Shown: one piece after another, positions 1 through 64,000 of the stretch | Layout of the letters: each line of letters opens with the position of its first letter | How positions within the stretch are numbered: position 1 is the first letter of the stretch | Source: Parvibacter caecicola | GTDB taxonomy: Bacteria > Actinomycetota > Coriobacteriia > Coriobacteriales > Eggerthellaceae | DNA length: 64,000 nucleotides | Direction of reading: 5' to 3' | Assembly: GCF_003725335.1 (NCBI RefSeq) | Contig: NZ_QIBY01000007.1 | Span: forward strand, 50,719 to 114,718 | Program-made: the position numbers and the translations under genes | Notes under the pieces: generated by a model | The model's database searches: none | What the model was told of the DNA's origin: nothing | Seen by the model: the letters and a program-made list of their open reading frames with translations, nothing else

Positions 1-398
1 AAAAGCGCACTCATGGCACCCGGCGCCGCAGCGGCTGCCTCGGCCATGGCAGCGGAACGCACGTCCAAAATGCGGAAGGCGTCTTCCAGCGACACCATCT
101 CCGCCAGCGCCAACGCGCTGATTTGTCCCAGCGAGAAACCCAGCAGGGCCGCCGGCCGCACGCCGCGGGCCATAAGCGCCCGCCCGATGCCGATGGACAA
201 CGTGGCGATGGTCGCCTGGGCGTTCCTGGTGTCGTTCAGGGCTTCGGCCCCTTCCGGGCCCTCGGCCAAAGCGATGGCGGCCACATCGCGCCCCAGCACG
301 TCGGAGGCGCACTGGAAGGTTTCGGCCACTTCGGGCACATCCAAAAGCGACGCCCCCATGCCCGGCTTCTGGGACCCCTGCCCCGAAGCCATGAACAC
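1..398 (-). CDS. fabD: Malonyl CoA-ACP transacylase FabD, N-terminal part; gene continues beyond window start
   Basis: Reverse-strand translation gives VFMASGQGSQKPGMG...GFSLGQISAL, matching the FabD FPGQGSQ and GHSLGE-type motifs. It lies directly downstream of fabK on the same strand. Start codon is uncertain (GTG at 398 or ATG at 392). Confidence 0.75.
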   Translation of the reverse strand, partial: MFMASGQGSQKPGMGASLLDVPEVAETFQCASDVLGRDVAAIALAEGPEGAEALNDTRNAQATIATLSIGIGRALMARGVRPAALLGFSLGQISALALAEMVSLEDAFRILDVRSAAMAEAAAAAPGAMSAL

Positions 399-489
399 CA
401 GGCATCCCGGTTCTAAAACTAAGGGGGCCAGGGAATCGCTTCCCTGGCCGCAAGCCCCAAGCGGGGCGCTTTCCCTATTGGCCACAGGT

Positions 490-1485
490 CTATTCCTCCC
501 CTGTTCCGCTCACGTTCAGCAGCCGTTCGCGACGGGCGTTCAAGGCGGCCAGGGCATCCAGCCCCATGCCCCCCAGCGCTTCGGCTTCGGCCACCAGCTG
601 GGCAATCACCTCGGCGGCGGTTTCCCGCTCGCTTACCAGGGCCGCCACCTGGCCGGCCATCACCGTGCCGTTGGCCACATCGCCGCTCACCGCGCGCCGC
701 AGCGCCCCCAGGTGCATGGCCTCGATCTCGGCGCCGTTGCTGGCCAGATCTGTCTCCAGAACGCGAACCTTGCGGGCGAAGGGGTTTTTCAGGCAGCGCA
801 CCGGATGCCCGCTGCCGCGGCCGATCACCATGGTGTCGGAATCCTTCGCCTTCAGCACGAACTGCTTGTACTCGTCGGCCACCGTGCACTCGTCCACCGT
901 GAGGAAGCGAGTGCCCATCTGCACGCCCTCGGCCCCCAGGGCAAAGGCGGCGCAGATGCCGCGGCCATCGGCAATGCCACCCGCCGCGATAACCGGAATG
1001 GACACCGCCGCGCACACCGAGGGCACCAGCGCCATGGTGGTCAGCTCGCCCACATGGCCGCCCGATTCGGTGCCTTCCGCCACCACGGCGTCCACCCCCA
1101 GCCGCTCCATGCGCTTGGCCTGGGCGGTGGTGGCTACCACGGGGATAACCTTGATGCCGGCTTCCTTCCACAGAGGCAAGAAGTCCACGGGACTGCCGGC
1201 ACCAGTGGTTACCACCTCTACCCCCATCTCGCACACCAGGCGGGCCAGGTCGGCCGCTTGGGGGTCCATCAGCATGATGTTCACGCCAATGGGCTTGCTG
1301 GTAAGGCTGCGGGCCTTTTGCACCTGCTCGGTCATCCACTCCAGAGAGGCGCCGCCGCCGGCGATGATGCCCAGGCCGCCCCCTTCGCTCACCGCAGCGG
1401 CAAGCGAAGCGTCGGCGATGCGGGCCATGCCCCCTTGGATGATGGGAGCCTCGATGCCCAGCAGCTCAGTTACGCGGGTTTTCAT
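490..1485 (-). CDS. fabK: Enoyl-ACP reductase II FabK (FMN-dependent, nitronate monooxygenase fold)
   Basis: 331-aa ORF reading MKTRVTELLGIEAPIIQGGMA...GSGHPVRCLKNPF, a typical FabK/NMO sequence, flanked by acpP and fabD. Confidence 0.9.
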   Translation of the reverse strand: MKTRVTELLGIEAPIIQGGMARIADASLAAAVSEGGGLGIIAGGGASLEWMTEQVQKARSLTSKPIGVNIMLMDPQAADLARLVCEMGVEVVTTGAGSPVDFLPLWKEAGIKVIPVVATTAQAKRMERLGVDAVVAEGTESGGHVGELTTMALVPSVCAAVSIPVIAAGGIADGRGICAAFALGAEGVQMGTRFLTVDECTVADEYKQFVLKAKDSDTMVIGRGSGHPVRCLKNPFARKVRVLETDLASNGAEIEAMHLGALRRAVSGDVANGTVMAGQVAALVSERETAAEVIAQLVAEAEALGGMGLDALAALNARRERLLNVSGTGEE

Positions 1486-1496
1486 AAAGGCAGGCC

Positions 1497-1718
1497 TTAT
1501 TTCAGGGAATCGATGTGGGCCACGATGTCACCGATGGTGGTGAGGCCTTCCGGCTCGCCGAACTCGATTTCGCAGCGCTCCTCGATGTCGCACACCAGCT
1601 CCACCATGTCCAGGGAGTCGATGCCCAGGCCCTCCATGGTGGCCTCGGCGGTAATGGCCTCGGGATCGAGGTCGAGGTTTTCTACCAGAACTTCGCGCAC
1701 TGTGTCGATGGTTGCCAT
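1497..1718 (-). CDS. acpP: Acyl carrier protein
   Basis: 73 aa with the GIDSLDMVEL phosphopantetheine-attachment motif. Confidence 0.9.
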   Translation of the reverse strand: MATIDTVREVLVENLDLDPEAITAEATMEGLGIDSLDMVELVCDIEERCEIEFGEPEGLTTIGDIVAHIDSLK

Positions 1719-1748
1719 GAACGGCTCCTTTCACCGTGTTTTTGATTT

Positions 1749-1767
1749 GTTGAACAATCAACATGTT
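1749..1767. promoter_or_regulatory. Imperfect palindrome GTTGAACAATCAAC/AACATGTT in the divergent acpP/fabH intergenic region; candidate operator for a fatty-acid synthesis regulator
   Basis: Inverted repeat seen directly in the 200-bp divergent intergenic region. It resembles TTTGA..TCAAA-type FabT boxes. This is inference only. Confidence 0.3.
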
Positions 1768-1917
1768 AATATAACCCAACGGAACGCGACGCAGAAAGCC
1801 CCAACGGCAAACGGCGCCACTTTTCCGAGAGCCTTTCATATGATTCGCAAACTACCATCGATGCGCACCCATTGCCCGGCAAGCGGCAGCTTTGCGCACG
1901 GGAAAAGGAAGCTGTCC

Positions 1918-2976
1918 ATGGGATGCACCATAACCGGCTGGGGCAAGGCCCTTCCCCAGCTCACGGTAACCAACGACGACCTGGCGAAGCTGGTGGAAAC
2001 CAACGACGAATGGATTGTGGAGCGCACCGGCATCCGCCGCCGCCACGTGGCCACCACCGAAACCACCACCAGCCTGGCCTCCCAAGCCGGCGCTGCGGCG
2101 CTGGAGAAAGCCGGGCTTCAGCCAGCCGACGTGGACCTGCTCATCTGCATGACCATCACCCCCGATGCCATCATCCCCTCCCAGGCCTGCCTGGTGAAGG
2201 CGGAAATGGGGCTGGAAAACGCTGTTGCCTTCGACCTGAACGCCGCCTGCTCCGGGTGCATTTTTGGCACCGATGTGGCATCGGCCATGATGGAGGCCAG
2301 CATGGCCGGCAGCGGCAGCAGCCGCAACCCCATCAGAAATGCCCTGGTGATTGGGGTGGATTGCCTGAGCCGCATCGTGGACTGGACCGACCGCGCCACC
2401 TGCGTGCTGTTCGGCGACGGGGCCGGCGCCGCCGTGCTTTCCTGGCGGCCGCAGCAGCCGGGCATCCTGGCCAGTTACCTGCGCAACATCGATGACAGCC
2501 AGCTGTATTTGGCCTGCGACACCGTGTACGACAGCTCCACCTTCCCCTTCGGGCAAGGGGGCGCACCGGCCCCGGTGGTGGTGATCGCCGGGCTTGAGGC
2601 GCCCGAAAACAGCGGCGACGCCTTCAACCCCTTCATCTCCATGCAAGGGCAAAAGGTGTTCAAGTTCGCCGCCACCGCCATGGCCGAAGCGGTGGACGAG
2701 GTGTGCCAGCGGGCCGGCGTTTCATTGGACGATGTGGCCTGCATCGTGCCCCATCAGGCCAACGAACGCATCATCCGCTTCGCTGCCAAAAAGATGGGGG
2801 TGGATATGGACCGCTTCCAGGTTTCCATCGAGGAGGTGGGCAACACCAGCGCCTCCAGCGTGCTGATGGCGCTGGCAGACGCGCTGGACAACGGGAAGGC
2901 ACAGCCAGGCGACAAGGTGATCCTGGTGGGCTTCGGCGCCGGCCTTACCTATGGTTCGCTGCTGTTCCAGGTTTAA
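1918..2976 (+). CDS. fabH: 3-oxoacyl-ACP synthase III FabH
   Basis: The C-terminal 350 aa of the long + ORF read MGCTITGWGKALP...AACSGC...HQANERI...GFGAGLTYGS, which is the FabH catalytic Cys/His/Asn context. Upstream of 1918 the ORF is a high-GC open-frame artefact. Confidence 0.88.
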   Translation: MGCTITGWGKALPQLTVTNDDLAKLVETNDEWIVERTGIRRRHVATTETTTSLASQAGAAALEKAGLQPADVDLLICMTITPDAIIPSQACLVKAEMGLENAVAFDLNAACSGCIFGTDVASAMMEASMAGSGSSRNPIRNALVIGVDCLSRIVDWTDRATCVLFGDGAGAAVLSWRPQQPGILASYLRNIDDSQLYLACDTVYDSSTFPFGQGGAPAPVVVIAGLEAPENSGDAFNPFISMQGQKVFKFAATAMAEAVDEVCQRAGVSLDDVACIVPHQANERIIRFAAKKMGVDMDRFQVSIEEVGNTSASSVLMALADALDNGKAQPGDKVILVGFGAGLTYGSLLFQV

Positions 2977-3698
2977 GGGCGACCGTCTTCCACCCGCAGC
3001 ATGCGGTAGCCAATGCCCACATGGGTTTGAATGAAATGAGGGCCCTCCGGGGAGGGCTCTATTTTTTTGCGCAGCGTGGCCATGAACACCCGCAGGCTGG
3101 GCAAATCCGATGCCACTGCGTTGCCCCACACCTCTTTCAGGATGTAGTTGCGAGTGAGCACCTTGCCGGTGTTGCGGGCCAAAAGCACCAGCAGCTTGTA
3201 CTCGATGGGGGTGAGGTGCAACTCTTCGCCATCCAGAGTGGCCACGCCGGCCTCGAAGTCGATGGCCAGCGGGCCGTTGCGGTACTGGGCCGGCTGGGCG
3301 CTGGCGGCCGGAGCCTCGCCGGCCTGCCGCCGCAACGCCACCCGCACCCGCGCTAACAGCTCTTCCACCGAGAAGGGTTTGGTGAGGTAGTCGTCGGCGC
3401 CGGCATCTAGAGCGGTCACCTTATCGGCATCTTCCTGGCGGGCGGAAAGCACGATCACCGGAATGCGCGACCAGCCCCGCAGCGCCCCTATCACCTCGAC
3501 GCCATCGCGGTCGGGCAGCCCCAGGTCAAGGATGACCAGATTCACGTCGGCGGCGCTGGTGAGCTCTAGCAACGCGGCGGTGGCGCTGGCCACCTCCCGG
3601 TGGCGATAGCCGTGCACGTCCAACGCCGTGGCAACCAAATTGCGCACTGCGGCGTCATCCTCCACCACCAAAATCACACCGTCACTTATCTGCGCCAT
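2973..3698 (-). CDS. kdpE: OmpR-family response regulator KdpE
   Basis: Receiver domain (ILVVEDD...LDLGLPD) plus winged-helix C-terminus. It overlaps the kdpD 3' end as in kdpDE operons. Start assigned at the MAQISDGVILVVEDD methionine. Confidence 0.88.
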   Translation of the reverse strand: MAQISDGVILVVEDDAAVRNLVATALDVHGYRHREVASATAALLELTSAADVNLVILDLGLPDRDGVEVIGALRGWSRIPVIVLSARQEDADKVTALDAGADDYLTKPFSVEELLARVRVALRRQAGEAPAASAQPAQYRNGPLAIDFEAGVATLDGEELHLTPIEYKLLVLLARNTGKVLTRNYILKEVWGNAVASDLPSLRVFMATLRKKIEPSPEGPHFIQTHVGIGYRMLRVEDGRP

Positions 3699-6579
3699 CG
3701 CGCGCCTCTCCTTCTTCCTTCTCTGCATCGAGCGGGCCATGACAGGGCATGGCCCCGTCGGTCACGCTGACCACCGACAGATAGAACGTGAACACGCAGC
3801 CGTGGGGCTGGGCGTCTGTCAAATGCATGTCGCCGCCATGGGCCCGCAGGATAGACCGGCACAGCGCCAGCCCCAGTCCCATGCCGCGGCGGGCATCGCC
3901 CCCCTCCCCGGCCGGGCGTGTCACACCGGGAAGGGGGGCCTTATCAGATAGCCGCGCCCCCATCACCGCCGAGGCGCCGTGGTAGAACAGGTCGAACACC
4001 CGCGTCTTTTCGCCATCGGCAATGCCCGGGCCGTTGTCGGCCACGCAAAAGCGCACCCGCGCGCCTTCCGCCTGCGCCGACACCGTAATGGTGGAACCGG
4101 CCGGCGTGTAGGCGATGGCGTTGTTCACCAGATTCACCAGCACTTGCACGATAAGGCGGCCATCCATCTGGGCCATCAGCAGCTCATCATCCATCAGCAC
4201 TTCCAGCTGGTGATCGGCAATGCGGCGACTTGCGTGACGCAGCGCTTCGGCCACCACATCGGCCACCAGCTCTGGCTGCAGCTGCACCTGCACATCGCCG
4301 TCGTCCAGCCGCGTTACCGACAGCAGGTTCTCCACCAGGCCAATCAGCCACGCCGCATCTTCGGCTATGTCGGTCTCCAGGCGGCGCCGCTGCTGGGGGC
4401 TCAAAGCCCCTTCATCGGCCAGCAGCATGTCGGCATCGCCGGAAATACTGGTAAGCGGGGTGCGCAGGTCGTGGGAGATGGAGCGCAGCAAATTGGTGCG
4501 CAGCGCTTCTTTTTCCGCCTTCATGGTGAGGTCGCGGTGGCGGCGGGCCAGTGCTACCGACTCGGCTGCCTGGCCGCATTCGTCCAGCAAGGCCGCCAGC
4601 AGGTTGTGCTCGAAGGGGCCCAGGTCGTCATTGCCTTCCAGCACCAGCCCCGCCACGCCCCACACGGCATCCTTGCCGCGGATGGGCACGTAGCGGCAAC
4701 GGGCCTCCCGCAGCGTGTCGGTGCCGGCGCCGGCCGCCTCGCCGTTGGCGGCCACCCATGCGGCCACCGCCGCCTCGGCCGGCGTGGTGAGGGCCGCTGT
4801 GTCCACAACGCGCCCCTCCCCCTTCGGGCCGTCGTACACCCGCGGCGGGCGCAGGCCGCCGGGGCTTGTGGCATCCGCTTCGTACATCACCACCGGGTAA
4901 TCCAAAATCTTCACCACCTGCACCGCCGCCGCTTCCAGGCACCCCTGCAAACTGGTGGCGCTTTGCAGCATGCGGGTGCTCTCCAGCAGCACCTCAGTGC
5001 GGTAGGAACGGCGGGTGGCTTGGGCCGCCTGCCGCTTCAAACGAATGGCCAAAGACGACGACGCCAACGTTCCTATCAGCAGAAACGTGAAAATGATCGG
5101 CGCCGACATTCCATAAGCATGGAAGGTGAACCGCGGCGCGGTGAAAAAGAAGCTGTAGGCCACCACGCTGCCCAGGGCCACCAGCACCGCATACAAAAAG
5201 CCGTCGGCCCGGGTGGCCAGCAGCAGCGCCACCAGCAGATACACCATCAGAATCACCGACGTGGCAGGGCTCACCATCCAGGCAATCTGGCTCACGGCCG
5301 TTGCCAGCACCACCGCCGCGGCGGCGCGAGCAGCATCGGCGGCCGTGGGGCGAAAGCCGGTCACCACCCCCGTGCTGGCCAAAGCCGTCGGGGCATCCAA
5401 CGCCGGCACCGCGGTAACTGTGGCCTCGGGGGCGGCGCGGCGCAGACGGTACACGAGGTCTTTGCGGGGCAGCCACCCGGCCCGCTGCCGCGTGGCCGGC
5501 GCCACGATATGGCGAATGCCAGCCGAAGCCGCGTAGAGCGCCGCCGGCTGCACCGGGTCGTCCCCGGTCAGGGTAACAACGCGGGCCCCCAGCTGCTCGG
5601 CCAGCGCCAGCGCTTCCCGCATCTGGGCATTTTCCGCATCGGTTTGGCCATTGTCTTCGGAAGGCTCCACCGCCAGGGCCACCAGGGTACCGCCAGACGC
5701 TTCGGCAAGAGATGCCGCGGCGCGCACCACCCGCGCCTGCGGCCCTTCGCCGGCAATCAGCACCAGCACGTCATCGGCGCCGGCGGAGCGGGGCTCGCTG
5801 GCCTGACGGCGGTCGCGCCCCAGCCGGTCGGCGGCGCGGCGCAGGGCAATTTCGCGGAGCGCCCCCAAATTGGAACGGGAGAAGAAGTGCTCCAGCGCCC
5901 ACGCGGCCCGCTCGGGAGCGTACACCTTGCCGGCCCGCAGCCGCTCAATCAGCTCGGCCGGCTCCAAATCCACCAGCTCCACCGAATCAGCGGCGTCGAA
6001 CAGCCGGTCGGGCACCCTCTCGCTCACCGCCACCGAAGTGACGGCGGCCACCTTGTCGTTCACGCCTTCCAGGTGCTGCACGTTCACCGTGGTGTACACG
6101 TCGATGCCGGCCCGCAGCAGCTCTTCCACATCCTGATAACGCTTGCGGTGACGGCACCCCGGCGCGTTGCTGTGGGCCAGCTCATCCACCAGCACCACCT
6201 GCGGATGGCGCTGCAGCGCCGCATCCAGGTCGAACTCCTTAAGACCGATACCGCGATGGCACACCCGTTTGGGGGGCAGCACCTCCAGTCCCTTCAGCAA
6301 AGCCAGGGTATCCACGCGGGTATGGGGCTCCACGTAGCCCACTACTACGTCAACGCCCGCCTCCTGGGCCCTGTGGGCCTCTTCCAGCATGGCGTAGGTT
6401 TTTCCCACACCGGCCGCATAGCCAAAGAACACCTTCAGCCGCCCCATGGGGCGCGCATCGGCCTGGGCGCCTTCTTCTTCCTCTTGAACCCGGCGCAGAA
6501 GGGCGTCCGGATCGGGCCGCTCGTCGCTGTTGTCGCGCGTTATGCTCACCAGTCCTCCCCTTCGCCTGGCTTCCTCCAT
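3682..6579 (-). CDS. kdpD: Sensor histidine kinase KdpD
   Basis: 965 aa. N-terminal KdpD domain (RPDPDALL, GKLKVFFGYAAGVGKTYAML), Usp-like region, TM segment, GAF region, HisKA (SHDLRTPLT) and HATPase (DNGPGI). Confidence 0.92.
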   Translation of the reverse strand: MEEARRRGGLVSITRDNSDERPDPDALLRRVQEEEEGAQADARPMGRLKVFFGYAAGVGKTYAMLEEAHRAQEAGVDVVVGYVEPHTRVDTLALLKGLEVLPPKRVCHRGIGLKEFDLDAALQRHPQVVLVDELAHSNAPGCRHRKRYQDVEELLRAGIDVYTTVNVQHLEGVNDKVAAVTSVAVSERVPDRLFDAADSVELVDLEPAELIERLRAGKVYAPERAAWALEHFFSRSNLGALREIALRRAADRLGRDRRQASEPRSAGADDVLVLIAGEGPQARVVRAAASLAEASGGTLVALAVEPSEDNGQTDAENAQMREALALAEQLGARVVTLTGDDPVQPAALYAASAGIRHIVAPATRQRAGWLPRKDLVYRLRRAAPEATVTAVPALDAPTALASTGVVTGFRPTAADAARAAAAVVLATAVSQIAWMVSPATSVILMVYLLVALLLATRADGFLYAVLVALGSVVAYSFFFTAPRFTFHAYGMSAPIIFTFLLIGTLASSSLAIRLKRQAAQATRRSYRTEVLLESTRMLQSATSLQGCLEAAAVQVVKILDYPVVMYEADATSPGGLRPPRVYDGPKGEGRVVDTAALTTPAEAAVAAWVAANGEAAGAGTDTLREARCRYVPIRGKDAVWGVAGLVLEGNDDLGPFEHNLLAALLDECGQAAESVALARRHRDLTMKAEKEALRTNLLRSISHDLRTPLTSISGDADMLLADEGALSPQQRRRLETDIAEDAAWLIGLVENLLSVTRLDDGDVQVQLQPELVADVVAEALRHASRRIADHQLEVLMDDELLMAQMDGRLIVQVLVNLVNNAIAYTPAGSTITVSAQAEGARVRFCVADNGPGIADGEKTRVFDLFYHGASAVMGARLSDKAPLPGVTRPAGEGGDARRGMGLGLALCRSILRAHGGDMHLTDAQPHGCVFTFYLSVVSVTDGAMPCHGPLDAEKEEGEARDGADK

Positions 6580-6626
6580 TTGGCCTCAATCCTAGCATTA
6601 CCGGGTTGTGCCTCGGTGCCGGCTCA

Positions 6627-7253
6627 TCAACGGTTGGGCACCGCGTCCAGCACGCCGTCCAGCATCAGATTCACCTCAAGAACGTTCACCCGCGCCTGGC
6701 CGATGGCCCCTAAAAGCGGCTCCTCGGTGCACTGGCGAATGATGGCCCGCACCTCTTCTTCGCTGCGACCCGTAGCCTGGGCGATGCGTCCCACCTGGTA
6801 GTCGGCCGCCGCCGGCGAGATGTGGGGGTCGAAGCCAGAGCCAGACACGGTCACCAGTTCGCTGGGCACCGGCTCGTTGGCCTGGTCGGGGTGGGCAGCG
6901 CGGATGGCTTCCACCCGCTGCTGCACCCGCTGGGCAAACTCATCGCTAGCAGGGCTGAGGTTCTCGGGCGCGTACCACAAAAGCGGCTGGCCGTCCTCGC
7001 CTTGAAACGCTGTGGCGTTGGCCACCGTGGGGCGCCCCCACAGGTGCTTCATGTCGCTGAAGGGCTGCCCCACCAGCTGGCTTCCGTACTTCACGCCATC
7101 CACTTCTATGACCGATCCGTTTGCCTGCCAGGGGAAGGCCAGCTGACCCACCGCCCCCACCGCAAAGGGGTAGGCCACCCCCAACACCACCGTGGCCAGC
7201 ACAAACACCACCACCGCCCGGGCAAGCCCCTCACCGATCATTCGAGCATTCAT
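6627..7253 (-). CDS. kdpC: K+-transporting ATPase subunit C
   Basis: KdpC-like sequence with N-terminal TM. Start chosen at MNARMIGEGL, preceded by GGAAAGGAA, rather than the longer upstream ORF. Confidence 0.82.
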   Translation of the reverse strand: MNARMIGEGLARAVVVFVLATVVLGVAYPFAVGAVGQLAFPWQANGSVIEVDGVKYGSQLVGQPFSDMKHLWGRPTVANATAFQGEDGQPLLWYAPENLSPASDEFAQRVQQRVEAIRAAHPDQANEPVPSELVTVSGSGFDPHISPAAADYQVGRIAQATGRSEEEVRAIIRQCTEEPLLGAIGQARVNVLEVNLMLDGVLDAVPNR

Positions 7254-7322
7254 CGCTGTTCCTTTCCGCACAGGGCGCGCCCTAAGTTCGCGCCCCGAAA
7301 CAATCTTCACAATCCGCCGCGC

Positions 7323-9407
7323 CTAAGCCACGCCTATCGCCACCAGCGCCATATCCAGCGCTTTGATGGCCACGAACGGCACTGCCACGCCCCCCAGCCC
7401 GTACAGGGCCAGGTTGCGCCCCAGCAGAGCGTTGGGGCTGCCTTCGCGGTACTTCACTCCGCGCAACGCCAGCGGTATCAGCGCCACAATGATCAAGGCG
7501 TTGTAGATGATGGCCGCCAACATGGCGCTGGCGGGCGACGCCAAGTGCATGATGTTCAGCGCCTCCAGCCCCGGGTACAGCGGCACCAACAGCGCCGGGA
7601 TGACGGCGAAGTACTTGGCCAGGTCGTTGGCGATGGAGAAGGTGGTGAGGCTGCCGCGGGTCATCAGCATCTGCTTGCCAATGCGCACGATTTCAATCAG
7701 CTTGGTGGGCGACGAGTCCAAATCCACCATGTTGCCGGCCTCCTTGGCCGCCTGGGTACCGCTGTTCATGGCCACCGCCACGTCCGCCTGGGCCAGCGCC
7801 GGCGCGTCGTTGGTGCCGTCGCCGGTCATGGCCACCAAGTGCCCCTCTGCCTGATAGCGGCGGATGGCCTCCAGTTTCGCCTCCGGCGTGGCCTCGGCAA
7901 TGAAGTCGTCCAGCCCCGCCTCGGCGGCGATGGCGGCGGCGGTAAGGGGGTTGTCGCCGGTCACCATCACGGTTTTGATGCCCATGGCGTGCAGGTCGGC
8001 GAAGTTCTCGCGAATGCCCGATTTGATGATGTCCTTCAGCTGGATAACTCCCAGCACCCGTCCGTCGCGGGCCACCACCAAAGGAGTGCCGCCTTCGCTG
8101 GCCACTTGGTTGGCCACCTGGGCGCACTGGTTGCTGAAAGTGCCGCCGCGGGCCTCCACATAGGCGCGCACCGCGTCGGCCGCCCCCTTGCGCAGCTCGT
8201 GACCGTCGAAATCCACGCCGCTCATGCGGGTGGCGGCGCTGAAGGGCACCACGGTGAAGCCGGCGCCGGTGAGGGTACGCTCGCGAATGCCGAAGCGCTC
8301 CTTCGCCAGCACCACCACGCTGCGTCCCTCGGGGGTCTCGTCCGCCAGGCTGGCCAGCTGGGCGGCATCGGCCAGCGCGCGCTCGTCAGCACCGTCCACC
8401 GGAATGAAGGCAGCTGCCTGGCGGTTACCCAGGGTGATGGTGCCGGTTTTGTCCAGCAGCAACACGTCCACATCGCCTGCCGCCTCCACGGCCCGTCCGC
8501 TCTTCGCCAGCACGTTGGCCTGGTTCAGGCGGCTCATGCCGGCGATGCCAATGGCAGAGAGCAGGGCACCGATGGTGGTGGGGGCCAGGCACACGAACAG
8601 CGCCACCAGGGAAGTGAGCCCCAGCGGGTTTTGGGCCCCCTGGCTTTGGGCCGAGAAGGCGCCGAAGCCGTACAGAGTCCAGGCCACCGCCAGAAACACC
8701 AGCGTCAGCGCGATGAGCAGCAGCTCCAGCGCCCGCTCGTTGGGGGTTTTCTTGCGGGCGGCGCTTTCCACCATGGCGATCATCTGGTCAAGGAAGCTGT
8801 GGCCCGCCTCGGCGGTCACCCGGGCCACCAGCCAATCGGATAGCACCGTGGTGCCGCCGGTAAGGGCCGAGCGGTCGCCGCCGGATTCGCGCACCACCGG
8901 GGCAGATTCGCCAGTGATGGCACTTTCGTCAACCGATGCGGCCCCCAGCAGTATCTCACCGTCGGCCGGCACTTGGCCGCCAGCGCTCACCAGGTACAGC
9001 TGGCCGCGCTTCAGTTGCGAAGAGCTGACAGCCCGCGCCGCGCCGGCCAAAAGCGCCGCAGCCTCTTCCGGCTCGGCCTCGGCCGCTTGGGCCAGCGTCG
9101 CCTCGTCCACCACCTGCGCCTCCACATCGCGCTTGGCGCTGCGCAGGGCGTCCGCCTGGGCCTTGCCCCGGCCCTCCGCCAGCGCTTCGGCAAAATTGCC
9201 GAACAGCACCGTGGCCCACAGCACTCCGCAGATAGCGGCGATGTAGCCGCTGGGGGCGTCGGAGATGCCGAACCACGACAGCACCAGCAGCACGGTGGTG
9301 AGCGCCGCCGACACATACACCATGAACATCACCGGGTTGGCCGCCTGCGCCCGCGGCGCTAGTTTGGCGAAGGAATCGCGAATTGCGCGTTTGAACAGGG
9401 AATCCAT
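7323..9407 (-). CDS. kdpB: K+-transporting P-type ATPase subunit B
   Basis: 694 aa with DKTGTIT phosphorylation motif and TGDN/GDGTND motifs. Confidence 0.95.
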
Positions 9408-9419
9408 TGTGCGCCTCCT

Positions 9420-11195
9420 TTAGGCAACCGCCACGGCCACCGGCCCCAAGGCCAGCGCCGGCACCAGCGTCAACGCGCCCACCAGCAAAATAATCACCAT
9501 CAAAAGCATCGTGAACAGCACGCCGGACGCGGAAAGGGCCCCTACTCCCGCTGCCACCGGCCGCAGCGCCGCCATGCGGCCCGCCAGCATCACTGCGCAG
9601 GCCAGCGGGATTAGCCGTCCCAGCAGCATCTCCACTCCCAGCACGCCGTTGGCCCACGGGGCGTCGGCCACGAAGCCGCTCAGGGCCGAACCGTTGTTGG
9701 CGCCGGCCGAAACCGCAGCGTACAGCAGGTTCGAAAAGCCGAGCGCCCCCGTTCCCCCGGCCGCCCCCTGGGCCGCCGGCACCAGCACCAGCACTGCGGC
9801 GCCCGCCAACATCACCAGCGCCGGGGCCATCACCATCACCACCGCCAGGCGCATCTCGGCCGGGCCGATTTTCTTCCCCAGGTACTCGGGAGCGCGGCCG
9901 ATCATCAGGCTGGCAATGAACACCGTCAGCACCACAAAGCCCAGCAGACTGGCCAGCCCCGTGCCGGCGCCGCCGCCCACCACTTCGCCAAGGCCCATCA
10001 GCACCAGCGGCACCACTTGCCCCAGCGGAGTGAACCCGGCCAGCGATCCGTTGGAAGAGCCATTGGCGGCCGCCGTGGTGAACGCCGCCCACAGGGCCGT
10101 TTCCCCTGCGCCGATGCGGGTTTCCTTCCCTTCCATATTGCCGGCCGACTGCTCGAAGCCGCCGGTGTACACGGCACCGTTTGCCAGCAGCTGCTGGGTG
10201 GCGGAGTACTCGGCTGCGGTAACAGCCACGATGGCCACCGCCAGAAGCGCCAGCACCGCCGCCATAAGGGCCCGGCTTTGGCGCCGGTCGCCCACCATGC
10301 GGCCGAAGCAGAAGATGAGCGTGAGCGGCAGCAGCATGATGGCCGCACACTGCAGCAGATTCGTGAGCGGGGTGGGATTTTCCAGCGCCGATGCCGAGTT
10401 GGCGCCGTTGAAGCCGCCGCCGTTGGTGCCCAGCTGTTTGATGGCCACCTGCGATGCCTGCGGCCCCAGCGGCACCACCGCTTCCGTTACCTGCTGCACC
10501 GCATCGGGGCTGTCAGCGTCCACGATGTTGCCCTGTTCGTCCAGCCCCACCGGCTCTAGCAGCTGCACCGTTTCATAGGGCTCAAGGGTTTGGGGAGTGC
10601 CCTGGGCCACGCCAATCACAGCCCCCACTAGGGCCAAGGGCAGCAGCACGTACAGCACCGCCCGCACCACGTCCATAAAGAAGTTGCCCAGGCCGGCCCC
10701 CTGCCCCTGCGCTATGCCGCGCATCAGGGCAAACGCCACCGCAATGCCGATGGCCGGCGACAAGAAATTCTGCACCGCCAGCCCCACCGCCTGCGAGAAA
10801 TAGCTGAGATGCGTCTCCCCCGCCACCGGCTGCCAGTCGGTGTTGGTGGCGAAGCTCACCGCCAGGTTGAACGCCGTATCGGGGGCCAAGCCGGAAAACC
10901 CTTCCGGGTTCGCCGGAAGCACCCCTTGGGCCAGCAGGATGGCGAACAGCCCTGCCGCCCCCACCAACGTGAGAGCCACCGCTCCCACCAGGTAGCGCTT
11001 CCAGCCCATGGACTCCTGCGGCTTGATGCGCAAAAGCCGGCCGCAACCCCGCTCCAGCGGCCCCAGCACGCGGCGCGCCACACAGGGGGCGCCCTCCATC
11101 GCCGCCACCACGTAGGCGGAAAACGGCAGCGCCACCGCCACCAGCAGCGCCACCAGCACCGCCGCCTCGAACAGCGAAATCACCAACGGGCTCAT
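9420..11195 (-). CDS. kdpA: K+-transporting ATPase subunit A
   Basis: 591-aa polytopic membrane protein, KdpA-like, directly upstream of kdpB. Confidence 0.93.
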   Translation of the reverse strand: MSPLVISLFEAAVLVALLVAVALPFSAYVVAAMEGAPCVARRVLGPLERGCGRLLRIKPQESMGWKRYLVGAVALTLVGAAGLFAILLAQGVLPANPEGFSGLAPDTAFNLAVSFATNTDWQPVAGETHLSYFSQAVGLAVQNFLSPAIGIAVAFALMRGIAQGQGAGLGNFFMDVVRAVLYVLLPLALVGAVIGVAQGTPQTLEPYETVQLLEPVGLDEQGNIVDADSPDAVQQVTEAVVPLGPQASQVAIKQLGTNGGGFNGANSASALENPTPLTNLLQCAAIMLLPLTLIFCFGRMVGDRRQSRALMAAVLALLAVAIVAVTAAEYSATQQLLANGAVYTGGFEQSAGNMEGKETRIGAGETALWAAFTTAAANGSSNGSLAGFTPLGQVVPLVLMGLGEVVGGGAGTGLASLLGFVVLTVFIASLMIGRAPEYLGKKIGPAEMRLAVVMVMAPALVMLAGAAVLVLVPAAQGAAGGTGALGFSNLLYAAVSAGANNGSALSGFVADAPWANGVLGVEMLLGRLIPLACAVMLAGRMAALRPVAAGVGALSASGVLFTMLLMVIILLVGALTLVPALALGPVAVAVA

Positions 11196-11284
11196 CGCCG
11201 ATCACCGTCTTTCAAGAGCAGCACCGCCAGGTAGCCCATCGCAATCACGCCCAGCGCGCCCACGATTGCCGTTGCCACAGCCAT
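11192..11284 (-). CDS. kdpF: K+-transporting ATPase subunit F (30 aa, single TM)
   Basis: Unlisted small ORF MAVATAIVGALGVIAMGYLAVLLLKDGDRR. Its stop overlaps the kdpA ATG (ATGA), and a strong SD (GGAGAAAGGAAGG) sits 5' of its ATG. Confidence 0.72.
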   Translation of the reverse strand: MAVATAIVGALGVIAMGYLAVLLLKDGDRR

Positions 11285-11402
11285 GGCCCTTCCTTTCTCC
11301 GGGGCCCCGCAGGGCCTTTGAACCGATGGAAGCAAGGCTATGGCAAGTGGGTTTAATGCGCCGTTAAGGTTGGCGGCGCCACGTTAAGACGGCATAAAGA
11401 AA

Positions 11403-11429
11403 CCGCCCCGGCACAGGGCGCCGGGGCGG
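11403..11429 (-). terminator. Rho-independent terminator for the upstream minus-strand gene
   Basis: Perfect 10-bp inverted repeat CCGCCCCGGC/GCCGGGGCGG, followed on the minus strand by a TTTCTTTAT run. Confidence 0.55.
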
Positions 11430-11456
11430 CAGGAGAAAGGCAGCGACAGGGCATAC

Positions 11457-12596
11457 TTAGGTTGCCACCAGGCAAAACACGATGAATGCCACTATCAGCA
11501 GCACCAGGGCGGCCAGTATGGTCCACACGGCGGGACGGGCGAAGTTCACCGTCCAGCCAATGCCGAACCGCTCCGGCAAAAACAGGCTGGCGTCTTCGCG
11601 GTTGAAATAAAAAATACCCAGCTTCCAATGGGAGTCGTCGTCGCGCAGAAGCCCGTCGCCACCATCTACCCGGGTCAGCAGCCGAGCGCCGTTCTGGCCG
11701 TACACTAAATTCACCGCCGTTGATGCCACAATTATCACGAAGACGATCGGCAACACCGCCAGCGCTGCATCGAAGATGGACAGCACTCCCACCATGGCCA
11801 GCTGCAGCAGGATGCCCACCGCCCCCACCAGCACCAGCCCCATCGCCACCAGCAAGATGGATTGGGCGCGGGCGAACATGCCGTAGGCCCAAGCGCTCGC
11901 GGCCGGCATCGAGGGGTCGGTGGCCTTTTTGGAGCGCAGGATCATCCACTGGTTGAACGTGAATATCACGGCCATGAACAGGCAGAACAGCACCGGAAAC
12001 AGCACCAGGACGAAGGATTTTTCGGCGTAGTGGACAATTTGCCCGTCCATCCCGATGTTCATGGGGATCTTCTCAGGCATCGTGGGGTAGCCAACTATGC
12101 CCAGCGCCAGAACGAAGAGGATGAAGGGGATGTACGCCAGCGCCCATTTCAGCGACAACGGTTTGGGGAAGTCCTCGGGGCCGGCGAAGCCCACGCGGCG
12201 CACTGCCTCCGCCTGCCAGCCCTGGGCTTTTTTGTAGGCCTGCACCTGCTGGCGGAAACGCAGCATCGGCAGATAGCCGCCCAAGCTGATGGCCAGCAGC
12301 CCCACGGTGAGAAGCACAATGAACACCGGCGCCGCGCCCCACGCCAGCACAGCCGCCAGCGCAACCGAAAGTAGGGCCGTTGCCGCCAGCACCCAAACAA
12401 GAAACCGCCTTTTCAAGCCCTTGAGGTAGGGGTCTTGCTGGGCGGTGTCGGGCACGGTTACGGCAAAGCACTCCCGCTTGGGCATCAGGTACGGGGTAAG
12501 CGCCATCATGATGCCCACCACCGGCACCAGCGCCCACAGCATCCACGTCAGGGCCTGGATGACGGCCACCCCTTGGTCGCTTCCGAAAAATGGCAT
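11457..12596 (-). CDS. Polytopic membrane protein, SdpI/DUF1648-like
   Basis: 379 aa with multiple TM segments. Strong SD (GAGGAGG). Co-oriented with the upstream GntR regulator. Confidence 0.55.
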   Translation of the reverse strand: MPFFGSDQGVAVIQALTWMLWALVPVVGIMMALTPYLMPKRECFAVTVPDTAQQDPYLKGLKRRFLVWVLAATALLSVALAAVLAWGAAPVFIVLLTVGLLAISLGGYLPMLRFRQQVQAYKKAQGWQAEAVRRVGFAGPEDFPKPLSLKWALAYIPFILFVLALGIVGYPTMPEKIPMNIGMDGQIVHYAEKSFVLVLFPVLFCLFMAVIFTFNQWMILRSKKATDPSMPAASAWAYGMFARAQSILLVAMGLVLVGAVGILLQLAMVGVLSIFDAALAVLPIVFVIIVASTAVNLVYGQNGARLLTRVDGGDGLLRDDDSHWKLGIFYFNREDASLFLPERFGIGWTVNFARPAVWTILAALVLLIVAFIVFCLVAT

Positions 12597-12639
12597 AGCT
12601 ATCCATGCCTCCTCTCATAAGGGAACAGTGAGAAAGGGT

Positions 12640-13146
12640 TTAAGCCAGCGCCCCTTCGGCACCGGTCGGCGCCTTTGCCGCAGCGCGAGCAGGGGCTCTA
12701 CGCTTCTCAGCAACAGCCTCTTTGCGCTTTTCGGCAGCGGAGGCCTCCTCGGGCATCATGCCATAAGCGCGAGCCGCCTGGGCCGCCGCCGCTTCCAGAA
12801 ACTCGCCCCGCGTGCCGCCGCGGGCCCGGTGGGCAAGCGCCATCTTGAATAGGGCGTCTTCCATCTTGGACTGCTCGACCTGAGCAATATCGGCACGGTC
12901 GGCATCCAGTGGGCTTGCCACCACCGCCCCCGCACGGCCTTTCATATATATGTAGCCCTCGTCCCGCAGCACCGCATAGGCCTTGTTCACGGTATGCAGG
13001 TTGATGCCCAAATCGGCCGCCAAAGCGCGCACCGAAGGCAAGCTCATACCCGGCTCCAACTGCCCTTGGGCAATACCGCTCACCACCTGATCGCGAATCT
13101 GCCGGTACAGGGGAACGGGCAGCGTATCATCCACGCTCATCAACAT
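12640..13146 (-). CDS. GntR-family (YtrA-like) transcriptional regulator
   Basis: Winged HTH reading LPSVRALAADLGINLHTVNKAY, followed by a short C-terminal region. Confidence 0.8.
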   Translation of the reverse strand: MLMSVDDTLPVPLYRQIRDQVVSGIAQGQLEPGMSLPSVRALAADLGINLHTVNKAYAVLRDEGYIYMKGRAGAVVASPLDADRADIAQVEQSKMEDALFKMALAHRARGGTRGEFLEAAAAQAARAYGMMPEEASAAEKRKEAVAEKRRAPARAAAKAPTGAEGALA

Positions 13147-13335
13147 AACGGCCTCCTCAACTTCGCTTCGCCCATAGCCCATTCTGTAATAGCGTCAGTA
13201 TAATAAAATTGTTCTACTGTGTCTATAACAGAGATCAGTTTTTCGCAATACGAAAATCGCCCGGACGAGTATCCTCGCCCGGGCGATGCCAAATATTCGG
13301 AAACCCTCAGCAGCAAGTCCTACCGCCCTCCGGGG

Positions 13336-13803
13336 CTACTGCTGCGCGTGCGCATCCTCCCAGCGTTGCAGGTGGGGCAGCAGGGTGCCCATGAGGGAAA
13401 CCGCCTCTTCCCGCGTTACCCCCAAAGCGTCCGCCTCCAGCTGGGCCGTGGCCTCGATGAACTCATCCATATCCACGTTCTTTGCCGTGAACTCACCATC
13501 CTGGTAGCACCACTTGCAATAGTGCTCGCTCACAGTGCCGTCCGCCTCGGTGCCGTGCAGCTCCGGCTGCGAAATGGGCATCGAGCAGCACTGGCAATAA
13601 TAATCCTTGGGCATCTCGAAGAAGCGCTCCAGCGGCACCCCGTAGGTGACGCAAATCAGCTTCACCATATCGATGCCGGGCGAAGTCTCCCCCGTCTCCC
13701 AGCGGCTCACCGCCTGGCGCGTCACATACAAATCGCGGGCAACCTGCTGCTGGGTGAGCCCCTTTTCGGTGCGGATGGAAGTGATCACGTCGCTCATGGC
13801 CAT
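13336..13803 (-). CDS. XRE-family HTH regulator with C-terminal cysteine-rich (zinc-ribbon-like) domain
   Basis: HTH reading LTQQQVARDLYVTRQAVSRWETGE, then CQCC...CKWC. Start at MAMSDV has an AAAGGAG SD. Confidence 0.6.
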   Translation of the reverse strand: MAMSDVITSIRTEKGLTQQQVARDLYVTRQAVSRWETGETSPGIDMVKLICVTYGVPLERFFEMPKDYYCQCCSMPISQPELHGTEADGTVSEHYCKWCYQDGEFTAKNVDMDEFIEATAQLEADALGVTREEAVSLMGTLLPHLQRWEDAHAQQ

Positions 13804-14018
13804 GGATGGCTCCTTTCTTCGCCGGCGCGGTACGCGCATCTGCGGCGGATTGATTGCGGTTGGTACCGTCGATTATGGCCCTGCGCCAAGCCCCCATCAA
13901 GCAACACCCTGTTGCGCACCACAGCGGGCCGCCCCTCAGTGGGCCCACTATACCACTGCGCCGCCGCAGCACGGCGAAGGGAACAACAGCACTGCCGCTA
14001 GGGAATAATTACGAAAAT

Positions 14019-14621
14019 ATGCCGCACAAAACCCGCGCGCCTTCGTTTACCCCCTTTGAAGGCGCCTTGCAAGAACGAGAAGAACGGAAACCCGTGGCAG
14101 GAAGTTGGCAGTCAGAAAGCAGCGACGACGCTGCCGTGGTGGAACAATGCTACGGCGATGTGCTGGCCTATTGCCGTCGCCATGGCCCGCGGGGCAGCGC
14201 GGAAGACTTGGCTCAGGAGGTGTTCTTGCGCTTCGCCCGCCAAAGCACTTACCGCGACCGCGGCACCGCGAAGGCGTACCTGCTGGCCATAGCCCGCAAC
14301 CTGTGCATCGACGCCGGCCGCAGCGCGGGCCGAGCGCCCTTGCCCGTCGATCCGTCCGGCGAAGAGGTGGCCGCCATCGCCGACCCCCGCAACCCCATCG
14401 GCGATTGGGAGCTTTCCCAGGCCCTCGCCGCCCTGGACGCCCAATCGCGGGAAGTGCTGGAACTCCGCTACGACCAGGGGCTTTCCGCAGCTGAGATGGC
14501 ACAGGTGCTGGAAGTGAGCCGCTTTTCCGCCCACCGAAGGCTCAAACGGGCGCTTGAGCAATTGAGGCAACAGCTGCTGCCGGCAGACAGCAGCGCCACC
14601 GAAGAAAGGAGCCCTCGATGA
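14019..14621 (+). CDS. ECF-type RNA polymerase sigma factor
   Basis: Sigma-70 region 2 (DLAQEVFLRFAR) and region 4 (LSAAEMAQVLEVSRFSAHRRLKRA). Start at MPHKTR is uncertain. Confidence 0.72.
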   Translation: MPHKTRAPSFTPFEGALQEREERKPVAGSWQSESSDDAAVVEQCYGDVLAYCRRHGPRGSAEDLAQEVFLRFARQSTYRDRGTAKAYLLAIARNLCIDAGRSAGRAPLPVDPSGEEVAAIADPRNPIGDWELSQALAALDAQSREVLELRYDQGLSAAEMAQVLEVSRFSAHRRLKRALEQLRQQLLPADSSATEERSPR

Positions 14622-15448
14622 CCAGCTTTCCGCGTCCCCGCGCGGCCGAGCAGCTAGAAGCGCGGCTGCGTGCACACTACGCCGCCCAAAGGACCGATGG
14701 CCGCCCCCGCGGCAGCGCCATCGGCGACGAGCAGCGGCTGCGGCAATTGGCGGCCCTCATGGCCCAAGAGCGGCAAGGGGCCGCAGCAACGCCCCGCCCC
14801 ATGGGGTTCGTCGCCTTTGTGGCCTCCCAGGTGCGCTTCGTGCCCCGCTGGACCTGGATTGTGCAGGCGGCCCTCATGGCCCTGGCACTGCTGCTGGCCA
14901 CCGGGGCGCAATCGGCTCAAGCGGTTGCCATGGGCACCAGCCTCATCGGTGGCGCCGCCGCACTGGCGGGGCTGCCCTCCCTCTTGGCCAGCAAGTCTTT
15001 CAACACCGCCGAGCTGGAGTGCGCTTGCTATTTCGACTGCGCCGGGGCCACGGCCGCACGGCTCATCGTCATTGGCTGCTCCGATGCCCTTGTGCTGGGG
15101 TGCGCGGCCCTGTGCATCCCTCTTCTGGGGGCCCTGTCCCTTTTGGAAGTGCTGCTGCACCTATGCCCGCCCTTCTTCGCCGGCGCCGCCGGATGCCTGC
15201 TCATCGCCCGCCGCGCCCGGCCTGCCAACACCCTGCCCTGGGCCCTCTGCTGGACCGCCATCGTGCTGGCCTGCGCCTACGGGTTTGCCGCCGTTGCCCC
15301 CGTCGCTTACGAAGGCACCTCGATTGCGGTTTGGGGATGCGCCGCACTGGCCGCCGCCCTGTGGCTGGCGCGCGAGGCCTACCTGCTGCTGGACTGCGCT
15401 GCCCGCGGCCTCGACGCCCTGAAAGCCACTGCCTCCCCCGTCTGGTAA
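14618..15448 (+). CDS. Membrane anti-sigma factor (putative)
   Basis: Overlaps the sigma-factor stop (ATGA). Cytoplasmic N-terminus followed by several TM helices. Confidence 0.55.
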   Translation: MTSFPRPRAAEQLEARLRAHYAAQRTDGRPRGSAIGDEQRLRQLAALMAQERQGAAATPRPMGFVAFVASQVRFVPRWTWIVQAALMALALLLATGAQSAQAVAMGTSLIGGAAALAGLPSLLASKSFNTAELECACYFDCAGATAARLIVIGCSDALVLGCAALCIPLLGALSLLEVLLHLCPPFFAGAAGCLLIARRARPANTLPWALCWTAIVLACAYGFAAVAPVAYEGTSIAVWGCAALAAALWLAREAYLLLDCAARGLDALKATASPVW

Positions 15449-15478
15449 GCCCCTCTAACACGAAGGAGATCCACCACC

Positions 15479-16348
15479 ATGGAACTGACCCTCGACCGCC
15501 TGTCCAAACAATTTGGCGAAAAAATAGCCGTAGACCGGGTGTCAGCCACCCTCACCCCCGGCGTGTACGGCCTGCTGGGCGCAAATGGCGCCGGCAAAAC
15601 CACCCTCATGCGCATGCTGTGCGACGTGCTGCGCCCTACCTCCGGCCAGATTGCCCTCAACGGCCGCAGCGTGCGGGCACTGGGGGCCGAATACCGTTCT
15701 CACCTGGGATACCTGCCGCAAGACTTCGGCTATTACCCCGAATTCACCGCTCTTGACTTCATGGGGTACATGGCGGCGCTCAAAGGCATTCCCGCCTCCG
15801 TCTCCCGCCGCCGCAGCCTGGAGCTGCTGGACGCCGTGGGGCTGCGCGACATGGCAAAGCGGCGCATCAAAACCTTTTCCGGAGGCATGAAGCAGCGGCT
15901 GGGCATCGCCCAGGCCATGCTCAATCAGCCGGGAATCTTGGTGCTGGACGAGCCTACCGCCGGCCTCGACCCTAAAGAGCGGGTGCGGTTCCGCAACCTT
16001 ATCGCCAGCTTCGCCCAGGACAAAATCGTCGTCCTGTCCACCCACATCGTGTCCGATGTGGAATCCATCGCCGACGAGGTGATTGTGATGCGGGCCGGCT
16101 CGTTCATCATGCGGGGCCACCCTGAAACCATCGTCTCCGCCTTGGAGGGAAAAGTGTGGGAATGCGTCGCCGACGCCCGCGAAGCAGCGGCGCTGGAGTC
16201 GCGGTTCATCGTGGCCAACGCCCATTACACCCCCGACGGCCGCAACGCCCTGCGCGTCATCGCCGACCGTTGCCCCACGCCTTCGGCCACCCCCCTGCGC
16301 CCCACCCTGGAAGACGTGTACCTCCACGTGTTTCGCGACGAGCTGTAA
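15479..16348 (+). CDS. ABC transporter ATP-binding protein
   Basis: Walker A GANGAGKTT, signature LSGGMKQR and Walker B ILVLDEPT. Confidence 0.92.
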   Translation: MELTLDRLSKQFGEKIAVDRVSATLTPGVYGLLGANGAGKTTLMRMLCDVLRPTSGQIALNGRSVRALGAEYRSHLGYLPQDFGYYPEFTALDFMGYMAALKGIPASVSRRRSLELLDAVGLRDMAKRRIKTFSGGMKQRLGIAQAMLNQPGILVLDEPTAGLDPKERVRFRNLIASFAQDKIVVLSTHIVSDVESIADEVIVMRAGSFIMRGHPETIVSALEGKVWECVADAREAAALESRFIVANAHYTPDGRNALRVIADRCPTPSATPLRPTLEDVYLHVFRDEL

Positions 16349-16375
16349 CCCGCCCCGCTGCAGAAAGGATGTTCC

Positions 16376-17656
16376 ATGAGAAGCCTCATATGCTTCGAGC
16401 TGAAGAAGATTATCACCCGCAAGTCCACCTGGGTTTCCGCCGTCGCCCTTTACGCCCTGCTGTGCGTGCTGATGGCGGCCAACATACTGCAAGCGGTGGC
16501 TTACGACAACGAAACCGGCCAACGCTACAGCGGCCTGACCGCCATCAACTACGAGAAAAGCATCGTTAAGCCCCACGCCGGGCTGCTCACGCCGCAGCTC
16601 ATTAGCGAGGAAATAACGGGCTACCAGCAGGAGGCCTTCGCCACCGTTTCGCCGCAAGAGGTGGTAGACCTGTCCAGCGCCGCCGCCTACGACCTGATGG
16701 AGGAGCTGCTGCCTGCCGCCGAATGCGCCCGGCTGCAAAGCCCCTACTACGGGTACCTGCTGTCTCCCTGGGCCCAAAACGGGTCCGGAGCATTCCAAAC
16801 GGCCGCCCGCATGCAGCTGGACGGCACCGACCCCTCCACCTTTTACGAGGCGCTGCAGGCCAAAACCCTCCGGCAGCTGGACGCCGGCCTCGACCCCTCC
16901 TCTGCCGCGCCGCTGACCAACGCCGAATACGATTTCTGGAAGCAAAAGGTGGAGGCCCTGCCCACCCCCTTCGAGTACGGTTACGCCGGCGGCTGGCAAG
17001 ATTTGCTGAACTGCCTGAGCTTCCTGGTGTTCGGCATGCTTGCCATCTGCATTGGCCTCACCCCCGTTTTCTGCGGGGAGTACGCCGCCCGCACCGATGC
17101 CGTTCTGCTGGCCACCCGCTACGGGCGTACGCGGTTGATTGCGGCGAAGGTGGCGGCCTCACTGCTGTTCGCCACCGCCTATTACCTGCTGTATGCGGCC
17201 ACTATAGCGGGGATCATCTTGGCCTGCTACGGCACCGACGGGGCCCATTTGCCCATCCAGGTGCTGGTGAGCACCTCCCCTTACAACATCACCGTTTCTC
17301 AGGCGGTTTGGCTGGGCATGGGCGTGAGCTACGTTATGACGCTGGGGTTCACCGGGCTCACGCTGCTGCTCTCTTCCCGGCTGCGCTCGCAAGTGGCGGT
17401 GTTCGCCATCGATGCCTGCCTGCTGCTGATCACCGGCTTCGTGGGCACCAGTGCGAAGGGGCTGCTGCTGAAGCTGTTCTCCCTGTTCCCCATCAACGGG
17501 CTGAGCGTGGGAGTGTTAGCTAAGAACTTCCTCTCCTACTCCGCGGGGCCACTGGTGCTTGAGCCCGCCACGGCCATCGCCCTCACCTGGTTTGTGGCGG
17601 CGGCGGCCAGCATCGCTGCGGCGGCCCTCATCTTCCGTCGCCACCAGGTGGCATAA
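16376..17656 (+). CDS. ABC-2-type transporter permease
   Basis: 426 aa with N-terminal TM, a large extracytoplasmic loop and C-terminal TM bundle. Immediately downstream of the ATPase. Confidence 0.7.
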   Translation: MRSLICFELKKIITRKSTWVSAVALYALLCVLMAANILQAVAYDNETGQRYSGLTAINYEKSIVKPHAGLLTPQLISEEITGYQQEAFATVSPQEVVDLSSAAAYDLMEELLPAAECARLQSPYYGYLLSPWAQNGSGAFQTAARMQLDGTDPSTFYEALQAKTLRQLDAGLDPSSAAPLTNAEYDFWKQKVEALPTPFEYGYAGGWQDLLNCLSFLVFGMLAICIGLTPVFCGEYAARTDAVLLATRYGRTRLIAAKVAASLLFATAYYLLYAATIAGIILACYGTDGAHLPIQVLVSTSPYNITVSQAVWLGMGVSYVMTLGFTGLTLLLSSRLRSQVAVFAIDACLLLITGFVGTSAKGLLLKLFSLFPINGLSVGVLAKNFLSYSAGPLVLEPATAIALTWFVAAAASIAAAALIFRRHQVA

Positions 17657-17681
17657 GGGCCGGGGCGTGGCCGGGCGAGGA

Positions 17682-18278
17682 TTACAGGAAATCTACCACG
17701 CCGCAGTGGGTGTGGTAGATGGCTCCCGCCAGTTGCAGGGCGCCCGCTTCTTCCAGCTGGCGCAGCGCCGGCTGGGCCCGCAGCTCATCCAAAGCCGCCT
17801 GCACGTTGAGGAGGCTGGCTTCGTAGGGGTCGGCGGCGCCGGCCACCACTTCGGCGATGAGGTTGGTCACCGCGGCCACCGGCCCCGCTTCGCCGTCCAG
17901 CGCCGCCTTGATGGCGCCGCAGTGGGTGTGCCCCAGCACCAGCAGCAACCGGGTGTGCAGGTGCTCGCAGGCGTAAATGGCGCTGGCGGCCTCGATGGGG
18001 CCCACCACGTTTCCCGCCACGCGGATGACGAATAGCTCCCCCAGGCCGGCCATGAAAATGTGCTCCGGCACCACGCGGGAGTCGGCGCAGGTGATTACCG
18101 TGGCGAAGGGCTGCTGGCCGTTCTCGAACAAATCTTGGATGCGCTCGGGCGACAGGTCGCGCTTGTGGTCCAGCGCCTCCACGTAAATGCGGTTGCCCTC
18201 CTTGAGGCGCGCCATGGCCGCCTCGGGCCCCACGTGGGAATCGCCGTCGAAATCGTCTGCCGTGTAGTTCACCGTCAT
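17682..18278 (-). CDS. Beta-class carbonic anhydrase
   Basis: CADSRV and GHTHCGA zinc-ligand motifs. Confidence 0.9.
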   Translation of the reverse strand: MTVNYTADDFDGDSHVGPEAAMARLKEGNRIYVEALDHKRDLSPERIQDLFENGQQPFATVITCADSRVVPEHIFMAGLGELFVIRVAGNVVGPIEAASAIYACEHLHTRLLLVLGHTHCGAIKAALDGEAGPVAAVTNLIAEVVAGAADPYEASLLNVQAALDELRAQPALRQLEEAGALQLAGAIYHTHCGVVDFL

Positions 18279-18329
18279 GAAACGTGCCTTCCTTTGGATT
18301 GGATCGCGAAACGCGTGAGGCGTGCTGCT

Positions 18330-19418
18330 TTAAAAATACCGCGCGAACAGGCCGTAAGGCGAGAACAGCAGCCGCTCGGGGCTTTCCACCTGTGCGCCGC
18401 CCAAATACATTTTGCCCTCAGTGTACACCGACGTCAGAAACACCCGCCAGTCGAAACCGGACGAGATGAAACCGGCGAGCACGCACACGAGCCCGGCCAG
18501 CAACAACACGAGGCACGCCCTGAAGAAGAGGCTGCCACCCGAGCGGCCCGCTGCAGCCACCGGCGGAACCCCGCCATCGGGTACCGCAGCGGTCGGCTGC
18601 CCGCCTGCGGACGATGCGGAGCCGAAAGTGCCGGGCACGCCTTCATCTGCGCACCCGTCGGCCGCGCAATCCGCGCTCTTCTTTCGCGCACGTCTTTTCC
18701 CGAAGCCATGCAGCGAAACCTCCACGTTCTCCTTCTGCCACTTCCACAGCGCCCGGGTGAGGGCCAACGCGTCCCGCAGCACCCACATGCCGCCGCCGAA
18801 AAGGAAAAGGGCGTAGCCGAGGTTGACCAGGCTATAGGGCCCGCTGCCAATTTGCAGCCCCCATATGGCGAACACGATGGCCACTGGCGCAGACAGCACG
18901 AAGGCGCCGCCCACAATCCAAACGCAGCCCACCAGCACCCAGACCACCAGCAAAAGCGCGAAAGCCACGATGAGCAGCGCCAGGGCGACGGCCGCAACGG
19001 CCACCAAGACCGACAGCCAAAGAGGGCTGGAAACCACAACGGCCACCCATTCGAGCGGCGAGAGCCGTCGGCTTTTCAGGCGCCCGAAGAAGCCGCGGGG
19101 ATTGTGCTTCGCGCCGTCTTCACCGGTCAGGTTGCCGTACGCCTCGGCCACCTCTTCGAAGACGACCTCGTTGAAGGCATGCGACGTTCCGCCGCCCTCC
19201 CCTTCCCGGGCCTTCAGCTCGGAAATCTTTTCGGAAAGAATCGCCTTGGCCGCTTCAGCGGGCGTGGGGGCCAAAGCCACCGCCTCTTCCTCCGTTGCGC
19301 CCTCGTCCATCCGGTCGGCAATGGCTTCCAGATAAAATCCAACCGCCTCTTCGCGTTCTGCCTCCGGCAGGCACTCCACCAGCGCCGACAGCTGCTCTTT
19401 GTATTCCCGTGAATTCAT
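18330..19418 (-). CDS. DUF1700-like membrane protein (PadR partner)
   Basis: N-terminus reads MNSREYKEQLSALVECLPEAEREEAVGFYLE, typical of DUF1700. Central TM helices. Immediately downstream of the PadR gene. Confidence 0.6.
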   Translation of the reverse strand: MNSREYKEQLSALVECLPEAEREEAVGFYLEAIADRMDEGATEEEAVALAPTPAEAAKAILSEKISELKAREGEGGGTSHAFNEVVFEEVAEAYGNLTGEDGAKHNPRGFFGRLKSRRLSPLEWVAVVVSSPLWLSVLVAVAAVALALLIVAFALLLVVWVLVGCVWIVGGAFVLSAPVAIVFAIWGLQIGSGPYSLVNLGYALFLFGGGMWVLRDALALTRALWKWQKENVEVSLHGFGKRRARKKSADCAADGCADEGVPGTFGSASSAGGQPTAAVPDGGVPPVAAAGRSGGSLFFRACLVLLLAGLVCVLAGFISSGFDWRVFLTSVYTEGKMYLGGAQVESPERLLFSPYGLFARYF

Positions 19419-19459
19419 ACTTGCTCCGAATCCTGCGCTTTCCCAATACCCCACGGGCT

Positions 19460-19765
19460 TCACGCGCCCCGGGTTGCCCTTTCCACGAAATCAAACACCT
19501 CGTCGATTTCCTTTTTGTCGTTGGCGAACTCCGCCAAAAAAGCGCGTCCGGCCTCGGTGAGCGAATAGTATTTCCGCAGCCGCCCGTTGTGCTCGGCCTT
19601 GCGCACCTTGATTAGCTTTCTGCTCTCAAGCCGCTTCAGCAGCGGGTACAGAGTGGACTCGCTGATGCCGATTGACGCGGGCACGTCTTTGATGATTTGG
19701 TAGCCGTAAGACTCCCCTTGCGCCATGGCGGCCAGCACGCAGGCGTCCAGAAAGCCTCGCTTCAT
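19460..19765 (-). CDS. PadR-family transcriptional regulator
   Basis: YGYQIIKDV...STLYPLLKRLE winged helix. Confidence 0.85.
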   Translation of the reverse strand: MKRGFLDACVLAAMAQGESYGYQIIKDVPASIGISESTLYPLLKRLESRKLIKVRKAEHNGRLRKYYSLTEAGRAFLAEFANDKKEIDEVFDFVERATRGA

Positions 19766-19946
19766 TTGCGTATCCATCATACCTCCTGGCGCGGCATACT
19801 ATATGTTACATAGTATGTTGTCAAGGGAGATTTGCATCGCTAACACCAAGTGCAACTCGAACCCCTCCTCTTGCAACTAGGGCCAGCTGCCCTTGAGGCG
19901 CAGCGGATCCTTCTCCATACTGTTCGCCGACAAGGAAGGAGAAGCC

Positions 19947-20384
19947 GTGAAACTTGACGTGAAGGAAGACCCGGCGCTGGACGACGTTGAGGTGCGCATC
20001 CGCTGCCCCCGCATCGACCGTCGAGTGCGGCGAATCATCGAGGCGGCGGAGATTGAGGACCTGCGGCTGGTGGCCCAGGAGGGCGGCTTTCTGCGGGTGG
20101 TGGCGGCGGACGCGGTGCTGTACGCCGAAACCGTGGATGCCAAGACGTTTCTCTACACCGCCGACAAGGTGCTGGAAACCGGCTTGAGCCTGAGCGAGCT
20201 GGAAGAGCATTTGCAGGACACCGAATTCGTGCGGGCCACACGGCAGATGCTGGTGAATCTGGCTCACGTGCAGGGGCTGCGGCCCTACCTGAACGCGCGG
20301 CTGGAGCTAGCGCTGAGCAATGGCGAGCGGGTGGTGGCATCGCGGCAGTTCTCGCCGGACATCAAGAAGCGCATCGGCCTGTAG
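19947..20384 (+). CDS. LytTR-family DNA-binding protein
   Basis: LytTR domain (FVRATRQMLVNLAHV). GTG start after GGAAGGAGAAG. Confidence 0.72.
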   Translation: MKLDVKEDPALDDVEVRIRCPRIDRRVRRIIEAAEIEDLRLVAQEGGFLRVVAADAVLYAETVDAKTFLYTADKVLETGLSLSELEEHLQDTEFVRATRQMLVNLAHVQGLRPYLNARLELALSNGERVVASRQFSPDIKKRIGL

Positions 20385-20412
20385 CGGCGATGCCAGAAGA
20401 AAGGATGCAATC

Positions 20413-20844
20413 ATGAGTCAATTCGCAAAGCAGATCGTTGTTTCCACCTGCGTAATGTTCACCCTGTTCATGGCGGTGAGCAGCGTGGCGGTAATTATCG
20501 CCACCGGGCCCCAGTACGGCCTGGTGATGACCCTCACCCTGCTGCTGGCCTCGGGGCTGTTCGCGGTGCTGCGGGGACTGTGGTTCACCGACCGGGTTAT
20601 TCGGAAACTGACCTACCCGCTGCGCATTTTGGGATTCGGCATCACCGGGTTCGTATCGCTGGCGGCATGCGCCCTGCTGGGCGGATGGTTTCCGATGGAC
20701 AACCCCTGGGCCTGGGGCAGCTTTGCCGCCATCTTCCTGATCACCCTGGGGGCGTTTTGCCTGGGATATCAGATTTATTTCCGCAAAACCGTGGGCAATT
20801 TTGACGCCGCCCTGCGCCAGTATCACCAGAAGATGGGCCGCTAG
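20413..20844 (+). CDS. DUF3021-like small membrane protein (LytTR partner)
   Basis: Four predicted TM helices. SD GAAAGGA. Adjacent to the LytTR gene. Confidence 0.55.
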
Positions 20845-21395
20845 GGCCGCGGCAGTTCGCTCCAGTGCTCCTTAGTCAGACGGGAGAAGCTCGCGGCGCG
20901 CACGTCCCCCATCAGCTCGCAGGGCACGTTCTCTTCCCTGTGATGGAAGATGAAACCGCACTTCTCCATTACGCGTTTGGACTGGGCATTTGCGTTGTCG
21001 CACACGCACCAGAGCGCCTGCAGGCCCAGGTCGGCGAAGGCGCGGCGGATGAGGGCGCGCGAGGCCTCAGGGATGTAGCCGCGCCCCCAATGGGGCTTGC
21101 CCACCCAGTAACCCAACTCCGCCTCGCCGGCAGCAAGCGGCCGCGTGCCGGCGGCGCCGAACAGCAGCCCCACGCTGCCGATGGGCTCCCCCGACTCCTT
21201 CAGCACCACCGCGTAGGTTTCGGGGGCCGAAAGCACGTCGCGGATAATCTCCCGGCTGTTCTCCACGCTGGTGTGGGGCGGCCAGCCGGCAATGGGCCCG
21301 ATGGCTGGGTCCTGCGCATAGCGGAAAAGCGCCTCGGCATCGGCCTCTTCCCAAGGCCGCAGCAACAACCGCTCCGTCTCCAATCGCGTCATCAC
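20841..21395 (-). CDS. GNAT-family N-acetyltransferase (RimJ/RimL-like)
   Basis: N-terminus reads [20 protein letters not shown], typical of the family, and the acetyl-CoA fold region is present. Confidence 0.85.
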
Positions 21396-21612
21396 AGCTC
21401 CTTAAGATACGCGAGCTCATCCATCGTGAAGGTGTCGTAGCCTTCGTAGCGATAGCTGGCATTTTGCTTGCGCTCGATTGTAATCGAAATGCTGCGTGAA
21501 TCATGGGCGCGCGAGGTGAGCGCCCCGAGGTTCTGACAGCCGCAACTTGATTTCTGGAACGACCGTAACGAGGCCCTTGCCCAACAATTACGAGCCGAAA
21601 AGAGTCTACGGA

Positions 21613-22728
21613 TTATTGGAGAGTAACGGCCGCGGGGATGTCCTCGGCAGCCTCGGCGCCCTCCGGGCCTTGCGCGGCCCGTCCGCCTTCGCCCGTCGCG
21701 GCACTAATGGCGGGAATGAAGTCGTAGGGCATCTGACGGGCCACCAGGTAAAACACCGCAAGCGCAGGCGCCGCAAACAGCGGATACCGCAACACGAGCA
21801 ACAGCGCGGCCGCCCGCAGCGCATAGAAGGCGGCGCGCGCAGGGCCGGTGCGCTTGCACGTTTCGCACGACATGCGGTAAAACATGCCCGCCGGGGTGCT
21901 GCCGTCCCGCAGCCAAGGGACAACCACTTCCACCACCACGAAAGCGGCCCCATAGCAAGTCACCCATACGATATTGTTAACCTGCACCAGCAGATTGTCG
22001 TCGAAAGCATCGCCCATCAGCATTCTCAGTCCGATCACCACCATAAGGCGCGGCACCACCGCGCACACATCGATGATCATGGCATCCGTCCATAAAGCAA
22101 CCGCGCGGCGAACGAGGCCCGGGCGGTGCGTCACAGGCGGCATCACCGCTTCCTCGCGCCGGGTCAGCCTCACGGCCAGATGCCCCAGCCCCCAGCCCAC
22201 CACGCCGCCGAGAGTATTCCAGAGAATGTCGTCCACATCGAAGGTGCGAAATGCGAAGGGATACGCCCCGAACAACCCCGTGAGCTGCGCCGTTTCGATG
22301 AGGCAGGTTGCGAAGAGCGAGAGCGCCAGGGCAAGCGGGAACTTCAGCTTCAAAAGGGTGCGCGCGATGAAGCCGAGCGGGACGAAGAGCACAACGTTGA
22401 ACAGAACTTGGAGCGCAGCCTTCAAGCCGCCCTCCATGATGTCGCCGATGGAGTTCAGCGGCACCCACTGCGGGGGCATGCCGTATGTGATGCCGGGCCC
22501 CGAATCGCCCGTAGGCAGCGGGTACAAAGTGAAGCACACGAGGCCGGCGGCGTAAAGGATGCTCGCGTACACGGCGAACACCGTTGCGAGGGACAGCCAC
22601 CCATCGCGCCGGTAGAGCCCCATCAGCACGGGAACGCTGAGCAGCAGCGACAGCAACGGCCATAGCAAAACGGCCACATCGAAACTTCCGCTGAAACTAG
22701 CTATATACCCATTGATGACTGCACCCAT
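21613..22728 (-). CDS. VanZ-like domain protein fused to a C-terminal RDD-like membrane domain
   Basis: VanZ-type sequence (NVVLFVPLGFIARTLLK) followed by a second TM domain. Start is uncertain; the ORF extends upstream to 22974. Confidence 0.6.
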   Translation of the reverse strand: MGAVINGYIASFSGSFDVAVLLWPLLSLLLSVPVLMGLYRRDGWLSLATVFAVYASILYAAGLVCFTLYPLPTGDSGPGITYGMPPQWVPLNSIGDIMEGGLKAALQVLFNVVLFVPLGFIARTLLKLKFPLALALSLFATCLIETAQLTGLFGAYPFAFRTFDVDDILWNTLGGVVGWGLGHLAVRLTRREEAVMPPVTHRPGLVRRAVALWTDAMIIDVCAVVPRLMVVIGLRMLMGDAFDDNLLVQVNNIVWVTCYGAAFVVVEVVVPWLRDGSTPAGMFYRMSCETCKRTGPARAAFYALRAAALLLVLRYPLFAAPALAVFYLVARQMPYDFIPAISAATGEGGRAAQGPEGAEAAEDIPAAVTLQ

Positions 22729-23012
22729 AATCGAAAAGAGTACCACAAAGGCGCCGGCCCGCAAGACGCGCAGCGCTACCCTGCGGGCAAGGCCGATGCC
22801 TATAACCGTGCTTCGGCATCGCGGGCGACCTCGCGGGGAGAACGCCCGAAGCTTTTGACCTGCGGCGCGATGATTGGAGCCGGAGCTTCCGGCAGAAGCG
22901 CCAACGCTGAAACCGCACGGCACTGCCGACAACGGACTACCCGACAACCCCAACGCGAAACCGCAACGTGCCAAGATATCCTTGCGGAGAAGGCCGCAGA
23001 TCCGGAAAGGGG

Positions 23013-23558
23013 CTACAGGTCCACCGAGAAGACCTCGGTTTGGTTGACGAGGTCGAGAGCGAGCTGCAGGGCGGAAATCTCGTCCGCGACAGCGCGGTAG
23101 TCCGCTTCGGCTTGAGCGGGATCGTAGTTCGCATAGCGGTATTCGATTTGCCCGGAGCCGCCGAGGTAGCGGTCGCTCAGCCGCTCTTTCGGCTGGCGAG
23201 AGGCAAGCTCGTTCAGGCGATCTTTGCGGCCGGAGAGCTGGGCGAGCAGGATAAGGGCCTCATCGATGGTGATGCCCTGGTCGGGCAGCGTGGTGTGCAT
23301 GTTGAAGCGATGCAGGGCGTGGCGGATTGTCCGCGCCTCGGCATCGAGCTGCGCCACGCGTTCGCGCACGGCGCCATAGTCGTAGGCGGGCGGCTCGGCC
23401 GTCTCCCCTTCCGCGAGCACAAAGGTGCTTACCTCCTGCTCGCTTCGCAGCAGCCAATCCTTCTCATCCTGCAACCGCCGCAGGTACTTATTAGCACTAG
23501 CCGATGTGAATTCCACAGGCCCATCCTTCTCGCACCGCCAACACAACGCGCCCACCAT
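23013..23558 (-). CDS. Hypothetical protein, predicted coiled-coil
   Basis: 181-aa ORF with host-like GC content and protein-like composition. No recognised domain. Confidence 0.4.
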   Translation of the reverse strand: MVGALCWRCEKDGPVEFTSASANKYLRRLQDEKDWLLRSEQEVSTFVLAEGETAEPPAYDYGAVRERVAQLDAEARTIRHALHRFNMHTTLPDQGITIDEALILLAQLSGRKDRLNELASRQPKERLSDRYLGGSGQIEYRYANYDPAQAEADYRAVADEISALQLALDLVNQTEVFSVDL

Positions 23559-23654
23559 ACCAGCCCACGCGACTGGCGCGCATTAGGCAAGAGGGTTCGA
23601 TTGGAGATTGATACTTTTGGGCTTTTCGGAACCATCTACGAATCAACGGAGGTT

Positions 23655-24878
23655 TTACGAAAGGGGCAACAAGTATACGTTCTCTCCATCCGTAGCGAGC
23701 TGGTGCGAGTGATTGTGCAGGTCGTTCACCGCCTCCAAACTTTGTTTGAACGGAAGGATATCGGGGGCTTTCGCGCGCTGTAGCTTCTCCATGAGGGCAC
23801 GCGTTTGATCCTCGTTGAAATTGCCGACCCCCTTGCCCGCTTCCTCAAGGGCCCCATCAACGGGAGTCAGGTCGCCCAGGGGCGTCTGCTTGATAAGGGC
23901 TCCTAGTCCAGCGAATGCCGCAGACACGCCCCCAAGCACCACCGCATCGGCCGAGGCCTTCGAGCTCTCCTCGGTGGCGTTGTAACACTCGGTGTACAGC
24001 TTGCGATACTCGTTTCCATGGTCACTAATTTTTGTCGCTACTGCATTCAGATTTGCCTCGTCGAAGTTCTCGCTCAGCATAGGCTCCAGGAAAGCTGCGA
24101 ACGAATACGTATAGGTTGCCAGCTGATACTCTTTCAGTCGATCAAGCACCTCATCGAGTCGACCGCCTACGGCCAGGCGCAATTCTACAGGGCCTTTCTC
24201 GTTCACTTTGGCTCTTATCTGCGCGCGGAGATGGATGATGGCCTGCTCGGATTCCTGCTTGATATCAACAACTTTCATATGGGCATTCTGGCGCCAGATA
24301 TCGTTGTTCCAGTTATAGCGATACGCCTCAAGCACGTCTTCGAGCGTCTTCACGTTACCCCGCAGCTCAGCCTTATCTTTCTGGCGCATGTACTCGAACA
24401 TCTCGTTGACGGTATCCTGGATGGCATCAAGCTTCTGGTTGATCTGTGCAAGCGCAGCCGCCATGAAGAGCATCGTCGGGTCATAGGGCATCGTGGCAAC
24501 GGATTGGATAGAACCCGAATCGATTGTCTGAAAACGAGCCTGCTGCAACCCCAAGTCTGGTTCGTTGTAAGAACCAATTAGCCTACCGACACTTTTATTG
24601 AGACGCGATATGTCGAGAAGATTTCCGGCCTTATCTGTGGCCTGCAACAAAGTAGGCATATTGATCGTCGTCGTAACAGATCGAAACATTGCCGGAAGCG
24701 AACCGAGCCCAACACCCAAAGCCGCCATCTGGCCCAACGGGAGCTTGAAAGCATCAGCAACATCAACCTCAATATCCGTCGCAGCTAGATGGATGTCGGC
24801 AATCGACAGCCGCCTTCGAATCTGATCGGCATCCGCAATGGCTCCCTCCAGATTAGTATCACAATCGGTCATTTTCAC
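23655..24878 (-). CDS. Hypothetical protein
   Basis: 407-aa ORF, lower GC than the core, divergent from the SNF2 operon. No recognised motif. Confidence 0.45.
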   Translation of the reverse strand: MKMTDCDTNLEGAIADADQIRRRLSIADIHLAATDIEVDVADAFKLPLGQMAALGVGLGSLPAMFRSVTTTINMPTLLQATDKAGNLLDISRLNKSVGRLIGSYNEPDLGLQQARFQTIDSGSIQSVATMPYDPTMLFMAAALAQINQKLDAIQDTVNEMFEYMRQKDKAELRGNVKTLEDVLEAYRYNWNNDIWRQNAHMKVVDIKQESEQAIIHLRAQIRAKVNEKGPVELRLAVGGRLDEVLDRLKEYQLATYTYSFAAFLEPMLSENFDEANLNAVATKISDHGNEYRKLYTECYNATEESSKASADAVVLGGVSAAFAGLGALIKQTPLGDLTPVDGALEEAGKGVGNFNEDQTRALMEKLQRAKAPDILPFKQSLEAVNDLHNHSHQLATDGENVYLLPLS

Positions 24879-25157
24879 CTCTCGCGCCTCGGAGTTACCA
24901 CGTCTTCAGCGGCATCATACCCATTTGCTCTTTGGCCGTCATCCTTGACAACTCAAGTCCAAAATGGCGCAATTCGGAAGCAGGGTCCCAACAGATTGCA
25001 GAAACTGCTTTTCCGTGACAAGCGAACCATCACTGCCAGCCGCCCGAGGAGACATTCTTGTTGTGCGCTTAGAAAGCGCGAAGGACGAACCGATGCTTCT
25101 TTAGGTAAAATTGCAACAAACTTAGAGAATGTCATACTCTCTATCTAGCGAGGGCAG

Positions 25158-28100
25158 ATGGAACCGAAGTTTTTCGACAACAAGCTCAGCATAGTCAAAG
25201 ACGACCTCGTCCAGACGATCGAGGGCGGAGACTCGCTCGCAGTAGCGGCCGCCACCTTCTCGATGTACGCCTACCAGGAGCTCAAAGAGCAGCTCGACGG
25301 GCTGGACGATTTCAGGTTCATATTCACCTCGCAGGCGTTCACCCAGAGCAAGGCACCGAAGGAGAAGCGGGAGTTCTACATCCCGAGACTCAACCGCGAG
25401 CAGAGCCTTTTCGGCACCGACCTTGAGATACGCCTCAGAAACGAGCTCACGCAGAAGGCGATCGCCCAGGAGTGCGCCAACTGGATCCGCGCGAAGGCCA
25501 CCTTCAAGTCATTCGACGGCGAGGAGGGCATGGGAATCACAGCACTGACCGTGAGCAAGGACGACGACACCGTCGCGTACATGCCCTTCAACGCGTTCAC
25601 CACCTCCGAGCTCGGAACCGAGCGCAGCCATTCGAGCTACGGCGTCATAACCCGCCAGGAGCCTGCGACGTCCAGGATGCTGCTTGAGACGCTCGACAAG
25701 GCATGGGACGACCCTGCGCTTGTGGATGTGACGGAGGCCGTCATCGACAGCATCCAAACGATGTACCAGGAGAACGCGCCTGAGCTCATCTACTACATGG
25801 CGCTCTACCGCATCTTCAACGAGTTCCTAGGCGACATATCCGAGGACGTGCTCCCTGACGATCGCGTTGGATTCCGCGAGAGCCTCATCTGGAACAAGCT
25901 CTACGACTTCCAAGGCGACGCCGCTCTCGCGATCATCAACAAGCTGGAGACCTATCAGGGCTGCATCCTGGCCGACAGCGTCGGCCTCGGCAAGACGTTC
26001 ACGGCGCTCGCCGTGATCAAGTACTACGAGAGCCGGAACAGAAACGTGCTTGTGCTCTGCCCGAAGAAGCTCAAGGACAACTGGCTCACCTACAGAAGCA
26101 ACCTCGTGAACAACCCAATAGCCGGGGATCAGCTCCGCTACGACGTGCTCTATCACACGGATCTCTCGCGCACGAGAGGGACATCCGAGACCGGACTTCC
26201 CATCGGTCAGATCAACTGGGGCAACTACGACCTCGTCGTCATAGACGAGTCGCACAACTTCCGAAACGGAGGGGATTCCGCCTCCAAGAGCGAGGACAAG
26301 GAGAATCGCTATCAGAAGCTCATGGAGCGCGTCATCAAGCAAGGCGTGAAGACTAAGGTGCTCATGCTCTCGGCCACCCCCGTGAACAACCGCTTCCGCG
26401 ACCTACGCAACCAGCTCGCGCTCGCCTATGCGGGCGACGAGAGCACGTGGGAGGGAAAGCTCCGCATCAACGGTAGCATCGAGGACGTCTTCGCGAACGC
26501 TCAGCGCGCCTTCACCCAATGGACGAAGCTGCCGCCGGACCTGCGTACCACAGACGCTCTCACCCACATGCTCGACTTCGACTTCTTCGAGGTGCTGGAC
26601 CAGGTGACCGTGGCGCGCAGCCGAAAGCATATCCAGCGCTACTACGACATGGCGGCCATCGGCCCCTTCCCCAGGCGCAACAAGCCGATATCCAAGCGTC
26701 CGAGCCTCTCAACCGAGAGCGGCACCATCAACTACCGCGAGATCTACGACCAGCTGGAGAGCCTGCTGCTATCCGTCTACGTGCCCTCGCAGTACCTGCA
26801 TCCGAGCAAGGTATCCAAGTATGCCGACGGTGAGACGAACCTGACAATGGCAGGGCGCGAGATCGGCGTGCGAAAGCTCATGACCGCGAACCTCCTGAAG
26901 CGCCTGGAGAGCAGCGTCCACTCGTTCAAGCTCACGTTGGAGCGCGTCCGCAAGAACATGCAGGACACGCTGTCCCGCATCGACGACTACAAGCTCCAGA
27001 AGGCCGAGGGCTTCAAGGTCTCGGACATGGAGGGCTTCGATGCCTTCGACTTCGACATCGACGATGATGAGGAGATGTCCTTCGAGGTGGGCAACGCCAC
27101 CAAGTTCGACCTCGCCGACATGGACTGGCTCTCCTGGGAGCGCGACATCGTGTCGGACGTCGAGAACATCGACATCCTGCTGTCCATGATCGAGGACATC
27201 GGGCCAGAGCGCGATGCCAAGCTCGTCGAGCTAAAGGAGCAGATAAGGCAGAAGGCGGAGAACCCCATCAACCCAGGGAACAAGAAGATCATCATCTTCA
27301 CCGCCTTCGCCGACACCGCAGAGTACCTCTTCGAGCACGTGTCCAAGTTCGCCAAGGACGGGCTCGGCATCGAGACCGCCATGGTAACGGGAAGCGGCAG
27401 CGGCAGGAGCACGGTCGAGAAGCTTCCCTCAGACATGACGACGCTACTCGCGTGCTTCAGCCCGGTGTCGAAGGAGCGCGAGGCAACCGCGCCGGATTAC
27501 GAGGGTGCCGATATAGACATCCTCATAGCCACGGACTGCATCTCCGAGGGCCAGAACCTGCAAGATTGCGACTACCTCATAAATTACGACATCCACTGGA
27601 ACCCGGTGCGCATCGTCCAGCGATTCGGGCGCATCGACCGCATCGGCTCCACCAATGACGTGATTCAGCTCGTGAACTACTGGCCGGATGTGGAGCTCGA
27701 CGAGTACATACAGCTGAAGGAGCGCGTAGAGGAGCGCATGCGCATAACCGTGCTCACTTCCACAGGCGACGACGACTACATCAACGAGGAGGAGAAGGGC
27801 GACCTTGAGTACCGCGAGCGCCAGCTCCGCCAGATGCAAGAGGAGGTCGTGGACCTTGAGGACGTGACGGGCGGCGTGTCCATCACGGACCTCGGCCTCA
27901 ACGACTTCCGAATGGACCTCGTCGGCTACTACAAGGACAACCCCGACATCGACCGCCTCCCGAGCGGACTGCACGGCGTCGTCAAGGGCGTTGAGCCAGG
28001 CATAATCTTCGTGCTTCGCAACGTGAACCAGGATGTGAACATCCTGGGGCGTAACCAGCTCCATCCGTTCTATCTCGTCAACATCGGAGCTGATGGTTCG

Positions 28101-28397
28101 GTCATCGAGGGGCACCTCTCCCCGAAGGACGTGCTCGACACCATGCGGCTGCTCTGTCGAGGCAAGGACGTACCTGATGACGCGCTCTGCAGGGCGTTCA
28201 ACAAGAAGACGAAAAACGGCAAGGACATGAGATGGGCATCCAGGCTGCTTGTTGACGCGATAGCCTCCATCGTTGAATCGAAGGCCCAAGGCGATGTTGA
28301 CAGTTTCTTCTCCTCGGGTGTCTCCACCTTCTTGGAGAATGACATCAACGGATTGGACGACTTCGAGCTCATCTGCTTTTTGGTGGTGAACGAATGA
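25158..28397 (+). CDS. SNF2-family helicase
   Basis: 1079 aa. Walker A ADSVGLGKT, DESH box VVIDESHNFRN, and a C-terminal helicase domain (QRFGRIDRIGS). Confidence 0.85.
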   Translation: MEPKFFDNKLSIVKDDLVQTIEGGDSLAVAAATFSMYAYQELKEQLDGLDDFRFIFTSQAFTQSKAPKEKREFYIPRLNREQSLFGTDLEIRLRNELTQKAIAQECANWIRAKATFKSFDGEEGMGITALTVSKDDDTVAYMPFNAFTTSELGTERSHSSYGVITRQEPATSRMLLETLDKAWDDPALVDVTEAVIDSIQTMYQENAPELIYYMALYRIFNEFLGDISEDVLPDDRVGFRESLIWNKLYDFQGDAALAIINKLETYQGCILADSVGLGKTFTALAVIKYYESRNRNVLVLCPKKLKDNWLTYRSNLVNNPIAGDQLRYDVLYHTDLSRTRGTSETGLPIGQINWGNYDLVVIDESHNFRNGGDSASKSEDKENRYQKLMERVIKQGVKTKVLMLSATPVNNRFRDLRNQLALAYAGDESTWEGKLRINGSIEDVFANAQRAFTQWTKLPPDLRTTDALTHMLDFDFFEVLDQVTVARSRKHIQRYYDMAAIGPFPRRNKPISKRPSLSTESGTINYREIYDQLESLLLSVYVPSQYLHPSKVSKYADGETNLTMAGREIGVRKLMTANLLKRLESSVHSFKLTLERVRKNMQDTLSRIDDYKLQKAEGFKVSDMEGFDAFDFDIDDDEEMSFEVGNATKFDLADMDWLSWERDIVSDVENIDILLSMIEDIGPERDAKLVELKEQIRQKAENPINPGNKKIIIFTAFADTAEYLFEHVSKFAKDGLGIETAMVTGSGSGRSTVEKLPSDMTTLLACFSPVSKEREATAPDYEGADIDILIATDCISEGQNLQDCDYLINYDIHWNPVRIVQRFGRIDRIGSTNDVIQLVNYWPDVELDEYIQLKERVEERMRITVLTSTGDDDYINEEEKGDLEYRERQLRQMQEEVVDLEDVTGGVSITDLGLNDFRMDLVGYYKDNPDIDRLPSGLHGVVKGVEPGIIFVLRNVNQDVNILGRNQLHPFYLVNIGADGSVIEGHLSPKDVLDTMRLLCRGKDVPDDALCRAFNKKTKNGKDMRWASRLLVDAIASIVESKAQGDVDSFFSSGVSTFLENDINGLDDFELICFLVVNE

Positions 28398-29023
28398 TCC
28401 AACTCCCTTCCACCACGCGTGTCGACAGGAGGCTCCCGAAGGAGGATTTCTATCGTAGGCTGAAGCTTACCGGCAAGCAGCGCGACGCCTTCGTCAACCA
28501 GATCGAGAGCATAACCATCGCAAACTCCGTGAAGCCCTCGACCATGCGAGTGTCCGACGGTGCGGAGACTCACGAGATCTTCGTAATCGACCTTGCGCTC
28601 AAGGAGTCGTGCGTCCCAGCCTTGGTCATCGAGACGATCGCAAAGGCGAACCCCCACAAGATCCTTTTCAGGAGCGAGTTCGGAAACGAGGAAGTTTTGT
28701 CGGTCTACCGACAAGGCAAGGAATGGCACACCGACTGGGTTCCGACCGAACTCGAAAGTATCTCGATTCGAGAAGACAACCTCGATGCAATCTGGGACGG
28801 GATATGTGCCGAGGTCATCTTCGGAAACCCCGCCATAAAGGACGTCGACGGAGAGCTGAAGAAGCGCCAGAAGCTCAAGAGCCTGGACGAGGAGATAGCG
28901 AAGCTGGAGCGCGCCCATGGCAAAGAGAGGCAGCTGGGAAAGCGAAACGAGCTGTTCAGAAAATTGCAGGAAGCACGAAGCGAGCGAGAAGCCGTGCTGA
29001 AAGGATGGACATGGAAAAGATAG
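28394..29023 (+). CDS. DUF4391-like protein
   Basis: 209 aa. N-terminus reads RVDRRLPKEDFYRRLKL, with a basic coiled-coil C-terminus. Its start overlaps the SNF2 stop (ATGA). Confidence 0.55.
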   Translation: MIQLPSTTRVDRRLPKEDFYRRLKLTGKQRDAFVNQIESITIANSVKPSTMRVSDGAETHEIFVIDLALKESCVPALVIETIAKANPHKILFRSEFGNEEVLSVYRQGKEWHTDWVPTELESISIREDNLDAIWDGICAEVIFGNPAIKDVDGELKKRQKLKSLDEEIAKLERAHGKERQLGKRNELFRKLQEARSEREAVLKGWTWKR

Positions 29024-31002
29024 ACACCAGGACACCGGATCTTACCGAAGAGAACATCAAGAAGCTCATCGAACTCTTCCCGCAAGTCGCCACAGAGGTT
29101 GAAGGAGATGAGGGGCAGATCGAGAGAGCGGTCGACTTCGACGCACTGCGTGATCTACTGGGGGACGTCGCCGAGGGTCAGCGCGAGCGCTACCAGTTCA
29201 CCTGGCCGGGCAAGCGTGAGGCGAAAGCAGAGGCACGCCGTCCGATTGACAAGACGATGATTCCCTGTCCTGAGAAAAGCGTCGATTGGGATACGACCGA
29301 GAACCTCTACATCGAGGGCGATAATCTCGATGCGTTAAAGCTTCTCAAAGAGACCTATGCAGGCAAGATCAAGTTCATATACATCGATCCACCTTACAAC
29401 ACGGGGAATGACTTTATCTATGATGACGATTTCACGATTTCAAAAGAGAATTATGAAGGCGGCGAAGTTTCTGTGGAAGGACGCCTTGTGGCGAACCCAG
29501 ACAGCAATGGCCGTTTTCACTCCGATTGGTGCTCAATGATATACCCGAGACTACTGATTTCTAGGGACCTTTTGACCTCAGACGGCCTTATCATTGTCAG
29601 CATTGACGACAATGAAATGCACAACTTGAGAAAGATGTGTTCAGAGATCTATGGTGACGACAATTTTATTGCCGAATTGGTATGGGAGAAAAAGAAAAAA
29701 GGGTCATTTCTTGCAAAATCAATTACAACTATCAAAGAATACCTGCTGGTATATGCGAAAAACCGATCTTCTTCGGTAAGCCTAATTAGCGACATTAATA
29801 CTGATACCGAAACCTATCCATGCGTAAATGCTCCAAATCCCAGGGAAATAAGGCGGATTCCAGCTGGAATCGAGAGCAAGTACAAGGAAAAGAACTTTTT
29901 CTTGTCCGAAGGATCCGAAATATCAGACACGACGATGAGTTTGGTTCTCCATTCAGATTTAGTAATCAACGATGGGGTCCTAGCTGAGGATTTGGTTATC
30001 GAAGGAAATTGGAGATACTCTCAAGAAATGATGACCCAGTTCGCGTTGAATAAGGAACTGTATTTGACCAGGGACCTGTATCTCCGCCGTATTGTAAACG
30101 ACGCTCGGTTAAAACCGCTGAAAGACATTCTCCCCAGAGTTGGCGAACAAGAAGCAGGAGCCCGAGGTGGCAGTATCGACCTAGATAAGTTGTCTAATTC
30201 AGGCTGGGGTTCTAACGAAGATGCAGACGAAGAGCTCCGACTACTCTTTGGCGTCCAGAGGCTTCTGGACTATCCAAAACCCGTTCGCTTGATTTTGAAG
30301 CTCCTCGCTTCAATTAGGGATCAAGATTGCACAGTCTTGGACTTCTTCTCCGGCTCAGCAACGACAGCAGAGGCCGTTATGCGTCTTAACTATTTAGATG
30401 GTGGCAATAGGAAGTTCATATTGGTGCAACTTCCCGAAGAAACAAAGACAGATTCTGTTGCAAACAAAGCAGGCTACACCACGATCGTGGAAATCGGCGA
30501 AGAGCGTATTCGTCGGGCAGGAGCGAAGATTGTTGAGGAGAGTGACGAAAAACACTCGCAGTTGGAGCTGGGCTCCGAACCTAAACCAGTCCCCGACATC
30601 GGTTTTCGTGTTCTCCGAATCGACTCGTCGAACTTCAAGGACACACATCTAACTCCAGGACAAGCCGACCAGGCATCCCTCCTTGACGCTATCGATAACG
30701 TGAAAAACGGTCGCACAGCTGAAGATATTCTGTTCCAGGTGCTACCTGCTTTCCGCATCCCGTATTCGGCGCATATCGAGAAACTCGACATCAATGGCAA
30801 AAAGGTCTTCGACGTCAATCATGGTCAGTTGCTCGCATGCTTCGATGCCGATGTGACCAACGACATCATTGAGGAGATTGCGCGGCGCAAACCTTCCTAT
30901 GCTGTGATGCGCGACCTGTCCTTTAAGGACGATTCGGCTGCAGCTAATTTCGAGGAGCTCTTCAAAACCTTCAGTCCCGACACCATCCGCCGGGTGATCT
31001 AG
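29005..31002 (+). CDS. mod: Site-specific DNA N6-adenine methyltransferase, Type III Mod-like
   Basis: FIYIDPPYNTGNDFIYDDDF (DPPY motif IV) and the AdoMet region are present. Overlaps the 3' end of the DUF4391 gene. Confidence 0.85.
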   Translation: MDMEKIDTRTPDLTEENIKKLIELFPQVATEVEGDEGQIERAVDFDALRDLLGDVAEGQRERYQFTWPGKREAKAEARRPIDKTMIPCPEKSVDWDTTENLYIEGDNLDALKLLKETYAGKIKFIYIDPPYNTGNDFIYDDDFTISKENYEGGEVSVEGRLVANPDSNGRFHSDWCSMIYPRLLISRDLLTSDGLIIVSIDDNEMHNLRKMCSEIYGDDNFIAELVWEKKKKGSFLAKSITTIKEYLLVYAKNRSSSVSLISDINTDTETYPCVNAPNPREIRRIPAGIESKYKEKNFFLSEGSEISDTTMSLVLHSDLVINDGVLAEDLVIEGNWRYSQEMMTQFALNKELYLTRDLYLRRIVNDARLKPLKDILPRVGEQEAGARGGSIDLDKLSNSGWGSNEDADEELRLLFGVQRLLDYPKPVRLILKLLASIRDQDCTVLDFFSGSATTAEAVMRLNYLDGGNRKFILVQLPEETKTDSVANKAGYTTIVEIGEERIRRAGAKIVEESDEKHSQLELGSEPKPVPDIGFRVLRIDSSNFKDTHLTPGQADQASLLDAIDNVKNGRTAEDILFQVLPAFRIPYSAHIEKLDINGKKVFDVNHGQLLACFDADVTNDIIEEIARRKPSYAVMRDLSFKDDSAAANFEELFKTFSPDTIRRVI

Positions 31003-34000
31003 ATGCAGTTCAAGTTCAAGATACAGCCATACCAAACGGCTGCAGCAGACGCGGTGACCGCTGTGTTCGAGGGTCAGCGAAGAGTTGAGCTGCTGTCGTA
31101 TATGCGCGACATCGGCAAAGTCAGACTTAAGGAATCGCTCCGGCAGAAGAGCGCCGGTCAATTTAGCCTTGGTGCGGAATTGTCGGAGTCCATGGGCTAC
31201 GGCAACGCGCCGCTCTCCATCAATGCGCAGGAGCTTCTGCGCAATATCAACCGTGTGCAATCACGAAACCAGCTGGAAGAGTCGTTGGAGCTGTCCTGCG
31301 ACATCGGAGCCTGCCAGCTGGATGTGGAGATGGAAACTGGTACCGGTAAGACCTATGTCTACACCAAGACCATGTTCGAGCTCAACCGCCTCTACGGATG
31401 GACGAAGTTCATCATCGTGGTACCTTCCATCGCCATCCGCGAGGGCGTAAACAAGAGCCTCCAGAGCACCGAGCAGCACTTCTTCGAGCAATACGAGCGC
31501 TCGATCCGCTACTTCATCTACGACTCCGACAGGTTGAACGAGTTGGATGCATACTCGCAGAGCGCTGACATCAACGTAATGATCATCAACATGCAGGCAT
31601 TCAACTCCTCCATGAAGGAGGGAGCCAACAATAAGGCGGCCCGCATCATCTTCGACGAGCGAGACGACTTCGGGAGCCGCCGCCCCATCGACGTCATAGC
31701 AGCCAACAACCCCATCGTCATCGTCGACGAGCCCCAGAAGATGGGCAAGAAGAACTCTGCCACCTGGAAGGGCATCGAGCGGTTCAATCCGCTGTTCGTG
31801 CTGAACTACTCGGCGACCCACCGTGAGAAGCACAACATGGTGTACGCGCTGGACGCCCTGGACGCATTTAACGAGAAGCTGGTCAAGCGCATTGAAGTGA
31901 AGGGCTTCGAGCTCAAGAACATGCGCGGCACCGACGGCTACCTCTATCTCAAGGACATCATCGTCTCCAAGAACAAGGCCCCTGTGGCCGTGGTCGAGTT
32001 CAAGGCAATGTCGGCCGGAGGCAAGGTGGTCAAGAAGACCATGCGCTTCAACGAAGGCGACAGCATCTACGACGCCACCGGGGACATCCGCCTTGAGGCC
32101 TACCGCGACTACGTGATCGCGTCGGGCAACGACGGCATCGTGCCCGATCAGGACGGTCGCATCGGCTACGTACGGTTCCTCAACGGCGAGGTGCTCCAAC
32201 GAGGCGTGGTTTACGGCGACTCGGCCGAGGACGACATGCGCCGCGTGCAGATCCGAGAGACCATCGCCTCCCACCTACAGAAGGAGGAGGCTCTCTTCTA
32301 CCGAGGCATCAAGTGCCTATCGCTCTTCTTCATAGACGAGGTGGCAAAGTACAGGGACATCTCCGGCAACGGGGAGACCGTGGGCTACGGCAAGGTTTTC
32401 GAGGAGGAGTACGAGCGCGCCGTCGAGGAGCGCCTCTCCAACCCGACCCTAGACGACGAGCGCGAGCGAGCCTACCTCGACTACCTGAGGCGCGATACGG
32501 CGCATGCCGTACACTCCGGCTACTTCAGCATCGACAAGAAGGGCAATGCGATCGAGAGCTCCGAGAAGAAGGCCGAGCAGACAGACGGTTTGGGCGCGAA
32601 TGACGAGAACGCCCAGCGCGCCTACGATCTGATCCTGAAGGACAAGGAGCGACTGCTCTCCTTTGAGGAGCCTGTGCGGTTCATCTTCAGTCACTCTGCC
32701 CTTCGCGAAGGATGGGACAACCCGAACATCTTCCAGATCTGCACGCTCAAGAGCTCCGGTTCCGAGACCGGCAAGCGCCAGGAGGTGGGACGAGGACTGC
32801 GCCTCTGCGTGGACCAGAAGGGCGAGCGTCAGGACGCAATGTATCTGGGCACCCGCGACGTGCACAATGTGAACGTGCTCACCGTAGTGGCTTCCGAGAG
32901 CTACTCGTCGTTCGTGGACGCCCTGCAGAAGGACATCAAGGCGGAGCTTCGCGACCGCCCGACCGTCGTAGAGATGGACTTCTTCGCAGGACGCCAGGTC
33001 ACACTTCCCAACACTGGCGAGACCGTGACGTTCAGTGAGCGCGAGTCCAAGGAGCTCTACAAGTGCCTCATCAAGGGCGACTTCCTCGACGACAACGACC
33101 GCCCGTCGTGTAAGTTCCGCGAGGGAGGCTTCTTCGAGTATGCCATCGTGAATCTGCCCGAGGACATGCGCGAGGAGCCGAAGCTCCAAGCCGCCGAGCT
33201 GCTCGTAAGGAGCGCCTACGATCCGAGCGCGCTCTCCGCCATGATCACCGACGGCAATGTACCCAAGATCACGAGAAACGCGCTCAACGACAACTACTAC
33301 AGGCGCGAGTTCCAGGAGCTCTGGAAGAGGATAAACAAGAAACACGCCTACACGGTGTCGTTCGACGACGAGGAACTAATCCGAAAGGCTGTGACTGCAA
33401 TCGATGCGAACCTTCAGGTGAGCGAGCTGTCCTACACGATCACTACGGGAACTCAAAAAGAAACTGCGAAGCGCGAGGACATAGAGGACAGGACTCACTT
33501 CAAGACCAAGAGCGCGGAAAGCAGGGCACTTGAGCTTGACGAACGCATTGACGTCACCTATGACCTAGTCGGTGAGGTGGCTCAAGCGGCCAAGGTCACG
33601 CGACGCACAGCAGCGACTATCCTCTCGCGCATTAGCCCCTTAAAGTACTCTCTCTACAAGCGGAACCCTGAGGAGTTCATCAAGAAGGCCAGCTCCATCA
33701 TCGTGGACGAGAAGGCGACAACGGTCATCGACCATGTCTCTTACCACCAAATCGACGAGGAGTTCGACACCAACATCTTCACCGAGCGCATGCCTGAAAA
33801 CATTTCCAAGGCACTCAAGGCCCAGAAGAACATCCAGGATTACGTGTTCTTCGACAGCCAGAAGGAAAAGGAGTTCGCTGAAGCGATGGATGTAGCCACC
33901 GAAGTCTGTGTCTATGCCAAGATGCCGCGTACATTCACGATACCGACACCTGTTGGCGAGTACGCACCCGACTGGGCGATTGCCTTCAACGAGGGTGCTG

Positions 34001-34185
34001 TCCGGCACATCTACTTCATTGCGGAGACCAAGGGCACCATGGATTCGATGGAATTGAGCACGGTGGAGCAGACGAAGATCGCGTGCGCTAAGAAGGTTTT
34101 CAACGAGCTATCGACCTCGCAAGTTCGATACCACGAAGTATCTACCTATGATGAGCTGCTCACAGTAATCCAAGGAGTGGAGTAG
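31003..34185 (+). CDS. res: Type III restriction Res-like subunit (DEAD/DEAH helicase plus C-terminal PD-(D/E)xK nuclease)
   Basis: Walker A METGTGKT, IVIVDEPQ, and C-terminal PDWAIAF...IYFIAETKG. Its ATG immediately follows the mod stop. Confidence 0.85.
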   Translation: MQFKFKIQPYQTAAADAVTAVFEGQRRVELLSYMRDIGKVRLKESLRQKSAGQFSLGAELSESMGYGNAPLSINAQELLRNINRVQSRNQLEESLELSCDIGACQLDVEMETGTGKTYVYTKTMFELNRLYGWTKFIIVVPSIAIREGVNKSLQSTEQHFFEQYERSIRYFIYDSDRLNELDAYSQSADINVMIINMQAFNSSMKEGANNKAARIIFDERDDFGSRRPIDVIAANNPIVIVDEPQKMGKKNSATWKGIERFNPLFVLNYSATHREKHNMVYALDALDAFNEKLVKRIEVKGFELKNMRGTDGYLYLKDIIVSKNKAPVAVVEFKAMSAGGKVVKKTMRFNEGDSIYDATGDIRLEAYRDYVIASGNDGIVPDQDGRIGYVRFLNGEVLQRGVVYGDSAEDDMRRVQIRETIASHLQKEEALFYRGIKCLSLFFIDEVAKYRDISGNGETVGYGKVFEEEYERAVEERLSNPTLDDERERAYLDYLRRDTAHAVHSGYFSIDKKGNAIESSEKKAEQTDGLGANDENAQRAYDLILKDKERLLSFEEPVRFIFSHSALREGWDNPNIFQICTLKSSGSETGKRQEVGRGLRLCVDQKGERQDAMYLGTRDVHNVNVLTVVASESYSSFVDALQKDIKAELRDRPTVVEMDFFAGRQVTLPNTGETVTFSERESKELYKCLIKGDFLDDNDRPSCKFREGGFFEYAIVNLPEDMREEPKLQAAELLVRSAYDPSALSAMITDGNVPKITRNALNDNYYRREFQELWKRINKKHAYTVSFDDEELIRKAVTAIDANLQVSELSYTITTGTQKETAKREDIEDRTHFKTKSAESRALELDERIDVTYDLVGEVAQAAKVTRRTAATILSRISPLKYSLYKRNPEEFIKKASSIIVDEKATTVIDHVSYHQIDEEFDTNIFTERMPENISKALKAQKNIQDYVFFDSQKEKEFAEAMDVATEVCVYAKMPRTFTIPTPVGEYAPDWAIAFNEGAVRHIYFIAETKGTMDSMELSTVEQTKIACAKKVFNELSTSQVRYHEVSTYDELLTVIQGVE

Positions 34186-34186
34186 C

Positions 34187-35419
34187 GTGGAGTGCTTCAA
34201 CGGAAACAGCTCGTACAGTATCTTCGAGAACCTAAAAGCACGCCTTAAGGAAGATATATCTGAGTTAAAAGCTGAAGAGTTGGATAGCACTGACAGGGAT
34301 GCCTGGGTGGACTATTGGGAAAACGAATACTATTGCCCTCCTGTTGAGCTTTATCCCGACAACGCTGAGCTTGGCCTGACCCAACAATCGGTTCAGCAAT
34401 ACAATAGCTGGCATCATGCTGCATGGGACGAGCCCGAATACTTTGAAGTTGAAGGCGCTAGGGCAACCTGCAAGGTCCCATATTCCGGGACCCCGTGGTT
34501 CTTTAAGATGCAGCCGTCAACCTTCACGCTTTCAGGCCATTATGCCGAGAAGGTCACCGATCCAGGATCAGATGGTTTTGGTTACATTACCTTTGCCCTA
34601 GAAACCCCACTCGGTAGCGCCACGCCCGAGGGAATACGAAAGTTCTTTTCGGATCAAATAGAAGACTTCTCCGAGCAAATTGAGTGCTGCAACAAGGACG
34701 CGGAAAGCTACAACAATTCTCTTAGGCAAATCATCGAAGCAGCTTTAGACAAAAGGATTGAGCAACTTGATAAGTTCGCTTCCCTTCGACGAGGACTGAA
34801 TCTTCCCTTAAATCGCGTAAAAGATGCTCCTTTGGCCATGCCTCTTCACTTACAAAAGAAGACCCTGAAAGTTTCAAGGCCTGAAAAGATCCCAAGCGCC
34901 GAGCAATCCTACTCTATTGATGACGCAACATACAAACACATAACAGATGTAATAGAAAGCTCCGGAGCCATGATGGAGAGAGCTCCCGAGGCTTACAACG
35001 GCATGGAAGAAGAGCATCTAAGGGATGTGCTATTGAGCGCCCTGAATACTCATTACCAAGACCAAGTGAACGGCGAGGCTTTTCGCAGACATGGAAAGAC
35101 GGACATTCAGATTCCCGTCAACAATCATGCTGCGTACATCGCGGAATGCAAGCTGTGGAAGGGGCCAAAGGCTTTCAAGGACGCGCTCGCACAACTGTTC
35201 TCATATACGACGTGGCGCGACACCAAGGTATCCGTAATCGTATTCAATAAGAAGAACAAAAACTACGAGAAAGTGCTCGACGCAATTGACGAAGTTTTGG
35301 AGGGAGAATCGATTACTTGCGATCGACACAAGCACTCTCAGTGGCTTTGCAAAATACAGAACGAAGAAGATGAAAGGATTATGCACGTAACGGTCCAGGT
35401 TTTCGATTTGTCCTTATAG
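34187..35419 (+). CDS. Hypothetical protein with C-terminal PD-(D/E)xK-like motif
   Basis: GTG start 1 nt after the res stop. TDIQIP...IAECKLWKG fits D...ExK. No other recognised domain. Confidence 0.5.
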   Translation: MECFNGNSSYSIFENLKARLKEDISELKAEELDSTDRDAWVDYWENEYYCPPVELYPDNAELGLTQQSVQQYNSWHHAAWDEPEYFEVEGARATCKVPYSGTPWFFKMQPSTFTLSGHYAEKVTDPGSDGFGYITFALETPLGSATPEGIRKFFSDQIEDFSEQIECCNKDAESYNNSLRQIIEAALDKRIEQLDKFASLRRGLNLPLNRVKDAPLAMPLHLQKKTLKVSRPEKIPSAEQSYSIDDATYKHITDVIESSGAMMERAPEAYNGMEEEHLRDVLLSALNTHYQDQVNGEAFRRHGKTDIQIPVNNHAAYIAECKLWKGPKAFKDALAQLFSYTTWRDTKVSVIVFNKKNKNYEKVLDAIDEVLEGESITCDRHKHSQWLCKIQNEEDERIMHVTVQVFDLSL

Positions 35420-35572
35420 GCAGCGACCGAACAGTGGCATTAGCGGAGGCGCAACGCTACGTCGATGAACGCGCAGATCAAGCGCTTGTTGGATCTATCA
35501 CGAGCGCGAACTTGAGGATGCTGTCCAGACTCTTGCACGCAACGCTATCTCAACTCGAATCGACGCCCGCAA

Positions 35573-37120
35573 CTAAACTGAGGCCAGCATGTCTTTTCGG
35601 ATAAAACTTATGCCCGCCCGCTTCATTGATCTCCATTGGCCCGATAGGCTTCCTTGTTTCAAAGCTTCATAGCAGAATAGCCAGTAACGATCCATGTCTG
35701 TATTTTTCAGCCTCAGAGCGACTTTATTAAGTGGCTTCACCTGCGTTGCATCTCTTTTCCAGTGATTTTGTTTCATGAAATAAATCCATGTCATGGTCAG
35801 AAGCAGACAATCTTTGCTTTTAATTACGTACTTCTGCGCCTCACAATAATCGCTTTCGAATCCATCGAGTACAAAGCCGAACCTAACGGCAAAATAAATC
35901 GCATAGCACAAGCTTTCGTAGTCGTTTAGCCTGATTGCTTCTTGATATATCGTATCCGAAAATTTTTTGATGTCGCCTATGTCTACTCCATATGGGATAA
36001 AAATATATTCTTCCATTAATTGCAGAAGATATGGGTAGAGGACCGCCATATGCATGAATCGCTTTGCTGCCAGCCTTTTCCCATTATTGGAAAGATCTAA
36101 TCCTTTCAACTTCTTAATGGCGTAATTAATTATTGCGAAGTCATCCAATTCCATTGCCAGCTTTAACGCTGTATCAATGAACGTGTTGACTTGCGGGTAT
36201 TCAACCATACCTGACTCACCCACTTTGGGCAAATCGCTCAATTGGTGCTTCCAGTCTTTCTCTGCGCCAATAGGAAGCTCGATGATCCGTGTCTTCTTGT
36301 GATTCAGAAGCAAATCGAATTCGCGAAGCGCCTCTTCGAGGTTTTTGAGGAACCGCTGCCCTTCATCAAAACTAGATACGTAACAACTATAATCATCTAC
36401 ATTCCTAACATAGCGATAACCATTATCGTAGAGCTCCTTGTCTATGGTCGTCAAAATTATCTCTGAAATTAGGTTTGACGCATGGGGCCCAATGAGAAGC
36501 CCATGTGTTTCACCATTACGCATATCTGAACATGCCTTATCAATCCTGTTGTACCAAATATCATCGTGAATTGTTCTTTTCGCTACTTCTTTTCCGACCA
36601 AGGCCCATGGTATCGAATGTGTATAAATACTGGGGAAACACGTGGAGATATCAGCTTTAACAAGGAAACGGCTCACCCCGTTATCGTGCATCAACAAATC
36701 TGATTCCGGATCTCCATCTACTCGCCAGTTCTTGTAAGTCATCTCGAAAATCCGTTTTTCATTGCGCTTTTTACGGATATGGATTCGACTAACACAATAA
36801 CTTTGTCCATCTGTCTGTGCGCGAAAATGAGCGCGTATCTCATCCCAGTCATTTGCAAGTTCACGACATACTCTTTGGTACTTGAAAGGATTAGGGATGC
36901 CCATAAGGCGCGGCACACCGATATTACGCATTGCCCGAAAAGTTATATATTCATTCCAGGTTGCTTCAAATGAATTAGATGCCGTTTTGCAGTAATCGAA
37001 GAAAGGAACAGCAGTAAACACCGGAGGAAGCTTTTCAGGAAAAAACCCATACGCAAGAAAACCCTCATACAGTTCGTCAGAGGATATTTCATCCAAAAAA
37101 TCTATATAACACCTATCCAC
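35573..37120 (-). CDS. Reverse transcriptase, defence/Abi-type, with about 200-aa C-terminal extension
   Basis: RT motifs 2 (KADISTCFPSIYTHSIPWAL), 4 (GLLIGPHASNLISEIIL), 5 (YVRNVDDYSCYV) and 6 (LLLNHKKTRII). AT-rich gene. Confidence 0.8.
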   Translation of the reverse strand: MDRCYIDFLDEISSDELYEGFLAYGFFPEKLPPVFTAVPFFDYCKTASNSFEATWNEYITFRAMRNIGVPRLMGIPNPFKYQRVCRELANDWDEIRAHFRAQTDGQSYCVSRIHIRKKRNEKRIFEMTYKNWRVDGDPESDLLMHDNGVSRFLVKADISTCFPSIYTHSIPWALVGKEVAKRTIHDDIWYNRIDKACSDMRNGETHGLLIGPHASNLISEIILTTIDKELYDNGYRYVRNVDDYSCYVSSFDEGQRFLKNLEEALREFDLLLNHKKTRIIELPIGAEKDWKHQLSDLPKVGESGMVEYPQVNTFIDTALKLAMELDDFAIINYAIKKLKGLDLSNNGKRLAAKRFMHMAVLYPYLLQLMEEYIFIPYGVDIGDIKKFSDTIYQEAIRLNDYESLCYAIYFAVRFGFVLDGFESDYCEAQKYVIKSKDCLLLTMTWIYFMKQNHWKRDATQVKPLNKVALRLKNTDMDRYWLFCYEALKQGSLSGQWRSMKRAGISFIRKDMLASV

Positions 37121-37150
37121 TGATAAGCTAACTCCTTATTTACGGTAAAT

Positions 37151-37171
37151 CTACTCCCACTCAACCGCATC
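37151..37171 (-). other. Remnant copy of the guaA 3' end (encodes ...AVEWE-stop); candidate att core of an integrative element
   Basis: The reverse complement of CTACTCCCACTCAACCGCATC reads DAVEWE*. It is homologous to the guaA terminus at 56604 and to the copy at 44801. Confidence 0.5.
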
Positions 37172-37254
37172 AAGCAGCCCTTTTTGTATTATGGGCACTA
37201 TCATTTCCATCTCGTGCTTCATCGTCCAACTCTTGTGCTCTGGTTTCAGTATCG

Positions 37255-37512
37255 TTTTGAACTCACTTCAAAGAAGTCGAGAAGGACTTAAATCCTGGAA
37301 TAAAACCAAGGAGCAGATCCTGGTTCTCTGAACTGGGATTTTATTATATCCGGGAATGTTTTGAGTTCAGGATTCCGGGTACATCGTCTCGAACCCTCGA
37401 AAATTTACGCGACAGGAATAGTTCAGGAATAAACACAACCCTTGGGAGTAAATCGCTGACCAGCAGAAATGTGAAACCCTGAGTTCAAAGTGAGTTCAAA
37501 TTGAGTTCAGGG
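37255..37512. repeat. Cluster of TGAGTTCAAA-type direct and inverted repeats (three tandem copies at 37480-37512, others at 37361 and 37258); candidate integrase arm-type sites
   Basis: Repeats seen directly in the sequence, adjacent to the 37151 att-like copy. Confidence 0.45.
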
Positions 37513-37573
37513 AACGTGAGGGCAATTACGGGCAAGCCAGCCGCTACTAGTCCTGTTGGCCTGAATGAGATAA

Positions 37574-38142
37574 TTGAAGCCTGATGTCCCGAGTGGCTTC
37601 TCGCATCAGAAGCAAACGTCGGAGACGCCGAATACAGCTCCCGGAGGATCAAAAGGCATGAACCATAGCAACGACCGCTACATCACGAACACATTGAGGC
37701 GTCGGGGGCGCGTTTGCAATGTTCTCCTCGGGTTGGCTTTGGTGATTCTGCTATCGTCCATTTTCACGTCCCCGCCGAGGTGCCGCTGCAGTGGGGAGCT
37801 GACGGTGATGTTGATGCTTATGGGTCTCCATGGCTGACGCTCATCGTGTGGGCCGTCCTTGCCGCCGTCGTCGCTTTGCGCAGGCTCGTCGTTGCAAATG
37901 TTGACGTGCGGTACTGGAACAAGCCGCCTAAAATACAACCATCTGAATTGGACGATTGGTATGCCCACAGCATGAGTGTCACGTACAACGTGTGCTTGAT
38001 GATTTCCGTTGTGGCTCTGGGAGTGGCATTGATCTATATGCTTCGCATCTATTGGCTAATGTTTCCCTTCATCGTCATAGCCGCTCTAGCTGTGATCGCG
38101 TACAGCGTATATGCAAACTCTAATCGGAGCAAAGACTCCTAG
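37574..38142 (+). pseudogene. DUF1648/SdpI-like membrane protein gene with a frameshift near 37740-37770
   Basis: The N-terminal TM helix (NVLLGLALVILLSS) is in frame 2. The DUF1648 core (IVHFHVPAEVPLQWGADGDVDAYGSPW) plus the C-terminal TMs are in frame 1 (ORF 37714..38142). Confidence 0.5.
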
Positions 38143-38151
38143 CCATCAGCA

Positions 38152-38183
38152 AGACCTACGTGGACAAATTGTCCACGTAGGTA
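38152..38183. repeat. Perfect 14-bp inverted repeat ACCTACGTGGACAA / TTGTCCACGTAGGT (hairpin or operator)
   Basis: Seen directly, between the DUF1648 pseudogene and the toxin-antitoxin promoter. Confidence 0.5.
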
Positions 38184-38212
38184 TGACCTGGTGTTTCTTC
38201 TGCAAAACTAAA

Positions 38213-38253
38213 TTGATATTGACTAAGTGTATATCATAGTATACAATCTGTGT
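38213..38253 (+). promoter_or_regulatory. Sigma-70-like promoter (TTGACT-17-TACAAT) overlapping the TGTATA..TATACA palindrome upstream of the toxin gene
   Basis: -35 TTGACT at 38219-24 and -10 TACAAT at 38242-47. The ATG at 38254 lacks an SD, so the mRNA may be leaderless. Confidence 0.5.
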
Positions 38254-38553
38254 ATGTTGGAGATTCTGCAGACAGATGAATTCATCAAATGGATGAAGCG
38301 GCTTCGAAATGCCGATGCTAGAGCGCGCATCAACGTGCGAATCCGCAGGATCTCGCTCACGGGGAACTTCGGCGATACGAAGCCCGTCGGTGACGGAGTC
38401 TACGAGCTGCGCATCGACTACGGACCCGGGTACCGCGTGTACTACTCCCAACACAGAAGCGAGGTTGTCCTGCTGCTCATCGGCGGGGACAAGTCCTCGC
38501 AGCAGAAGGACATCGACAAGGCCAAAAGACTCAATGCGGAATACGAAGGATAG
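38254..38553 (+). CDS. Type II toxin, RelE/ParE superfamily (HigB-like addiction-module killer protein)
   Basis: MLEILQTDEFIKWMKRL...GVYELRIDYGPGYRVYY...LLLIGGDKSSQQKDI, typical of the addiction-module killer family. Confidence 0.72.
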   Translation: MLEILQTDEFIKWMKRLRNADARARINVRIRRISLTGNFGDTKPVGDGVYELRIDYGPGYRVYYSQHRSEVVLLLIGGDKSSQQKDIDKAKRLNAEYEG

Positions 38554-38562
38554 AGGACGATC

Positions 38563-38844
38563 ATGAAGACGGCTACGAAATGGGATGCCTCCGAATACTT
38601 GGAGACCGAAGAGGACATGGCGGCCTACTTGAACGCCGCGCTCGAGGATGGCGACACCTCCGTGGTTGCCGCCGCCCTCGGCGATATCGCACGAGCAAAG
38701 GGAATGACCCAACTCTCCAAGGAGACCGGTATCACCAGAGACGGGCTCTACAAGGCATTGTCTCCTACAGGGAACCCGTCGTTTGATACGGTGCAAAAAG
38801 TCGTTAAAGCGTTTGGGCTTAAGCTTGATGTTGCTACTGCGTGA
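38563..38844 (+). CDS. HigA-family antitoxin (HTH addiction-module antidote protein)
   Basis: 93 aa reading ...AAALGDIARAKGMTQLSKETGITRDGLYKAL. It lies 9 nt after the toxin stop. Confidence 0.72.
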   Translation: MKTATKWDASEYLETEEDMAAYLNAALEDGDTSVVAAALGDIARAKGMTQLSKETGITRDGLYKALSPTGNPSFDTVQKVVKAFGLKLDVATA

Positions 38845-38938
38845 ATGTAACAACAACGCGCAACACTAGCTCTTGGATTTATGTCTCAGACGGGATCCAC
38901 ATATGGAAACAGCTCTTGGAGAAAAGGATTAATTCTGG

Positions 38939-41900
38939 ATGGAAGTAGCCTCGACGCTTGTCTCACTTGCCAGCAAATTAGGCCTGTCAAGCTTATTGGA
39001 TAAAGTCAAAAAATGTAAAAAGAACAGGAAGCTACATCAGATTCGAGAAGATTATCTAACTAGGTCTACATTTGTATCATTCCAACAAGCGCCTCTTTCA
39101 GATTTATTTCAAAATAATGCTTTGTGCGAAGAGCTAATTGCCCATTGTCGCAAAGGCGACTTAGCAAAATCCGCAGTAGTTAATACTTTTCTTTACTCTT
39201 CAAAAGAGGCCCCCTCCGAAGGGCGCTTCTTTGATGCGGAAAAGCTTGTAGGTAATTTTTTTGATGAAGTGGCTGCCGTAATATTCCAGCCAATTGACAA
39301 AAAAGACGAACCCCTTTCTGCAGCGATACAAGAAGGCATCGCCGAAACCAGAGAACTTCAGTCTGACGTTCAGCAGAGCTATAAACAAATGGAAGCGAAG
39401 GTTGATGCTCTAACGGCATCTTTGACAGAGCAACTTGGCTTCTCTTCGCTGACGTTACTCATAAATGCAGTAGAAGACGGGTCGGTTTTGTTTGCCGATT
39501 TCGAATCTGCAGTTGAGACCGATAAAAGTAATAGTGTTTCAGGCAAATATCTTTCTGTATACCTCTCTCTATGTAAAGGTGAAAACCCATGCTTTGATAT
39601 ATCGGACTTCAAGGTCATTGGAACTCCTCTTGCTTCCTCACTGGCTTCGTTGGCAATTTCGACAGGGCAATTGAACACCGCCGTCTGCGTTCTTGGCCTC
39701 TATGACGAAGGAGCCAATTGCGCTAAGGCTGTTGGGGAGATTATTAATAATCCAAATATCGATGAAGAAACGAATCGATATGAGATTGCCGCAGATTCCC
39801 CTTTCTCGCCTTTTGCATGCGTTTTGAATGCCGAGCTCGCATTCATGAACAAAGCCTACGTAATTGCAGACGATCAATTCGCATTGTGCGAAGGGCGACT
39901 TAATCCAGTAGCAAAATGTCATAGTGACATTTCACGCATATGCAAAGCAATGCAGTATTCATTGACTTCTATTTCTCCTGATGACGTAAGGAACTTTGCC
40001 GGGGATTTCCCACTGTGGGGTAGCACATCGCTAAAACATGAATATGGAGAAATCCTTGAAGTTGCTCTTGATCTGATTGGCGAAACAAGTGCAGCGGAAA
40101 TCATTTCGTCTCTTCCTGAGGAAGCGCTGCAACACTTGCCAAACGCACAGCTTCAAGCAGAGATAAGCACGTGCGACGATATCGATAGATTGAGACACTT
40201 ATGCGAAAAGTCGTTGATAAAGCAGCTTTTCCCTGCATTCTTTACATGCGCAGAAGAACTTATATCCAAAGATCCCTCTTGCACGTTGTGGTTAAAACAA
40301 CTGGTAGAGAAGGAGGCTGAGAATGTTTTGGTCAGCAACTTTCTTTTCTTCCTCTTCTATGTCGATAAATTGAATCCATGCGTCTCTTATGAAGAGTACA
40401 AGTACCATGAAAGCTGTTACAGAAATGACCCTCGATTTCATCTGCATGCATACAGGCTGTTTAAGAGCAGCAACCCCGAAGAGGCCTGCAGCCATATCGA
40501 AATGGCACTAAGTCTAATGGCCGCAGGGCAGACATTACCGTGCCCAGACTATTCGAGAGAATGGGTTTGCTATCTTCATGAAAACGAACGTGACTTTCAG
40601 GTGATCGACCTAGTCAGACGATTCGCACCCGTAATTCCCGCAAGGGCTTTCAAGTCAATCGCATTTGCTATAGAAGAACCGTTAGATAAATCGGTTCTCG
40701 CAAGAGAGCTCTTCGAGTTGCTGGAGCAATCGGAGAACGATGATCCGGAGCTGACATGCTTGCTTGCGCAGTATCATGGATTTGTTGCAAATGATCAGCT
40801 TAAAGCGCTCAAGTTCGCAAAGCTATCCTTCAAAAAGCGCCCCTCTCTCGACGCAGCACGGTCCCTGGTTTATGCATCACTTGGCTTATCGTTAGGCATC
40901 CCCGAAGAAGTTGAGCAGTATGCTCTCAATCAAAAGAGCACAGAGCTCGACATGCTCATCGCCGAGCATTACCGGAGAGAGAAAAAGGACTCAAAAGCAG
41001 ATTATCTTTTAAAGCGAGCTATTTTTGATAATAGACCAGACTCCCACCGCGCAATTGCCGCATACGGCTGCAGCCATTTGAGCGATGCCGAGAAAGAGAA
41101 ACCAACTAAGATTGACCACAATACCTGCGCATGCTTGGAAAACAAGGAATCGGGACAGCTGGTCGTAGCTTTTCACTCGGAATCTGATTTGATTCCGAGT
41201 GAAGGAGTTAATGCTCTCGGGATGCAGAACTACACAACAGCATCTCCCCAATATCTTGCAATGCGAGATCATGCCGTTGGAGATCGCGTGCAACTTGGCT
41301 CAGAGTACTGGGAAGTTGTAGACGTAAACAACGTAGATGACGTCATCGGAAAAAAGACCATGGAGATAATCGCAGAAGACCCCTCAACGGTGGTCTTCTC
41401 TTCCCCTGATGGAGACATCGAAGATGTGATTCGGCAAATCTCTGAATACATGGAAGAGCACAAACAGCAGAGCAACGTTTATTCTGACGGCATTCGAGTT
41501 AACGATGGCACAGTTGTTTTTCTGGGGATCGAGACAGGGTGTGCGCTCTACCCCATCAAGCCATTTGAGTTTATCCTAAATGTGCTCAAAGGGGATGATG
41601 TCCCATTTCGGAGAATAGAAATAGGCTTTTCTTCTCCCATGACAGGGGAAGAGACGTTTCTTCTCTCTTATAATGCCATCGTTCTTCTGGCTGCTCTTGA
41701 AGAGCTAGGCGTCGACTGTGACCCAATCATGAGTCGTTGCAGCATTACCACATCAACGAAAAAACGTCTGCAGCTAGACATTCAAGATTATTCTGATTCG
41801 TTATACGGCGCTGGGAAAATGGTTTCAGTCGATGGACGCGCCACTCTATTGCAGTATGACGCTGCAGCCAAGCAAGAACTGAGCGCAATTTGCGCAAATA

Positions 41901-42280
41901 CATTAGGCTTTCTTAACAAATTGAGACAAGTTGAACTTGCTCAGATCGATAAGCTTCCTTCAAGTTTCCCGTTTCTTGACCAGAATACGCTAGGCGACAT
42001 GGAAACGGCAAGACAAGGTGGGATGTTTTATGTGACAGAAGACTGTTTTCAGGCGCTTTTCTCTGATATTTCCGAATCCGCCCCTCAGAGATGCAGTCTG
42101 TACAGTCTTCTTATTGCACTCGGAATGAGGGAAGCCGCCCTGTTTGCACTTCCGAAAGCAATGCACCAGTGGGGAGCCGATCCGTATGTTGATGTCAATG
42201 TTGCTAACGTGGTAATTCAGATTCTTGAGTCGTTTACGCAAGGCGCCGGAAGCCCCATACCAAATGAACAAGATACGTAA
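38939..42280 (+). CDS. Large hypothetical protein (1113 aa), AT-rich, predicted alpha-helical
   Basis: Long uninterrupted ORF at about 42% GC in a high-GC genome. No Walker A motif and no recognisable catalytic motif. Confidence 0.5.
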   Translation: MEVASTLVSLASKLGLSSLLDKVKKCKKNRKLHQIREDYLTRSTFVSFQQAPLSDLFQNNALCEELIAHCRKGDLAKSAVVNTFLYSSKEAPSEGRFFDAEKLVGNFFDEVAAVIFQPIDKKDEPLSAAIQEGIAETRELQSDVQQSYKQMEAKVDALTASLTEQLGFSSLTLLINAVEDGSVLFADFESAVETDKSNSVSGKYLSVYLSLCKGENPCFDISDFKVIGTPLASSLASLAISTGQLNTAVCVLGLYDEGANCAKAVGEIINNPNIDEETNRYEIAADSPFSPFACVLNAELAFMNKAYVIADDQFALCEGRLNPVAKCHSDISRICKAMQYSLTSISPDDVRNFAGDFPLWGSTSLKHEYGEILEVALDLIGETSAAEIISSLPEEALQHLPNAQLQAEISTCDDIDRLRHLCEKSLIKQLFPAFFTCAEELISKDPSCTLWLKQLVEKEAENVLVSNFLFFLFYVDKLNPCVSYEEYKYHESCYRNDPRFHLHAYRLFKSSNPEEACSHIEMALSLMAAGQTLPCPDYSREWVCYLHENERDFQVIDLVRRFAPVIPARAFKSIAFAIEEPLDKSVLARELFELLEQSENDDPELTCLLAQYHGFVANDQLKALKFAKLSFKKRPSLDAARSLVYASLGLSLGIPEEVEQYALNQKSTELDMLIAEHYRREKKDSKADYLLKRAIFDNRPDSHRAIAAYGCSHLSDAEKEKPTKIDHNTCACLENKESGQLVVAFHSESDLIPSEGVNALGMQNYTTASPQYLAMRDHAVGDRVQLGSEYWEVVDVNNVDDVIGKKTMEIIAEDPSTVVFSSPDGDIEDVIRQISEYMEEHKQQSNVYSDGIRVNDGTVVFLGIETGCALYPIKPFEFILNVLKGDDVPFRRIEIGFSSPMTGEETFLLSYNAIVLLAALEELGVDCDPIMSRCSITTSTKKRLQLDIQDYSDSLYGAGKMVSVDGRATLLQYDAAAKQELSAICANTLGFLNKLRQVELAQIDKLPSSFPFLDQNTLGDMETARQGGMFYVTEDCFQALFSDISESAPQRCSLYSLLIALGMREAALFALPKAMHQWGADPYVDVNVANVVIQILESFTQGAGSPIPNEQDT

Positions 42281-42360
42281 CGGTGTCATAAGTCATTCCT
42301 TATAGCTTCTCTATAAGTCATCCTTCTCTTCGCACAGTCCGACGCGTGAAAGGAGAAGCC

Positions 42361-42450
42361 ATGACAGCATACAAAGACGAGAAGCGCGGGACCTGGTTCG
42401 CGAACTTCAGGTACAAGGACTGGAGGGGTGAACCTCAGCGAAAGGGGTAA
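42361..42450 (+). pseudogene. Tyrosine integrase N-terminal remnant (29 codons) truncated at the IS256-family insertion
   Basis: MTAYKDEKRGTWFANFRYKDWRGEPQRKG aligns with the N-terminus of the intact integrase at 48249 (SKDRERGTFYVQCRYKDWTGEPKKK). The stop lies inside the IS inverted repeat. Good SD. Confidence 0.6.
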
Positions 42451-43780
42451 CGTACAATCTCTTGCGCACTTTGACAGCAGCATAGTCTAGATACCAAAAG
42501 ACACGGCTCTGGCCTTCGGTATGATTTGAGTGTCGAATTCAATCATGCTAGGAGGCTGAGCCATGTCCGATCCCATCGTATCATTCGACGAGGCCGCCAT
42601 GCGCGGCGAGCTCAAAGAACTCGTCCGCCAGACGGTCGAGGACACCCTGAACGCGCTTCTCGAGGAGGAAGCCGACGACCTCATAGGCGCAGACCGCTAC
42701 GAGAGGACGGCCGACCGCGAGGCGTACCGCGCCGGCCACTACGAGCGGGGGCTCACCACCACATCGGGGCAGGTCATACTGAAGATGCCCAAGCTCAAGG
42801 GCATGAGGTTCGCAACGGCGATCATCGAGCGCTACAGGCGCCGGGAGACCTCCGTGGAGGAGGCCATGATCGAGATGTACCTGGCCGGGGTGTCCACCAG
42901 GCGCATCGAGGACGTCTCCGAGATACTCTGGGGCTCGTCGGTGTCCGCCGCCACCGTGTCCAATCTCAACGAGAGGGCGTTCGAGGCCGTCGAGGAGTGG
43001 AGGAGCAGGCCGCTGACCCGCCCCTACCCCTACGTCTTCGTCGACGGCATCTACCTCAAGCGCTCCTGGGGCGGCTCGTTCGAGAACGTGGCCGTGATGG
43101 TGGCCATAGGCGTCAACGACGACGGCTACCGCGAGGTGATAGGCGCCGCCGAGGGCTTCACCGAGTCCGCCGAGTGCTGGCGGGAGTTCCTCTCGTGGCT
43201 GAAGGGCCGCGGCCTCTCCGGCGTGCGCATGTTCACCGGCGACAAGGCCGCCGCCATGACCGGGGTCATCGCCGAGGTGTTCCCAGAGGCTGCCTATCAG
43301 CGCTGCACGGTGCACTTCTACCGCAACGTCCTGGCCAAGGTGCCGAAATCAAAGAGGAGCCAGGTGGCGGCCATGCTCAAGGCCATCCACTCCCAGGAGT
43401 CGCTGGAGGCCAGCATGGAGAAAGCCAGCGACGTCGCCGCCAAATTGGACGGCATGAGGCTGGCGGCGGCAGCCAAGTGCGTTCGCGACGGCATCGCGGA
43501 GACGCTGACCTACACGCGCTTTCCAATGCGGCACTGGCGTCGTATCCGCACCAACAACGCCATAGAGAGGCTGAACCGCGAGATCCGCCGCCGCACGCGA
43601 GTGGTGGGCACGTTCCCCGACGGTAAGAGCGCCCTCATGCTGGTGATGGCCAGGCTCAAGTACGTGGCCGACAGCGAGTGGGGATCGAGGAGGTACCCGG
43701 ACGTGTCGCTGCTGGGCGAGTGATCATGCCGACGGCTGACCGCCGGCTGCTGGAATTTGCGCAAGAATCTGGACAGTACC
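42446..43780 (+). mobile_element. IS256-family insertion sequence, about 1.33 kb
   Basis: Imperfect terminal inverted repeats GGTAACGTACAATCTCTTGCGCAC..CAGCAGC (left) and GCTGCTGG..TGCGCAAGAATCTGGACAGTACC (right) flank a mutator-type transposase. GC content is higher than in neighbouring DNA. No target-site duplication was found. Confidence 0.75.
42563..43723 (+). CDS. IS256-family (mutator-type) transposase
   Basis: 386 aa with family signatures YERGLTTTSGQVILKMPKLKG and FPEAAYQRCTVHFYRNVLAKVPK. Confidence 0.9.
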   Translation: MSDPIVSFDEAAMRGELKELVRQTVEDTLNALLEEEADDLIGADRYERTADREAYRAGHYERGLTTTSGQVILKMPKLKGMRFATAIIERYRRRETSVEEAMIEMYLAGVSTRRIEDVSEILWGSSVSAATVSNLNERAFEAVEEWRSRPLTRPYPYVFVDGIYLKRSWGGSFENVAVMVAIGVNDDGYREVIGAAEGFTESAECWREFLSWLKGRGLSGVRMFTGDKAAAMTGVIAEVFPEAAYQRCTVHFYRNVLAKVPKSKRSQVAAMLKAIHSQESLEASMEKASDVAAKLDGMRLAAAAKCVRDGIAETLTYTRFPMRHWRRIRTNNAIERLNREIRRRTRVVGTFPDGKSALMLVMARLKYVADSEWGSRRYPDVSLLGE

Positions 43781-43887
43781 AGAATCTAGATCGATAAGGG
43801 CTCAAGTTGACAATTCTCCAATAAAGTTTCTGAATGTCTACATGGTACCGCAGGCTGGAATCCGTACGGAGTAATTTCAAAATGCTC

Positions 43888-44673
43888 CTACAAACGCTGA
43901 CATCTTGCAGGCTGCTTAATAGCTTTTTCAATTTGAGGAGTGATGCAGTTCACAGCTTCTAAGAGCTGCGAGCGAAAGTCATCCAGGCTCTTTTGACCAT
44001 ATATGGCCAGAATGGCGCATTCGACTTCATCACCGAATTCATTCCCTATGGAAGCTACTTCGTTGAACAATTCGTCGATTTCGACGACAAGCTCTCGATC
44101 CAGTTCGTCAACCTGTTGACTAGATGCATAGAATGTGGATTGGCAGTCCAGCTCGATAATTTGCGTTCTGCATTTCAGCATTTCACACATGCAATTTAGA
44201 CGATAAATTCTAGGGTCCAAATTCATAGCCATACTGCGTAATTTATTTAGTGAACCAACCTTTTTCTTGCTAAGAAAAAGGTTATCGTCGATTTCAGTGC
44301 AGATAAGATTCGCGTAGTGCATACCCGGGCCATTAATACAGCTCAAACATGGCGCAAAGAGCTTTGGAGGTATTTTGTATTGACGTGCAAATTCAAACGA
44401 TATAATCAACTGCTTCAAGCATCCCGAGAAGGCTATGCAAAGCTCAAAGAGCATGACTTTTTGTTTTCGTAACCCAATTTTTAGCTCACACAATGATGTT
44501 GCAACGGCCAAGAAAGCACCTGAAATAAAACCCGTTAACAGTCCTAGAATACAGCTATAGTACCGGTCATCAAGAGATAAGAGCGGCAACAATAGCATGG
44601 CAACAATTCCCAGTCCTCCAATTGCCATGCAGATGAATAATGTATATCTACGCGTTTTCAAGTTGGTCCTCAA
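43888..44673 (-). CDS. Hypothetical membrane protein
   Basis: 261 aa with N-terminal TM helices. AT-rich. Confidence 0.4.
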   Translation of the reverse strand: MRTNLKTRRYTLFICMAIGGLGIVAMLLLPLLSLDDRYYSCILGLLTGFISGAFLAVATSLCELKIGLRKQKVMLFELCIAFSGCLKQLIISFEFARQYKIPPKLFAPCLSCINGPGMHYANLICTEIDDNLFLSKKKVGSLNKLRSMAMNLDPRIYRLNCMCEMLKCRTQIIELDCQSTFYASSQQVDELDRELVVEIDELFNEVASIGNEFGDEVECAILAIYGQKSLDDFRSQLLEAVNCITPQIEKAIKQPARCQRL

Positions 44674-44800
44674 TATGATTGATTGCTGGATAAAACATTT
44701 ATCCAGCTAGAGCTCTAATTTAATTCTGCGACTCTTTCGAAGGCAGTTAGAATCGTCTAAATAGGGACTCGAATGTGCGCCCGTATGAACACGCATTAAC

Positions 44801-44823
44801 CTATTCCCACTCGATGGCGTATC
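44801..44823 (-). other. Remnant copy of the guaA 3' end (encodes ...YAIEWE-stop); candidate att core marking the left end of the guaA-proximal element
   Basis: The reverse complement of CTATTCCCACTCGATGGCGTATC reads YAIEWE*. It matches the guaA terminus at 56604-56624 at 15 of 18 positions. Confidence 0.55.
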
Positions 44824-44948
44824 TTTGTCTTTCGTTTCAATAGATGCGTTAGCAGATCATCTCGTTTACCGTATATATCTAAATTACATCAAACGTGGTA
44901 CTCATAGAGCACTCAGGGGCACTTCTTGCTCTGCAAAGAAGCGTTTTT

Positions 44949-45266
44949 TCAACTTTCCCGTTTAGAAAGACCCAACGAATTCATCCTTGATTGGACTCTG
45001 CTCAATTCAGTATTTAACTGTGTAACGTATGCCGCACATACCTCTCCATAAAGATCATGCACGCGTTCTTCTGGAATATCAGCAACGACCTGAATATCTT
45101 CATTGACCATCTGCGCTAGAAGTGCATCGAAGACGCTCTTTACTTGCTCCTCGTTGGTCTCGTCATCTAAATTCAAATCTTGATCTGCTCCCCCAATATT
45201 GAAGCGAAGAATATTATTTCCATTTTCTCTTTGAGTAAGCACCGCTTTAACAACTTGCACTGTCAT
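44949..45266 (-). CDS. Small hypothetical protein downstream of the Ppl-like gene
   Basis: ORF overlapping the 3' end of the Ppl-like gene. No motif. Start uncertain. Confidence 0.25.
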   Translation of the reverse strand: MTVQVVKAVLTQRENGNNILRFNIGGADQDLNLDDETNEEQVKSVFDALLAQMVNEDIQVVADIPEERVHDLYGEVCAAYVTQLNTELSRVQSRMNSLGLSKRES

Positions 45267-47370
45267 AAATATAGCCTCTCTCATCAAAAGCTTCACGGCC
45301 GCCTTCAAGTGTTCGTAAACTGGTTTCGGTCCAATTCAAGCTATTGGATTGATCAGTAATATCGGTCAGTTTATCAACGAACGGATTTCCGATATATGTT
45401 CTGTATTCATCACCTGAAACATGCTCTCTGTAAATTGATCTATAAGGTAAACATCTCACTGCAATGTTTGCGTTATGCGTTGCGACAACAACTGTTTTGT
45501 TCAATCGCCCCAATTCAATGAGCTTTGGCCTGATCGAATCTTCAATAAACGTATTTCCCATGCCGAGCTCAGGCTCGTCTATCAAATAGAAACTTGCCTC
45601 TCGATCCAAAGCCCTACGAAGCAACAAGATACCCTTCTCCCCATTGGAGGGCTCGTATTTTTTGCCATCCTTAGTAGTTAGGAATCGATCAACTCCTACA
45701 AAACAGTCGAGATTTATGTACCCCGACCCTTCAAGAAGGTCTGTTAGTTTCTTTAAGCTATTACGATAATCAATCTTCAGAGCATTCTTATTCGCTGCTT
45801 TAAATGCCGCTACATGATTCTTAACTTGAGTATATGTTCCGGAATAATGGTCTTTCGTGCTATTTCCTGAAAACATGCTCCACTCAGTCGTAATGAACAA
45901 ATCGCCCTTTCCGTCAAGCGGTCCGAGATATTCTGGATCCGACTTTGTGGGGGCTTCAAGCGCAGAGCAGATACAGCGTAATGCATGGGCTAATTCAAGT
46001 CTGGCACATGCATATGCTTCAAACCCAACAGTTGTCGGGATAGGCTTCGAACCTTTGCTTCCTGCAACTAGCGTCTTTAAAGTATTAATCGTGAACTCAG
46101 AGACTTTAAGGGTTTCGACTCTTACGAATTCTTTCGTCTGTTTTTCAATTATCTTGGCTTCTAGGATGCCAAGTATTGCTTGCAGAGTCTGCTCTTCATC
46201 TTGCGTTAGGTATTTTCCAAGATCGATCTTTGCTATCGCCTTTTTTATTGCATCAGCATTATTCGCATCGTTCCCAAGCGAAGTTAACTCGGTTTCATCG
46301 GGGACTCCAAAGCTGGTCATTTTAACGATACACATCTTGATTTTCGCATCATCATTTCCATTGGTTCTTATCCAATCAAGATAGTCTTTAATGGGTGTTA
46401 CCGCTGGCTCATTCCAGTTCAAGATTGTTGAAAAGTCATTTTCGCAAGAATCGACTCCTAAGACCGCAGCAGACCTAGTAACTGTTGTCTTCTCAAGTAG
46501 TTTTGCCAAATCTTCATCTCGCTTGGATCCGGCATAGTGAACGCATCGTTTGCCCTGGAGCTTAAGTTCGCTTGCAATAGAGTCCAATATCCTACTCTTG
46601 CCAGTACCTTTTTCGCCAAAGACAATATTGACGTCATTGTAGATTTCAAGATTGAAACTTTCGTTATCAACTGGATGTATCGTGAAGGGCGAGAGGGTTT
46701 TTGCGTCCAGTAAATGCTGAACCACGGTAGTATCACGTTTGGCAAGCATTTTTAACTGTTCAAAACTGCTTACAGGGAGTCGAAGCTCCGCGAAATTACA
46801 TTCTTCGTAATGAGCCCAGTCTCTGACATCGCTTCCAATGATCATATTGTCGCCATGGAAAGCGCAGATGCCTACAGTCCTCAGATCTTTAGGCTCCAAA
46901 AACAGCCTTTCCCTGGGCACTAATTCTTCGAATAGCTTTTTATCTTCCTCGCCAATGGCCTTTGCTTTATCCGCATAATGGGGGATGAATAAAGTATTGA
47001 GCGCAATAAAAGCTGCCACTATCTCTTCGAGATCCGCAGAGAAATCATCAGGTTTTTGACCATTAATTAGTTTTGAAAGTGCTTCGTTAAAGCTATCAAC
47101 TTCAGCAGGATCTGCAACTACAATCACATGAAATGCTTTGCTCGCATTCTTCGATATTCCATCTAGTTCCACTCCTGGCCAGACTATGCATATATCTTGG
47201 TTTGAAAAATCTTGGTATTGTTCGAAATCGAAATCGTTATGGTTGGTGATTGCAATTAAATCGACACCAGCCAGTTCTGCTTTTTTACATAACAATTCCT
47301 TATCTACATTGCGTGACACCGGATCTCCGCTTTTGGTTTTATTCGTATGGCAGTGAAGGTCAATTCTCAT
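45247..47370 (-). CDS. PHP-domain plus ABC-type ATPase protein (Ppl-like single-gene anti-phage protein)
   Basis: N-terminal PHP fold (MRIDLHCHTNKTKSGD...LIAITNHND). Walker A GEKGTGKS and Walker B FYLIDEPELGMG (AAA_21/OLD-like). Confidence 0.7.
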   Translation of the reverse strand: MRIDLHCHTNKTKSGDPVSRNVDKELLCKKAELAGVDLIAITNHNDFDFEQYQDFSNQDICIVWPGVELDGISKNASKAFHVIVVADPAEVDSFNEALSKLINGQKPDDFSADLEEIVAAFIALNTLFIPHYADKAKAIGEEDKKLFEELVPRERLFLEPKDLRTVGICAFHGDNMIIGSDVRDWAHYEECNFAELRLPVSSFEQLKMLAKRDTTVVQHLLDAKTLSPFTIHPVDNESFNLEIYNDVNIVFGEKGTGKSRILDSIASELKLQGKRCVHYAGSKRDEDLAKLLEKTTVTRSAAVLGVDSCENDFSTILNWNEPAVTPIKDYLDWIRTNGNDDAKIKMCIVKMTSFGVPDETELTSLGNDANNADAIKKAIAKIDLGKYLTQDEEQTLQAILGILEAKIIEKQTKEFVRVETLKVSEFTINTLKTLVAGSKGSKPIPTTVGFEAYACARLELAHALRCICSALEAPTKSDPEYLGPLDGKGDLFITTEWSMFSGNSTKDHYSGTYTQVKNHVAAFKAANKNALKIDYRNSLKKLTDLLEGSGYINLDCFVGVDRFLTTKDGKKYEPSNGEKGILLLRRALDREASFYLIDEPELGMGNTFIEDSIRPKLIELGRLNKTVVVATHNANIAVRCLPYRSIYREHVSGDEYRTYIGNPFVDKLTDITDQSNSLNWTETSLRTLEGGREAFDERGYIYDSASC

Positions 47371-47376
47371 TAATTC

Positions 47377-47865
47377 CTACTTCCCCGAATATGGGCTCTT
47401 GCCGTCATCGGTCTTAACCCATGTTCCGTTATCCCAGGTGCGCTTCCACTCTGCGTACTCTTCTTTAGTGATCTCGTGATTGTCGAGCTTCTGACGCATC
47501 TCTTCCCAATCACGAACGAACTCTGCGAAGAAGTCCATTGCAGAGCCGTAGCCCTTAACAATGGCGGGCACGCCGTCAATTTCACGCACGGTATAGCCGA
47601 ACGCGTCCTCATTCTCCAGGATCGCGTAAGCGAATTCGCGCCTGTTCCTGAACGTGGGCGCACTCAGATACTCAGGCCTCACCCCTAGCGCCCTTGCGAT
47701 CCGGTCCAGAATCTCCGGCTTGGGATTACGGTCGCCGAGCTCGTATGCACGGTAAGCCGACTCGGTTATCTTCGCCTTATCAGCCACCTCTTTCTGGGTG
47801 AGGTGAAGCTCATCGCGCAAAGACTTCAGCTTCTTCGCAAGGCTGGGAACTTCCTTTTTCTTCAT
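47377..47865 (-). CDS. XRE-family HTH transcriptional regulator
   Basis: LTQKEVADKAKITESAYRAYELGDRNP HTH_3 motif. Its stop lies 6 nt before the start of the Ppl-like gene. Confidence 0.8.
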   Translation of the reverse strand: MKKKEVPSLAKKLKSLRDELHLTQKEVADKAKITESAYRAYELGDRNPKPEILDRIARALGVRPEYLSAPTFRNRREFAYAILENEDAFGYTVREIDGVPAIVKGYGSAMDFFAEFVRDWEEMRQKLDNHEITKEEYAEWKRTWDNGTWVKTDDGKSPYSGK

Positions 47866-47892
47866 AGACAGAGACCCTTCTCATGACGTAAG

Positions 47893-48043
47893 GCCTGACA
47901 AATTGTCAGGAGTACAGGGTACCACCTCACGCAAATGTGAGCAAATTTCTCCATTTCCGTTGACATCACAAATATGTGAGGTTATAGTCAACCTAAGACA
48001 TCACAAAAACGTGATGTTACGCCAACAAACGAAAGGAGACCCT
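47893..48043. promoter_or_regulatory. Divergent control region with repeated GACATCACAAA boxes and palindromes CTCACGCAAATGTGAG, CACAAATATGTG and ATCACAAAAACGTGAT
   Basis: Repeats seen directly between the divergent XRE and excisionase-like genes. Confidence 0.45.
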
Positions 48044-48259
48044 ATGGGAACAAGGCTAATGAGTGCAACGGAGGTCGCGGAGCAGCTGGGCACCTCCAAG
48101 GCGTACGCCTACAAGGTGATTCGCAAGCTTAATGCGGAACTGGCGAAGAAAGGGTGCCTAATCGTCCAGGGAAAAGTGAGCCGAATGTATTTTGAGGAGC
48201 GCTACTTTGCTGGCGAACCAATGCCAGCACCCGAGCAAGGAGCCAGCAATGTCCGTTAG
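48044..48259 (+). CDS. xis: Excisionase-family / MerR-like small DNA-binding protein
   Basis: 71 aa reading MSATEVAEQLGTSKAYAYKVIRKLNAEL. Immediately upstream of, and overlapping, the integrase. Confidence 0.6.
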   Translation: MGTRLMSATEVAEQLGTSKAYAYKVIRKLNAELAKKGCLIVQGKVSRMYFEERYFAGEPMPAPEQGASNVR

Positions 48260-49364
48260 CAAAGATCGTGAACGCGGAACGTTCTACGTCCAGTGCCGCT
48301 ATAAAGACTGGACGGGCGAACCCAAGAAGAAGACCAAGCGCGGCTTCAAGACGGAGAAGGAGGCGCGCAAGTGGGAGTACGAGTTCCTGAAGCGCATGGA
48401 GGGCGCACCGACAATGCTCTTCTCCGAGTTCTATCAGGTGTACGCCGCGGACGTGAAGCCCCGTCTGCGCAGGAACACCTGGGAGAGCAAGGCGCACATG
48501 ATCGAGACGAAGATCCTGCCCTATCTCGGCAACAAGCGCGTGAACGAGATCTCGTCGCTCGACATCCTCAACTGGGAGAACGAGCTGCTCGCAATGCGCA
48601 CGTGCAACGGGCTGGAATACTCGCAGACCTATCTCCATTCGATCTGCAATCAACTCTCGGCCATGCTCAATCACGCCGTTCGCTACTACGGCCTCACGGT
48701 GAACCCGATGGCCAAGGTCGGCAAGATAGGCAGCAAGCAGGCTGACGAGATGAGCTTCTGGACGAAAGACGAGTACCTAAGGTTCAGCAGGGCGATGATG
48801 GACAAACCGCAATCCTTCATAGCCTTCGAGATTCTCTACTGGTGCGGACTGCGCCTCGGCGAGTTGCTCGCGCTCACGCCAGAGGATTTCGACTTCGAGG
48901 CTAAGAGGCTGTCGATCACCAAGAGCTACCAGCGCATGCACGGCGAGGACGTCATCACGGCACCGAAGACGCCCAAGTCCGCCCGCTCGATCGTCATGCC
49001 AGAGTTCCTCGTTGGTGAAGTTATCGACTTCATGAGGTGCATCCCCGACCTTCGAAACGACGACCGCCTGATTCCCGTCACCAAGTCCTTCTTGCACCAT
49101 GAGATGGATCGCGGCGCGAAGGCAGCCGGAGTCAAGCGCATTCGGATTCACGATCTGCGACACAGTCATGTGTCGCTTCTGATCGAACTCGGCTATTCCG
49201 CTCTCGCGATTGCCGACAGGCTGGGTCACGAGAGCACCGAGGTGACCATGCGTTACGCGCACCTCTTCCCAAATAAGCAAGAGGACATGGCTTGCGACCT
49301 TGACGTCCAAAGAGGCAGTGCGGAATCCCCATTCGATATGGCAAGACCCATGAAACAGGCCTAG
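48249..49364 (+). CDS. int: Tyrosine-type site-specific integrase
   Basis: N-terminal arm-binding-type domain, and C-terminal catalytic R...HDLRHSHVSLL...RYAHL with the tyrosine. SD AGGAG. Confidence 0.9.
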   Translation: MSVSKDRERGTFYVQCRYKDWTGEPKKKTKRGFKTEKEARKWEYEFLKRMEGAPTMLFSEFYQVYAADVKPRLRRNTWESKAHMIETKILPYLGNKRVNEISSLDILNWENELLAMRTCNGLEYSQTYLHSICNQLSAMLNHAVRYYGLTVNPMAKVGKIGSKQADEMSFWTKDEYLRFSRAMMDKPQSFIAFEILYWCGLRLGELLALTPEDFDFEAKRLSITKSYQRMHGEDVITAPKTPKSARSIVMPEFLVGEVIDFMRCIPDLRNDDRLIPVTKSFLHHEMDRGAKAAGVKRIRIHDLRHSHVSLLIELGYSALAIADRLGHESTEVTMRYAHLFPNKQEDMACDLDVQRGSAESPFDMARPMKQA

Positions 49365-49378
49365 GAAAGGAGATCCAG

Positions 49379-49759
49379 ATGTCAGAGAAGAACCTGGATG
49401 CGCACGGCAGGCAGCGAAGCAAGACAATCTCGTTTCGCATGTCGCCCGAAGAGGCGAACCTGCTCGATAACCTCGTTGCCATTAGTGGGCAGAAGAAACA
49501 GGACTACATTATCCGGAAGCTGCTCGACAGAAGAATCGTCGTCGTGCCATCAAGCCGCATGCAGAAGGGCATGGAGGAGGCAATGATGCTCGTCTATCGC
49601 GAGCTGACAAGGCTGACGAATTGCGCCGACGCCACGCCGGAGCTAATAGCGCTCACGGACAGCGTTGCCACGATCTTCGCTGGGTTTAGCGAGAAGTCCA
49701 CCAATATCCAGCTGGCAAGCGACGAAAGCGCCATCAAGAATCTGAAGAGGGAACCGTAA
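49379..49759 (+). CDS. MobC-like / ribbon-helix-helix mobilisation accessory protein (putative)
   Basis: The segment KTISFRMSPEEANLLDNL resembles relaxosome accessory proteins. Confidence 0.45.
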   Translation: MSEKNLDAHGRQRSKTISFRMSPEEANLLDNLVAISGQKKQDYIIRKLLDRRIVVVPSSRMQKGMEEAMMLVYRELTRLTNCADATPELIALTDSVATIFAGFSEKSTNIQLASDESAIKNLKREP

Positions 49760-50769
49760 TGCGACAGCTGACAGCAAGAACAGCCCAAGAGTTACTGGAA
49801 GACCCCATCGAGGAAGCGGACTGGGTCATCGAGGACTTGCTGCCTGTGGGAGCGCATATACTGGCTGGCGCACCCAAGATTGGAAAGTCCTGGATGGTGC
49901 TCGCTATGGGGCTTGCCGTGAGCATGGGCCAACCGTTCTGGGACTATACGGTATGCCAAGGAGCGGTTCTCTACCTCTGCCTTGAAGATACGTATTCCCG
50001 AGTTAAAAAGAGGTTATGGAAGCTAACAGACGAGGCTAACGACAGGTTCTACCTTGCCAACTCGGCAGCCACGATCAAGGACGGCCTGGCGGCGCAGATC
50101 GAGTATTTCGTCATTACCCATCCAGACCTGAAACTCGTGTTCATCGACACGTTCCAGAAGGTTCGAAGCCCAACCGGCGACAGCATCTATGCTGCCGACT
50201 ACAGCGACTTCTCGGCACTGAAGGCGATTGCCGACAAGCACGGTCTGGCGATGATGGTGGTGCACCATACTCGCAAGATGGCAGACGAGGACGTCATGAA
50301 CACTGTATCGGGTTCGAGCGGAATCACGGGCAGTGCGGACAGCATCTGGGTACTGAGGCGAGCGTCGCGTGGCGTTGGGGACGCGACGCTCACGGTTACC
50401 GGACGAGATGTGGAGTTTCGAGAGCTGAAACTTGCGCTCAGGGATTGTCGTTGGAACCTTATCGAGCGCACGAGCGAGGAGGAGTTTGAGGAACGGGACG
50501 TGCCCGACTGCGTACTGAAGGTGGTCGAGTTCATGGCGTTAAGCACAAATGGGTCATGGCAGGGCTCCGTCGGAGACCTGATCAAGGCAGCAGGGGCCGA
50601 GGGAGTGACCACCGCGACGTTTGGCAAGTTCCTCGCACAGCACAGTGTCTTCATGAGGTCGCGCGGGATTGTCTACAGCAAGAAGCACACCAGCGCCGGG
50701 CAGCAGATCACTCTAGAGAAGACCGCCTGTGAAAGAAGTGAAGGCGATGAAGGCTGCGCTCGGGTATAG
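49759..50769 (+). CDS. AAA-family ATPase (RepA/DnaB-like, primase-associated type found on integrative elements)
   Basis: Walker A GAPKIGKSW and Walker B LVFIDTF. Confidence 0.65.
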   Translation: MRQLTARTAQELLEDPIEEADWVIEDLLPVGAHILAGAPKIGKSWMVLAMGLAVSMGQPFWDYTVCQGAVLYLCLEDTYSRVKKRLWKLTDEANDRFYLANSAATIKDGLAAQIEYFVITHPDLKLVFIDTFQKVRSPTGDSIYAADYSDFSALKAIADKHGLAMMVVHHTRKMADEDVMNTVSGSSGITGSADSIWVLRRASRGVGDATLTVTGRDVEFRELKLALRDCRWNLIERTSEEEFEERDVPDCVLKVVEFMALSTNGSWQGSVGDLIKAAGAEGVTTATFGKFLAQHSVFMRSRGIVYSKKHTSAGQQITLEKTACERSEGDEGCARV

Positions 50770-50888
50770 GGTTCAGCTTTCACAGCCTTCACGGCTTTCA
50801 TCCTCGGAGGCGTTGAGAAGCGTTTTAAGGCTTCACTTGGCATCAATCCGAGGAACAAGCCGCTCTAAGGCCTTAGGAGTCTTTATTC

Positions 50889-51038
50889 GCAAGTAGCCCA
50901 TAGCGTATTACCTTTGCGGGCCGCTATGGCGAATTCTAGCAAGTAGCCTATTGGCGTATTACGTTTTCACGCGCCATAGGCAACTTTAGCAAGTAGCCCA
51001 TGGCGTCCGACAACGCCAAAGCGACTTGCCGAATTCGG
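50889..51038. repeat. Three 50-bp tandem direct repeats, each starting GCAAGTAGCC[CT]AT and each containing an internal imperfect palindrome; candidate res/accessory site for the downstream resolvase, or iterons
   Basis: Units begin at 50889, 50939 and 50989, seen directly. They lie immediately upstream of the serine recombinase gene. Confidence 0.55.
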
Positions 51039-51131
51039 GAAACTGGCCGGCGACGGCTTACGCCGTCCGCTTCCCAGTTTGCGGGGGATCCCCCGCGCCC
51101 CTTAATCAATCTCAAAAGAAAGGAGCCATTC

Positions 51132-51746
51132 ATGGACTATGGATATGCACGAGTCTCCGCGAAAGATCAAAGTCTCGCAAGACAGCTTGATGCGCTACGA
51201 GAGCTCGGCTTGGACGACAGTGCGATCTTCACCGATAAGGCGAGCGGGAAGGATTTCAACCGTCCCTCCTATCGCCAGTTAATGCGAAGACTCAAGCCGG
51301 GTGATGTGATCTTCGTTAAATCGATAGACCGGCTGGGACGCAACTACCAAGAGATAATCGCAGAATGGCGAAACATCACGCAGAAGAAAGGCGCGCATAT
51401 CGTCGTGCTCGATATGCCGCTACTCGATACACGAAACGACAAAGGCGAGATCACGAGCGTCTTCATCACTGATGTGGTGCTTCAACTCCTCTCCTATGTC
51501 GCGCAAGTTGAACGCGAGAATATCAAGCAAAGACAGGCTGAGGGAATAGCGTCTGCAAAGGCGCGTGGAGTTAGGTTCGGACGACCTAAGATCGAACGGC
51601 CGGGCATTTATCTCAAGACGAAGCGCGCCTATGAAAATGGAGCCATCACCCGAAAAGAGGCGGCTGACCGTCTGAAGATAAGCATAACTACTTTCGATAA
51701 CTGGATGAAAGAGGACAGGAAAGCATTGCTGAGCGAGACCGCCTGA
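51132..51746 (+). CDS. Serine recombinase (resolvase/invertase family)
   Basis: YARVSAKDQSLARQ catalytic-serine motif. Resolvase fold and C-terminal HTH. SD AAAGGAGCC. Confidence 0.9.
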   Translation: MDYGYARVSAKDQSLARQLDALRELGLDDSAIFTDKASGKDFNRPSYRQLMRRLKPGDVIFVKSIDRLGRNYQEIIAEWRNITQKKGAHIVVLDMPLLDTRNDKGEITSVFITDVVLQLLSYVAQVERENIKQRQAEGIASAKARGVRFGRPKIERPGIYLKTKRAYENGAITRKEAADRLKISITTFDNWMKEDRKALLSETA

Positions 51747-51917
51747 TGGTTTTTTTGGACTTTTTCACACCTCAAAAACGTAGACGTTATTTGAAGCTCA
51801 AATAATAGTCTTTTCAAGCAACGGGTCACATCTGTTTCAGCAGTATAGAAATGATTTTACTTCAAGCTCTCCCTGAACCAAATAACGTCTACTTATTTTG
51901 GTTCTTGGGAGTAAAAC

Positions 51918-53039
51918 TTGAATCTTATAGATGTGATCAAATACGAAGGTGATAACAAAACCTTTGTTTGGAAATATCCCGAAGAGGATTTTAATACTGG
52001 TTCTCAACTCATAGTCCATGAAGCGCAAGAGGCTATTTTCTTCTTAAATGGAGAAGCGCTCGATTCGTTTAAACCTGGCAGATACGAGCTAGAGACCCAG
52101 AACATCCCGTTATTAAGTAAAGTTATAAACATTCCATCAGGAGGCGAAAGCCCATTTCATGCTGAGGTCTACTTCATAAACCTCGTAGAACAAATGGGTA
52201 TAAGCTGGGGAACAAACTCAAAAATCCAGTTTATGGAACCAGAGTTCAATTTTCCTCTTTCAATTGGCGCATCAGGAGAGATGGCAATTGCTGTCAGAGA
52301 GCCTAAGAAACTCCTCCTAAAAATTGTGGGTACTGAAGCAATTCTTTCACAAGAAGAGTTAATCAAATACCTTAAGTCCTTTCTTCAGACGAGGATAAAA
52401 GCTGCCATAGCTCAGGCGATACCCGAAAACTCGCTCTCTATTTTCCAAATGGATGCACAGCTAGTTCTTTTATCAGACGAAGTAAAAAAGCACCTTCAGC
52501 CCGACTTCAAAGAATACGGCCTGGAGCTTACTCAAATGATGATTACGACAATCGTTAAGCCCGAGGGCGACCCCATTTATGAGCAATTTAAGGAGCTGTT
52601 TTTTCGGCAGTATGCGGATGTAAAAAACGCTCAGATCAACCAGCAAGTTGGCGTGATTAACCAGGAGACGGCAGCTAAACAGACAGTTATTGAGGCCAAG
52701 GGGGTCGCAGAAAAGCGCCAAATTGAAGGATATACCTATCAACAAGAACGTGGATTCGACGTGGCGGAGCAAATGGCTCAAAACGAAGCGGTTGGTGAAT
52801 TCGCGAATATGGGAATAGGCCTTGGGCTGATGTCAGGAGTGGGCGGCACTATGGGATCTGTAGTTGGGGGCGCGGTTTCTGAGGCAATCGGAGAGAACCA
52901 ACTGTTTGGAGGTTCTATCTATCCCGGCGTCGCCTCGCCTGATACCGAAGGATCCTTGCCTCAATTTTGCCCGAATTGCGGCAAACAATTCTCATCAAAT
53001 GACAATTTTTGTCCTCAATGCGGGAATAAGAGGGGCTAA
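51918..53039 (+). CDS. SPFH/band-7 domain protein with C-terminal double zinc ribbon
   Basis: TTG start after GGGAG. SPFH-like N-terminal half, and a CPNCGKQF...CPQCGNK zinc-ribbon C-terminus. Confidence 0.7.
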   Translation: MNLIDVIKYEGDNKTFVWKYPEEDFNTGSQLIVHEAQEAIFFLNGEALDSFKPGRYELETQNIPLLSKVINIPSGGESPFHAEVYFINLVEQMGISWGTNSKIQFMEPEFNFPLSIGASGEMAIAVREPKKLLLKIVGTEAILSQEELIKYLKSFLQTRIKAAIAQAIPENSLSIFQMDAQLVLLSDEVKKHLQPDFKEYGLELTQMMITTIVKPEGDPIYEQFKELFFRQYADVKNAQINQQVGVINQETAAKQTVIEAKGVAEKRQIEGYTYQQERGFDVAEQMAQNEAVGEFANMGIGLGLMSGVGGTMGSVVGGAVSEAIGENQLFGGSIYPGVASPDTEGSLPQFCPNCGKQFSSNDNFCPQCGNKRG

Positions 53040-53044
53040 AAAGT

Positions 53045-53710
53045 ATGGAAAACAAAGCAACCCGCACTACAATAATTGCTCTAATAGTTGGATTCGCAGT
53101 TTATTTCTTAATATGTATGCTGCTTTTTGAGGCATCGTTTTCGTTTTGGGCTGAGCTCGGCTTCGCCTTAGTCGCATTTGCAGCCTGCGCCTTTGTAATA
53201 CTCAAACAAAAACAAACACCGAGATTCTTCCTCAAACTGCCCATTTATACAGTTGCCGCCGCATATCTGATAGGCCAATTGATTGTAAGCACGCTATTTA
53301 TGATTTACCCAACCCTCTGCAATCCTTGGGGATATGCAATAAGCATTCTCCTATTTGGCGGTTTTCTTTGCGTTGCCTTGACAAGCCAAGCATCGACTGA
53401 ACATATCGCTTCTATTGATTCCCAAATCAATGAAGATACTTCCTTTATTAAAAATCTGGTAATGCATCTCGAAGCTCTGAAAGAAACGCTTCCTAATAAT
53501 CAGGATTGCGTTAACGAGCTTATTGCAATAGCTCAGTTCTCTAACCTGCGGTCATGCAAGAAGGCTCAGCCGGTGGAACAAATTATTCAAGCCCATATCA
53601 ATGAGCTCTTAGCTGATGCAAAAGCAGGAAAAACTGAAGCTCTTGATAGTCGCTGTGATGAATTGAAGAAACTTCTTCAACAACGCGACCAGTTATGTAT
53701 ACGAAAGTAG
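53045..53710 (+). CDS. Hypothetical membrane protein (4 TM) with cytoplasmic coiled-coil tail
   Basis: Begins 5 nt after the SPFH gene stop. Confidence 0.5.
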   Translation: MENKATRTTIIALIVGFAVYFLICMLLFEASFSFWAELGFALVAFAACAFVILKQKQTPRFFLKLPIYTVAAAYLIGQLIVSTLFMIYPTLCNPWGYAISILLFGGFLCVALTSQASTEHIASIDSQINEDTSFIKNLVMHLEALKETLPNNQDCVNELIAIAQFSNLRSCKKAQPVEQIIQAHINELLADAKAGKTEALDSRCDELKKLLQQRDQLCIRK

Positions 53711-53717
53711 GGCGATT

Positions 53718-53957
53718 ATGAATCATGCCAAATGGCTAGAGCAGGCAAGGCAATACTTAGATACCAATGTCAAAGTTGGTCAAACATTTGAATGCAAATC
53801 ACTATTTCCTGAGCACAAATGGAATCAGCTAACACGAGGCGAAAGAATCAGTTTCGGACAATACTTTGCTAATGAGGTCAAAGAGGGACGCATTCCTGGC
53901 GTAATACGTATCGATCGCGCAAAGAATAATCACAGTATTTATAAAAAGGACAACTAA
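53718..53957 (+). CDS. Small hypothetical protein, DUF1413-like
   Basis: 79 aa. Resemblance to DUF1413 (FECKSLFPEHKWNQLTRGERISFGQYF) is tentative and recalled from memory. Confidence 0.35.
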   Translation: MNHAKWLEQARQYLDTNVKVGQTFECKSLFPEHKWNQLTRGERISFGQYFANEVKEGRIPGVIRIDRAKNNHSIYKKDN

Positions 53958-55267
53958 TGAAAGCTATACAGTGTGAATTATGTGGTGCAACAGACATTGT
54001 CAAAGACGGAGACTTTTTTGTTTGCCAAAGCTGCGGGATGAAATATACACCTGAAAACGCAAAGAAGATGATGGTAGAGGGAGTTGTTCAGGTCGAAGGA
54101 ACAGTCAAGGTTGATAATACTCAGCAAATCGAAAACTTCTTATCCTTAGCAAGAAAGGCGCATGATTCAGATAATGAAAAAGAAGCTGAAGACTACGCAA
54201 ACAAAGTTTTAGAGATAGAGCCGACAAACTATGAAGCTCTCTATCTAAAGGGGATTGCAGCTGGTTGGCAAACTACTGGTGGCAACAATAGAATTCCAGA
54301 AGCAATTGACTACTTCTCTCAAGCGATTGCCAATTGTTCCGAAGATGCAAATGCAGATGAGCTGAAAAAGCAGATCGCAGAAGATATTAGCAAGCTTTCA
54401 TTGGCGATGATTAATCTACGCTGCAAGAATTATATTCAATTCCCATCTTCAGAAAACGCTTCCTCAATAGTCACAGAAGCAGCTAACTCCATTATTCTAA
54501 CGATGAAGCTCATTCTATCATGTGGAGTAGAACCAAATAAATTCAAGGCTGATGCAGCCTTGGTAATGAACGCCGCTGCCGTACAAGCCTGGAAGACAAT
54601 ATGGTCAGACTACACCGACGACAAACCGTTGTTGCCTCTTGGAAATGGCATCATGTTTCAAGACTACAAAACTGCCTCATCCAGCGATCGCTCACTATAT
54701 GCCATCCCCTCTAAATATGACTGGAACAGATTTACCGACCGTGGAGATGGGTGCATTTCAGTAATTGAAGCAGCGATCAATATTGACGACAATGATGATG
54801 AAGAGGATATAACTAGGTATGAAAACCTCATATTTATTGCCGAAAAGGTACGAGATTCCTGTTCAATCGGGTATATCTCGGGGAGTCAATACGTTAGTGC
54901 AAAATGGGCAAAAGAATACGCATTTACCGATTCTGCAATCGCTGCGCGAAATAAGAAAATAGCCGAATGGCAAAGCGCTAAGGCTGACTCGGAACAACGA
55001 ATACGCCAGAACAGAATCAATAAATACTGGGATGCGCATCAAGAGGAACGAGCTAGTCTTGAAGCTTCGATAAAACAGCTTAAGGAAGATCTGATTAAGC
55101 TAAAAAGTGATGAGCAGTATTCGGCGACCAAGGCAAAGATTTCTTCTCTTTCAGGCGAAATAGAAATAAAAGAGAAGCAACTTAGTGCGTTGGGAATCTT
55201 GGATCGCAAAGCAAAGAAAGAACTAAAAAGCGAGATTGAGTCTTTGAGAAGCGAAAAGATAACTTAG
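53957..55267 (+). CDS. Zinc-ribbon plus TPR-like repeat protein with C-terminal coiled coil
   Basis: N-terminal CELCG...CQSCG zinc ribbon, then a TPR-like region (EALYLKGIAAGW). TAATG 1-nt overlap with the upstream gene. Confidence 0.5.
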   Translation: MKAIQCELCGATDIVKDGDFFVCQSCGMKYTPENAKKMMVEGVVQVEGTVKVDNTQQIENFLSLARKAHDSDNEKEAEDYANKVLEIEPTNYEALYLKGIAAGWQTTGGNNRIPEAIDYFSQAIANCSEDANADELKKQIAEDISKLSLAMINLRCKNYIQFPSSENASSIVTEAANSIILTMKLILSCGVEPNKFKADAALVMNAAAVQAWKTIWSDYTDDKPLLPLGNGIMFQDYKTASSSDRSLYAIPSKYDWNRFTDRGDGCISVIEAAINIDDNDDEEDITRYENLIFIAEKVRDSCSIGYISGSQYVSAKWAKEYAFTDSAIAARNKKIAEWQSAKADSEQRIRQNRINKYWDAHQEERASLEASIKQLKEDLIKLKSDEQYSATKAKISSLSGEIEIKEKQLSALGILDRKAKKELKSEIESLRSEKIT

Positions 55268-55403
55268 TAAAAAAGAACAAATCGAAAGAAGACGGTATTA
55301 ATGACAAAGAAAAAGAGCTGGCGAGATGCAAGTCAAGACTGGAAAATCCGATAGCGTGACATCCCTCATTGTTGCCAATGCCCCAGCCTCCTCTGCGACA
55401 ATG

Positions 55404-56132
55404 CTAGATCGCAACGCTGCAAGGCGCGGGATTGTTAGCAACAAAGTCGCTAACAGAGCACTGATCGAGCTGCCCCTCGTACACGTAATTACACGCTGCG
55501 GGTTCTAACTGAGAAAAGAGCACAACCGCATCTTGGCATGCTTGCAAAGTCGAGCGGCTCATCCCCTCAGACGCAAACAGATGCTCATGGTGTGCCGCGC
55601 GATTACGCACGTTGTTGATCCCTGCAATCTTGCGATTTACTATGTCTCTTGATGCGCCTTTCGGCCAAACAGAATGTATGGACGGGATCCAAAGGTCACG
55701 TTCATGGCTCCTGTCAGTCATATGCGCCCAGAACCCCAAGGTTAGATTCGAGATGACTTTATCAGGAGGAGGGTTGTGCCCTAGATTTCCCGCCAAATGG
55801 TCGATTGCATTGCGATTGAGTCGATTGGCATCTTTGACCTTTCCCCGCTTGTTGGTTCGAAGAATCGGACGCCTTACCGGTGAAGCATCATCGAACAGCC
55901 AGTGCTTGTTCCCACTCCAAGTAGCTGAAATGGCCCTATCGTAAGCATTTCGAAGAGCGACCTCAAAGAATGAGACATCCCTAAGTACGGCTTGCGCTAA
56001 CCCGATGTTCCAGAGATACAGATCGAGTGCGAGGTTATCATCGTTCTTGGCGATTTCTAGATACCTCTTGTATCGGGGCGCAGAAAGCCAAGCTTCTATA
56101 TCGGATCTATTGATACTTGGGGAATCCGCCAT
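55404..56132 (-). CDS. Abi_2-family (AbiD/AbiF-like, HEPN-type) abortive-infection protein
   Basis: Conserved INNVRNRAAHHEHLF (Rx4-6H HEPN motif), typical of Abi_2 family proteins. Confidence 0.72.
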   Translation of the reverse strand: MADSPSINRSDIEAWLSAPRYKRYLEIAKNDDNLALDLYLWNIGLAQAVLRDVSFFEVALRNAYDRAISATWSGNKHWLFDDASPVRRPILRTNKRGKVKDANRLNRNAIDHLAGNLGHNPPPDKVISNLTLGFWAHMTDRSHERDLWIPSIHSVWPKGASRDIVNRKIAGINNVRNRAAHHEHLFASEGMSRSTLQACQDAVVLFSQLEPAACNYVYEGQLDQCSVSDFVANNPAPCSVAI

Positions 56133-56298
56133 GCTCGCCTTCCGTATGTAATAATTGAGCCCCGGCGACTTGAATCAGCGGTCGTCCCGGGGCTATCTGA
56201 AACGTATTCTACTACACCGTTTGCTATTCATGCCGCAAAACGAAGTATTCGCCACCAAATTTGCATCTGCAAAACGGCCTTTTCTTTAGCTCGGTTAT

Positions 56299-56365
56299 TT
56301 GAGTACAAGATGAGTACAAATGCGATAAATCGATTCCACTGCTGATAGTTGCGTGAGTACAAAGT
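56299..56365. repeat. Three TGAGTACAA(A/G) direct repeats near the guaA-proximal element end; candidate integrase arm-type sites
   Basis: Copies at 56300, 56311 and 56355, seen directly. The motif is related to the TGAGTTCAAA repeats at 37480-37512. Confidence 0.45.
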
Positions 56366-56603
56366 TGATAGGCTTCGCGTAATGCAAGCTTAAGCTCACA
56401 TTATCGTGATGATTTGATCTCGCTCTTAATGCCTATGAACCAATTAAGCATTGGTTGACCATGAGAAATGCTCTCTCAGTAGCCACTAAGAGAGCATGTT
56501 AGGAAACGATGGTTCAGATGGCTTGGAGGCAACTGCGAATCGCTTTAGCACACCAAATCGCGCCAAAATGCACACAAACCAAGCCTCACGATAATGTGTG
56601 CGA

Positions 56604-58196
56604 TTATTCCCACTCAATAGTCGCGGGCGGCTTGGAGGTGATGTCGTAGACCACTCGGTTCACGCCGGGGACTTCGGCCACTATGCGGCCGCTTACGCGG
56701 GCCAGCACGTCATAGGGCAGGCGGGCCCAGTCGGCGGTCATGGCGTCGCTGCTCTCCACGGCACGCAGGATCACCGGGCGCGCATAGGTGCGCTCGTCGC
56801 CCATCACGCCCACGCTCTTGATGTCCGGCAGCACCGCGAAGTACTGCCACACGCTATGCTCGCTGTTGCGCTCCCCCGTCTCGGCGAACAGCCGCTCGTT
56901 GTAGGCGTCCAGCTCCTCGCGCACAATCGCGTCGGCGTTCTTCAGAATCTCCAGCTTCTCCGGCGTCACATCCCCAATGATGCGGATGGCCAGCCCCGGC
57001 CCCGGGAACGGCTGGCGATGCACGATGTAGTCCGGCAACCCCAGCGCCGTGCCCAGCGCCCGCACCTCGTCCTTAAAGAAATGATCCAGCGGCTCAATCA
57101 AATCGAAATGCACGCCCTCCGGGAACGGAATAAGGTTGTGGTGGCTCTTGATGGTGCTGGCCTTCCCGCCGGTCTTGCGCGCGCCGCTCTCGATGATGTC
57201 CGGGTAAATGGTGCCCTGGGCCAGATACTTCACGCCGTCCAGCTCCTCGGCCACGGCGAAAAACTCCTTCCAGAACTGCGTGCCGATGATCCGCCGCTTC
57301 TCCTCTGGCTCGGTCACCCCCGCCAGCAGCCGCATATAGCGCTCCTCAGCATGCACGTGAATGAAGTCCACATCGAACTGCTTGGTGAAAACCTCTTCCA
57401 CCTCTTCCGGCTCGCCCTTGCGCAGCAGCCCGTGATTCACGAACACGCACACCAGCTGCTTGCCGATGGCCCGCGCGCACAGCGCCGCCACCACACTGGA
57501 GTCAACGCCGCCGGACAGCCCCAAAATCACGCGGCTCTCCCCCACCTTCGCGCGGATGGCCGCCACCGAATCGTCGATGATGGAATCCATCGTCCAATCG
57601 GACACCAACCCGCAAATGCCGAACAGGAAATTCCTCAGCATGGTCTGGCCGAACTCGGTATGGCGCACCTCCGGATGGAACTGCGTGGCGAACAGTTTGC
57701 GCTCGGGGCACTCCATCGACGCCACCGGGCACACCTCGGTGCGCGACGTGATGGCGAAGCCCTCCGGCACCCGCGTCACCGCGTCGCGATGGCTCATCCA
57801 CACCGTCTGCTCGCCCGGCGTGCCGTCGAACAGCGCCGACTCGGCCGCCCGCATAATCACCGCCGGTCCGTACTCGCCCTTCTCGGTATGGCCCACTTCG
57901 CCCCCCAGAGCTACCGCCATGGCCTGCTGCCCATAGCAAAAGCCCAGCACCGGAATGCCCAGTCGCAGCACCTCGGGGTCGATGGAAGGCGCGTCCTCGG
58001 CGTACACGCTCGCAGGCCCGCCGGACAAAATAATGGCCGCCGGCGCCAGTGCCCGCACCTCATCGGCCGTGATGTCGCAGGGCACAATCTCGGAGTACAC
58101 GTGCAAATCACGCACGCGGCGGGCAATCAACTGCCCGTATTGGGCGCCGAAATCGAAAACGAGGACCTTCTGATCGGGCATAGCGGTTTGGCTCAT
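56604..58196 (-). CDS. guaA: GMP synthase (glutamine-hydrolysing)
   Basis: GATase domain (LVFDFGAQYGQLIARRV...CYGQQ), ATP-PPase SGGVDSSV motif, and C-terminus ...PPATIEWE. Start at MSQTAM with a GGAGGG SD. The ORF extends 36 codons further upstream. Confidence 0.95.
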   Translation of the reverse strand: MSQTAMPDQKVLVFDFGAQYGQLIARRVRDLHVYSEIVPCDITADEVRALAPAAIILSGGPASVYAEDAPSIDPEVLRLGIPVLGFCYGQQAMAVALGGEVGHTEKGEYGPAVIMRAAESALFDGTPGEQTVWMSHRDAVTRVPEGFAITSRTEVCPVASMECPERKLFATQFHPEVRHTEFGQTMLRNFLFGICGLVSDWTMDSIIDDSVAAIRAKVGESRVILGLSGGVDSSVVAALCARAIGKQLVCVFVNHGLLRKGEPEEVEEVFTKQFDVDFIHVHAEERYMRLLAGVTEPEEKRRIIGTQFWKEFFAVAEELDGVKYLAQGTIYPDIIESGARKTGGKASTIKSHHNLIPFPEGVHFDLIEPLDHFFKDEVRALGTALGLPDYIVHRQPFPGPGLAIRIIGDVTPEKLEILKNADAIVREELDAYNERLFAETGERNSEHSVWQYFAVLPDIKSVGVMGDERTYARPVILRAVESSDAMTADWARLPYDVLARVSGRIVAEVPGVNRVVYDITSKPPATIEWE

Positions 58197-58312
58197 GGAT
58201 ACCCTCCGGAAATTGAAATCGGAAAACCTCGCCATAATACTACGATTCGCCCCAGCGCCCGCGCTTTCCTCGCACCGGCGGCAAGGCGAATACGTCAAAG
58301 GCAAAGTCGCGC

Positions 58313-59182
58313 TTAGGCCAAATACATCTCCTGCAACTGGCGCCGCGCGTCCGGCGTCACCCCCAGCTGCTCTTCCAAATACTCATCCAGGCCGCCGCAC
58401 TGCTCCCGCACCGCCGCCAGCGCCTCGTCCAGGTAGTCCTCATAGGCGTAGAACACCGCGTCCAAATCCATATCGGCCCGCACCGCCACATGATGGCGCC
58501 CGAACGCATCGGCGATCTTTTCCACCGCGGTCTGGGCAAACAGGTTCGTGGCCAGGTAGTCCTTGCGAATATTCTCCTCGCTCACCCCCAGCGCATGCTC
58601 CACCAGCACCGCCGCCAGGCCCGTGCGGTCCTTCCCCTCGGTACAGTGCCACAGGGTGGCGCCGTCTTCTGCCCTCAGCAGCGCGTCGAACAGCGCCCGG
58701 TAGGCGGCAATGCCCTCGGCCCCCAGCAGGCAACGGGGATACACCTGCCGCACCAGCGGATGCAACCCGCGCGCCACATGCTCCAGCGCCACCGCATCGG
58801 CCGCAATCCCCTGCCCCGGCATCAACCCCACCGAGGCCACGTTGAACACCGGCACATCGAAGAACACCACGCCCTTCATCTGAGATTTCGGGTCGGGCGC
58901 CGCCTTCTTCTCTTCAGGGCTGCGGAAATCGAACACCCGCTGCACCCCGCAGGTGCCCACCAGCCATTCCAGATCGGCCTCGGTGGCGTGGTGCAGGGCA
59001 TCGGTGCGCAGAAGCCGCCCCATCTTGATGGCCCGCCCGTCAGCGGCAGGCATACCACCCAAATCGCGGGCATTCGCCATTCCTGTCAGAGGGATGTGAC
59101 CGAAATTTGGAAACCCCGCAATGGGCGCCGGCCGCTCGATCAGCCCCGGCGTAATCATCTCATCCGCATCGTGCGCGCTCAT
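58313..59182 (-). CDS. Protein-tyrosine phosphatase (CX5R family)
   Basis: HCTEGKDRTG P-loop. Start chosen at MSAHDADEM. Confidence 0.78.
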   Translation of the reverse strand: MSAHDADEMITPGLIERPAPIAGFPNFGHIPLTGMANARDLGGMPAADGRAIKMGRLLRTDALHHATEADLEWLVGTCGVQRVFDFRSPEEKKAAPDPKSQMKGVVFFDVPVFNVASVGLMPGQGIAADAVALEHVARGLHPLVRQVYPRCLLGAEGIAAYRALFDALLRAEDGATLWHCTEGKDRTGLAAVLVEHALGVSEENIRKDYLATNLFAQTAVEKIADAFGRHHVAVRADMDLDAVFYAYEDYLDEALAAVREQCGGLDEYLEEQLGVTPDARRQLQEMYLA

Positions 59183-59388
59183 TTCGCTCTCCTTTCGCCG
59201 CAAAGCAAGTCCAAACCGCCCGCGGCCGCCTGCCCTATTCGCTCCCCCAACCCTAGCACCGCCGCCCCCAAACGCCGCAGCCGTCACCCAAGAGTTTCGA
59301 TTTCTCAAAAACCCCTTGACAGATACCGCTGCATTCCTTATCTTATGAACAGTTGCTCATATGTTGTTAAGTTCATAAAGGAGAACCG

Positions 59389-59793
59389 ATGGGCGCAACC
59401 GCCTCCATAGAAACCCAAGCCCAGCAAGTGGTGGAAACCGCCTGCGCCCAGATGATCGACTGCCCCTGCGGCTGCAATCGCGAGGCCACCACGGCCCTGT
59501 TCCAGGAAATGCCCGACGAAGAGCTGCTGTTCGACGTAGCCGACCTGTTCAAGGCCTTTTCCGATACCACCCGCATCAAAATCCTGTTTGCCCTCATGGG
59601 CGGCGATGCCAGCGTAAACGAGATCACCGCTGCCGTGGGCTGCACCCAAAGCGCCGTCAGCCACCAACTGCGCATCCTGAAGCAGGCGCGCCTGGTGAAG
59701 GCCACCCGCGACGGCAAGAACGTCATCTATTCCCTATCCGACAACCACGTGTTCACGATGCTGGCCCAAGGCATCACCCACGTGTGCGAGTAA
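59389..59793 (+). CDS. ArsR/SmtB-family metal-sensing repressor (CadC-like, Cys-rich N-terminus)
   Basis: HTH region reading FSDTTRIKILFALMGGDASVNEI...SQSAVSHQLRIL, and an N-terminal CPCGC motif. Confidence 0.8.
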   Translation: MGATASIETQAQQVVETACAQMIDCPCGCNREATTALFQEMPDEELLFDVADLFKAFSDTTRIKILFALMGGDASVNEITAAVGCTQSAVSHQLRILKQARLVKATRDGKNVIYSLSDNHVFTMLAQGITHVCE

Positions 59794-59823
59794 TCCCCTC
59801 CCCGTCTGCAGAAAGGACCCCTC

Positions 59824-60051
59824 ATGCGCAAGTCATTCAAACTGGAAAACCTCGGCTGTGCCAACTGCGCCGCGAAAATGGAGCACGACATCAGCCAACT
59901 GCCCGGCGTGAACAATGCCACTATCTCGTTCATGACCTCGAAGCTGATGCTGGACGCCGATGCCTCCACACCGGCCGAGCTTGAGCCCATCGTGGAAGCC
60001 GCCGATGCCATCTGCACCAGCTACGAGAAGGATTGCCACATCCTGCGCTAA
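59824..60051 (+). CDS. Heavy-metal-associated (HMA) domain metallochaperone
   Basis: 75 aa with GCANCAAKMEHDI, a CxxC metal-binding-loop variant. Confidence 0.78.
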   Translation: MRKSFKLENLGCANCAAKMEHDISQLPGVNNATISFMTSKLMLDADASTPAELEPIVEAADAICTSYEKDCHILR

Positions 60052-60527
60052 GCGGAAACGGCGCATCGGGCGTAACCCCGCCCCATCGGCCCACCCTCCA
60101 GGAACGATTAGGCAGAGATAGAATCTCTGCCCTACGAATCCGACCTGCGATGCATCCTGGCTGGGCCGACCCGGCAGGTCGGAGCGAGGTCCGGCCAAGC
60201 GGAGTAGAGGGGAAATCCACTCGCCCGCCAGGGCGAGTTAGTTCCCCTCGTGCGGAGCGTCGAGCGCAGGCCTGCCGGGTCGGCCCACCCTCCTTGAAAC
60301 CTGACATCATCCCCTTCCCTCGTCATGCAATGCAGCTGTGCGGGGGAAGGGCGGGGGTGGTCCAACAAAGCGAGTTCCGCACGACGGAAAAGCGCCGGTG
60401 GCGCTTTTCCCAAAGCAGGACTGTCTGAGCGACTTGGGCTGCCCCCGCCCTTCCCCCTGCTCCAGAAAACCTGACATTATCTCCGTCCCCTGTCATAAGC
60501 TTGTCCCCAACTAGAAAAGGCACTTCC

Positions 60528-62447
<1,920 letters not shown>

Positions 62448-62626
62448 ATCCGCGCAACAAAAGGGAAACCGAAAGAAAACAGGCCCCGCAGTTCACCCTC
62501 CGCCCCCGCCCACGTGGCTATGCTTGTGACTACTAGCCAGCTGATGCGAACGGCTTGCCACGAGCTCGCACGCCCCATGGACAGCTGGCTAAAGCCGCAT
62601 ACACAAACCAGCTAATGGAGGTTGTT

Positions 62627-63865
62627 ATGAAAGACGCCAGGACTGAACTGCGGGACAGCGTAATTGTGCTGGACCACTTTGACCCGAAAGCTTACGAGAA
62701 CGCCGAGCCGCCGCTGGTTTCCATCTATCTGCCCATCCATCGCACCCAGCGGGAAGACCGCCGCGACGAATGGGACATGATTGAGTTCAAAGACCTGAAA
62801 GAAGAGGCGGAGCGCACCCTGCGTAAGAAGTTCCCGAAGGAGGAAGACTGGGCCGGCATTGCCGAGCGCCTGAACTACCTGCTGGAAAAGGAAGACCTGC
62901 CCCTGTGGGTGAACGCCGGCAAGAGCCTGGGGCTGTTCATCACCAACGGCAACGTGTTTGCCTTCAATCTGGAGTTCGACGTGAAACCGGCTGTAGTGGT
63001 GAGCGACACCTTCTACGTGAAGCCGCTGCTGCGCAACTGGCAGTACGGCACCCAGTACTACATCCTGGAGCTGGGCAACGATCGCTTCAGCTGGGTGAAG
63101 GGCAACCGCAACGGCGTGAAGCGCCAGCACTTGCCCCAGGAAGTGCACGATTACTTCTCGCAGCTGTTCGCCAACTCCGACGACACGGTTGCCGACATGC
63201 GCAAGGACGAAGAAGGCGCACTGGACTACATCACGCTTGAGGGCCACCTGTCCCCCTACCACGATCGCAAGTCCCGCAAAGAGGTGTCGCAGGAAGAGTT
63301 TGAGAAGTTCGCCCGCTACGTGAACAAGGCCGTGGACGACTACCTGGTGGACAAAGACACCACCCCCATCATCCTGTGCTGCGCCCCCGAGCATGTGAGC
63401 TTCTTCCGCAAAATCTCTACACTGCGCCACCTGCTGCCGGTGGGCATCGAGAAAGATCCGGCCGGCCTGGACGGCAAAACGCTGTTGGAAGACGCGCTCA
63501 CCATCATGGACGCCCAGCGCGAGGCCAACGTGAAACAGGTGCTGGAGCAATACGCCCTGGACGCCTCGAAGGGCCGCGCCACCGATGACTACAACGCCAT
63601 TGCGCTGGCGCTGCTGGAGCGCAAGGTGGGCGTGCTGCTGGTGCAGGAGGGCAAGGATATTCCCGGCACCTACGACCCCAAGACTGGAGAGATGTTCTTC
63701 GATCCGGCCGGCGACCCCAAAGACGATTTGAATGAAGACCCCGCCAGCCCCGATCTGGTGGACGCATTCGCTCAAGCGGCCTTGGCCCAAGATGCCCACA
63801 TCTACGTGCTGCCGGCCGAAAAGATGCCGGTGGATCGCGGCGTGGCGGCCATCTACCGCTACTAA
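62627..63865 (+). CDS. Hypothetical protein, possibly eRF1/Pelota-like (baeRF-type)
   Basis: C-terminal VLLVQEG...HIYVLP...GVAAIYRY resembles eRF1 domain-3 endings. Strong GGAGG SD. Assignment is tentative. Confidence 0.4.
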   Translation: MKDARTELRDSVIVLDHFDPKAYENAEPPLVSIYLPIHRTQREDRRDEWDMIEFKDLKEEAERTLRKKFPKEEDWAGIAERLNYLLEKEDLPLWVNAGKSLGLFITNGNVFAFNLEFDVKPAVVVSDTFYVKPLLRNWQYGTQYYILELGNDRFSWVKGNRNGVKRQHLPQEVHDYFSQLFANSDDTVADMRKDEEGALDYITLEGHLSPYHDRKSRKEVSQEEFEKFARYVNKAVDDYLVDKDTTPIILCCAPEHVSFFRKISTLRHLLPVGIEKDPAGLDGKTLLEDALTIMDAQREANVKQVLEQYALDASKGRATDDYNAIALALLERKVGVLLVQEGKDIPGTYDPKTGEMFFDPAGDPKDDLNEDPASPDLVDAFAQAALAQDAHIYVLPAEKMPVDRGVAAIYRY

Positions 63866-63892
63866 TCTGCGCGCGACATAACGCTAACCGAA

Positions 63893-63922
63893 AAGCGGGA
63901 ACTTCGGTTCCCGCTTTTTTGC
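63893..63922 (+). terminator. Rho-independent terminator
   Basis: AGCGGGAAC-ttcg-GTTCCCGCT stem followed by TTTTTT. Confidence 0.7.
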
Positions 63923-63943
63923 GTGTCGGGGGGCTGACGGGGG

Positions 63944-64000
63944 GACGGGGGTAACGTCATATGGGGGCGCCGTGCGCCCCCATATGACGTTACCCCCGTC
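63944..64000. repeat. Perfect 27-bp inverted repeat (GACGGGGGTAACGTCATATGGGGGCGC / reverse complement) around a 3-nt centre, truncated by the window end
   Basis: Seen directly. Confidence 0.6.

Follow-up and report, generated by a model that had tools for sequence, protein, structure and literature searches.

A widespread four-gene Type III restriction-modification cassette that carries an SNF2 helicase and a DUF4391 protein

We analyzed a 64,000-nucleotide stretch of Parvibacter caecicola DNA (hereafter, the window) and found in it a widespread four-gene Type III restriction-modification (R-M) cassette. It combines a known Type III core, Mod and Res, with two extra proteins, an SNF2 helicase and a DUF4391 protein; the four-gene set has no name in the databases searched. 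Five genes run together in the window, but the conserved unit consists of four, in the order SNF2 helicase, DUF4391, Mod, Res. The features discussed below are as follows.

24879..25157, + strand: upstream intergenic region, presumed site of the operon promoter
25158..28397, + strand: SNF2 helicase, 1079 aa (Pfam SNF2-rel_dom and Helicase_C; PADLOC)
25158..25727, + strand: PLD-superfamily fold domain of the helicase (about aa 1-190)
28394..29023, + strand: DUF4391 protein, 209 aa
29011..31002 (conserved start), + strand: Type III Mod (Pfam, PADLOC, motifs and public gene call)
29560..30590, + strand: variable central region of Mod, presumed target-recognition domain (blastn breaks)
31003..34185, + strand: Type III Res, 1060 aa (PADLOC REase_III, Pfam RE_endonuc)
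34187..35419, + strand: PDC-S54 protein, 410 aa (PADLOC full-length match)

Layout and conservation of the cassette

A preliminary description of this DNA had reported five + strand open reading frames with tight junctions; the sequence bears out their coordinates and spacing, and profile searches against Pfam and PADLOC upheld all five family assignments. It had also counted five junctions, whereas five genes make four. Read from the sequence, the SNF2 and DUF4391 genes share an ATGA overlap (28394-28397), the stop codon of Mod directly abuts the start codon of Res (TAG then ATG, 31002/31003), and a 1-nt gap separates Res from the fifth gene (TAG-c-GTG, 34185/34187), whose GTG is preceded 9 nt 5' by a Shine-Dalgarno-like AAGGAG. 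The remaining junction, between DUF4391 and Mod, had been given as a 19-nt overlap at 29005, which is correct only if Mod begins at the ATG located there. The Mod start in relatives aligns instead with the ATG at 29011 (relatives, AAAGGATAG; window, AAAGGATGG), where public gene calls on identical sequence also place it, and this conserved start gives an overlap of 13 nt. The in-frame ATG at 29005 is lineage-specific. The difference between the two sequences implies that a single TAG-to-TGG change lengthened DUF4391 by five codons; the ancestral DUF4391/Mod state is a gap of 2-4 nt. Four tight junctions in series, in an arrangement that recurs in more than 100 independent loci, are not due to chance.

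No terminator-like site was detected on the + strand within 25158-35419, the Res/PDC-S54 boundary included, and 24879..25157 held neither a + strand promoter-like match nor a regulator gene. Upstream of the cassette, relatives carry WYL, BrxR_CTD or HTH_17 genes (loci L005/6, L015/16, L018/19 and L021) or, in L009, a small helix-turn-helix gene without a Pfam accession; DNA homology between the window and relatives begins only at 25156-25158. The cassette lies in a low-GC defense island that also contains DRT4, an IS256-family transposase and an integrase.

The four-gene order is kept across Actinomycetota, Pseudomonadota and Bacillota, with examples in Mycolicibacterium, Acinetobacter, Citrobacter/E. 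coli, Photobacterium, Rhodococcus, Listeria, Phaeobacter, Enterobacter and an Erysipelothrix phage. We sampled metagenome loci by short peptide patterns, which could miss divergent architectures, and kept the best 80 loci seeded on DUF4391. Among these, SNF2 lay directly upstream of DUF4391 in 79/79, and downstream of DUF4391 we found Mod in 47/48 and Res in 35/35. The recurrence in other genomes that had been suggested earlier thus holds, on neighborhood comparison, for the first four genes. Among loci seeded on Res of the same clade, 52 of 61 retained the SNF2-DUF4391 pair; of the nine without it, at least three are clean Mod-Res pairs. A Lactococcus plasmid likewise carries a Mod-Res pair, flanked by IS elements. 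Mod-Res can persist alone, and the SNF2-DUF4391 pair does not. This asymmetric linkage, 52 of 61 in one direction against near-universal Mod and Res in the other, indicates that the pair depends on Mod-Res and not the reverse.

In all 16 annotated loci that we tabulated, the SNF2 and DUF4391 genes either overlapped or lay no more than 6 nt apart; the other cassette junctions were variable and accepted insertions. AbiL or Thoeris systems are inserted between DUF4391 and Mod in some relatives, Shedu or RhuM between Mod and Res in some, and in one relative a defense system separates SNF2 from DUF4391. Because whole defense systems can sit between cassette genes, translational coupling of the four is not essential, and these insertions, together with the Mod-Res-only versions within the clade, mean that the tight junctions, from which obligate co-expression had been deduced, are no proof that the genes function as an obligate unit. 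The great majority of the cassettes reside on mobile DNA, be it plasmids, phage-plasmids, prophage-like contigs or integrase-bearing islands. At locus L089, identity to the reference is 95% for DUF4391, 98% for SNF2, 98% for Res and 61% for Mod, so DUF4391 tracks SNF2 and Res and not the swapped specificity region of Mod.

The encoded proteins

Mod is a beta-class N6-adenine methyltransferase that matches N6_N4_Mtase (5.8e-25) and, over its full length, PADLOC MTase_III (4.1e-193); it carries a catalytic DPPY motif and DFFSGSATT, an AdoMet-binding motif of the FxGxG type. DPPY was present in all 11 members of the clade that we checked, and the AdoMet-binding motif was recognized in 10 of these, L009 not fitting the pattern used. 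Blastn homology of mod to loci L002-L008 stops at ~29560-29672 and restarts at ~30333-30592, and Mod is 55-59% identical to its closest relatives, in which the SNF2 helicase and Res are 84-94% identical. This central region of Mod, presumably the target-recognition domain, has therefore been swapped relative to these relatives; mod contains no phase-variable repeats.

Res matches PADLOC REase_III (4.4e-271), Pfam RE_endonuc (6.6e-31) and ResIII, and is homologous to EcoP15I Res (PDB 4zcf_C, E 1.4e-70). It has the SF2 ATPase motifs GTGKT, DEPQ, SAT and GRGLR and a C-terminal PD-(D/E)xK endonuclease (PDW...ETK). Its score against NCBIfam PRK15483, 391.9 bits, falls under the cut-off of 564 and marks a distinct Res clade. 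All catalytic motifs of Mod and Res are intact and conserved family-wide.

No other protein of the set is as conserved as the SNF2 helicase, which is about 50% identical across phyla, versus 42-46% for Res. An N-terminal PLD-fold domain is followed by an SNF2-type ATPase, whose motifs (GLGKT, DESH, SATP and QRFGRIDR) are conserved family-wide, and by a conserved C-terminal domain (aa ~860-1079) with no match in Pfam or among PDB sequences. RapA is the top PDB sequence match to the protein; SNF2 enzymes such as RapA strip stalled proteins off DNA. PLD had initially been described as absent, yet the helicase begins with ~190 residues in a PLD fold, according to a domain model of moderate confidence (pLDDT 68). 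What is missing is the histidine of the catalytic HxK(x)4D motif: the HxK strand position reads A-T-F-K-S, alignments of 13 and 48 sequences of the domain contain no invariant His, and the sole His of the domain in the window, H157, is non-conserved and lies in a low-confidence loop. The catalytic histidine having been lost, the domain is probably a dead nuclease; it may conceivably use a non-canonical mode of catalysis.

The DUF4391 protein scores 136.5 bits against Pfam DUF4391 (PF14335; gathering cut-off 29.9), its residues 3-196 covering profile positions 2-230 of 232. Its gene evolves faster than the other core genes. In the predicted model, which is confident (pLDDT 91), an alpha/beta domain (aa 1-145) is followed by a long helical hairpin (aa 151-202), at the tip of which lies an invariant E178-x-Q180. 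No nuclease signature was found in it and no structural relative of the model; given the lack of a recognizable fold relative, an enzymatic role may be possible.

Roles of the SNF2-DUF4391 pair and of the fifth gene

With moderate confidence, we read the cassette as a Type III R-M core joined by an accessory SNF2-DUF4391 module that depends on it and would supply motor or sensor activity to Mod-Res. Mod would methylate adenine in a short asymmetric site, thereby marking host DNA as self, and Res would be an ATP-dependent SF2 switch whose PD-(D/E)xK nuclease cleaves unmodified DNA. The helicase would act as an SNF2-type dsDNA translocase with DUF4391 as its small, tightly coupled partner. Synteny suggests that the two form a complex and that they cooperate with Mod-Res; DUF4391 could serve, through its helical hairpin, as an adaptor or auto-inhibitory subunit. 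Bringing no nuclease of its own, the complex would provide ATP-driven motor or sensor activity to Mod-Res on unmethylated DNA, and might thereby, for instance, drive or extend inter-site communication, remove proteins bound to the DNA or thwart escape by phages. The pair may be dispensable for restriction, as Mod-Res-only relatives persist.

SNF2-DUF4391 might instead control or safeguard the R-M pair without attacking invaders, a reading that we consider unlikely. Possible tasks are to restrain or delay Res during establishment in a host that is new and unmethylated, to alleviate restriction by stripping Mod-Res off unmodified sites of the host when its DNA has been replicated or damaged, and to protect against anti-restriction proteins of phages. 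On mobile DNA, where the cassette mostly resides, toxicity during establishment is a genuine difficulty, the protein-removing activity of RapA-like enzymes would suit such a task, and the rapid evolution of DUF4391 is as expected of a sensor or arms-race protein. However, a 1079-aa motor more conserved than Res would be a costly regulator, and relatives already possess dedicated upstream regulators (WYL/BrxR-like, HTH_17).

The insertions tolerated between DUF4391 and Mod, and the 9/61 loci and the Lactococcus plasmid that have Mod-Res but not the pair, would also be consistent with SNF2-DUF4391 being a self-sufficient two-gene defense system that acts independently of Mod and Res and has only a preference for sites next to one Type III clade, much as defense genes often cluster; the PADLOC model closest to the helicase is, moreover, a candidate described only as 'HKD+Snf2'. 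We regard this as improbable. Among the best 80 loci, Mod and Res follow DUF4391 with nearly no exception, and the same order and strand hold in three phyla, while the known hitchhikers at these loci differ from locus to locus. The pair also has no evident effector, as the PLD catalytic His is missing from the helicase and DUF4391 shows no nuclease signature.

The fifth gene we read as a separate, hitchhiking single-gene defense candidate that occupies a slot 3' of Res. Its product matches PADLOC PDC-S54 (1.7e-116; residues 2-409 to positions 6-407 of 410), which PADLOC lists as a candidate single-gene defense family, and for which we found no experimental test in the literature. An alignment of 41 family sequences revealed invariant E264, E275, R279, E297, G-K-T-D306-I, E320, K322 and Q336, yielding the PD-(D/E)xK signature E275/E297...D306...E320-x-K322...Q336; this signature would suggest a restriction-endonuclease-like fold, and the protein has no Pfam match and no PDB sequence match. 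It is very unlikely that the five genes make up a single obligate system with this protein as an additional effector. The 1-nt gap, the AAGGAG before the GTG and the lack of a terminator in between would fit such a system, as would the one close relative (L003) that has a homolog, at 80% identity and in the same arrangement; the gene is probably co-transcribed with the cassette in the present genome. Against this, a homolog is missing from 80/80 of the best DUF4391-seeded metagenome loci, and DNA homology with close relatives other than L003 ends at the Res stop. The slot elsewhere holds GmrSD, Abi_C with GmrSD, an AAA ATPase or T5orf172, and among other relatives GmrSD, Abi_C, Shedu, Thoeris or AbiL turns up within or next to the cassette. 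The PDC-S54 family is also large (2911 clusters at 50% identity), and members stand alone on unrelated plasmids of Nostoc and Thauera.

Comparison with known systems

Neither PADLOC, NCBIfam, Pfam nor the searchable literature provided a name or an experimental study for the four-gene set. The preliminary view that no named system joins SNF2 to DUF4391 stands: PADLOC has no DUF4391 model, no NCBIfam model passed its cut-off, and we found no mention of function in the literature.

Its exclusion of DISARM was also correct. Like class 1 DISARM (DrmA, DrmB/DUF1998, DrmC/PLD, DrmD/SNF2, DrmMI), the cassette is a methylation-based multi-gene defense in which two helicases, one of them of the SNF2 type, go with an adenine methyltransferase and a PLD-fold element, and its SNF2 helicase matches DrmD models (PADLOC 2.9e-35; NCBIfam NF038317, 144.8 bits). 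A divergent DISARM system is nonetheless hardly credible: the DrmD score misses the curated cut-off of 610 by a wide margin, no DUF1998 was detected in the five proteins or their neighbors, DrmA appears only as a weak match to the helicase region of the SNF2 protein (8.3e-22), the PLD fold, fused to SNF2, has no catalytic His, a Type III Mod serves as the methyltransferase, and the second helicase, a bona fide Type III Res, brings its own nuclease.

Other proteins that join PLD and helicase elements also differ from the SNF2 helicase. The HKD part of PADLOC C3a139 'HKD+Snf2' (model positions 1-161) does not align to it, and its score against the NCBIfam 'phospholipase D-like domain-containing anti-phage protein' is 119, with a cut-off of 1100. 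In contrast to PLD-nuclease/helicase enzymes of the SauUSI type (PDB 7clg), the domain in this family has no conserved His, and the protein is never alone but accompanied by DUF4391, Mod and Res.

Hma (HmaA Snf2-nuclease, HmaB, HmaC) is reported to be a Snf2-based defense operon that is also an insertion hotspot for other defense genes (PMC11232893). The cassette is likewise Snf2-based and hosts other defense genes, and its helicase matches HmaA at 8.7e-24; HmaA, however, has an active C-terminal PD-(D/E)xK nickase, a domain that the SNF2 helicase lacks, and the partners differ. Lactococcal AbiR (AbiRi-iii plus the LlaKR2I methylase) offers a precedent, likened here by description, for a Snf2 motor functionally tied to an R-M methylase: it requires the LlaKR2I R-M methylase for function and is toxic without it. 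Its partners are sigma70-like and ParB-like rather than DUF4391, and it has no Type III Res.

With classical Type III R-M systems (EcoP15I, EcoP1I, StyLTI), the cassette shares Mod immediately 5' of Res, the same domain motifs and a central region of Mod that is swapped between relatives. Those systems consist of mod and res only, whereas in about 85% of the loci that we sampled, SNF2 and DUF4391 precede them.

Five co-oriented genes and their junctions

The operon comprises the following ORFs:

25158-28397, + strand, SNF2 helicase
28394-29023, + strand, DUF4391 protein
ending at 31002, + strand, Type III Mod
31003-34185, + strand, Type III Res
34187-35419, + strand, fifth gene, PDC-S54 family

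ORF positions in the window bore out the five co-oriented genes of the preliminary description, which had counted five junctions where five genes have four. Three of these were read directly from the sequence: an ATGA overlap at 28394 between SNF2 and DUF4391, TAG|ATG at 31002/31003 between Mod and Res, and TAG, one base, GTG at 34185/34187 before the fifth gene. For the DUF4391-Mod junction, DNA alignment gave AAAGGATGG in the window and AAAGGATAG in relatives, and placed the Mod start of the relatives at the window ATG at 29011, also the start used in public gene calls on identical sequence; from this start the overlap is 13 nt, not the 19 nt first proposed. Relative to four related loci (L005, L002, L003 and L007), a TAG to TGG change at 29006-29008 has removed the ancestral DUF4391 stop, so the window protein is longer by five codons (WTWKR); the same change gave rise to an in-frame Mod ATG at 29005. 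The alignment rules out an ancestral ATGA (TGA) overlap at the DUF4391 stop. This lineage-specific quirk is present too in identical public assemblies, including GCA_014192485.1. No terminator-like sites were found on the + strand inside the operon block. A weak sigma-70-like match (TCGATA-16-TATGAT, 34125-34152, +) lies in the end of Res just 5' of the fifth gene and, as a consensus match only, could allow that gene to be transcribed separately.

The Type III pair is complete, with its motifs intact. Mod (PADLOC, 4e-193) carries DPPY and DFFSGSATT, and Res (PADLOC, 4e-271; RE_endonuc; EcoP15I Res, 1.4e-70) carries GTGKT, DEPQ and PDW..ETK. The textbook Type III restriction-modification (R-M) system has two genes; at the sequence level the locus has both, and it departs from the two-gene definition. 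DUF4391 was identified at 136.5 bits (cut-off 29.9). The SNF2 protein combines SNF2-rel_dom and Helicase_C with the motifs GLGKT, DESH, SATP and QRFGRIDR; motifs of this protein, Mod and Res are kept clade-wide.

Sequence searches of Pfam and PDB sequences gave no match for the N- and C-terminal domains of the SNF2 protein, including its well-conserved C-terminal 220 residues. A phospholipase D-like (PLD) fold in the N-terminal domain was recognized by the structure route alone, in comparisons with FAM83A (10.6), FAM83B (10.5), Zucchini (10.4), R.NgoAVII (10.1), SauUSI (9.8), Nuc (9.6) and BfiI (9.2). This domain is strongly conserved, yet no histidine is invariant in the family, and the strand expected from model topology to hold HxK reads A-T-F-K-S. 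A PLD element, initially reported as absent, is thus present, though without its canonical nucleophile: the protein joins an SNF2 ATPase, its motor motifs intact, to a PLD fold lacking the histidine.

Conservation and linkage of the four-gene cassette

The preliminary description had this gene set recurring in other genomes, and we found the order SNF2, DUF4391, Mod, Res in relatives across phyla. Close metagenomic relatives (L002-L008) retain it, with DNA homology that starts exactly at the SNF2 start and stops at the Res stop; it is interrupted at about 29560-30590 by an exchange of the central region of Mod. At 20-27% identity, distant DUF4391 genes show the identical order on plasmids of Mycolicibacterium, Acinetobacter, Citrobacter, E. 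coli and Photobacterium, and in Rhodococcus and other genomes. Cross-phylum identity is 50-52% for SNF2, 42-46% for Res, about 39% for Mod and 21-27% for DUF4391. The cassette is widespread and clearly delimited, being known from Actinomycetota, Pseudomonadota and Bacillota on plasmids, prophages and islands; profile searches returned at least 2396 clusters at 90% identity for DUF4391 and 2958 clusters for the SNF2 N-terminal domain. The E. coli version is rare (10 of 5426 complete E. coli genomes in a high-identity DNA search) and on E. coli contigs adjoins genes that by Pfam content resemble an iron-siderophore (Fec-type) transport operon.

Genes at the best 80 metagenome loci seeded on DUF4391 (denominators are loci with enough flanking DNA)
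SNF2 of this type directly upstream of DUF4391: 79/79
Mod downstream of DUF4391: 47/48
Res downstream of DUF4391: 35/35
Homologue of the fifth gene: 0/80

The reverse test took the best 80 Res-seeded viral or prophage contigs and scored the 61 whose upstream sequence reached 7.5 kb or more; SNF2 and DUF4391 were present in 52, and among the exceptions are truncated loci and no fewer than three clean Mod-Res pairs. A Lactococcus plasmid likewise carries Mod-Res alone, with IS elements on either side. Seen from the SNF2-DUF4391 side, linkage is thus near-absolute; seen from the Res side, it is about 85%, and the SNF2-DUF4391 pair depends on Mod-Res asymmetrically. Rival explanations that were weighed include an independent two-gene system of SNF2 and DUF4391 and a regulatory or safeguard role for the pair. 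SNF2-DUF4391 is the sole junction to stay tight (overlap, or gap no larger than 6 nt, in the 16 annotated loci tabulated). In one locus (L089) identity to a reference is 95-98% for DUF4391, SNF2 and Res and 61% for Mod, so DUF4391 does not co-vary with Mod specificity.

A scan of genome contigs with the first DUF4391 alignment gave a single 2.5-kb locus. Rapid divergence of the protein limited plasmid tblastn with DUF4391 to 21 records; searching plasmids with Res added cassettes from Listeria, Phaeobacter and Enterobacter that the DUF4391 tblastn had missed, and the "hypothetical protein" of the Listeria cassette was confirmed as DUF4391. In the full cassette of Erysipelothrix phage phi1605 (L191, MF172979.1), the gene in the DUF4391 position (6457-7170) is annotated "methyl-accepting chemotaxis protein (cheM)", judging from position probably a misannotation. 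Some cassettes hold tandem Mod genes (L020, 9686-14292, where an extra 232-aa ORF precedes Res; L162, 6571-9992), which suggests dual specificity or ongoing Mod exchange. Phase-variable mod was tested and ruled out.

Defence genes within and around the cassette

Known defence systems lie inside the cassette at L039, L051, L074, L100, L030, L061, L094 and L108:

Between SNF2 and DUF4391: Shedu (L039)
Between DUF4391 and Mod: AbiLi/AbiLii; Thoeris ThsA/ThsB; a 5-kb block; an OLD-type endonuclease with DUF2130 (L108; RefSeq product names)
Between Mod and Res: Shedu; RhuM/PDC-S05; an AlbA_2 protein; a second Mod

Translational coupling of all genes is thus not essential, and the cassette behaves as an insertion hotspot for defence genes, a behaviour also described for Hma. 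At L021, a 23S_rRNA_IVP-family (four-helix-bundle) gene (9673-10041) separates DUF4391 from Mod, and a UvrD-type helicase, DarT and an ADP-ribosylglycohydrolase-domain gene lie 3' of Res.

The fifth gene matches the PADLOC candidate PDC-S54 over its full length (1.7e-116), has no Pfam match and belongs to a family of 2911 clusters at 50% identity. The invariant residues of the family form an E...GKTD...ExK...Q signature, which agrees with its earlier, still putative, assignment as a PD-(D/E)xK protein. A true five-gene system would include it; in the L002-L008 relatives, the fifth slot holds GmrSD, Abi_C plus GmrSD or, in L003 only, a homologue with 80% identity, and none occurs among the 80 DUF4391-seeded loci. 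Since relatives carry varied inserts in the cassette, the gene is best read as another lodger. Such recurrent docking makes the cassette a useful anchor for new defence genes, PDC-S54-type genes among them.

GC content drops from about 0.65 in the flanks to 0.45-0.55, with values of 0.42-0.59 across the block at about 24000-56000. Together with the reverse transcriptase, transposase and integrase in this block, the low GC marks a defence island. ORFs in and beside it are:

23655-24878, - strand, 407-aa ORF adjoining the operon on its 5' side, in divergent orientation; unmatched in Pfam and PADLOC
35573-37120, - strand, DRT4-type defence reverse transcriptase (PADLOC Drt4, 1.3e-202; Pfam RVT_1)
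38254-38553 and 38563-38844, small ORFs 5' of the 1113-aa ORF, Gp49-like and HI1420-HTH (public calls on identical sequence)
38939-42280, + strand, 1113-aa ORF; no Pfam or PADLOC match
42563-43723, IS256/Mutator-family transposase
45247-47370, - strand, 707-aa protein; partial PDC-M49A match (1.4e-32), weak HEC-02A and mad8 matches
48192-49364, tyrosine integrase

The Gp49-like/HI1420-HTH pair looks like a toxin-antitoxin pair, the 1113-aa ORF may be an uncharacterised defence gene of the island and the 707-aa protein is a further candidate. DRT4 is convergent with the fifth gene, their stop codons about 150 nt apart. The 407-aa ORF is kept in the three public assemblies whose locus is identical; in relatives, its place is taken by a WYL/BrxR-like or HTH_17 regulator. 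No tRNA genes were found within the 64-kb window.

A motor beside a Type III enzyme

For this locus PADLOC (2023), which has no DUF4391 model, would report Type III R-M, PDC-S54 and a hit to the candidate "HKD+Snf2". In NCBIfam (2026) no model for the SNF2, DUF4391 or fifth gene passes threshold, DUF4391 is still without an assigned function in Pfam (2025), and RefSeq gives the cassette genes generic names. Current defence-finding tools would describe the locus as ordinary Type III R-M with unrelated candidates, and the four-gene unit would go unrecognised. In the searchable literature (subscription-only papers and REBASE lie outside this scope), DUF4391 appears in one enrichment table and one apparent typo, PF14335 and PDC-S54 have no mention, and we found no description or experimental study of the cassette. 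The claim that SNF2-DUF4391 belongs to no named system thus held in PADLOC, NCBIfam, Pfam and this literature, which also place the two extra genes in no tested system. A large Type III clade is accompanied by a conserved SNF2 motor and by a protein whose fold has no recognisable relative.

By analogy with EcoP15I, Mod would label self and Res would cut unmodified DNA. We infer that SNF2-DUF4391 forms an accessory motor/sensor complex that would work with Mod-Res without a nuclease of its own; the motor might contribute to site-to-site communication, roadblock removal, countering phage escape or establishment-phase control of restriction. A bolder version, which we consider rather unlikely, is that the pair makes the Type III enzyme a mechanistically distinct four-component restriction class, with DUF4391 as a new-fold coupling or auto-inhibitory subunit. 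Within it, one possibility is a directional dsDNA motor that substitutes for or adds to passive 1D diffusion, in which case DNA with same-orientation sites or a single site could no longer escape; another is a sensor that licenses Res solely on invading DNA. Defining the motor's contribution would also assign DUF4391 a function.

Among known systems, DISARM is ruled out, as the preliminary description had held: DUF1998 and DrmA were not found at the locus, and DrmD scores 144.8 bits (cut-off 610). In AbiR, the Snf2-type component carries at its N terminus a domain similar to an ATP-dependent restriction endonuclease, and the system requires the LlaKR2I methylase, without which it is toxic (PMC13064643); AbiR is thus a precedent for an Snf2 motor dependent on an R-M methylase. 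Knowing what the motor of the SNF2-DUF4391 cassette contributes would help to explain how helicases work together with methylation-based discrimination of self and non-self, a question shared with DISARM, BREX and ARMADA-type systems.

Follow-up and report, generated by a model that had tools for sequence, protein, structure and literature searches.

A probable DRT4 (UG15) reverse transcriptase in a mosaic defence island of Parvibacter caecicola

The window analysed here is a 64,000-nt stretch of Parvibacter caecicola contig NZ_QIBY01000007.1. It contains, on the minus strand at 35573..37120, a complete gene for a reverse transcriptase (RT) of 515 codons, with the stop codon at 35573-35575. 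The gene is defined by its open reading frame, by the PADLOC Drt4 match, by alignment with the DRT4 entries of the PDB and by a public match; specifically, the protein is identical to P. caecicola WP_123185554.1, an entry named only "RNA-directed DNA polymerase" in RefSeq. The start codon, read from the sequence, is GTG (37120-37118), and a Shine-Dalgarno-like AAGGAG (37132..37137, minus strand) was read 11 nt upstream of it. An in-frame TAA (37138-37136) closes the frame upstream, so there is no alternative start, and the N-terminus of the protein lines up with the ATG starts of homologues. The 515-aa ORF lies exactly where the initial annotation, made from the DNA letters and their translations, had placed it. 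The gene is real and intact, and a database search returns 1965 homologues of the protein at E ≤ 1e-10; together with the Pfam and PADLOC matches given below, this lies well outside what chance would produce.

The RT stands alone in a horizontally acquired, mosaic defence island. The island genes include a type III restriction-modification (R-M) system, an SNF2 helicase, PDC-S54, a PDC-M49A-like gene, Abi_2, an integrase and a transposase. The PDC-S54 gene is convergent to the RT gene, and a DUF1648 gene is divergent from it. Neighbour annotation agrees with the earlier remark that no maturase, Cas or obvious effector gene is adjacent. The 590-nt region upstream of the RT gene holds TGAACTCA repeats.

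The N-terminal part of the protein (aa 1-288; 36257..37120, minus strand) comprises RT fingers and palm and has no thumb, as judged from Pfam, AlphaFold secondary structure and the fold match to DRT4. Pfam RVT_1 matches aa 145-280 (E = 1.6e-8), and β-hairpins are predicted at aa 152-158 and 237-248. The four RT peptides quoted in the initial annotation are all present in the translation, namely CFPSIYTHS (aa 161-169), GLLIGPHASNLISEII (aa 207-222), YVRNVDDYSCYV (aa 237-248) and LLLNHKKTRII (aa 270-280). One motif label needs correction. CFPSIYTHS had been called motif 2; it directly follows the catalytic Asp157, and we place it within motif 3 (A) of the standard RT1-7 scheme.

Residue mapping onto E. 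coli DRT4 locates the putative active site. Asp157 (codon 36650..36652, minus strand) corresponds to E. coli Asp149, the motif A catalytic metal ligand, and is invariant in 110/110 diverse homologues and 119/119 close homologues, the latter being 65-99% identical to the P. caecicola RT. Motif C, N240-V241-D242-D243 (36392..36403, minus strand), corresponds to E. coli Y238-I-D240-D241 and forms the catalytic hairpin. Substitution of its aspartates in homologues, which had been raised as a possible objection to a defence RT, is not seen: Asp242 and Asp243 are kept in all 110 diverse and all 119 close homologues. Tyr129 (codon 36734..36736, minus strand), the predicted protein-priming residue, corresponds to the palm Tyr125 of E. 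coli DRT4. It falls in a conserved motif, (I/L)F-x-M-(N/T)-Y (FEM-(N/T)-Y), and the position is Tyr in 91/110 diverse and 119/119 close homologues.

The remaining functional residues map in the same way. The dNTP contacts R75, N271 and K274 of E. coli DRT4 correspond to R71, N273 and K276, the stacking residue Y337 corresponds to Y333, and the interface 2 pair E202/H204 is kept as E204/H206. The mapped functional residues are invariant or nearly so in the 110 diverse homologues; in the 119 close homologues they are invariant, other than one Phe at the Y333 position.

The C-terminal part of the protein (aa 289-515; 35576..36256, minus strand) is delimited by the AlphaFold model, the full-length fold match and the profile alignment. 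From aa 289 onwards the AlphaFold model of the RT (pLDDT 94.5, pTM 0.91) contains only helices, about 12-13 of them, and the domain ends with a conserved motif, W..MK.AGISF, in which W480, K500 and F506 are conserved. [quoted passage not shown] As modelled, the C-terminal domain is this alphaRep, and it replaces the thumb. A C-terminal domain of about 200 aa had been described initially as unknown; the domain is there (~227 aa), and its identity is known. The family profile alignment extends to residue 506 of E. coli DRT4, its last ordered residue. In Foldseek the model matches DRT4 (9vdo) over its full length with TM 0.80/0.83, and the scores for other RTs are 0.79 (DRT6), 0.70 (AbiK) and 0.56 (Abi-P2).

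Sequence and profile comparisons point to the same family. The PADLOC Drt4 model PDLC02178 matches aa 2-511 with 672 bits (E = 1.3e-202), and the general Drt4 model PDLC03752 gives 537 bits, on which E. coli DRT4 itself gets 558. The PADLOC models of other groups give 302 bits (Drt6), 188 (UG30), 142 (AbiK) and 117 (AbiP2). In a phmmer search of PDB sequences, DRT4/UG15 entries come first (E = 2e-40, aa 16-487, 31% identity), with 142 bits for DRT4 versus 108 for DRT6, and the family profile run against the PDB gives 355 bits for DRT4, 248 for DRT6, 138 for Abi-P2 and 130 for AbiK. We conclude that the RT is very probably a single-protein anti-phage system of DRT4 (UG15), Class 1 UG/Abi, whose mechanism we infer by homology with E. 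coli DRT4. The initial call had been an Abi-type or DRT/UG-class defence RT; PADLOC, PDB sequences and fold uphold it and narrow it to DRT4 (UG15). Membership of Class 1 UG/Abi also makes the RT a relative of AbiK and Abi-P2.

It is very unlikely that the RT belongs instead to a neighbouring Class 1 UG/Abi group (DRT6/UG12, UG30 or UG14), which would have the same general chemistry and possibly another priming site, product or trigger. The Drt6 score exceeds those of three of the five PADLOC Drt4 sub-models (291, 248 and 242 bits), and the TM-score to DRT6 is nearly equal to that to DRT4. However, the two best Drt4 models score far above Drt6, and E. coli DRT4, run on the same models, returns an identical ranking, including 282 bits on Drt6. 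DRT4 also leads DRT6 both by sequence and by profile in the PDB searches, and the RT has the palm priming Tyr that is specific to DRT4. A further point for a neighbouring group is the NCBIfam Drt4 equivalog NF041749, which scores 371.2 bits, under its curated cut-off of 450; RefSeq gives the generic RT name because of this shortfall. NF041749 was apparently trained on another subclade, and the missed cut-off does not outweigh the other membership tests.

The RT gene has a GC content of 0.42 and a GC3 of 0.44, versus 0.65 for the backbone, which bears out the AT-rich patch described initially and would suit a passenger gene: one of low GC, acquired recently, that is inactive or not expressed in a high-GC host. 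Truncated forms of 452 and 436 aa occur in the same 90% cluster as the RT protein, and a sigma-70 scan of the upstream intergenic region finds no promoter-like site. Promoter and terminator scans of the DNA give counts no higher than those of shuffled controls. We nevertheless assign the passenger reading little probability. The consensus used in the promoter scan is E. coli-type and uninformative for Coriobacteriia, the frame is intact behind a good Shine-Dalgarno sequence, the functional residues are all preserved, and the identical protein is found on many independent contigs (23 in one search, 17 in another).

An RT in a defence island could also be one part of a multi-gene system, with PDC-S54, the type III R-M operon or the DUF1648 gene as its effector or sensor. 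PDC-S54 is itself catalogued as a defence candidate, and the same neighbours are found in all eight loci with the identical RT protein; those eight loci, however, are one and the same island. Among 19 non-island loci with 74-81% identical RTs, tblastn with seven neighbour proteins finds no neighbour conserved with the RT, the sole match being 52 aa long (E = 6e-5) and over 4 kb away from the RT. The genes around RT homologues are entirely different from locus to locus (Gabija-like genes, Hypoth_Ymh and others). Moreover, PDC-S54, which is convergent to the RT gene, overlaps the stop codon of Res and so belongs with the R-M operon. Accessory modules do exist in the family, in that some members reach ~930 aa through an additional domain of about 430 aa. 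This extension has no Pfam match and no PDB sequence match. A gene fusion linking the RT to PDC-S54 (410 aa) was considered and rejected, as the extension resembles neither PDC-S54 nor any other window gene. With E. coli DRT4 shown experimentally to be sufficient as a single gene (PMC12783706), we give a multi-gene system very little credence.

The single-gene reading extends to RNA. Neither flank of the RT gene has similarity to the 19 non-island homologue loci in blastn (best E = 0.44), and the intergenic space at homologue loci is merely about 65-240 nt. Rfam reports no RNA family at E ≤ 1 in 33000-40000 and none at the gathering score in the whole window. The lack of conserved neighbours, conserved flanks and Rfam matches fits the single-gene, ncRNA-free design of DRT4. 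A retron or group II intron RT with an overlooked RNA partner, the alternative named in the initial annotation, has next to no probability: the generic similarity is weak (NCBIfam group II RT/maturase TIGR04416, 47.6 bits; retron St85, 23 bits) and far below the cut-offs of 300 and 235, the fold match to such RTs has a TM-score of only 0.3-0.4 over fingers and palm, an alphaRep stands in place of a maturase (X) or thumb domain, and Rfam finds neither a group II intron nor an msr-msd RNA.

Within DRT4, the P. caecicola RT departs from E. coli DRT4, the only biochemically studied DRT4, to which it is 31% identical; the two are matched by different PADLOC sub-models (PDLC02178 and PDLC02180, respectively). 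E. coli Tyr238, which stacks on the product 3' end, is replaced by Asn240, and E. coli Asn124, which contacts product bases, is replaced by Thr128. The residue before I-D-D is H in 36, Y in 29 and N in 26 of the 110 diverse homologues, and position 240 is N in 101/119 close homologues. Because this residue shows natural variation within the family and N prevails in close homologues, Asn240 is a subclade trait, not a family-defining one; the RT falls in a distinct subclade with N-(I/V)-D-D in place of Y-I-D-D. The NVDD sequence had been considered as the mark of an aberrant active site; this was ruled out in view of that variability and of the prevalence of Asn in the subclade. Val241 is rare (2/119 close homologues).

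Other departures concern the oligomer interface and the C-terminus. Phe140 of E. coli DRT4, at trimer interface 1, corresponds to Met144 of the P. caecicola RT, in a conserved hydrophobic column of the multiple alignment; this replaces Gly148, the equivalent suggested by pairwise alignment. A conserved, subclade-specific loop insertion of 4-5 residues at aa 146-149, which E. coli DRT4 does not have, follows Met144 beside the trimer interface. With the Phe140-to-Met144 change and the insertion, the hexamer is therefore not assured. In addition, E. coli DRT4 has a disordered 34-residue tail (507-540), which the P. caecicola RT does not have.

A bolder proposal is that the RT represents a large N-I-D-D subclade of DRT4, from anaerobic Bacillota, Spirochaetaceae and Coriobacteriia of gut and rumen, with properties of its own. 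Asn240, the loop insertion and the missing tail could alter the product (its length or base bias), the oligomeric state or regulation, and the subclade could pair with another nuclease and another phage trigger. We regard this proposal as rather unlikely. The hosts differ, P. caecicola being a Gram-positive anaerobe of Coriobacteriia and the source of E. coli DRT4 a proteobacterium, and the nuclease and the phage trigger of the E. coli system, ExoI and T5 ORF55, might lack direct equivalents in P. caecicola.

Taken as a DRT4, the RT may be expected to work as its E. coli counterpart does. DRT4 (UG15) of E. coli 12-c8-a reportedly goes back to Gao et al. 2020. It is treated by Mestre et al. 2022 (PMC9226505) and Wang et al. 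2025 (PMC12783706), and its PDB entries are 9vdo, 9vdv, 9l9s and 21ou. In that enzyme the palm Tyr125 is the priming residue, and a hexamer (a dimer of trimers) is required for activity (PMC12783706). By analogy, the P. caecicola RT would probably form a hexamer and would use neither an RNA template nor a nucleic-acid primer. The hydroxyl of the palm Tyr129 would prime DNA synthesis, with two metal ions bound by Asp157, Asp242 and Asp243, the incoming dNTP positioned by Arg71, Asn273 and Lys276, and the alphaRep domain presumably taking the place of the thumb. The predicted product is random-sequence single-stranded DNA (ssDNA) covalently joined to the protein. In uninfected cells, host 3'-5' exonucleases would hold this ssDNA short; upon infection, a phage ssDNA-binding protein would shield its 3' end, so that ssDNA builds up. 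The build-up would lead to cell death or growth arrest before phage release, i.e. abortive infection. Indirect support for an anti-phage role of this kind comes from the position of the RT gene in a defence island. For P. caecicola we thus infer enzymatic activity, oligomeric state, trigger and abortive outcome from the E. coli system.

The importance of the assignment lies mostly in annotation, and no new question is opened by the RT. WP_123185554.1, generically named in RefSeq, is very probably a defence enzyme of the DRT4 family. It escapes the NCBIfam Drt4 cut-off, and the whole gut-anaerobe subclade (119 close homologues) may escape it too. The locus also documents cross-phylum gene transfer, the recipient being a mosaic defence island in a member of the Coriobacteriia that lives in the mouse gut. 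Finally, should the generality of the E. coli DRT4 model (the priming Tyr, the hexamer and the nuclease/trigger logic) come under test, a reasonable second case would be this divergent subclade.

The P. caecicola RT can be set against four groups of known systems. The ncRNA-dependent DRTs (DRT2, DRT9 and DRT3a) and the retron and group II intron RTs have the palm and fingers core and the catalytic aspartates in common with it, but they depend on a structured RNA that serves as template or scaffold, and their fold resemblance to the RT (TM 0.3-0.4) stops at that core. AbiK and Abi-P2 (PDB 7r06, 7r07 and 7r08) are also Class 1 UG/Abi enzymes that consist of an RT and a helical repeat domain, carry out protein-primed, template-independent DNA synthesis and act by abortive infection. 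They are much more distant from the P. caecicola RT than DRT4 is. Their priming Tyr (Y44 of AbiK, Y61 of Abi-P2) is in a fingers loop, not in the palm (PMC12783706), whereas the conserved Tyr of the P. caecicola RT is at the DRT4 palm position.

DRT6 (UG12) of Sphingopyxis sp. (PDB 9wy8) resembles the P. caecicola RT in architecture, fold and single-gene organisation. It is reported to make protein-linked DNA without a template and to share the trigger logic of DRT4 (PMC12783706), but it scores clearly lower than DRT4 against the P. caecicola RT in PADLOC, PDB sequence and family profile comparisons. The family, structure and mechanism of DRT4 are already published (PMC12783706, PMC9226505), the mechanism in 2025, and the P. 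caecicola RT is an ordinary further member. With E. coli DRT4 it shares the single gene, the ncRNA-free design and the defence-island setting, the domain order, with an alphaRep instead of a thumb after fingers and palm, the palm priming Tyr and the Asp triad.

A mosaic region of low GC (roughly 24–56.5 kb) breaks the window's backbone of ~65% GC. The reverse transcriptase (RT) gene lies inside this region as a 515-codon ORF on the minus strand (35573–37120). The start codon is GTG, with an AAGGAG Shine-Dalgarno sequence 11 nt upstream; a longer form is excluded because of an in-frame TAA six codons upstream, and the N-terminus is aligned with the ATG starts of homologues. With GC of 0.42 and GC3 of 0.44, the gene is among the most compositionally foreign of the island. 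The four peptides quoted in the initial annotation of this low-GC ORF were all found, at residues 161–169, 207–222, 237–248, and 270–280. The first, CFPSIYTHS, had been labeled RT motif 2; it sits after the catalytic Asp157 and is reassigned to motif 3 (A), following the usual RT motif numbering. An identical public protein, WP_123185554.1 from Parvibacter caecicola (Actinomycetota, class Coriobacteriia), is named only "RNA-directed DNA polymerase".

The RT is a routine member of the DRT4/UG15 family. The earlier proposal of an Abi-type or DRT/UG-class defence RT is thereby borne out, with DRT4/UG15 the best match by PADLOC, PDB sequences, and fold. Pfam finds only the generic RVT_1 domain (E = 1.6e-8). 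The PADLOC Drt4 model PDLC02178 matches end to end (residues 2–511 against profile positions 2–504 of 506) with 672 bits (E = 1.3e-202), followed by the general Drt4 model (537 bits), Drt6 (302), UG30 (188), UG14 (162), AbiK (142), and AbiP2 (117). As a control, the DRT4 of E. coli, which has been studied experimentally (residues 9–478, taken from the PDB-sequence alignment), was run through the same library and gave the same ranking, with 688 bits for its own sub-model PDLC02180, 558 for general Drt4, 352 for PDLC02178, and 282 for Drt6. The shared ranking with different best sub-models places the two proteins in one family and in separate subclades. Against PDB sequences, the top matches are E. 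coli DRT4/UG15 entries (residues 16–487, 31% identity, E = 2e-40), then DRT6, Abi-P2, and AbiK. With a profile built from 88 family members, the scores are 355 bits for the DRT4 structure, 248 for DRT6, 138 for Abi-P2, and 130 for AbiK, and the profile's alignment extends to E. coli DRT4 residue 506, the last ordered residue.

The uninformative RefSeq name is explained by the NCBIfam Drt4 equivalog, where the protein reaches 371 bits and so falls short of the curated cut-off (450). A set of 119 close homologues (65–99% identity) may be under-annotated likewise, the NCBIfam score being that of the window protein alone. The family itself was defined in 2020–2022, with structure and mechanism published in December 2025, and standard defence finders would pick up the window RT automatically.

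An AlphaFold2 model built on the 88-member alignment is of high confidence (mean pLDDT 94.5, pTM 0.91). Foldseek against the PDB ranks DRT4 (9vdo, TM 0.80/0.83) and the UG15 crystal structure first, ahead of DRT6 (0.79), AbiK (0.70), and Abi-P2 (~0.56). The model is all helix from residue 289 on, with 12–13 helices, and the conserved terminal motif W..MK.AGISF is intact. An alphaRep domain in place of a thumb is the defining mark of Class 1 UG/Abi RTs (PMC9226505, PMC12783706). Because of the all-helical model and the matches to DRT4/UG15, the C-terminal domain is identified as such a thumb-replacing alphaRep. The initial annotation was thus right about an extra C-terminal domain; its ~200 residues of unknown nature become ~227 residues of alphaRep.

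In E. coli DRT4, D149, D240, and D241 are catalytic, Tyr125 in the palm is the priming residue, R75, N271, and K274 contact dNTP, K24, S26, N124, Y238, and Y337 contact the product, and F140 and E202/H204 are interface residues (PMC12783706). Alignment shows that the window protein keeps Y125 as Y129, D149 as D157, D240/D241 as D242/D243, R75 as R71, N271 as N273, K274 as K276, Y337 as Y333, and E202/H204 as E204/H206. The product contacts Y238 and N124 are substituted by N240, giving the motif C N-V-D-D, and T128. Among 110 diverse representatives (26–55% identity), D157, D242, D243, N273, and K276 are invariant, R71 is nearly so, and the Y129 column holds Tyr in 91; most members lacking it there have a Tyr within an insertion farther upstream. 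The residue preceding I-D-D is H in 36, Y in 29, and N in 26. Among the 119 close homologues, no catalytic, priming, or contact position varies except for one Phe at Y333, and position 240 is usually Asn (101 of 119). Pairwise alignment suggested loss of F140; multiple alignment pairs it with Met144 in a hydrophobic column, and the loss was rejected. A 4–5 residue insertion after Met144 is common to the whole subclade.

Tyr is absent from the priming column in 11 of the 88 aligned family members (window residues 120–136). Several of these (e.g., representatives P0127, P0131, and P0191) have a Tyr-containing insertion of 20–30 residues just upstream, in one case with the Tyr within a duplicated IFEMIY motif, which suggests from the alignment that the priming site moved in some lineages. 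Separately, nine of 150 DRT4-like representatives, none in the window, are 841–950 residues long (P0132, P0140, P0156, P0160, P0162, P0164, P0179, P0186, and P0188). Their ~430-residue extensions after alphaRep are 36–41% identical to each other and match nothing in Pfam, PDB sequences, or any window gene; by eye, they contain the putative motifs IDFSGLH and PMHDSF, which may resemble family-A polymerase palm motifs.

The eight loci with an identical RT protein are all copies of one island. At 68–81% identity, the context of homologues is quite unlike that in the window: a Gabija-like OLD-TOPRIM and UvrD pair beside guaA, a Hypoth_Ymh gene with a 1310-residue unknown protein, and further varied contexts in Clostridia, other Bacillota, Spirochaetaceae, Murdochiella, and Agathobaculum. 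Seven window proteins encoded around the RT were sought in 19 such homologue loci, and none recurs; similarity to either RT flank is not detectable there, and only ~65–240 nt separate the RT from unrelated neighbours. A retron or group II intron RT, whose structures align to the RT core only (TM 0.3–0.4), is ruled out, as flanks and neighbours are not shared and Rfam finds neither intron RNA nor msr-msd, with no match on the flanks at E ≤ 1 or, at gathering score, anywhere in the window. The stand-alone DRT4 gene matches the published design of a single gene without ncRNA (PMC12783706).

The surroundings are a dense mosaic of defence and mobile-element genes. A co-directional plus-strand block (25158–34185) encodes a DrmD-like SNF2 helicase, DUF4391, and type III Mod and Res in overlapping or abutting frames; GC3 of 0.55 in Mod, against 0.86 in SNF2 and 0.80 in Res, suggests exchange of all or part of the methylase. 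A 410-residue PDC-S54 candidate (34187–35419, plus strand; full-length PADLOC match, E = 1.7e-116; no match in Pfam or NCBIfam) begins 2 nt past the Res gene and appears operonic with the R-M system, not the RT. On the other side, the intergenic region 37121–37713 separates the RT from a divergent DUF1648 membrane protein gene. It carries five copies of TGAACTCA (37256–37512), including three tandem 11-nt units (37480–37512) and a perfect 13-nt inverted pair (37256–37268 and 37488–37500); the whole window has nine copies versus 1.7 expected. The ends of three independent metagenome contigs fall 153 or 257 nt upstream of the RT, in each case 8 nt past a copy. At other DRT4 loci the region is not conserved; it may be an array of operators, or a junction left by recombination or strain variation.

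Beyond a Gp49/HI1420 toxin-antitoxin pair (38227–38844), a directly downstream 1113-residue ORF (38939–42280, plus strand, GC 0.45), without match in Pfam, PADLOC, or NCBIfam and kept in all island copies, may be an undescribed defence-island gene. It is followed by an IS256-family transposase (Transposase_mut; 42563–43723, plus strand) that has host-like GC of 0.66 and GC3 of 0.91 and sits within the low-GC island. On the minus strand (45247–47865), a 707-residue ATPase, partially matching PADLOC PDC-M49A (E = 1.4e-32) and, below cut-off, the NCBIfam TrlF-family AAA-like ATPase, together with a 162-residue capH/RmrA-like HTH protein directly upstream, may be another defence candidate. A second mobile module (48192–56132) holds a tyrosine integrase, AAA_25, a serine resolvase, SPFH with a zinc ribbon, and Abi_2. 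The island was built up by several insertions. Low-GC bacteria of gut and rumen harbour the nearest RT relatives, whose genes have GC of 0.31–0.40; this indicates horizontal acquisition. In one metagenomic island variant (L001, 447–2039), the transposase and a 257-residue gene are followed by guaA (GMP synthase); in an unrelated low-GC organism (L015–L019, 2064–3599), a 68% identical DRT4 and a Gabija-like pair are immediately downstream of guaA. The region by guaA may be a recurrent defence-gene insertion hotspot.

E. coli DRT4 is a hexamer that constitutively synthesizes ssDNA of random sequence from the Tyr125 hydroxyl, with neither template nor primer; the product is trimmed by host ExoI. 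During infection, a phage ssDNA-binding protein protects the 3' end, and long ssDNA then builds up, with cell death as abortive infection (PMC12783706). The residues essential by mutation (D149, D240/D241, Y125, R75, E202/H204, and probably K24, as K30) are all kept in the window RT. Because of these residues and the same fold, the best-supported explanation is that the window RT would perform the same chemistry, by homology making template- and primer-free random ssDNA from its palm Tyr. The only part of E. coli DRT4 without counterpart is its disordered tail (507–540). What sets the window RT apart is confined to the subclade level: this missing tail, N-(I/V)-D-D, the inserted loop residues, and an NCBIfam score short of the cut-off.

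Follow-up and report, generated by a model that had tools for sequence, protein, structure and literature searches.

The window, the whole 64,000-nucleotide stretch of DNA analysed here from the gut actinobacterium Parvibacter caecicola, carries guaA on its minus strand, and downstream of the guaA stop codon lie three blocks, designated A (44.8-56.6 kb), B (37.15-44.8 kb) and C (~23.6-37.15 kb). Their genes and sites are listed in Table 1. GC content was 0.60-0.69 in the flanks and dropped to 0.41-0.62 from ~24 to 56.6 kb, in agreement with an earlier note on this sequence, which had placed the drop at ~23.6-56.6 kb and had also described three copies of the end of guaA. All three copies were recovered. 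At 56604, TTATTCCCACTCAAT on the minus strand is translated as ...ATIEWE-TAA, the end of the live gene; CTATTCCCACTCGAT at 44801 gives YAIEWE-TAG, and CTACTCCCACTCAAC at 37151 gives DAVEWE-TAG. A six-frame scan of the whole 64 kb returned only three [ED]W[ED]-stop strings, all collinear and on the minus strand. Likewise, TCCCACTCRA was observed three times (0.20 expected; at least three in 0 of 100 shuffles), as was the 15-mer YTAYTCCCAYTCRAY with at most one mismatch (0.04 expected). Because these patterns were picked after the matches had been seen, the comparison of strains described below is the stronger argument. The earlier note had considered that the copies might fall inside conserved genes unrelated to guaA; the internal copies lie outside any substantial conserved ORF, in frames that are open for ~9 codons (44801) and 23 codons (37151).

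Table 1. Genes and sites at the guaA locus, in window coordinates.
Position	Strand	Feature	Remarks
23617..25157		Left edge of low-GC region	Identity to another strain breaks at 23617
23655-24878	-	407-aa gene, left edge of low-GC region	GC 0.53
25158..35419	+	Defence operon of block C	SNF2 helicase, DUF4391, type III R-M genes, PDC-S54
29011-31002	+	Type III methyltransferase, block C	
31003-34185	+	Type III restriction enzyme, block C	
34187-35419	+	PDC-S54, block C	
35573..37120	-	DRT type 4 defence reverse transcriptase	Pfam RVT_1; PADLOC Drt4, E 1e-202
37151..37162	-	Outermost core copy, B/C junction	CTACTCCCACTC
37166..37713		P arm of B, non-coding	CATCTCGT at +57 (37208); inverted site 37257; site 37362
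37714..38142	+	DUF1648 membrane protein, cargo of B	
38254..38844	+	HigB-like (Gp49) toxin and HigA-like (dnstrm_HI1420/HTH) antitoxin pair, B	
38939..42280	+	1113-aa protein, cargo of B	No match in any family library
42361..42444	+	Integrase remnant of B, 28 N-terminal codons	MTAYKDEKRGTWFANFRYKDWRGEPQRK; abuts IS256-family element
42446..43780	+	IS256-family insertion sequence	Mutator-type transposase 42563-43723; 23-nt imperfect terminal inverted repeats
43888..44661	-	257-aa protein, guaA-proximal gene of B	No assigned function
44801..44812	-	Hybrid core, A/B junction	CTATTCCCACTC; attR of A and former guaA end of B
44816..44948		P arm of A	CATCTCGT at +57 from stop (44858); inverted arm-type site TGAGTACCA at 44896
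44949-45266	-	105-aa partner of PDC-M49A-like ATPase, A	
45247-47370	-	PDC-M49A-like ATPase, 707 aa, cargo of A	Candidate defence protein
47377..47865	-	XRE-type HTH regulator	Divergent from integrase operon
48044..48259	+	71-aa ORF	Overlaps integrase start; gene in public assemblies; phrog_989 match (no assigned function)
48249..49364	+	Tyrosine integrase of A, intact, 371 aa	Arm-DNA-bind_4, SAM-like, catalytic domains
49379-49759	+	NikA-like protein, A	
49759-50769	+	AAA_25 RepA/helicase-like protein, A	
51132..51746	+	Small serine recombinase (resolvase / DNA invertase), A	
51918..55267	+	Cargo genes of A	SPFH/Band-7, 221-aa protein, DUF1413, 436-aa protein w/o assigned function
51918-53039	+	SPFH/Band-7 protein with zinc ribbon, A	
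53718-53957	+	DUF1413, A	
55404..56132	-	Abi_2 / AbiD-like protein, cargo of A	
56133..56603		P' arm of A, non-coding	Three TGAGTACAA arm-type sites: 56300, 56311, 56354
56604..56615	-	attL core of A	+ strand TTATTCCCACTC; guaA sense GAGTGGGAATAA = E-W-E-stop
56604..58196	-	guaA (GMP synthase, 530 aa), live target gene	GATase, NAD_synthase, GMP_synt_C domains; public assemblies agree on 530-aa product

Block A (44801-56615) is an intact integrative element of ~11.8 kb that was recently mobile. The earlier note had assigned an integrase or integrase remnant, together with defence or toxin-antitoxin cargo, to each of blocks A and B, and both parts of this claim held: A encodes a complete tyrosine integrase and carries defence-type cargo (the PDC-M49A-like, AbiD-like and SPFH genes), and B retains a 28-codon 5' piece of an integrase gene and the HigBA-like pair. 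About 7 kb of cargo lies between the integrase of A and the core. The short ORF overlapping the integrase start is a candidate excisionase or recombination directionality factor. The NikA-like and AAA_25 pair (49379..50769) is a maintenance or mobilisation module, which was also found 3' of the integrase in two other loci (L060, L072) and in a virome contig (L260). The P' arm of A contains a 13-bp inverted repeat, ACATTATCGTGA, at 56397-56409 and 56586-56598, and was identical behind four different guaA alleles.

Block B (37151-44812, ~7.7 kb) is a decayed relative, a CIME-like remnant. In a contig from another strain (L087), the integrase remnant is longer, with 88 aa and an Arm-DNA-bind_4 match, and is accompanied by 272 bp of extra DNA. 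Homologues of the HigBA-like pair, 77-94% identical, were present inside the guaA islands of two further loci (L001 and L005). Moreover, the TGAGT[AT]CAA repeats that had been noted near one junction of each block did form two clusters, one per element: TGAGTWCAA occurred seven times in the window compared with 0.47 expected, and six of the seven fell at 56300, 56311 and 56354 or at 37257 (minus strand), 37480 and 37491. We interpret these repeats as putative arm-type sites for the N-terminal arm-binding domain of the integrase. In the P arms of both A and B, CATCTCGT lies at exactly +57, followed by an inverted site at ~+100. The P arm of B is conserved, with five TGAGTTCAR sites, among them a tandem triple (37480, 37491, 37502) with an 11-bp period, and its motifs correspond one by one to those in the distal arm of a guaA island from Adlercreutzia sp. 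ZJ304. When the B arm was compared with that of L005, the conserved parts were limited to the repeat sites, an ACGAGA motif and the core.

The junctions were then compared with those in other strains. In three contigs (L087, L240, L243), and in a fourth (L248) that carries the window's own guaA allele, guaA was joined to block B exactly at the core, and the exact joint in contigs without A corresponded to 44801..44812. Alignment of the repeat copies with their flanks showed that the A-less junctions and the window's two junctions make up a textbook attB/attL/attR triplet sharing the 11-bp GAGTGGGAATA, and this was seen with two guaA alleles. In every state compared, the GuaA C-terminus was IEWE and the reading frame was preserved. 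Element A was 99.65-99.93% identical behind guaA alleles that were only 87-89% identical to that of the window, with the jump in identity between guaA and A falling at the core. In L250 and L252-L258, the distal end of A adjoined different flanks, including other guaA elements, again with the joint at the core, and in other hosts A was found without B or C. These comparisons demonstrate, at the level of sequence, horizontal transfer of A across hosts. An attP junction, as expected from an excised circle of A, was not observed. The earlier note had called for an empty guaA site in related genomes and had reasoned that an identical gene order throughout would speak against accretion. A site without A does exist, so the gene order is not the same everywhere; a state without B, or a completely empty guaA site, was not found for the host species in public data.

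The integrase of A aligned over its full length with that of the Clostridium phage phi3626 (45% identity, 353 residues, E 1e-105; tblastn E 1e-88), and the GLRLGE, HDLRHSH, LGHE and RYAHL motifs were aligned in the two proteins. Its domains were Arm-DNA-bind_4, Phage_int_SAM_3 and Phage_integrase. The attP annotated for this phage in NC_003524.1 is the 12-bp TTATTCCCACTC, identical to window positions 56604-56615, and phi3626 is listed in the literature as integrating into guaA.

When 78 Coriobacteriia guaA loci were surveyed, 24 extra sense copies and 0 antisense copies of the gene end were found in 446 kb downstream of guaA, whereas the 753 kb upstream contained 2 antisense copies and no sense copies. 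Other genomes also had arrays nested inside one another, with alignments that begin at the core (L024 inside L031 inside L035; L002 against L074). The integrase gene has the opposite orientation relative to guaA in L012 and other related elements of the commoner kind, and module orientation is thus variable in this element family. Some lineages, such as the L012 type, also have a built-in pseudo-site, a second EWE-stop located 246 bp into the element; it could serve as a seed for further accretion or for capture of a neighbour.

The low-GC region could be accounted for in other ways. If the whole 33 kb were one composite island gained in a single acquisition, the internal EWE-stop strings would be inert relics or chance matches. 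The common core is short (11-12 bp), the two internal copies rank among many chance 10-11-mers when the guaA end is compared with the window by BLAST, and B and C were always together in the data examined. However, the presence of A does not depend on that of B and C, and the breakpoints coincide exactly with the copies, which contradicts a single island as far as A is concerned; A is also found in other hosts that have neither B nor C, and the class-wide enrichment of guaA-end copies downstream of guaA is strong and strand-specific. We therefore consider a single acquisition very improbable. A different possibility is that at least three guaA elements have accreted, with block C as the oldest, its integrase and outer att copy eroded. 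Block C has a low GC content and a mosaic make-up, its cargo is exclusively defence, and it begins (with the start of the DRT4 gene) 30 bp past the outermost guaA-end copy; in related elements such as L005, a gene can begin no more than 10 bp from the guaA stop codon. The left end of block C in another strain carries a degraded 407-aa gene together with a type I methylase, and in Slackia faecicanis (L009) a related type III restriction-modification system is carried as cargo behind guaA. Against this, block C has no integrase remnant, no arm-type sites on its side of the junction and no longer guaA 3' remnant, and it was found in one genomic context only in public data. The fourth copy of the guaA end that the earlier note had hoped for at 23.5-25.2 kb was absent, both there and elsewhere in the window, by motif searches and six-frame scan. 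With neither att site nor integrase, block C is not callable as a third accreted element, and lacking arm sites and a distal copy as well, it leaves an array demonstrable for two elements at most; a third element is conceivable but doubtful.

A and B might also be phage satellites, or remnants of prophages, that spread by transduction and not by conjugative mobilisation. Their integrase family is that of the temperate Clostridium phages phi3626, phiMMP02 and phiCD505, the AAA_25 protein of A matches phage primase/helicase PHROGs, the HTH-integrase-NikA-like-AAA_25 module also occurs on human faecal virome contigs (labelled UNVERIFIED), and defence cargo is likewise found in many satellites. 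However, searches of the ORFs of A and B with Pfam and PHROGs revealed no capsid, tail, terminase or lysin genes; with structural, packaging and lysis genes absent, the integration module is the sole part in common with the phage. The NikA-like family takes its name from a mobilisation protein, and none of the 2.9 million viral contigs searched gave an exact match to A's arm. The gene order of classical PICI satellites is unlike that of A and B, which also counts against a satellite. Transduction thus seems an unlikely route. In the same searches, no protein of A matched a type IV secretion family, no relaxase was recognised in A (three A proteins are without a known family), and the NikA-like accessory protein was the sole match to mobilisation functions. 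Element A has its own integration/excision module and flanking att repeats and lacks its own conjugative pore genes, as in an integrative mobilisable element (IME), and mobilisation in trans as such an element would be its most likely route of transfer. Block B has kept both att sites (cores at 44801 and 37151, with conserved sites in its P arm) and, as in CIMEs, its integrase and transfer genes are gone, with 28 integrase codons left beside the IS256-family element. B is a candidate for mobilisation in cis by the integrase of A.

The anatomy of the locus, the presence/absence polymorphism of A at the core, the homology of the integrases and the identity of the core with that of phi3626 are established by these data. 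Taken together, we read the locus as two related integrative elements arranged in tandem at the guaA 3' end, adjoining a third, low-GC defence block (probability about 0.9). Tandem accretion, as proposed in the earlier note, is supported directly for A by the A-less junctions at the core; for B, the truncated integrase and the arm match give strong indirect support to its having been a guaA-integrated element. In the scheme that we propose, each element carries (A) or formerly carried (B) a tyrosine integrase of the phi3626 family, which would recombine the attP core GAGTGGGAATA, encoding Glu-Trp-Glu and the stop, with the final codons of guaA, which are identical to it. Catalysis by A's own integrase is likely, judging from the sequence. 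The stop codon and the sequence beyond it would then come from the element, leaving GuaA intact, and the old gene end would be left at the element's far side. Because the live guaA end is the target, a newcomer would land between guaA and the resident, pushing the resident outwards. The order of the blocks suggests that A was the newcomer and B the decayed resident, in which the IS256-family insertion and adjacent deletions have removed all but 28 codons of the integrase gene. More tentatively, the guaA stop of Coriobacteriia might be a place where defence islands are assembled throughout the class, newcomer first, from small elements that move between species and have phi3626-type integrases but no recognisable relaxase or capsid.

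Both guaA targeting and tandem accretion have been described already, and the guaA locus studied here is a clear but ordinary example of a known mode of genomic-island growth. Phage phi3626 of Clostridium perfringens (Zimmer et al. 2002) resembles element A in its guaA target, in the tandem 11-bp repeats between integrase and core and in the orientation of attP relative to the integrase gene, and the integrases of phiMMP02, phiCD505 and phi4J1 are related to that of phi3626. However, phi3626 is a complete temperate siphovirus, 33.5 kb in size and with a low-GC Firmicute as host, whereas A and B, in which phage structural genes were not detected, reside in high-GC Coriobacteriia. Other tyrosine-integrase elements at the guaA 3' end include GIsul2 (PMC9376610), ATE-1 of Trueperella pyogenes, the IncP island of Brucella suis and ICE_SmiB6_guaA of Streptococcus mitis. 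In all four, as in A and B, the direct repeats are the exact gene end; from the published descriptions, the likeness of the GIsul2/ATE-1 group to A and B lies in the target gene. The cargo of these four elements is antibiotic or metal resistance, in contrast to the phage defence found here, and ICE_SmiB6_guaA, unlike A and B, is self-conjugative. Site-specific tandem accretion of ICEs and IMEs with CIMEs is known from ICESt1 and ICESt3 at fda in Streptococcus thermophilus (reviewed in PMC5704250). The scheme there is the same, in that after integration the resident loses its integrase but keeps its att sites, and a newcomer enters at the att site in the gene end; ICESt1 and ICESt3 differ from A and B in target gene, integrase family and host phylum.

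The gene ending at 56604 is guaA; its product of 530 aa, as called in public assemblies, carries GATase, NAD_synthase and GMP_synt_C domains and is 93% identical to GuaA of Adlercreutzia muris, a similarity that places the organism in Eggerthellaceae. The window itself matches NCBI assembly GCA_014192485.1 (contig JACHYA010000002.1) at 100% identity. The earlier note had described three minus-strand copies of the guaA end, and all three are present. TCCCACTCRA was observed three times in the window versus 0.20 expected, and a codon-aware 15-mer three times versus 0.04 expected; a six-frame scan of the whole window for [ED]W[ED]-stop returned three matches only, which are the same copies. Given that these repeat patterns were chosen post hoc, and that the internal copies rank among many chance 10-11-mers when the guaA end is compared with the window by BLAST, the sequence statistics alone are suggestive, short of decisive; the case for the copies is built on their position and frame and on comparisons with other genomes. 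Neither internal copy falls within a conserved coding sequence unrelated to guaA, since no substantial ORF contains either. The reported drop in GC content was also observed, with values of 0.41-0.62 across ∼24-56.6 kb versus 0.60-0.69 in the flanks. No tRNA genes and, by Rfam scan, no Rfam families were found in the window.

Features of the guaA array, its junctions and its flanks (A, 44.8-56.6 kb; B, 37.15-44.8 kb; C, ∼23.6-37.15 kb; core, the last guaA codons, Glu-Trp-Glu-stop; arm, the non-coding element end beside a core, proximal on the guaA side and distal on the far side)
Feature	Position	Strand	Details
guaA-end copy TTATTCCCACTCAAT	56604	minus	end of guaA
guaA-end copy CTATTCCCACTCGAT	44801	minus	internal copy
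guaA-end copy CTACTCCCACTCAAC	37151	minus	outermost copy
TGAGTWCAA sites, A proximal arm	56300 and 56311 (11 bp apart), 56354		three direct sites
TGAGTWCAA site, A distal arm	∼95 bp from core		one inverted site
TGAGTWCAA sites, B distal arm	+106; +211; +330		inverted; direct; tandem triple, 11-bp period
13-bp inverted repeat ACATTATCGTGA, A proximal arm	56397-56409, 56586-56598
105-aa ORF; PDC-M49A-like ATPase	left part of A		ATPase 707 aa
XRE-type HTH regulator	A, right of the ATPase
71-aa ORF; intact tyrosine integrase	A		Arm-DNA-bind_4, SAM-like and catalytic domains
NikA-like protein; AAA_25 helicase-like protein; small serine recombinase	A, after the integrase
SPFH/zinc-ribbon protein; three function-unknown proteins; Abi_2/AbiD-like protein	right part of A
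Function-unknown proteins	B		257 aa; 1113 aa
IS256-family element	42446-43780		in B; imperfect 23-nt inverted repeats
Integrase remnant MTAYKDEKRGTWFANFRYKDWRGEPQRK	42361-42444		in B; 28 codons, matching N-terminus of A's integrase
HigB/HigA-like pair; DUF1648 protein	B
DRT type 4 (DRT4) reverse transcriptase	C		E 1e-202
PDC-S54	C
Type III restriction enzyme and methyltransferase; DUF4391; SNF2 helicase	C
PadR	19460-19780		left flank
GNAT	20841-21392		left flank
412-aa protein	62627-63865	plus	right flank; matches several baeRF families
Junction guaA/B	contig L087		...GCGACCATT-GAGTGGGAATAG-GTTAATGCG...
Junction guaA/A	window		...GCGACTATT-GAGTGGGAATAA-TCGCACACATT...
Junction A/B	window		...ATACGCCATC-GAGTGGGAATAG-GTTAATGCG...
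A-less joint, guaA sense	contig L248		...AAGCCGCCCGCGACTATT-GAGTGGGAATAG-GTTAATGCGTGTTCATACGG...
Excised circle of A, guaA sense	predicted		...GAAACGAAAGACAAAGATACGCCATC-GAGTGGGAATAA-TCGCACACATTATCGTGAGG...
A+B excision joint, guaA sense	predicted		...CCGCGACTATT-GAGTGGGAGTAG-ATTTACCGTAAATAAGGAG...

As the earlier note had proposed, block A carries both an integrase, which is intact, and defence cargo, namely the PDC-M49A-like ATPase and the AbiD-like protein. A 56-kb ENA contig (L087), retrieved via DRT4 protein look-up, has guaA joined directly to block B and lacks element A. Its alignment with the window covers 58642-56605 and then 44817-42437, the 16-bp overlap being the repeat itself, and the three junctions, when aligned, form a textbook attB/attL/attR set with GAGTGGGAATA in common. 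A second A-less junction (L248) was found with the window's own guaA allele, and the first base of another contig (L247) lies exactly at the core. Moreover, at least four different guaA alleles are followed by A's proximal arm in unchanged form, and the same arm was found once behind a foreign element arm (L238). Relative to the window, the guaA part of two loci (L231 and L236) shows 88.6% and 87.1% identity, respectively, and the element part 99.93% and 99.65%; in both, identity switches at the core. At its other end, A's distal arm is joined in other hosts, through the same core, either to a second, widespread kind of guaA element by the latter's proximal arm (L252-L258) or to a 1.9-kb EamA/TetR block (L250). 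Taken together, these sequence comparisons indicate that element A is a discrete, mobile insertion. The EamA/TetR block, which follows A at L250 2489-4397, has an EWE-stop copy at both ends and represents a minimal guaA-array unit that holds only cargo.

Block B, for which an integrase remnant and toxin-antitoxin cargo had been claimed, indeed contains 28 integrase codons and the HigB/HigA-like pair. The remnant stops at the inverted repeat of the IS256-family element, and no more integrase sequence was found in B past that repeat. L087 has 272 bp more (L087 4404-4675), absent from the window at 42444-42446 beside the insertion sequence, and its remnant comprises 88 aa with Arm-DNA-bind_4 versus 28 codons in the window; deletion beside the insertion sequence is thus still eroding element B. 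The outer part of B and that of the guaA island in Adlercreutzia sp. ZJ304 (L005) share the order integrase 5′ end, HigBA, arm and core, and in that island, too, a broken integrase occupies this position. By these alignments, element B is a related element in decay. A B-less state was not found: every public contig reaching upstream of the DRT4 gene has B, and several public contigs end at 37273 or 37377.

The arms of both elements contain TGAGTWCAA repeats (TGAGTACAA), of which the window has seven exact matches versus 0.47 expected; the layout in the table was drawn up with one mismatch permitted. The earlier note had placed triple repeats near one junction of both blocks. Three sites do lie in the proximal arm of A, and a tandem triple in the distal arm of B. 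In addition, CATCTCGT is found exactly 57 bp from the stop in the distal arms of both A and B. When the arm of B was compared with that of the ZJ304 island, only the repeat sites, an ACGAGA motif and the core were conserved, the spacer having otherwise diverged, and similarity ended at the core. The TGAGTWCAA motif also occurs 270-350 bp downstream of the copies in L021, L023, L026, L033 and L036. Given this conservation footprint and the arm-binding domain of the integrase, the repeats are best read as putative arm-type integrase sites. One copy of the inverted repeat ACATTATCGTGA begins 6 bp past the guaA stop and is kept in L060, a related element of Collinsella; a protein may bind this repeat close to the core.

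Tandem accretion at the guaA 3′ end, as originally proposed, was thus upheld for two elements, A and B. Block C has two possible readings: an older guaA element whose outer end is gone, or a defence island of separate origin. It begins right after the outermost guaA-end copy, the DRT4 gene starting 30 bp away, as the former reading would have it; against that reading, no integrase remnant or arm site was found left of 37151, and the fourth guaA-end copy suggested for the left boundary (23.5-25.2 kb) was not detected by a degenerate 15-mer with one mismatch, by the 8-mer core with one mismatch across 22.8-25.4 kb, by the six-frame [ED]W[ED]-stop scan or by tblastn of the last 100 GuaA residues. 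A Logan contig from another strain (L081, SRR19086209) is 99.4% identical to the window up to 23617; past this point (L081 1-2583; window 23617-24878) it has a degraded, fragmented 407-aa gene, 74% identical, and a type I HsdM-like methylase replaces the SNF2/type III system. The variable region therefore starts at 23617-25157. In all other public contigs the left flank of block C is constant and B is always on its right, and public data yielded no context for block C other than that of this species. Among 80 species representatives, no empty guaA site was identified, and no left-flank genes were found within 10 kb of guaA, so that the native guaA neighbour cannot be defined. The left-flank PadR and GNAT have 61% identical homologues in guaA islands of other species (L056 13259-13573 and L005 18498-18992, respectively), and part of the high-GC left flank may consist of far older island DNA that has drifted to the host's base composition. 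On the right flank, the gene matching baeRF (bacterial/archaeal release-factor-like) families adjoins a ThiF gene just beyond the window (L105 gene table).

The guaA locus was then surveyed in 78 species-representative Coriobacteriia, covering 446 kb downstream and 753 kb upstream of guaA. Downstream, 24 extra copies of GARTGGGARTAR were found in 21 loci, three of which had two or more; all were in the sense orientation, with no antisense copies in the 446 kb. Upstream, there were no sense and two antisense copies. Integrase homologues occurred downstream of guaA in 21 loci. As background, in unrelated high-GC taxa from metagenomes, 115 guaA loci gave four extra copies downstream and none upstream; the metagenome scan used a 26-mer from the guaA 3′ coding region, which is conserved across many high-GC taxa, and its 120 loci, none from the window's species, served only for this background count. 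Genome pairs showed nested states in which alignments begin at the core: L031 corresponds to L024 plus a 2.8-kb unit, L035 to L031 plus a 7-kb unit, and the guaA-adjacent element of A. muris (L002) recurs at 97.6% identity in a Collinsella (L074), there behind a 7.5-kb element. In Coriobacteriia, the guaA locus frequently serves as a hotspot for defence cargo. A guaA element of another, widespread type (L012 11579 and 11826; also L007, L029, L037, L048 and L058) has its integrase adjoining guaA in the same direction and, exactly 246-247 bp past the live guaA stop, a conserved second EWE-stop-like string, GAATGGGAGTAA. Sequences on either side of this string are conserved across genera, and the string may represent a hitch-hiking mini-element or a secondary att site built into the element. 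Many metagenome-assembled and Logan contigs (L014, L017, L019, L020, L032, L043, L049, L050, L051, L073, L233 and L247, the last two from Logan) end at most ∼100 bp from the guaA stop or at the core, which suggests that the hotspot routinely breaks Coriobacteriia assemblies.

Integration would proceed as for a lambda-type tyrosine integrase: the element would circularise, the integrase on arm and core sites would synapse attP with the guaA end, strands would be exchanged inside GAGTGGGAATA, and the stop codon and downstream arm would come from the element itself, leaving GuaA unchanged (IEWE in every state). The live gene end is the sole core copy with guaA coding sequence to its left. If the integrase reads guaA-side sequence, newcomers would land proximal to guaA, which fits the position of A proximal to B and, in L250 and L252-L258, to other elements; the order of elements can vary, as seen in L238. 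As to transfer, no relaxase, type IV secretion or capsid genes were found among A's genes. A satellite lifestyle is possible, in view of the phage-type integrase, the primase/helicase-like protein and two unverified, low-GC contigs from human faecal viromes (L259, MT835780.1; L260, MT836902.1, 4453-7999) that have the same HTH/integrase/NikA-like/AAA_25 module, with integrases 50-53% identical. The NikA-like protein, however, favours mobilisation of A in trans. No guaA core was found within the two virome contigs, and viral contigs searched for A's arm gave no exact match.

The array represents a precisely mapped natural case of integrase-driven defence-island build-up in gut Coriobacteriia, a poorly studied group, with cargo comprising DRT4, type III restriction-modification, PDC-S54, the PDC-M49A-like ATPase, the AbiD-like protein and the HigBA-like pair. 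Both A+ and A− states occur naturally, with exact predictions for the att sites. Eggerthellaceae are hard to engineer, and the phi3626-type integrase with its 12-bp core and arm sites could provide a site-specific integration tool for them.

Over its full length, A's integrase shares 45% identity with the integrase of Clostridium perfringens phage phi3626, with the catalytic motifs aligned, and C. difficile phage integrases are similarly close. In the GenBank entry for phi3626, a 12-bp attP, TTATTCCCACTC, is annotated just downstream of the integrase gene and past two tandem 11-bp repeats; this attP is identical to window 56604-56615, and its orientation relative to the integrase gene is the same in both. 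phi3626 is listed as guaA-integrating, with citation of Zimmer et al. 2002. The guaA 3′ end is an established tyrosine-integrase target, used also by ATE-1, a Brucella IncP island, GIsul2 (PMC9376610) and ICE_SmiB6_guaA, and in the published CIME model a newcomer accretes beside a decayed resident with att sites kept (PMC5704250). Both guaA targeting and tandem accretion are thus established, and conceptually nothing here is new. What is added is a well-delimited Eggerthellaceae instance, its arm-site architecture, the Coriobacteriia defence-cargo hotspot, and evidence for use of the phi3626 core by a family of non-phage elements.

What the first reader, a model, noticed from the sequence alone, without database searches (positions are those of the whole stretch)
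37255..37512. Dense TGAGTTCAAA-type repeat cluster next to the 37.15-kb att-like copy: arm-type sites, or a structured ncRNA
Three tandem copies of TGAGTTCAAA/TGAGTTCAGG lie at 37480-37512, another at 37361-37371, and an inverted copy (TTTTGAACTCA) at 37255-37265. A related motif (TGAGTACAA, three copies) sits near the guaA-proximal junction at 56300-56365. The remnant integrase N-terminus at 42361 is homologous to the arm-binding N-terminus of the intact integrase at 48249. The simplest reading is that these are arm-type binding sites for two related integrases. The alternative is that the 37255/37481 inverted pair (about 225 nt apart, upstream of the RT on its strand) are a1/a2-like flanks of an RT-associated ncRNA.
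Basis: partly seen in the sequence, partly recalled or inferred. Interest (0 to 1): 0.55.

Follow-up and report, generated by a model that had tools for sequence, protein, structure and literature searches.

The report
Integrase binding-site array at island end
The repeat cluster is the roughly 360-base recombination arm at the end of a decayed mobile island inserted behind the guaA gene, most likely carrying the integrase's accessory ("arm-type") binding sites, and it is not an RNA partner of the neighbouring reverse transcriptase.

Summary
The repeats are real. Five of the nine TGAGTTCA copies in the 64-kb window lie within 37258-37509, where about 1.6 are expected for the whole window.

They belong to a discrete 360-nt element, 37510->37151 on the minus strand. 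Its last 12 nt, GAGTGGGAGTAG, copy the 3' end of guaA (…IEWE*, 56604-56615). A third core copy sits at 44801-44812. So guaA is followed by three islands in tandem.

About 40 full-length copies of the element occur in gut metagenomes and in Adlercreutzia faecimuris. Homology always starts at the first tandem repeat and stops at the core.

Three observations point to a protein-DNA complex:
- The variable base of TGWACTCA switches A<->T together in four of the five sites, including direct copies that cannot pair with each other.
- Spacers vary in steps of about 10-11 bp.
- No conserved or unusually stable RNA fold exists.

The adjacent RT is DRT4, which needs no ncRNA. DRT4 homologues do not share the upstream region.

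The intact neighbouring island encodes xis and an integrase with an arm-binding domain. The same motif is the only repeat shared by both of its arms.

Verdict: this is the P arm of an attR with probable arm-type sites. It is an ordinary kind of feature and a new member of that kind.

The parts
37151..37512 (-). Complete conserved att arm (P arm plus core) of the decayed island 2. It is the attR-type junction between island 2 and the DRT4-bearing island 3.
   Evidence: An nhmmer profile of the arm matches window 37510-37151 over its full length, hmm 1-367, E = 5.6e-82. About 40 further full-length copies occur in other loci. Homology to L183, L159, L113 and L160 runs 37509->37144/37153 at about 85% identity and stops there.
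37151..37162 (-). Core copy GAGTGGGAGTAG. It mimics the guaA 3' end (E-W-E-stop) and is the probable crossover region.
   Evidence: Pattern search. L080 shares 92% identity with the window from 31003 up to 37165 only, that is up to the core. L094 shares the other side, 38075->37150.
37480..37511 (-). Three tandem TGAACTCA sites (M1 sites 1-3) in 11-bp register. They are the distal arm-type sites.
   Evidence: The sites are invariant blocks in the 19-arm alignment.
37362..37369 (-). M1 site 4 (TGAACTCA), in the same orientation as sites 1-3.
   Evidence: Spacing from site 3 to site 4 is 118, 107 or 94 nt in different arms.
37255..37268 (+). M1 site 5, inverted relative to sites 1-4. On the minus strand it reads AAGTGAGTTCAAAA, followed by the conserved CGATACTG. 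It lies 104 nt from the core.
   Evidence: The distance to the core is 102-105 or 113-114 nt in all arms.
37415..37452 (-). Second conserved motif (M2). On the minus strand: TTTACTCC(C) at 37452-37444, TTTATTCC at 37433-37426 and CTATTCC at 37421-37415. It is a candidate site for an accessory protein such as Xis/RDF or a host bending factor.
   Evidence: Invariant columns in alignment A2. The same TTTACTCCC word is repeated in the guaA-proximal arm of L148. The binding partner is unknown.
37297..37305 (-). Fourth M2 copy. On the minus strand it reads TTTTATTCC.
37315..37341 (+). Terminator-like hairpin inside the arm, followed by a T-rich tract on the + strand. Other arm lineages keep a hairpin here with a different sequence, but one lineage lacks it.
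   Evidence: The terminator scan finds 12 pairs. Per-lineage folds show the hairpin is more stable on this strand in the window, L084, L097 and L056 lineages, and absent in the L164/L173/L089a lineage.
44801..44812 (-). Core copy GAGTGGGAATAG, the junction between island 1 and island 2.
   Evidence: Island 1 ends exactly here in other genomes (L206, L209, L210, L212), which carry a different sequence after the core.
44898..44915 (-). Short P arm of island 1: TGAGTGC and TGAGTAC, 11 bp apart and about 90-100 nt from the core. They have the same inverted orientation and position as M1 site 5.
56300..56361 (-). Three TGTACTCA sites (T-variant of M1) in the guaA-proximal (P') arm of island 1, 243-297 nt after the guaA stop.
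   Evidence: The sites are present at the same positions in every copy of island 1 that includes this end (L205, L207, L208, L209).
56604..56615 (-). End of guaA (…ATTGAGTGGGAATAA, IEWE*), the attL core.
48044..49364 (+). xis (71 aa, 48044-48259) and the intact tyrosine integrase (371 aa, 48249-49364) of island 1.
   Evidence: Pfam Arm-DNA-bind_4 6.9e-14, Phage_int_SAM_3 and Phage_integrase. Gene calls in L205-L212. The ORF translation carries an excisionase-like HTH. The integrase is 45-47% identical to the integrases of guaA-integrating phage phi3626 and of phiMMP02 and phiCD505.
42361..42444 (+). N-terminal remnant of island 2's own integrase. It is cut off by an IS256-family element whose transposase lies at 42563-43723 (+).
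   Evidence: tblastn. Pfam Transposase_mut 1.5e-109.
35573..37120 (-). DRT4 reverse transcriptase, the first gene of island 3. It is not functionally tied to the repeats. Its start codon is 30 nt beyond the core.
   Evidence: PADLOC Drt4 1.3e-202. NCBIfam Drt4 9e-111, though its score of 371 bits is below that model's curated cut-off of 450. Homology to other DRT4 loci begins at the start codon.

Best explanation
The cluster is the P arm of an attR-type junction.

guaA lies on the minus strand and stops at 56604. A family of tyrosine integrases targets its last 12-17 bp. Three islands have accumulated behind it, separated by core copies at 56604, 44801 and 37151.

The 360 nt from 37510 down to 37151 are the distal recombination arm of the middle island, island 2 (37.16-44.8 kb). 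That island's own integrase has been truncated by an IS256-family insertion.

The five TGAACTCA copies are most likely arm-type sites. Three are in tandem with an 11-bp phase, one more is direct, and one is inverted about 104 bp from the core. By analogy with lambda Int, the N-terminal arm-binding domain of the integrase would hold these sites while its catalytic domains hold the core. The intervening DNA would be bent by accessory proteins. The conserved TTTAYWCC/TATTCC words are candidate sites for those proteins.

The neighbouring intact island 1 uses the TGTACTCA variant.

Shown here: the element's boundaries, its copies elsewhere, recombination breakpoints exactly at the core, concerted change of the sites, and helically phased spacing.

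Inferred: which protein binds which motif, and whether island 2 can still be moved in trans.
For: 1. Three direct core copies, all on the guaA strand.

2. Breakpoints fall at the core. L080 shares only the DRT4 side up to 37165. L094 shares only the arm side down to 37150. In other loci the same downstream flanks are joined to different arm types.

3. The arm is a discrete unit. About 40 full-length copies match the nhmmer profile over hmm 1/2-365/367, and homology starts at the first tandem repeat.

4. Invariant alignment columns fall mainly in the repeat words, while the spacers vary.

5. The W of TGWACTCA is A at all five sites in the A-type arms. In T-type arms it is T at sites 1, 3, 4 and the inverted site 5. 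Direct copies cannot pair with each other, so this looks like a change in a protein's specificity.

6. Spacers differ by about 10-11 bp or about 23 bp: 118/107/94 between sites 3 and 4, and 104/114 between site 5 and the core.

7. Island 1 recurs in other genomes with exact core-to-core ends. It carries xis plus an integrase with Arm-DNA-bind_4. GTACTCA is the only multi-copy word shared by both of its arms, direct in P' and inverted in P.

8. The integrase is 45-47% identical to the integrase of phage phi3626, which integrates into guaA (PMC3442830). The annotated phi3626 attP core is the same 12-mer, TTATTCCCACTC, which is the reverse complement of GAGTGGGAATAA. It is flanked by repeated AGTACGTTTT words.
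Against: - No binding data exist. The TGWACTCA sites could belong to Xis or another accessory protein rather than to the integrase N-domain.
- Island 2's guaA-proximal side, just below 44800, shows no TGAACTCA copies. Presence in both arms is therefore shown only for island 1.
- Island 1's own P arm is short and lacks the distal tandem triplet, so that triplet is not universally required.
- Most arm copies sit in modules without an integrase gene, so pairing of arm variant with integrase variant could not be tested statistically.
- The A/T switch is essentially one evolutionary event plus one mixed arm (L106).
Confidence: 0.8

Rival explanations
1. The region is an att arm, but the TGWACTCA repeats are bound by the excisionase/RDF or another accessory DNA-bending protein. 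The integrase's arm-type sites would then be a different word, for example TTTAYWCC.
For: A second conserved repeat family (M2) exists in the same arm. It is abundant in the guaA-proximal arm of L148. RDFs typically bind tandem direct repeats. Island 1 encodes a 71-aa Xis.
Against: In the complete island 1, TGWACTCA-type words are the only repeats shared by both arms, and M2 words are not found there. Three phased tandem copies plus inverted copies near the core match the classic arm-type layout known for lambda P'1-3.
Confidence: 0.13
2. The inverted pair 37255/37481 flanks a structured non-coding RNA (retron- or DRT-type) that serves the downstream reverse transcriptase.
For: The region lies upstream of the RT on the RT's strand. 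RNAalifold pairs tandem copy 3 with the inverted copy over 10 bp, with one position changing on both sides: AU in 12 arms, UA in 5.
Against: - The RT is DRT4, a single-gene, template-independent, protein-primed polymerase that needs no ncRNA (PMC12783706).
- None of 30 DRT4 loci carries the repeat cluster upstream (one has a single chance GAACTCA copy), and DNA homology begins at the start codon. The 92%-identical locus L080 lacks the arm.
- Most arm copies sit far from any RT.
- The consensus structure scores only -7 kcal/mol over 377 columns.
- Folding z-scores are -0.55 and -0.88.
- There are no Rfam hits.
- The 'compensatory' change also occurs in direct copies that do not pair.
Confidence: 0.02
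3. The tandem repeats are iterons or an origin (oriV or oriT) of the mobilizable island rather than recombination sites.
For: Island 1 encodes an AAA_25 RepA/primase-like protein and a NikA-like relaxosome protein. Short phased direct repeats are typical of iterons.
Against: The arm is always contiguous with the core and ends there. It is retained in modules that have lost all replication and mobilization genes. Island 1, which has those genes, lacks the long arm. The sites also occur next to guaA on the other arm.
Confidence: 0.03
4. The repeats are operator sites of a transcription factor that controls DRT4 or the divergently oriented genes.
For: The repeats lie in a 540-bp intergenic region between divergent genes. 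DRT4's start codon is only 30 nt beyond the core, so its promoter must overlap the junction.
Against: The flanking genes differ among arm copies while the arm is constant. L080 has DRT4 with a different upstream sequence. No sigma-70-like promoter was found in 37000-38200.
Confidence: 0.02

Closest known systems
Lambda-type (heterobivalent) tyrosine integrase att sites with arm-type sites (lambda P1, P2, P'1-P'3; Tn916 Int arm repeats)
   Same: Multiple copies of a short word lie outside the core, including a phased tandem triplet and an inverted copy. The integrase has a separate N-terminal arm-binding domain (PF14657). A small Xis is encoded next to int. The spacing is helically phased.
   Different: The arm is long, with about 350 bp between the distal triplet and the core. 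A second conserved repeat family is present. In many copies the arm persists without any integrase gene nearby. Binding was not tested here.
guaA-3'-end-targeting integrases: Clostridium phage phi3626 (Zimmer et al. 2002, cited in PMC3442830) and streptococcal IME integrases of family Tyr_3 (PMC5357655)
   Same: The target is the same, the 3' end of guaA. The 12-nt core is identical to the annotated phi3626 attP. The integrases are 45% identical.
   Different: The elements here are small non-phage islands in a high-GC gut bacterium (assembly GCA_014192485.1) and in Adlercreutzia. The repeat word differs: TGWACTCA here against AGTACGTTTT-type in phi3626. No 360-nt arm is annotated for those elements.
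[quoted passage not shown]
   Same: Several islands sit head-to-tail at one attB, separated by att cores. Some have decayed and lack an integrase next to an intact relative.
   Different: The target gene and host clade differ. Some metagenomic arrays hold up to three 2.4-3.8-kb integrase-less modules, each with a full-length arm (L113). Whether they move in trans is unknown.
Retron msr/msd and DRT2/DRT9-type RT-associated ncRNAs
   Same: Only the position upstream of an RT gene and a pair of inverted repeats are shared.
   Different: The RT is a class 1 UG/Abi enzyme (DRT4) that needs no RNA. The region is not conserved with the RT. No conserved structure is present.

Membership tests
att arm with arm-type sites of a heterobivalent tyrosine integrase | A short core identical to the end of the target gene, with homology between independent copies breaking exactly at that core | tested here: met
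   Core copies are at 56604, 44801 and 37151. Breakpoints fall at the core in L080, L094, the 19-arm alignment and the ends of island 1.
att arm with arm-type sites of a heterobivalent tyrosine integrase | A repeated word distinct from the core, in several copies and in both orientations, at conserved phased distances from the core | tested here: met
   Five TGWACTCA sites are present. Spacings are conserved or differ by about 10-11 bp steps.
att arm with arm-type sites of a heterobivalent tyrosine integrase | The same word is present in both arms (P and P') of a complete element | tested here: inconclusive
   The feature is met for the intact island 1: three direct copies in P' and inverted copies in P. 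It is not seen on the guaA-proximal side of island 2, the island that owns the arm under study. That side may have been lost with the IS-associated decay.
att arm with arm-type sites of a heterobivalent tyrosine integrase | The cognate integrase has an N-terminal arm-binding domain | tested here: met
   PF14657 Arm-DNA-bind_4 scores 6.9e-14 in the island 1 integrase. The island 2 remnant is homologous over that domain.
att arm with arm-type sites of a heterobivalent tyrosine integrase | Physical binding of the integrase N-domain to the repeats, and a requirement for them in recombination | not testable with these tools
   This needs EMSA or footprinting and mini-att recombination assays.
RT-associated ncRNA (retron msr/msd, DRT2/DRT9-type) | Sequence or structure conserved upstream of homologous RT genes | tested here: not met
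   None of 30 DRT4 loci carries the repeat cluster (one single chance GAACTCA copy in L002). DNA homology starts at the RT start codon. L080 lacks the arm.
RT-associated ncRNA (retron msr/msd, DRT2/DRT9-type) | A conserved, thermodynamically favoured secondary structure supported by covariation | tested here: not met
   RNAalifold gives -7 kcal/mol and only the repeat/inverted-repeat helix. Folding z-scores are -0.55 and -0.88. There are no Rfam matches.
RT-associated ncRNA (retron msr/msd, DRT2/DRT9-type) | The RT belongs to a family that uses an RNA template or cofactor | tested here: not met
   The RT is DRT4. The literature states that DRT4 needs no ncRNA and synthesises DNA without a template (PMC12783706).
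Decayed integrative element in tandem accretion (CIME-like) | Bounded by direct att cores, lacking a functional integrase, and adjacent to a related intact element at the same attB | tested here: met
   Cores are at 44801 and 37151. The integrase is truncated by an IS256-family element. The intact island 1 lies next to it.
Decayed integrative element in tandem accretion (CIME-like) | Excision or mobilisation in trans by the neighbour's integrase | not testable with these tools
   This would need junction PCR or long-read evidence of excised circles. The A-type versus T-type site difference may prevent cross-recognition.

The most novel reading that the evidence does not exclude
The 360-nt arm plus core may act as a self-sufficient recombination site for small integrase-less gene modules of 2.4-3.8 kb. 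These modules carry arsenic-related genes, DUF3800, toxin-antitoxin and defence genes. Integrases supplied in trans would capture and reshuffle them behind guaA. That would amount to an integron-like cassette array in gut Coriobacteriia, with arm variants (A-type and T-type) defining compatibility groups.
Probability: 0.2. Interest if true: 0.6.

Novelty: new member of a known kind. Interest (0 to 1): 0.28.

Why it matters
The result explains a conspicuous repeat cluster as ordinary recombination machinery. It also removes a tempting but wrong link to the adjacent reverse transcriptase.

It gives exact boundaries for three tandem islands behind guaA, two of which carry defence genes:
- island 3 (below 37151): type III R-M, PDC-S54 and DRT4;
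- island 2 (37151-44812): a toxin-antitoxin pair and a 1113-aa protein of unknown function;
- island 1 (44812-56604): an intact mobilizable island with Abi_2.

It also defines a conserved arm model with two motif families, phased spacing and two specificity variants. That model can be used to delimit similar islands in gut Actinobacteria genomes and metagenomes. It is also a convenient natural system for studying how arm-site specificity co-evolves with an integrase.

Tried and rejected
- **E. coli, phage and plasmid DNA searches with the region:** no match.
- **Rfam, whole window at gathering threshold and local region at E<=1:** nothing.
- **tRNA/tmRNA scan for an att target:** none. The target is guaA.
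- **DRT4-linked ncRNA:** rejected.
- **The 236-aa minus-strand ORF at 38146-38856 as a conserved arm-associated protein:** rejected. The real genes are on the plus strand, a Gp49/HigB-like toxin at 38227-38553 and a HigA-like antidote at 38563-38844.
- **Pairing integrase N-termini with A-type or T-type arms:** too few intact integrases sit next to long arms for a test.
- **IMG/VR scan for the tandem triplet:** four contigs, none with the rest of the arm. The elements do not look like phages.
- **Search for a fourth core or arm, or the native guaA-downstream flank, at the far end of island 3 near 24 kb:** none found. The distal boundary of the array is undefined.
- **Promoter scan of 37000-38200:** no sigma-70-type site.

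Full report
**Observation.** The three tandem copies form an 11-bp-period array at 37480-37509 (Tandem Repeats Finder). TGAGTTCA occurs nine times in the 64-kb window against 1.6 expected, and 0 of 100 shuffles reach nine. Five of the nine copies lie in 37258-37509. The related TGAGTACA copies near guaA are real. So are the guaA-like 12-mer at 37151-37162 and the integrase remnant at 42361-42444.

**Context.** The window is a high-GC chromosome of about 65% GC, with a low-GC stretch from about 24 kb to 56.6 kb. The gene order of L205 identifies it as NCBI assembly GCA_014192485.1, contig JACHYA010000002.1.

guaA lies on the minus strand and ends …PPATIEWE* at 56604. The 12-mer GAGTGGGARTAR occurs on that strand at three places: 56604 (the guaA end), 44801 and 37151. 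These copies divide the low-GC stretch into three islands.

- **Island 1 (44.8-56.6 kb)** is intact. It encodes a 71-aa Xis and a 371-aa tyrosine integrase with Arm-DNA-bind_4, SAM-like and catalytic domains. It also carries a NikA-like protein, an AAA_25 protein, a resolvase, a Band_7 protein, Abi_2, a cI-like HTH repressor and a 707-aa ATPase-like protein.
- **Island 2 (37.16-44.8 kb)** keeps only 28 codons of a related integrase, cut by an IS256-family element. It also holds a 1113-aa ORF, a HigB/HigA-like toxin-antitoxin pair at 38227-38844 and a frameshifted DUF1648 gene.
- **Island 3 (below 37151)** starts with DRT4 at 35573-37120 (PADLOC 1.3e-202). PDC-S54 and a type III restriction-modification system follow.

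**The repeats belong to a discrete conserved element.** I scanned metagenome contigs for the tandem triplet and searched with an nhmmer profile. This gave about 40 full-length copies of a 350-370-nt element in about 30 loci. One lies in the genome of Adlercreutzia faecimuris (L056, first seen).

In all copies homology begins at the first tandem repeat and ends at the GAGTGGGARTRR core. The sequences on either side differ. In the window the element is 37510->37151 on the minus strand (E = 5.6e-82).

Breakpoints fall exactly at the core. L080 is 92% identical to the window from 31003 to 37165 and unrelated beyond that point. L094 is 91% identical from 38075 to 37150 and unrelated beyond that point. 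The same downstream flanks are found joined to different arm types. Island 1 recurs in other genomes with exact core-to-core ends and different neighbours. This pattern is what site-specific recombination at a shared core produces.

**Anatomy of the arm, read in the guaA direction.**

| Feature | Position or spacing |
|---|---|
| Three TGWACTCA sites | 11-bp phase |
| TTTACWCC word | after the triplet |
| Two TATTCC words | 11 bp apart |
| Fourth TGWACTCA | 94-118 nt after the third |
| Hairpin of variable sequence | after site 4 |
| Another TTTAYTCC word | after the hairpin |
| Inverted site GTGAGTWCAAAACGATACTG | 103-106 nt after the fourth site |
| Two TGGAC-like words | between the inverted site and the core |
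| Core | 102-105 or 113-114 nt after the inverted site |

Invariant alignment columns fall mainly in these words, and the spacers are free to vary.

**DNA-protein complex or RNA?** Three results point to DNA.

1. The variable base of TGWACTCA is A at all five sites in the A-type arms, which include the window's. In T-type arms it is T at sites 1, 3, 4 and the inverted site 5. Direct copies cannot pair with one another. Their concerted change therefore indicates a shift in the specificity of one sequence-reading protein. It is not maintenance of a helix. This is also the only 'compensatory' pair that RNAalifold finds.
2. Spacer lengths differ in steps of about 10-11 bp or about 23 bp. The site 3 to site 4 spacing is 118, 107 or 94. 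The site 5 to core spacing is 104 or 114. That preserves the helical face, as expected in an intasome.
3. The consensus RNA structure over 377 columns is worth only -7 kcal/mol. The window sequence folds no better than shuffles on either strand, with z = -0.55 and -0.88. Rfam finds nothing.

The only local structure is a short hairpin at 37315-37341. It is terminator-like on the + strand and recurs with different sequences in most arm lineages, but not all. It probably insulates the island end from incoming transcription.

**No link to the reverse transcriptase.** The RT is DRT4, a class 1 UG/Abi enzyme. DRT4 is reported to act as a single-gene, protein-primed, template-independent polymerase that 'does not require ncRNA' (PMC12783706).

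Among 79 DRT4 loci from reference genomes, DNA similarity to the window begins at the start codon. None of the 30 inspected upstream regions carries the repeat cluster, and only L002 has a single chance GAACTCA copy. Conversely, most arm copies have no RT nearby.

**Which protein reads the repeats?** Island 1 is complete and demonstrably mobile. An unbiased k-mer comparison of its two arms shows that GTACTCA is the only multi-copy word they share. It occurs three times in direct orientation 243-297 nt after the guaA stop, and once (plus a near-copy 11 bp away) in inverted orientation 90-100 nt before the distal core. That inverted position matches site 5 of the long arm.

The island's integrase has an arm-binding N-domain. 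It is 45-47% identical to integrases of Clostridium phages phi3626, phiMMP02 and phiCD505. phi3626 integrates into guaA (PMC3442830). Its annotated attP core is the same 12-mer and is flanked by its own short repeats.

These facts make integrase arm-type sites the best reading. I put the att-arm assignment at about 0.9 and the integrase as the binding protein at about 0.7. The overall confidence of 0.8 given for the best explanation is a blend of those two figures. The main rival is that the repeats are Xis or accessory-protein sites. The second motif family (TTTAYWCC) has no assigned partner.

**Comparison and novelty.** The feature works like lambda- or Tn916-type arm sites and meets every sequence-level criterion I could test. 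Presence in both arms is shown only for the sister island, and binding cannot be tested here.

guaA 3'-end targeting is known for phi3626 and for streptococcal IME integrases (PMC5357655). So is tandem accretion of intact and decayed elements.

This particular 360-nt arm is new as a described object, as are its two specificity variants and its frequent persistence in small integrase-less modules. L113 has three arms within 6.6 kb, with ArsP/ArsR/thioredoxin and DUF3800 cargo. That leaves open a cassette-like, trans-mobilised system, to which I give about 0.2.

Overall this is a new member of a known kind and of modest interest.

Noticed in passing
window 37121-37165; L080 2247-2290: The DRT4 start codon lies only 30 nt beyond the att core. 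The shared sequence between the window and L080 begins at the core. DRT4's promoter must therefore overlap the recombination junction or lie in whatever island happens to sit upstream. The stop codon of the core, in TAGATT, could double as a -10 element.
   Followed up: partly
L001 1363-4001; L004 2307-4001; L006 1605-3100; L056 3348-4001: Close and distant DRT4 homologues in Spirochaetaceae, Murdochiella, Bacillota and Adlercreutzia also lie within 0.15-2.6 kb downstream of guaA or of a guaA-like core. This DRT4 clade seems to travel recurrently as cargo at the guaA hotspot across phyla.
   Followed up: partly
L113 3105-9701; also L089, L121, L143, L169, L175, L197, L160: These loci hold tandem arrays of two or three full-length arms 2.4-3.8 kb apart with no integrase between them. 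Cargo includes two ArsP permeases, thioredoxin, ArsR and DUF3800.
   Followed up: partly
window 38146-38856: The 236-aa minus-strand ORF is spurious. The plus strand encodes a Gp49/HigB-like toxin (38227-38553) and a HigA-like antidote (38563-38844). Homologues sit directly next to the arm in L097, L182 and other loci.
   Followed up: yes
window 37520-38142: A higher-GC segment of about 620 bp carries a frameshifted DUF1648 membrane-protein gene. It is inserted between the toxin-antitoxin pair and the arm. L094 shares it, but other arm copies lack it.
   Followed up: no
window 47962-48019: Two 23-nt direct repeats, GACATCACAAAWANGTGAKGTTA, lie 35 bp apart between the divergent HTH repressor gene and xis-int of island 1. 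They are probably operator sites of the cI-like repressor.
   Followed up: no
window 50889-51006: A 50-nt tandem repeat of 2.4 copies lies just upstream of the resolvase gene at 51000-51746 in island 1. Its function is unknown.
   Followed up: no
window about 23600-25200: The low-GC region ends here, but no fourth guaA-like core or arm was found. The distal boundary of island 3 (SNF2-like helicase, type III R-M, PDC-S54, DRT4) is undefined.
   Followed up: partly
L148 4125-4600: The guaA-proximal arm of another island carries at least five copies of TTTACTCCC/GGGAGTAAA, plus two AAACTCA words 11 bp apart. Its integrase is 58% identical to the window's. This suggests the second motif family of the long arm is also functional.
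   Followed up: no
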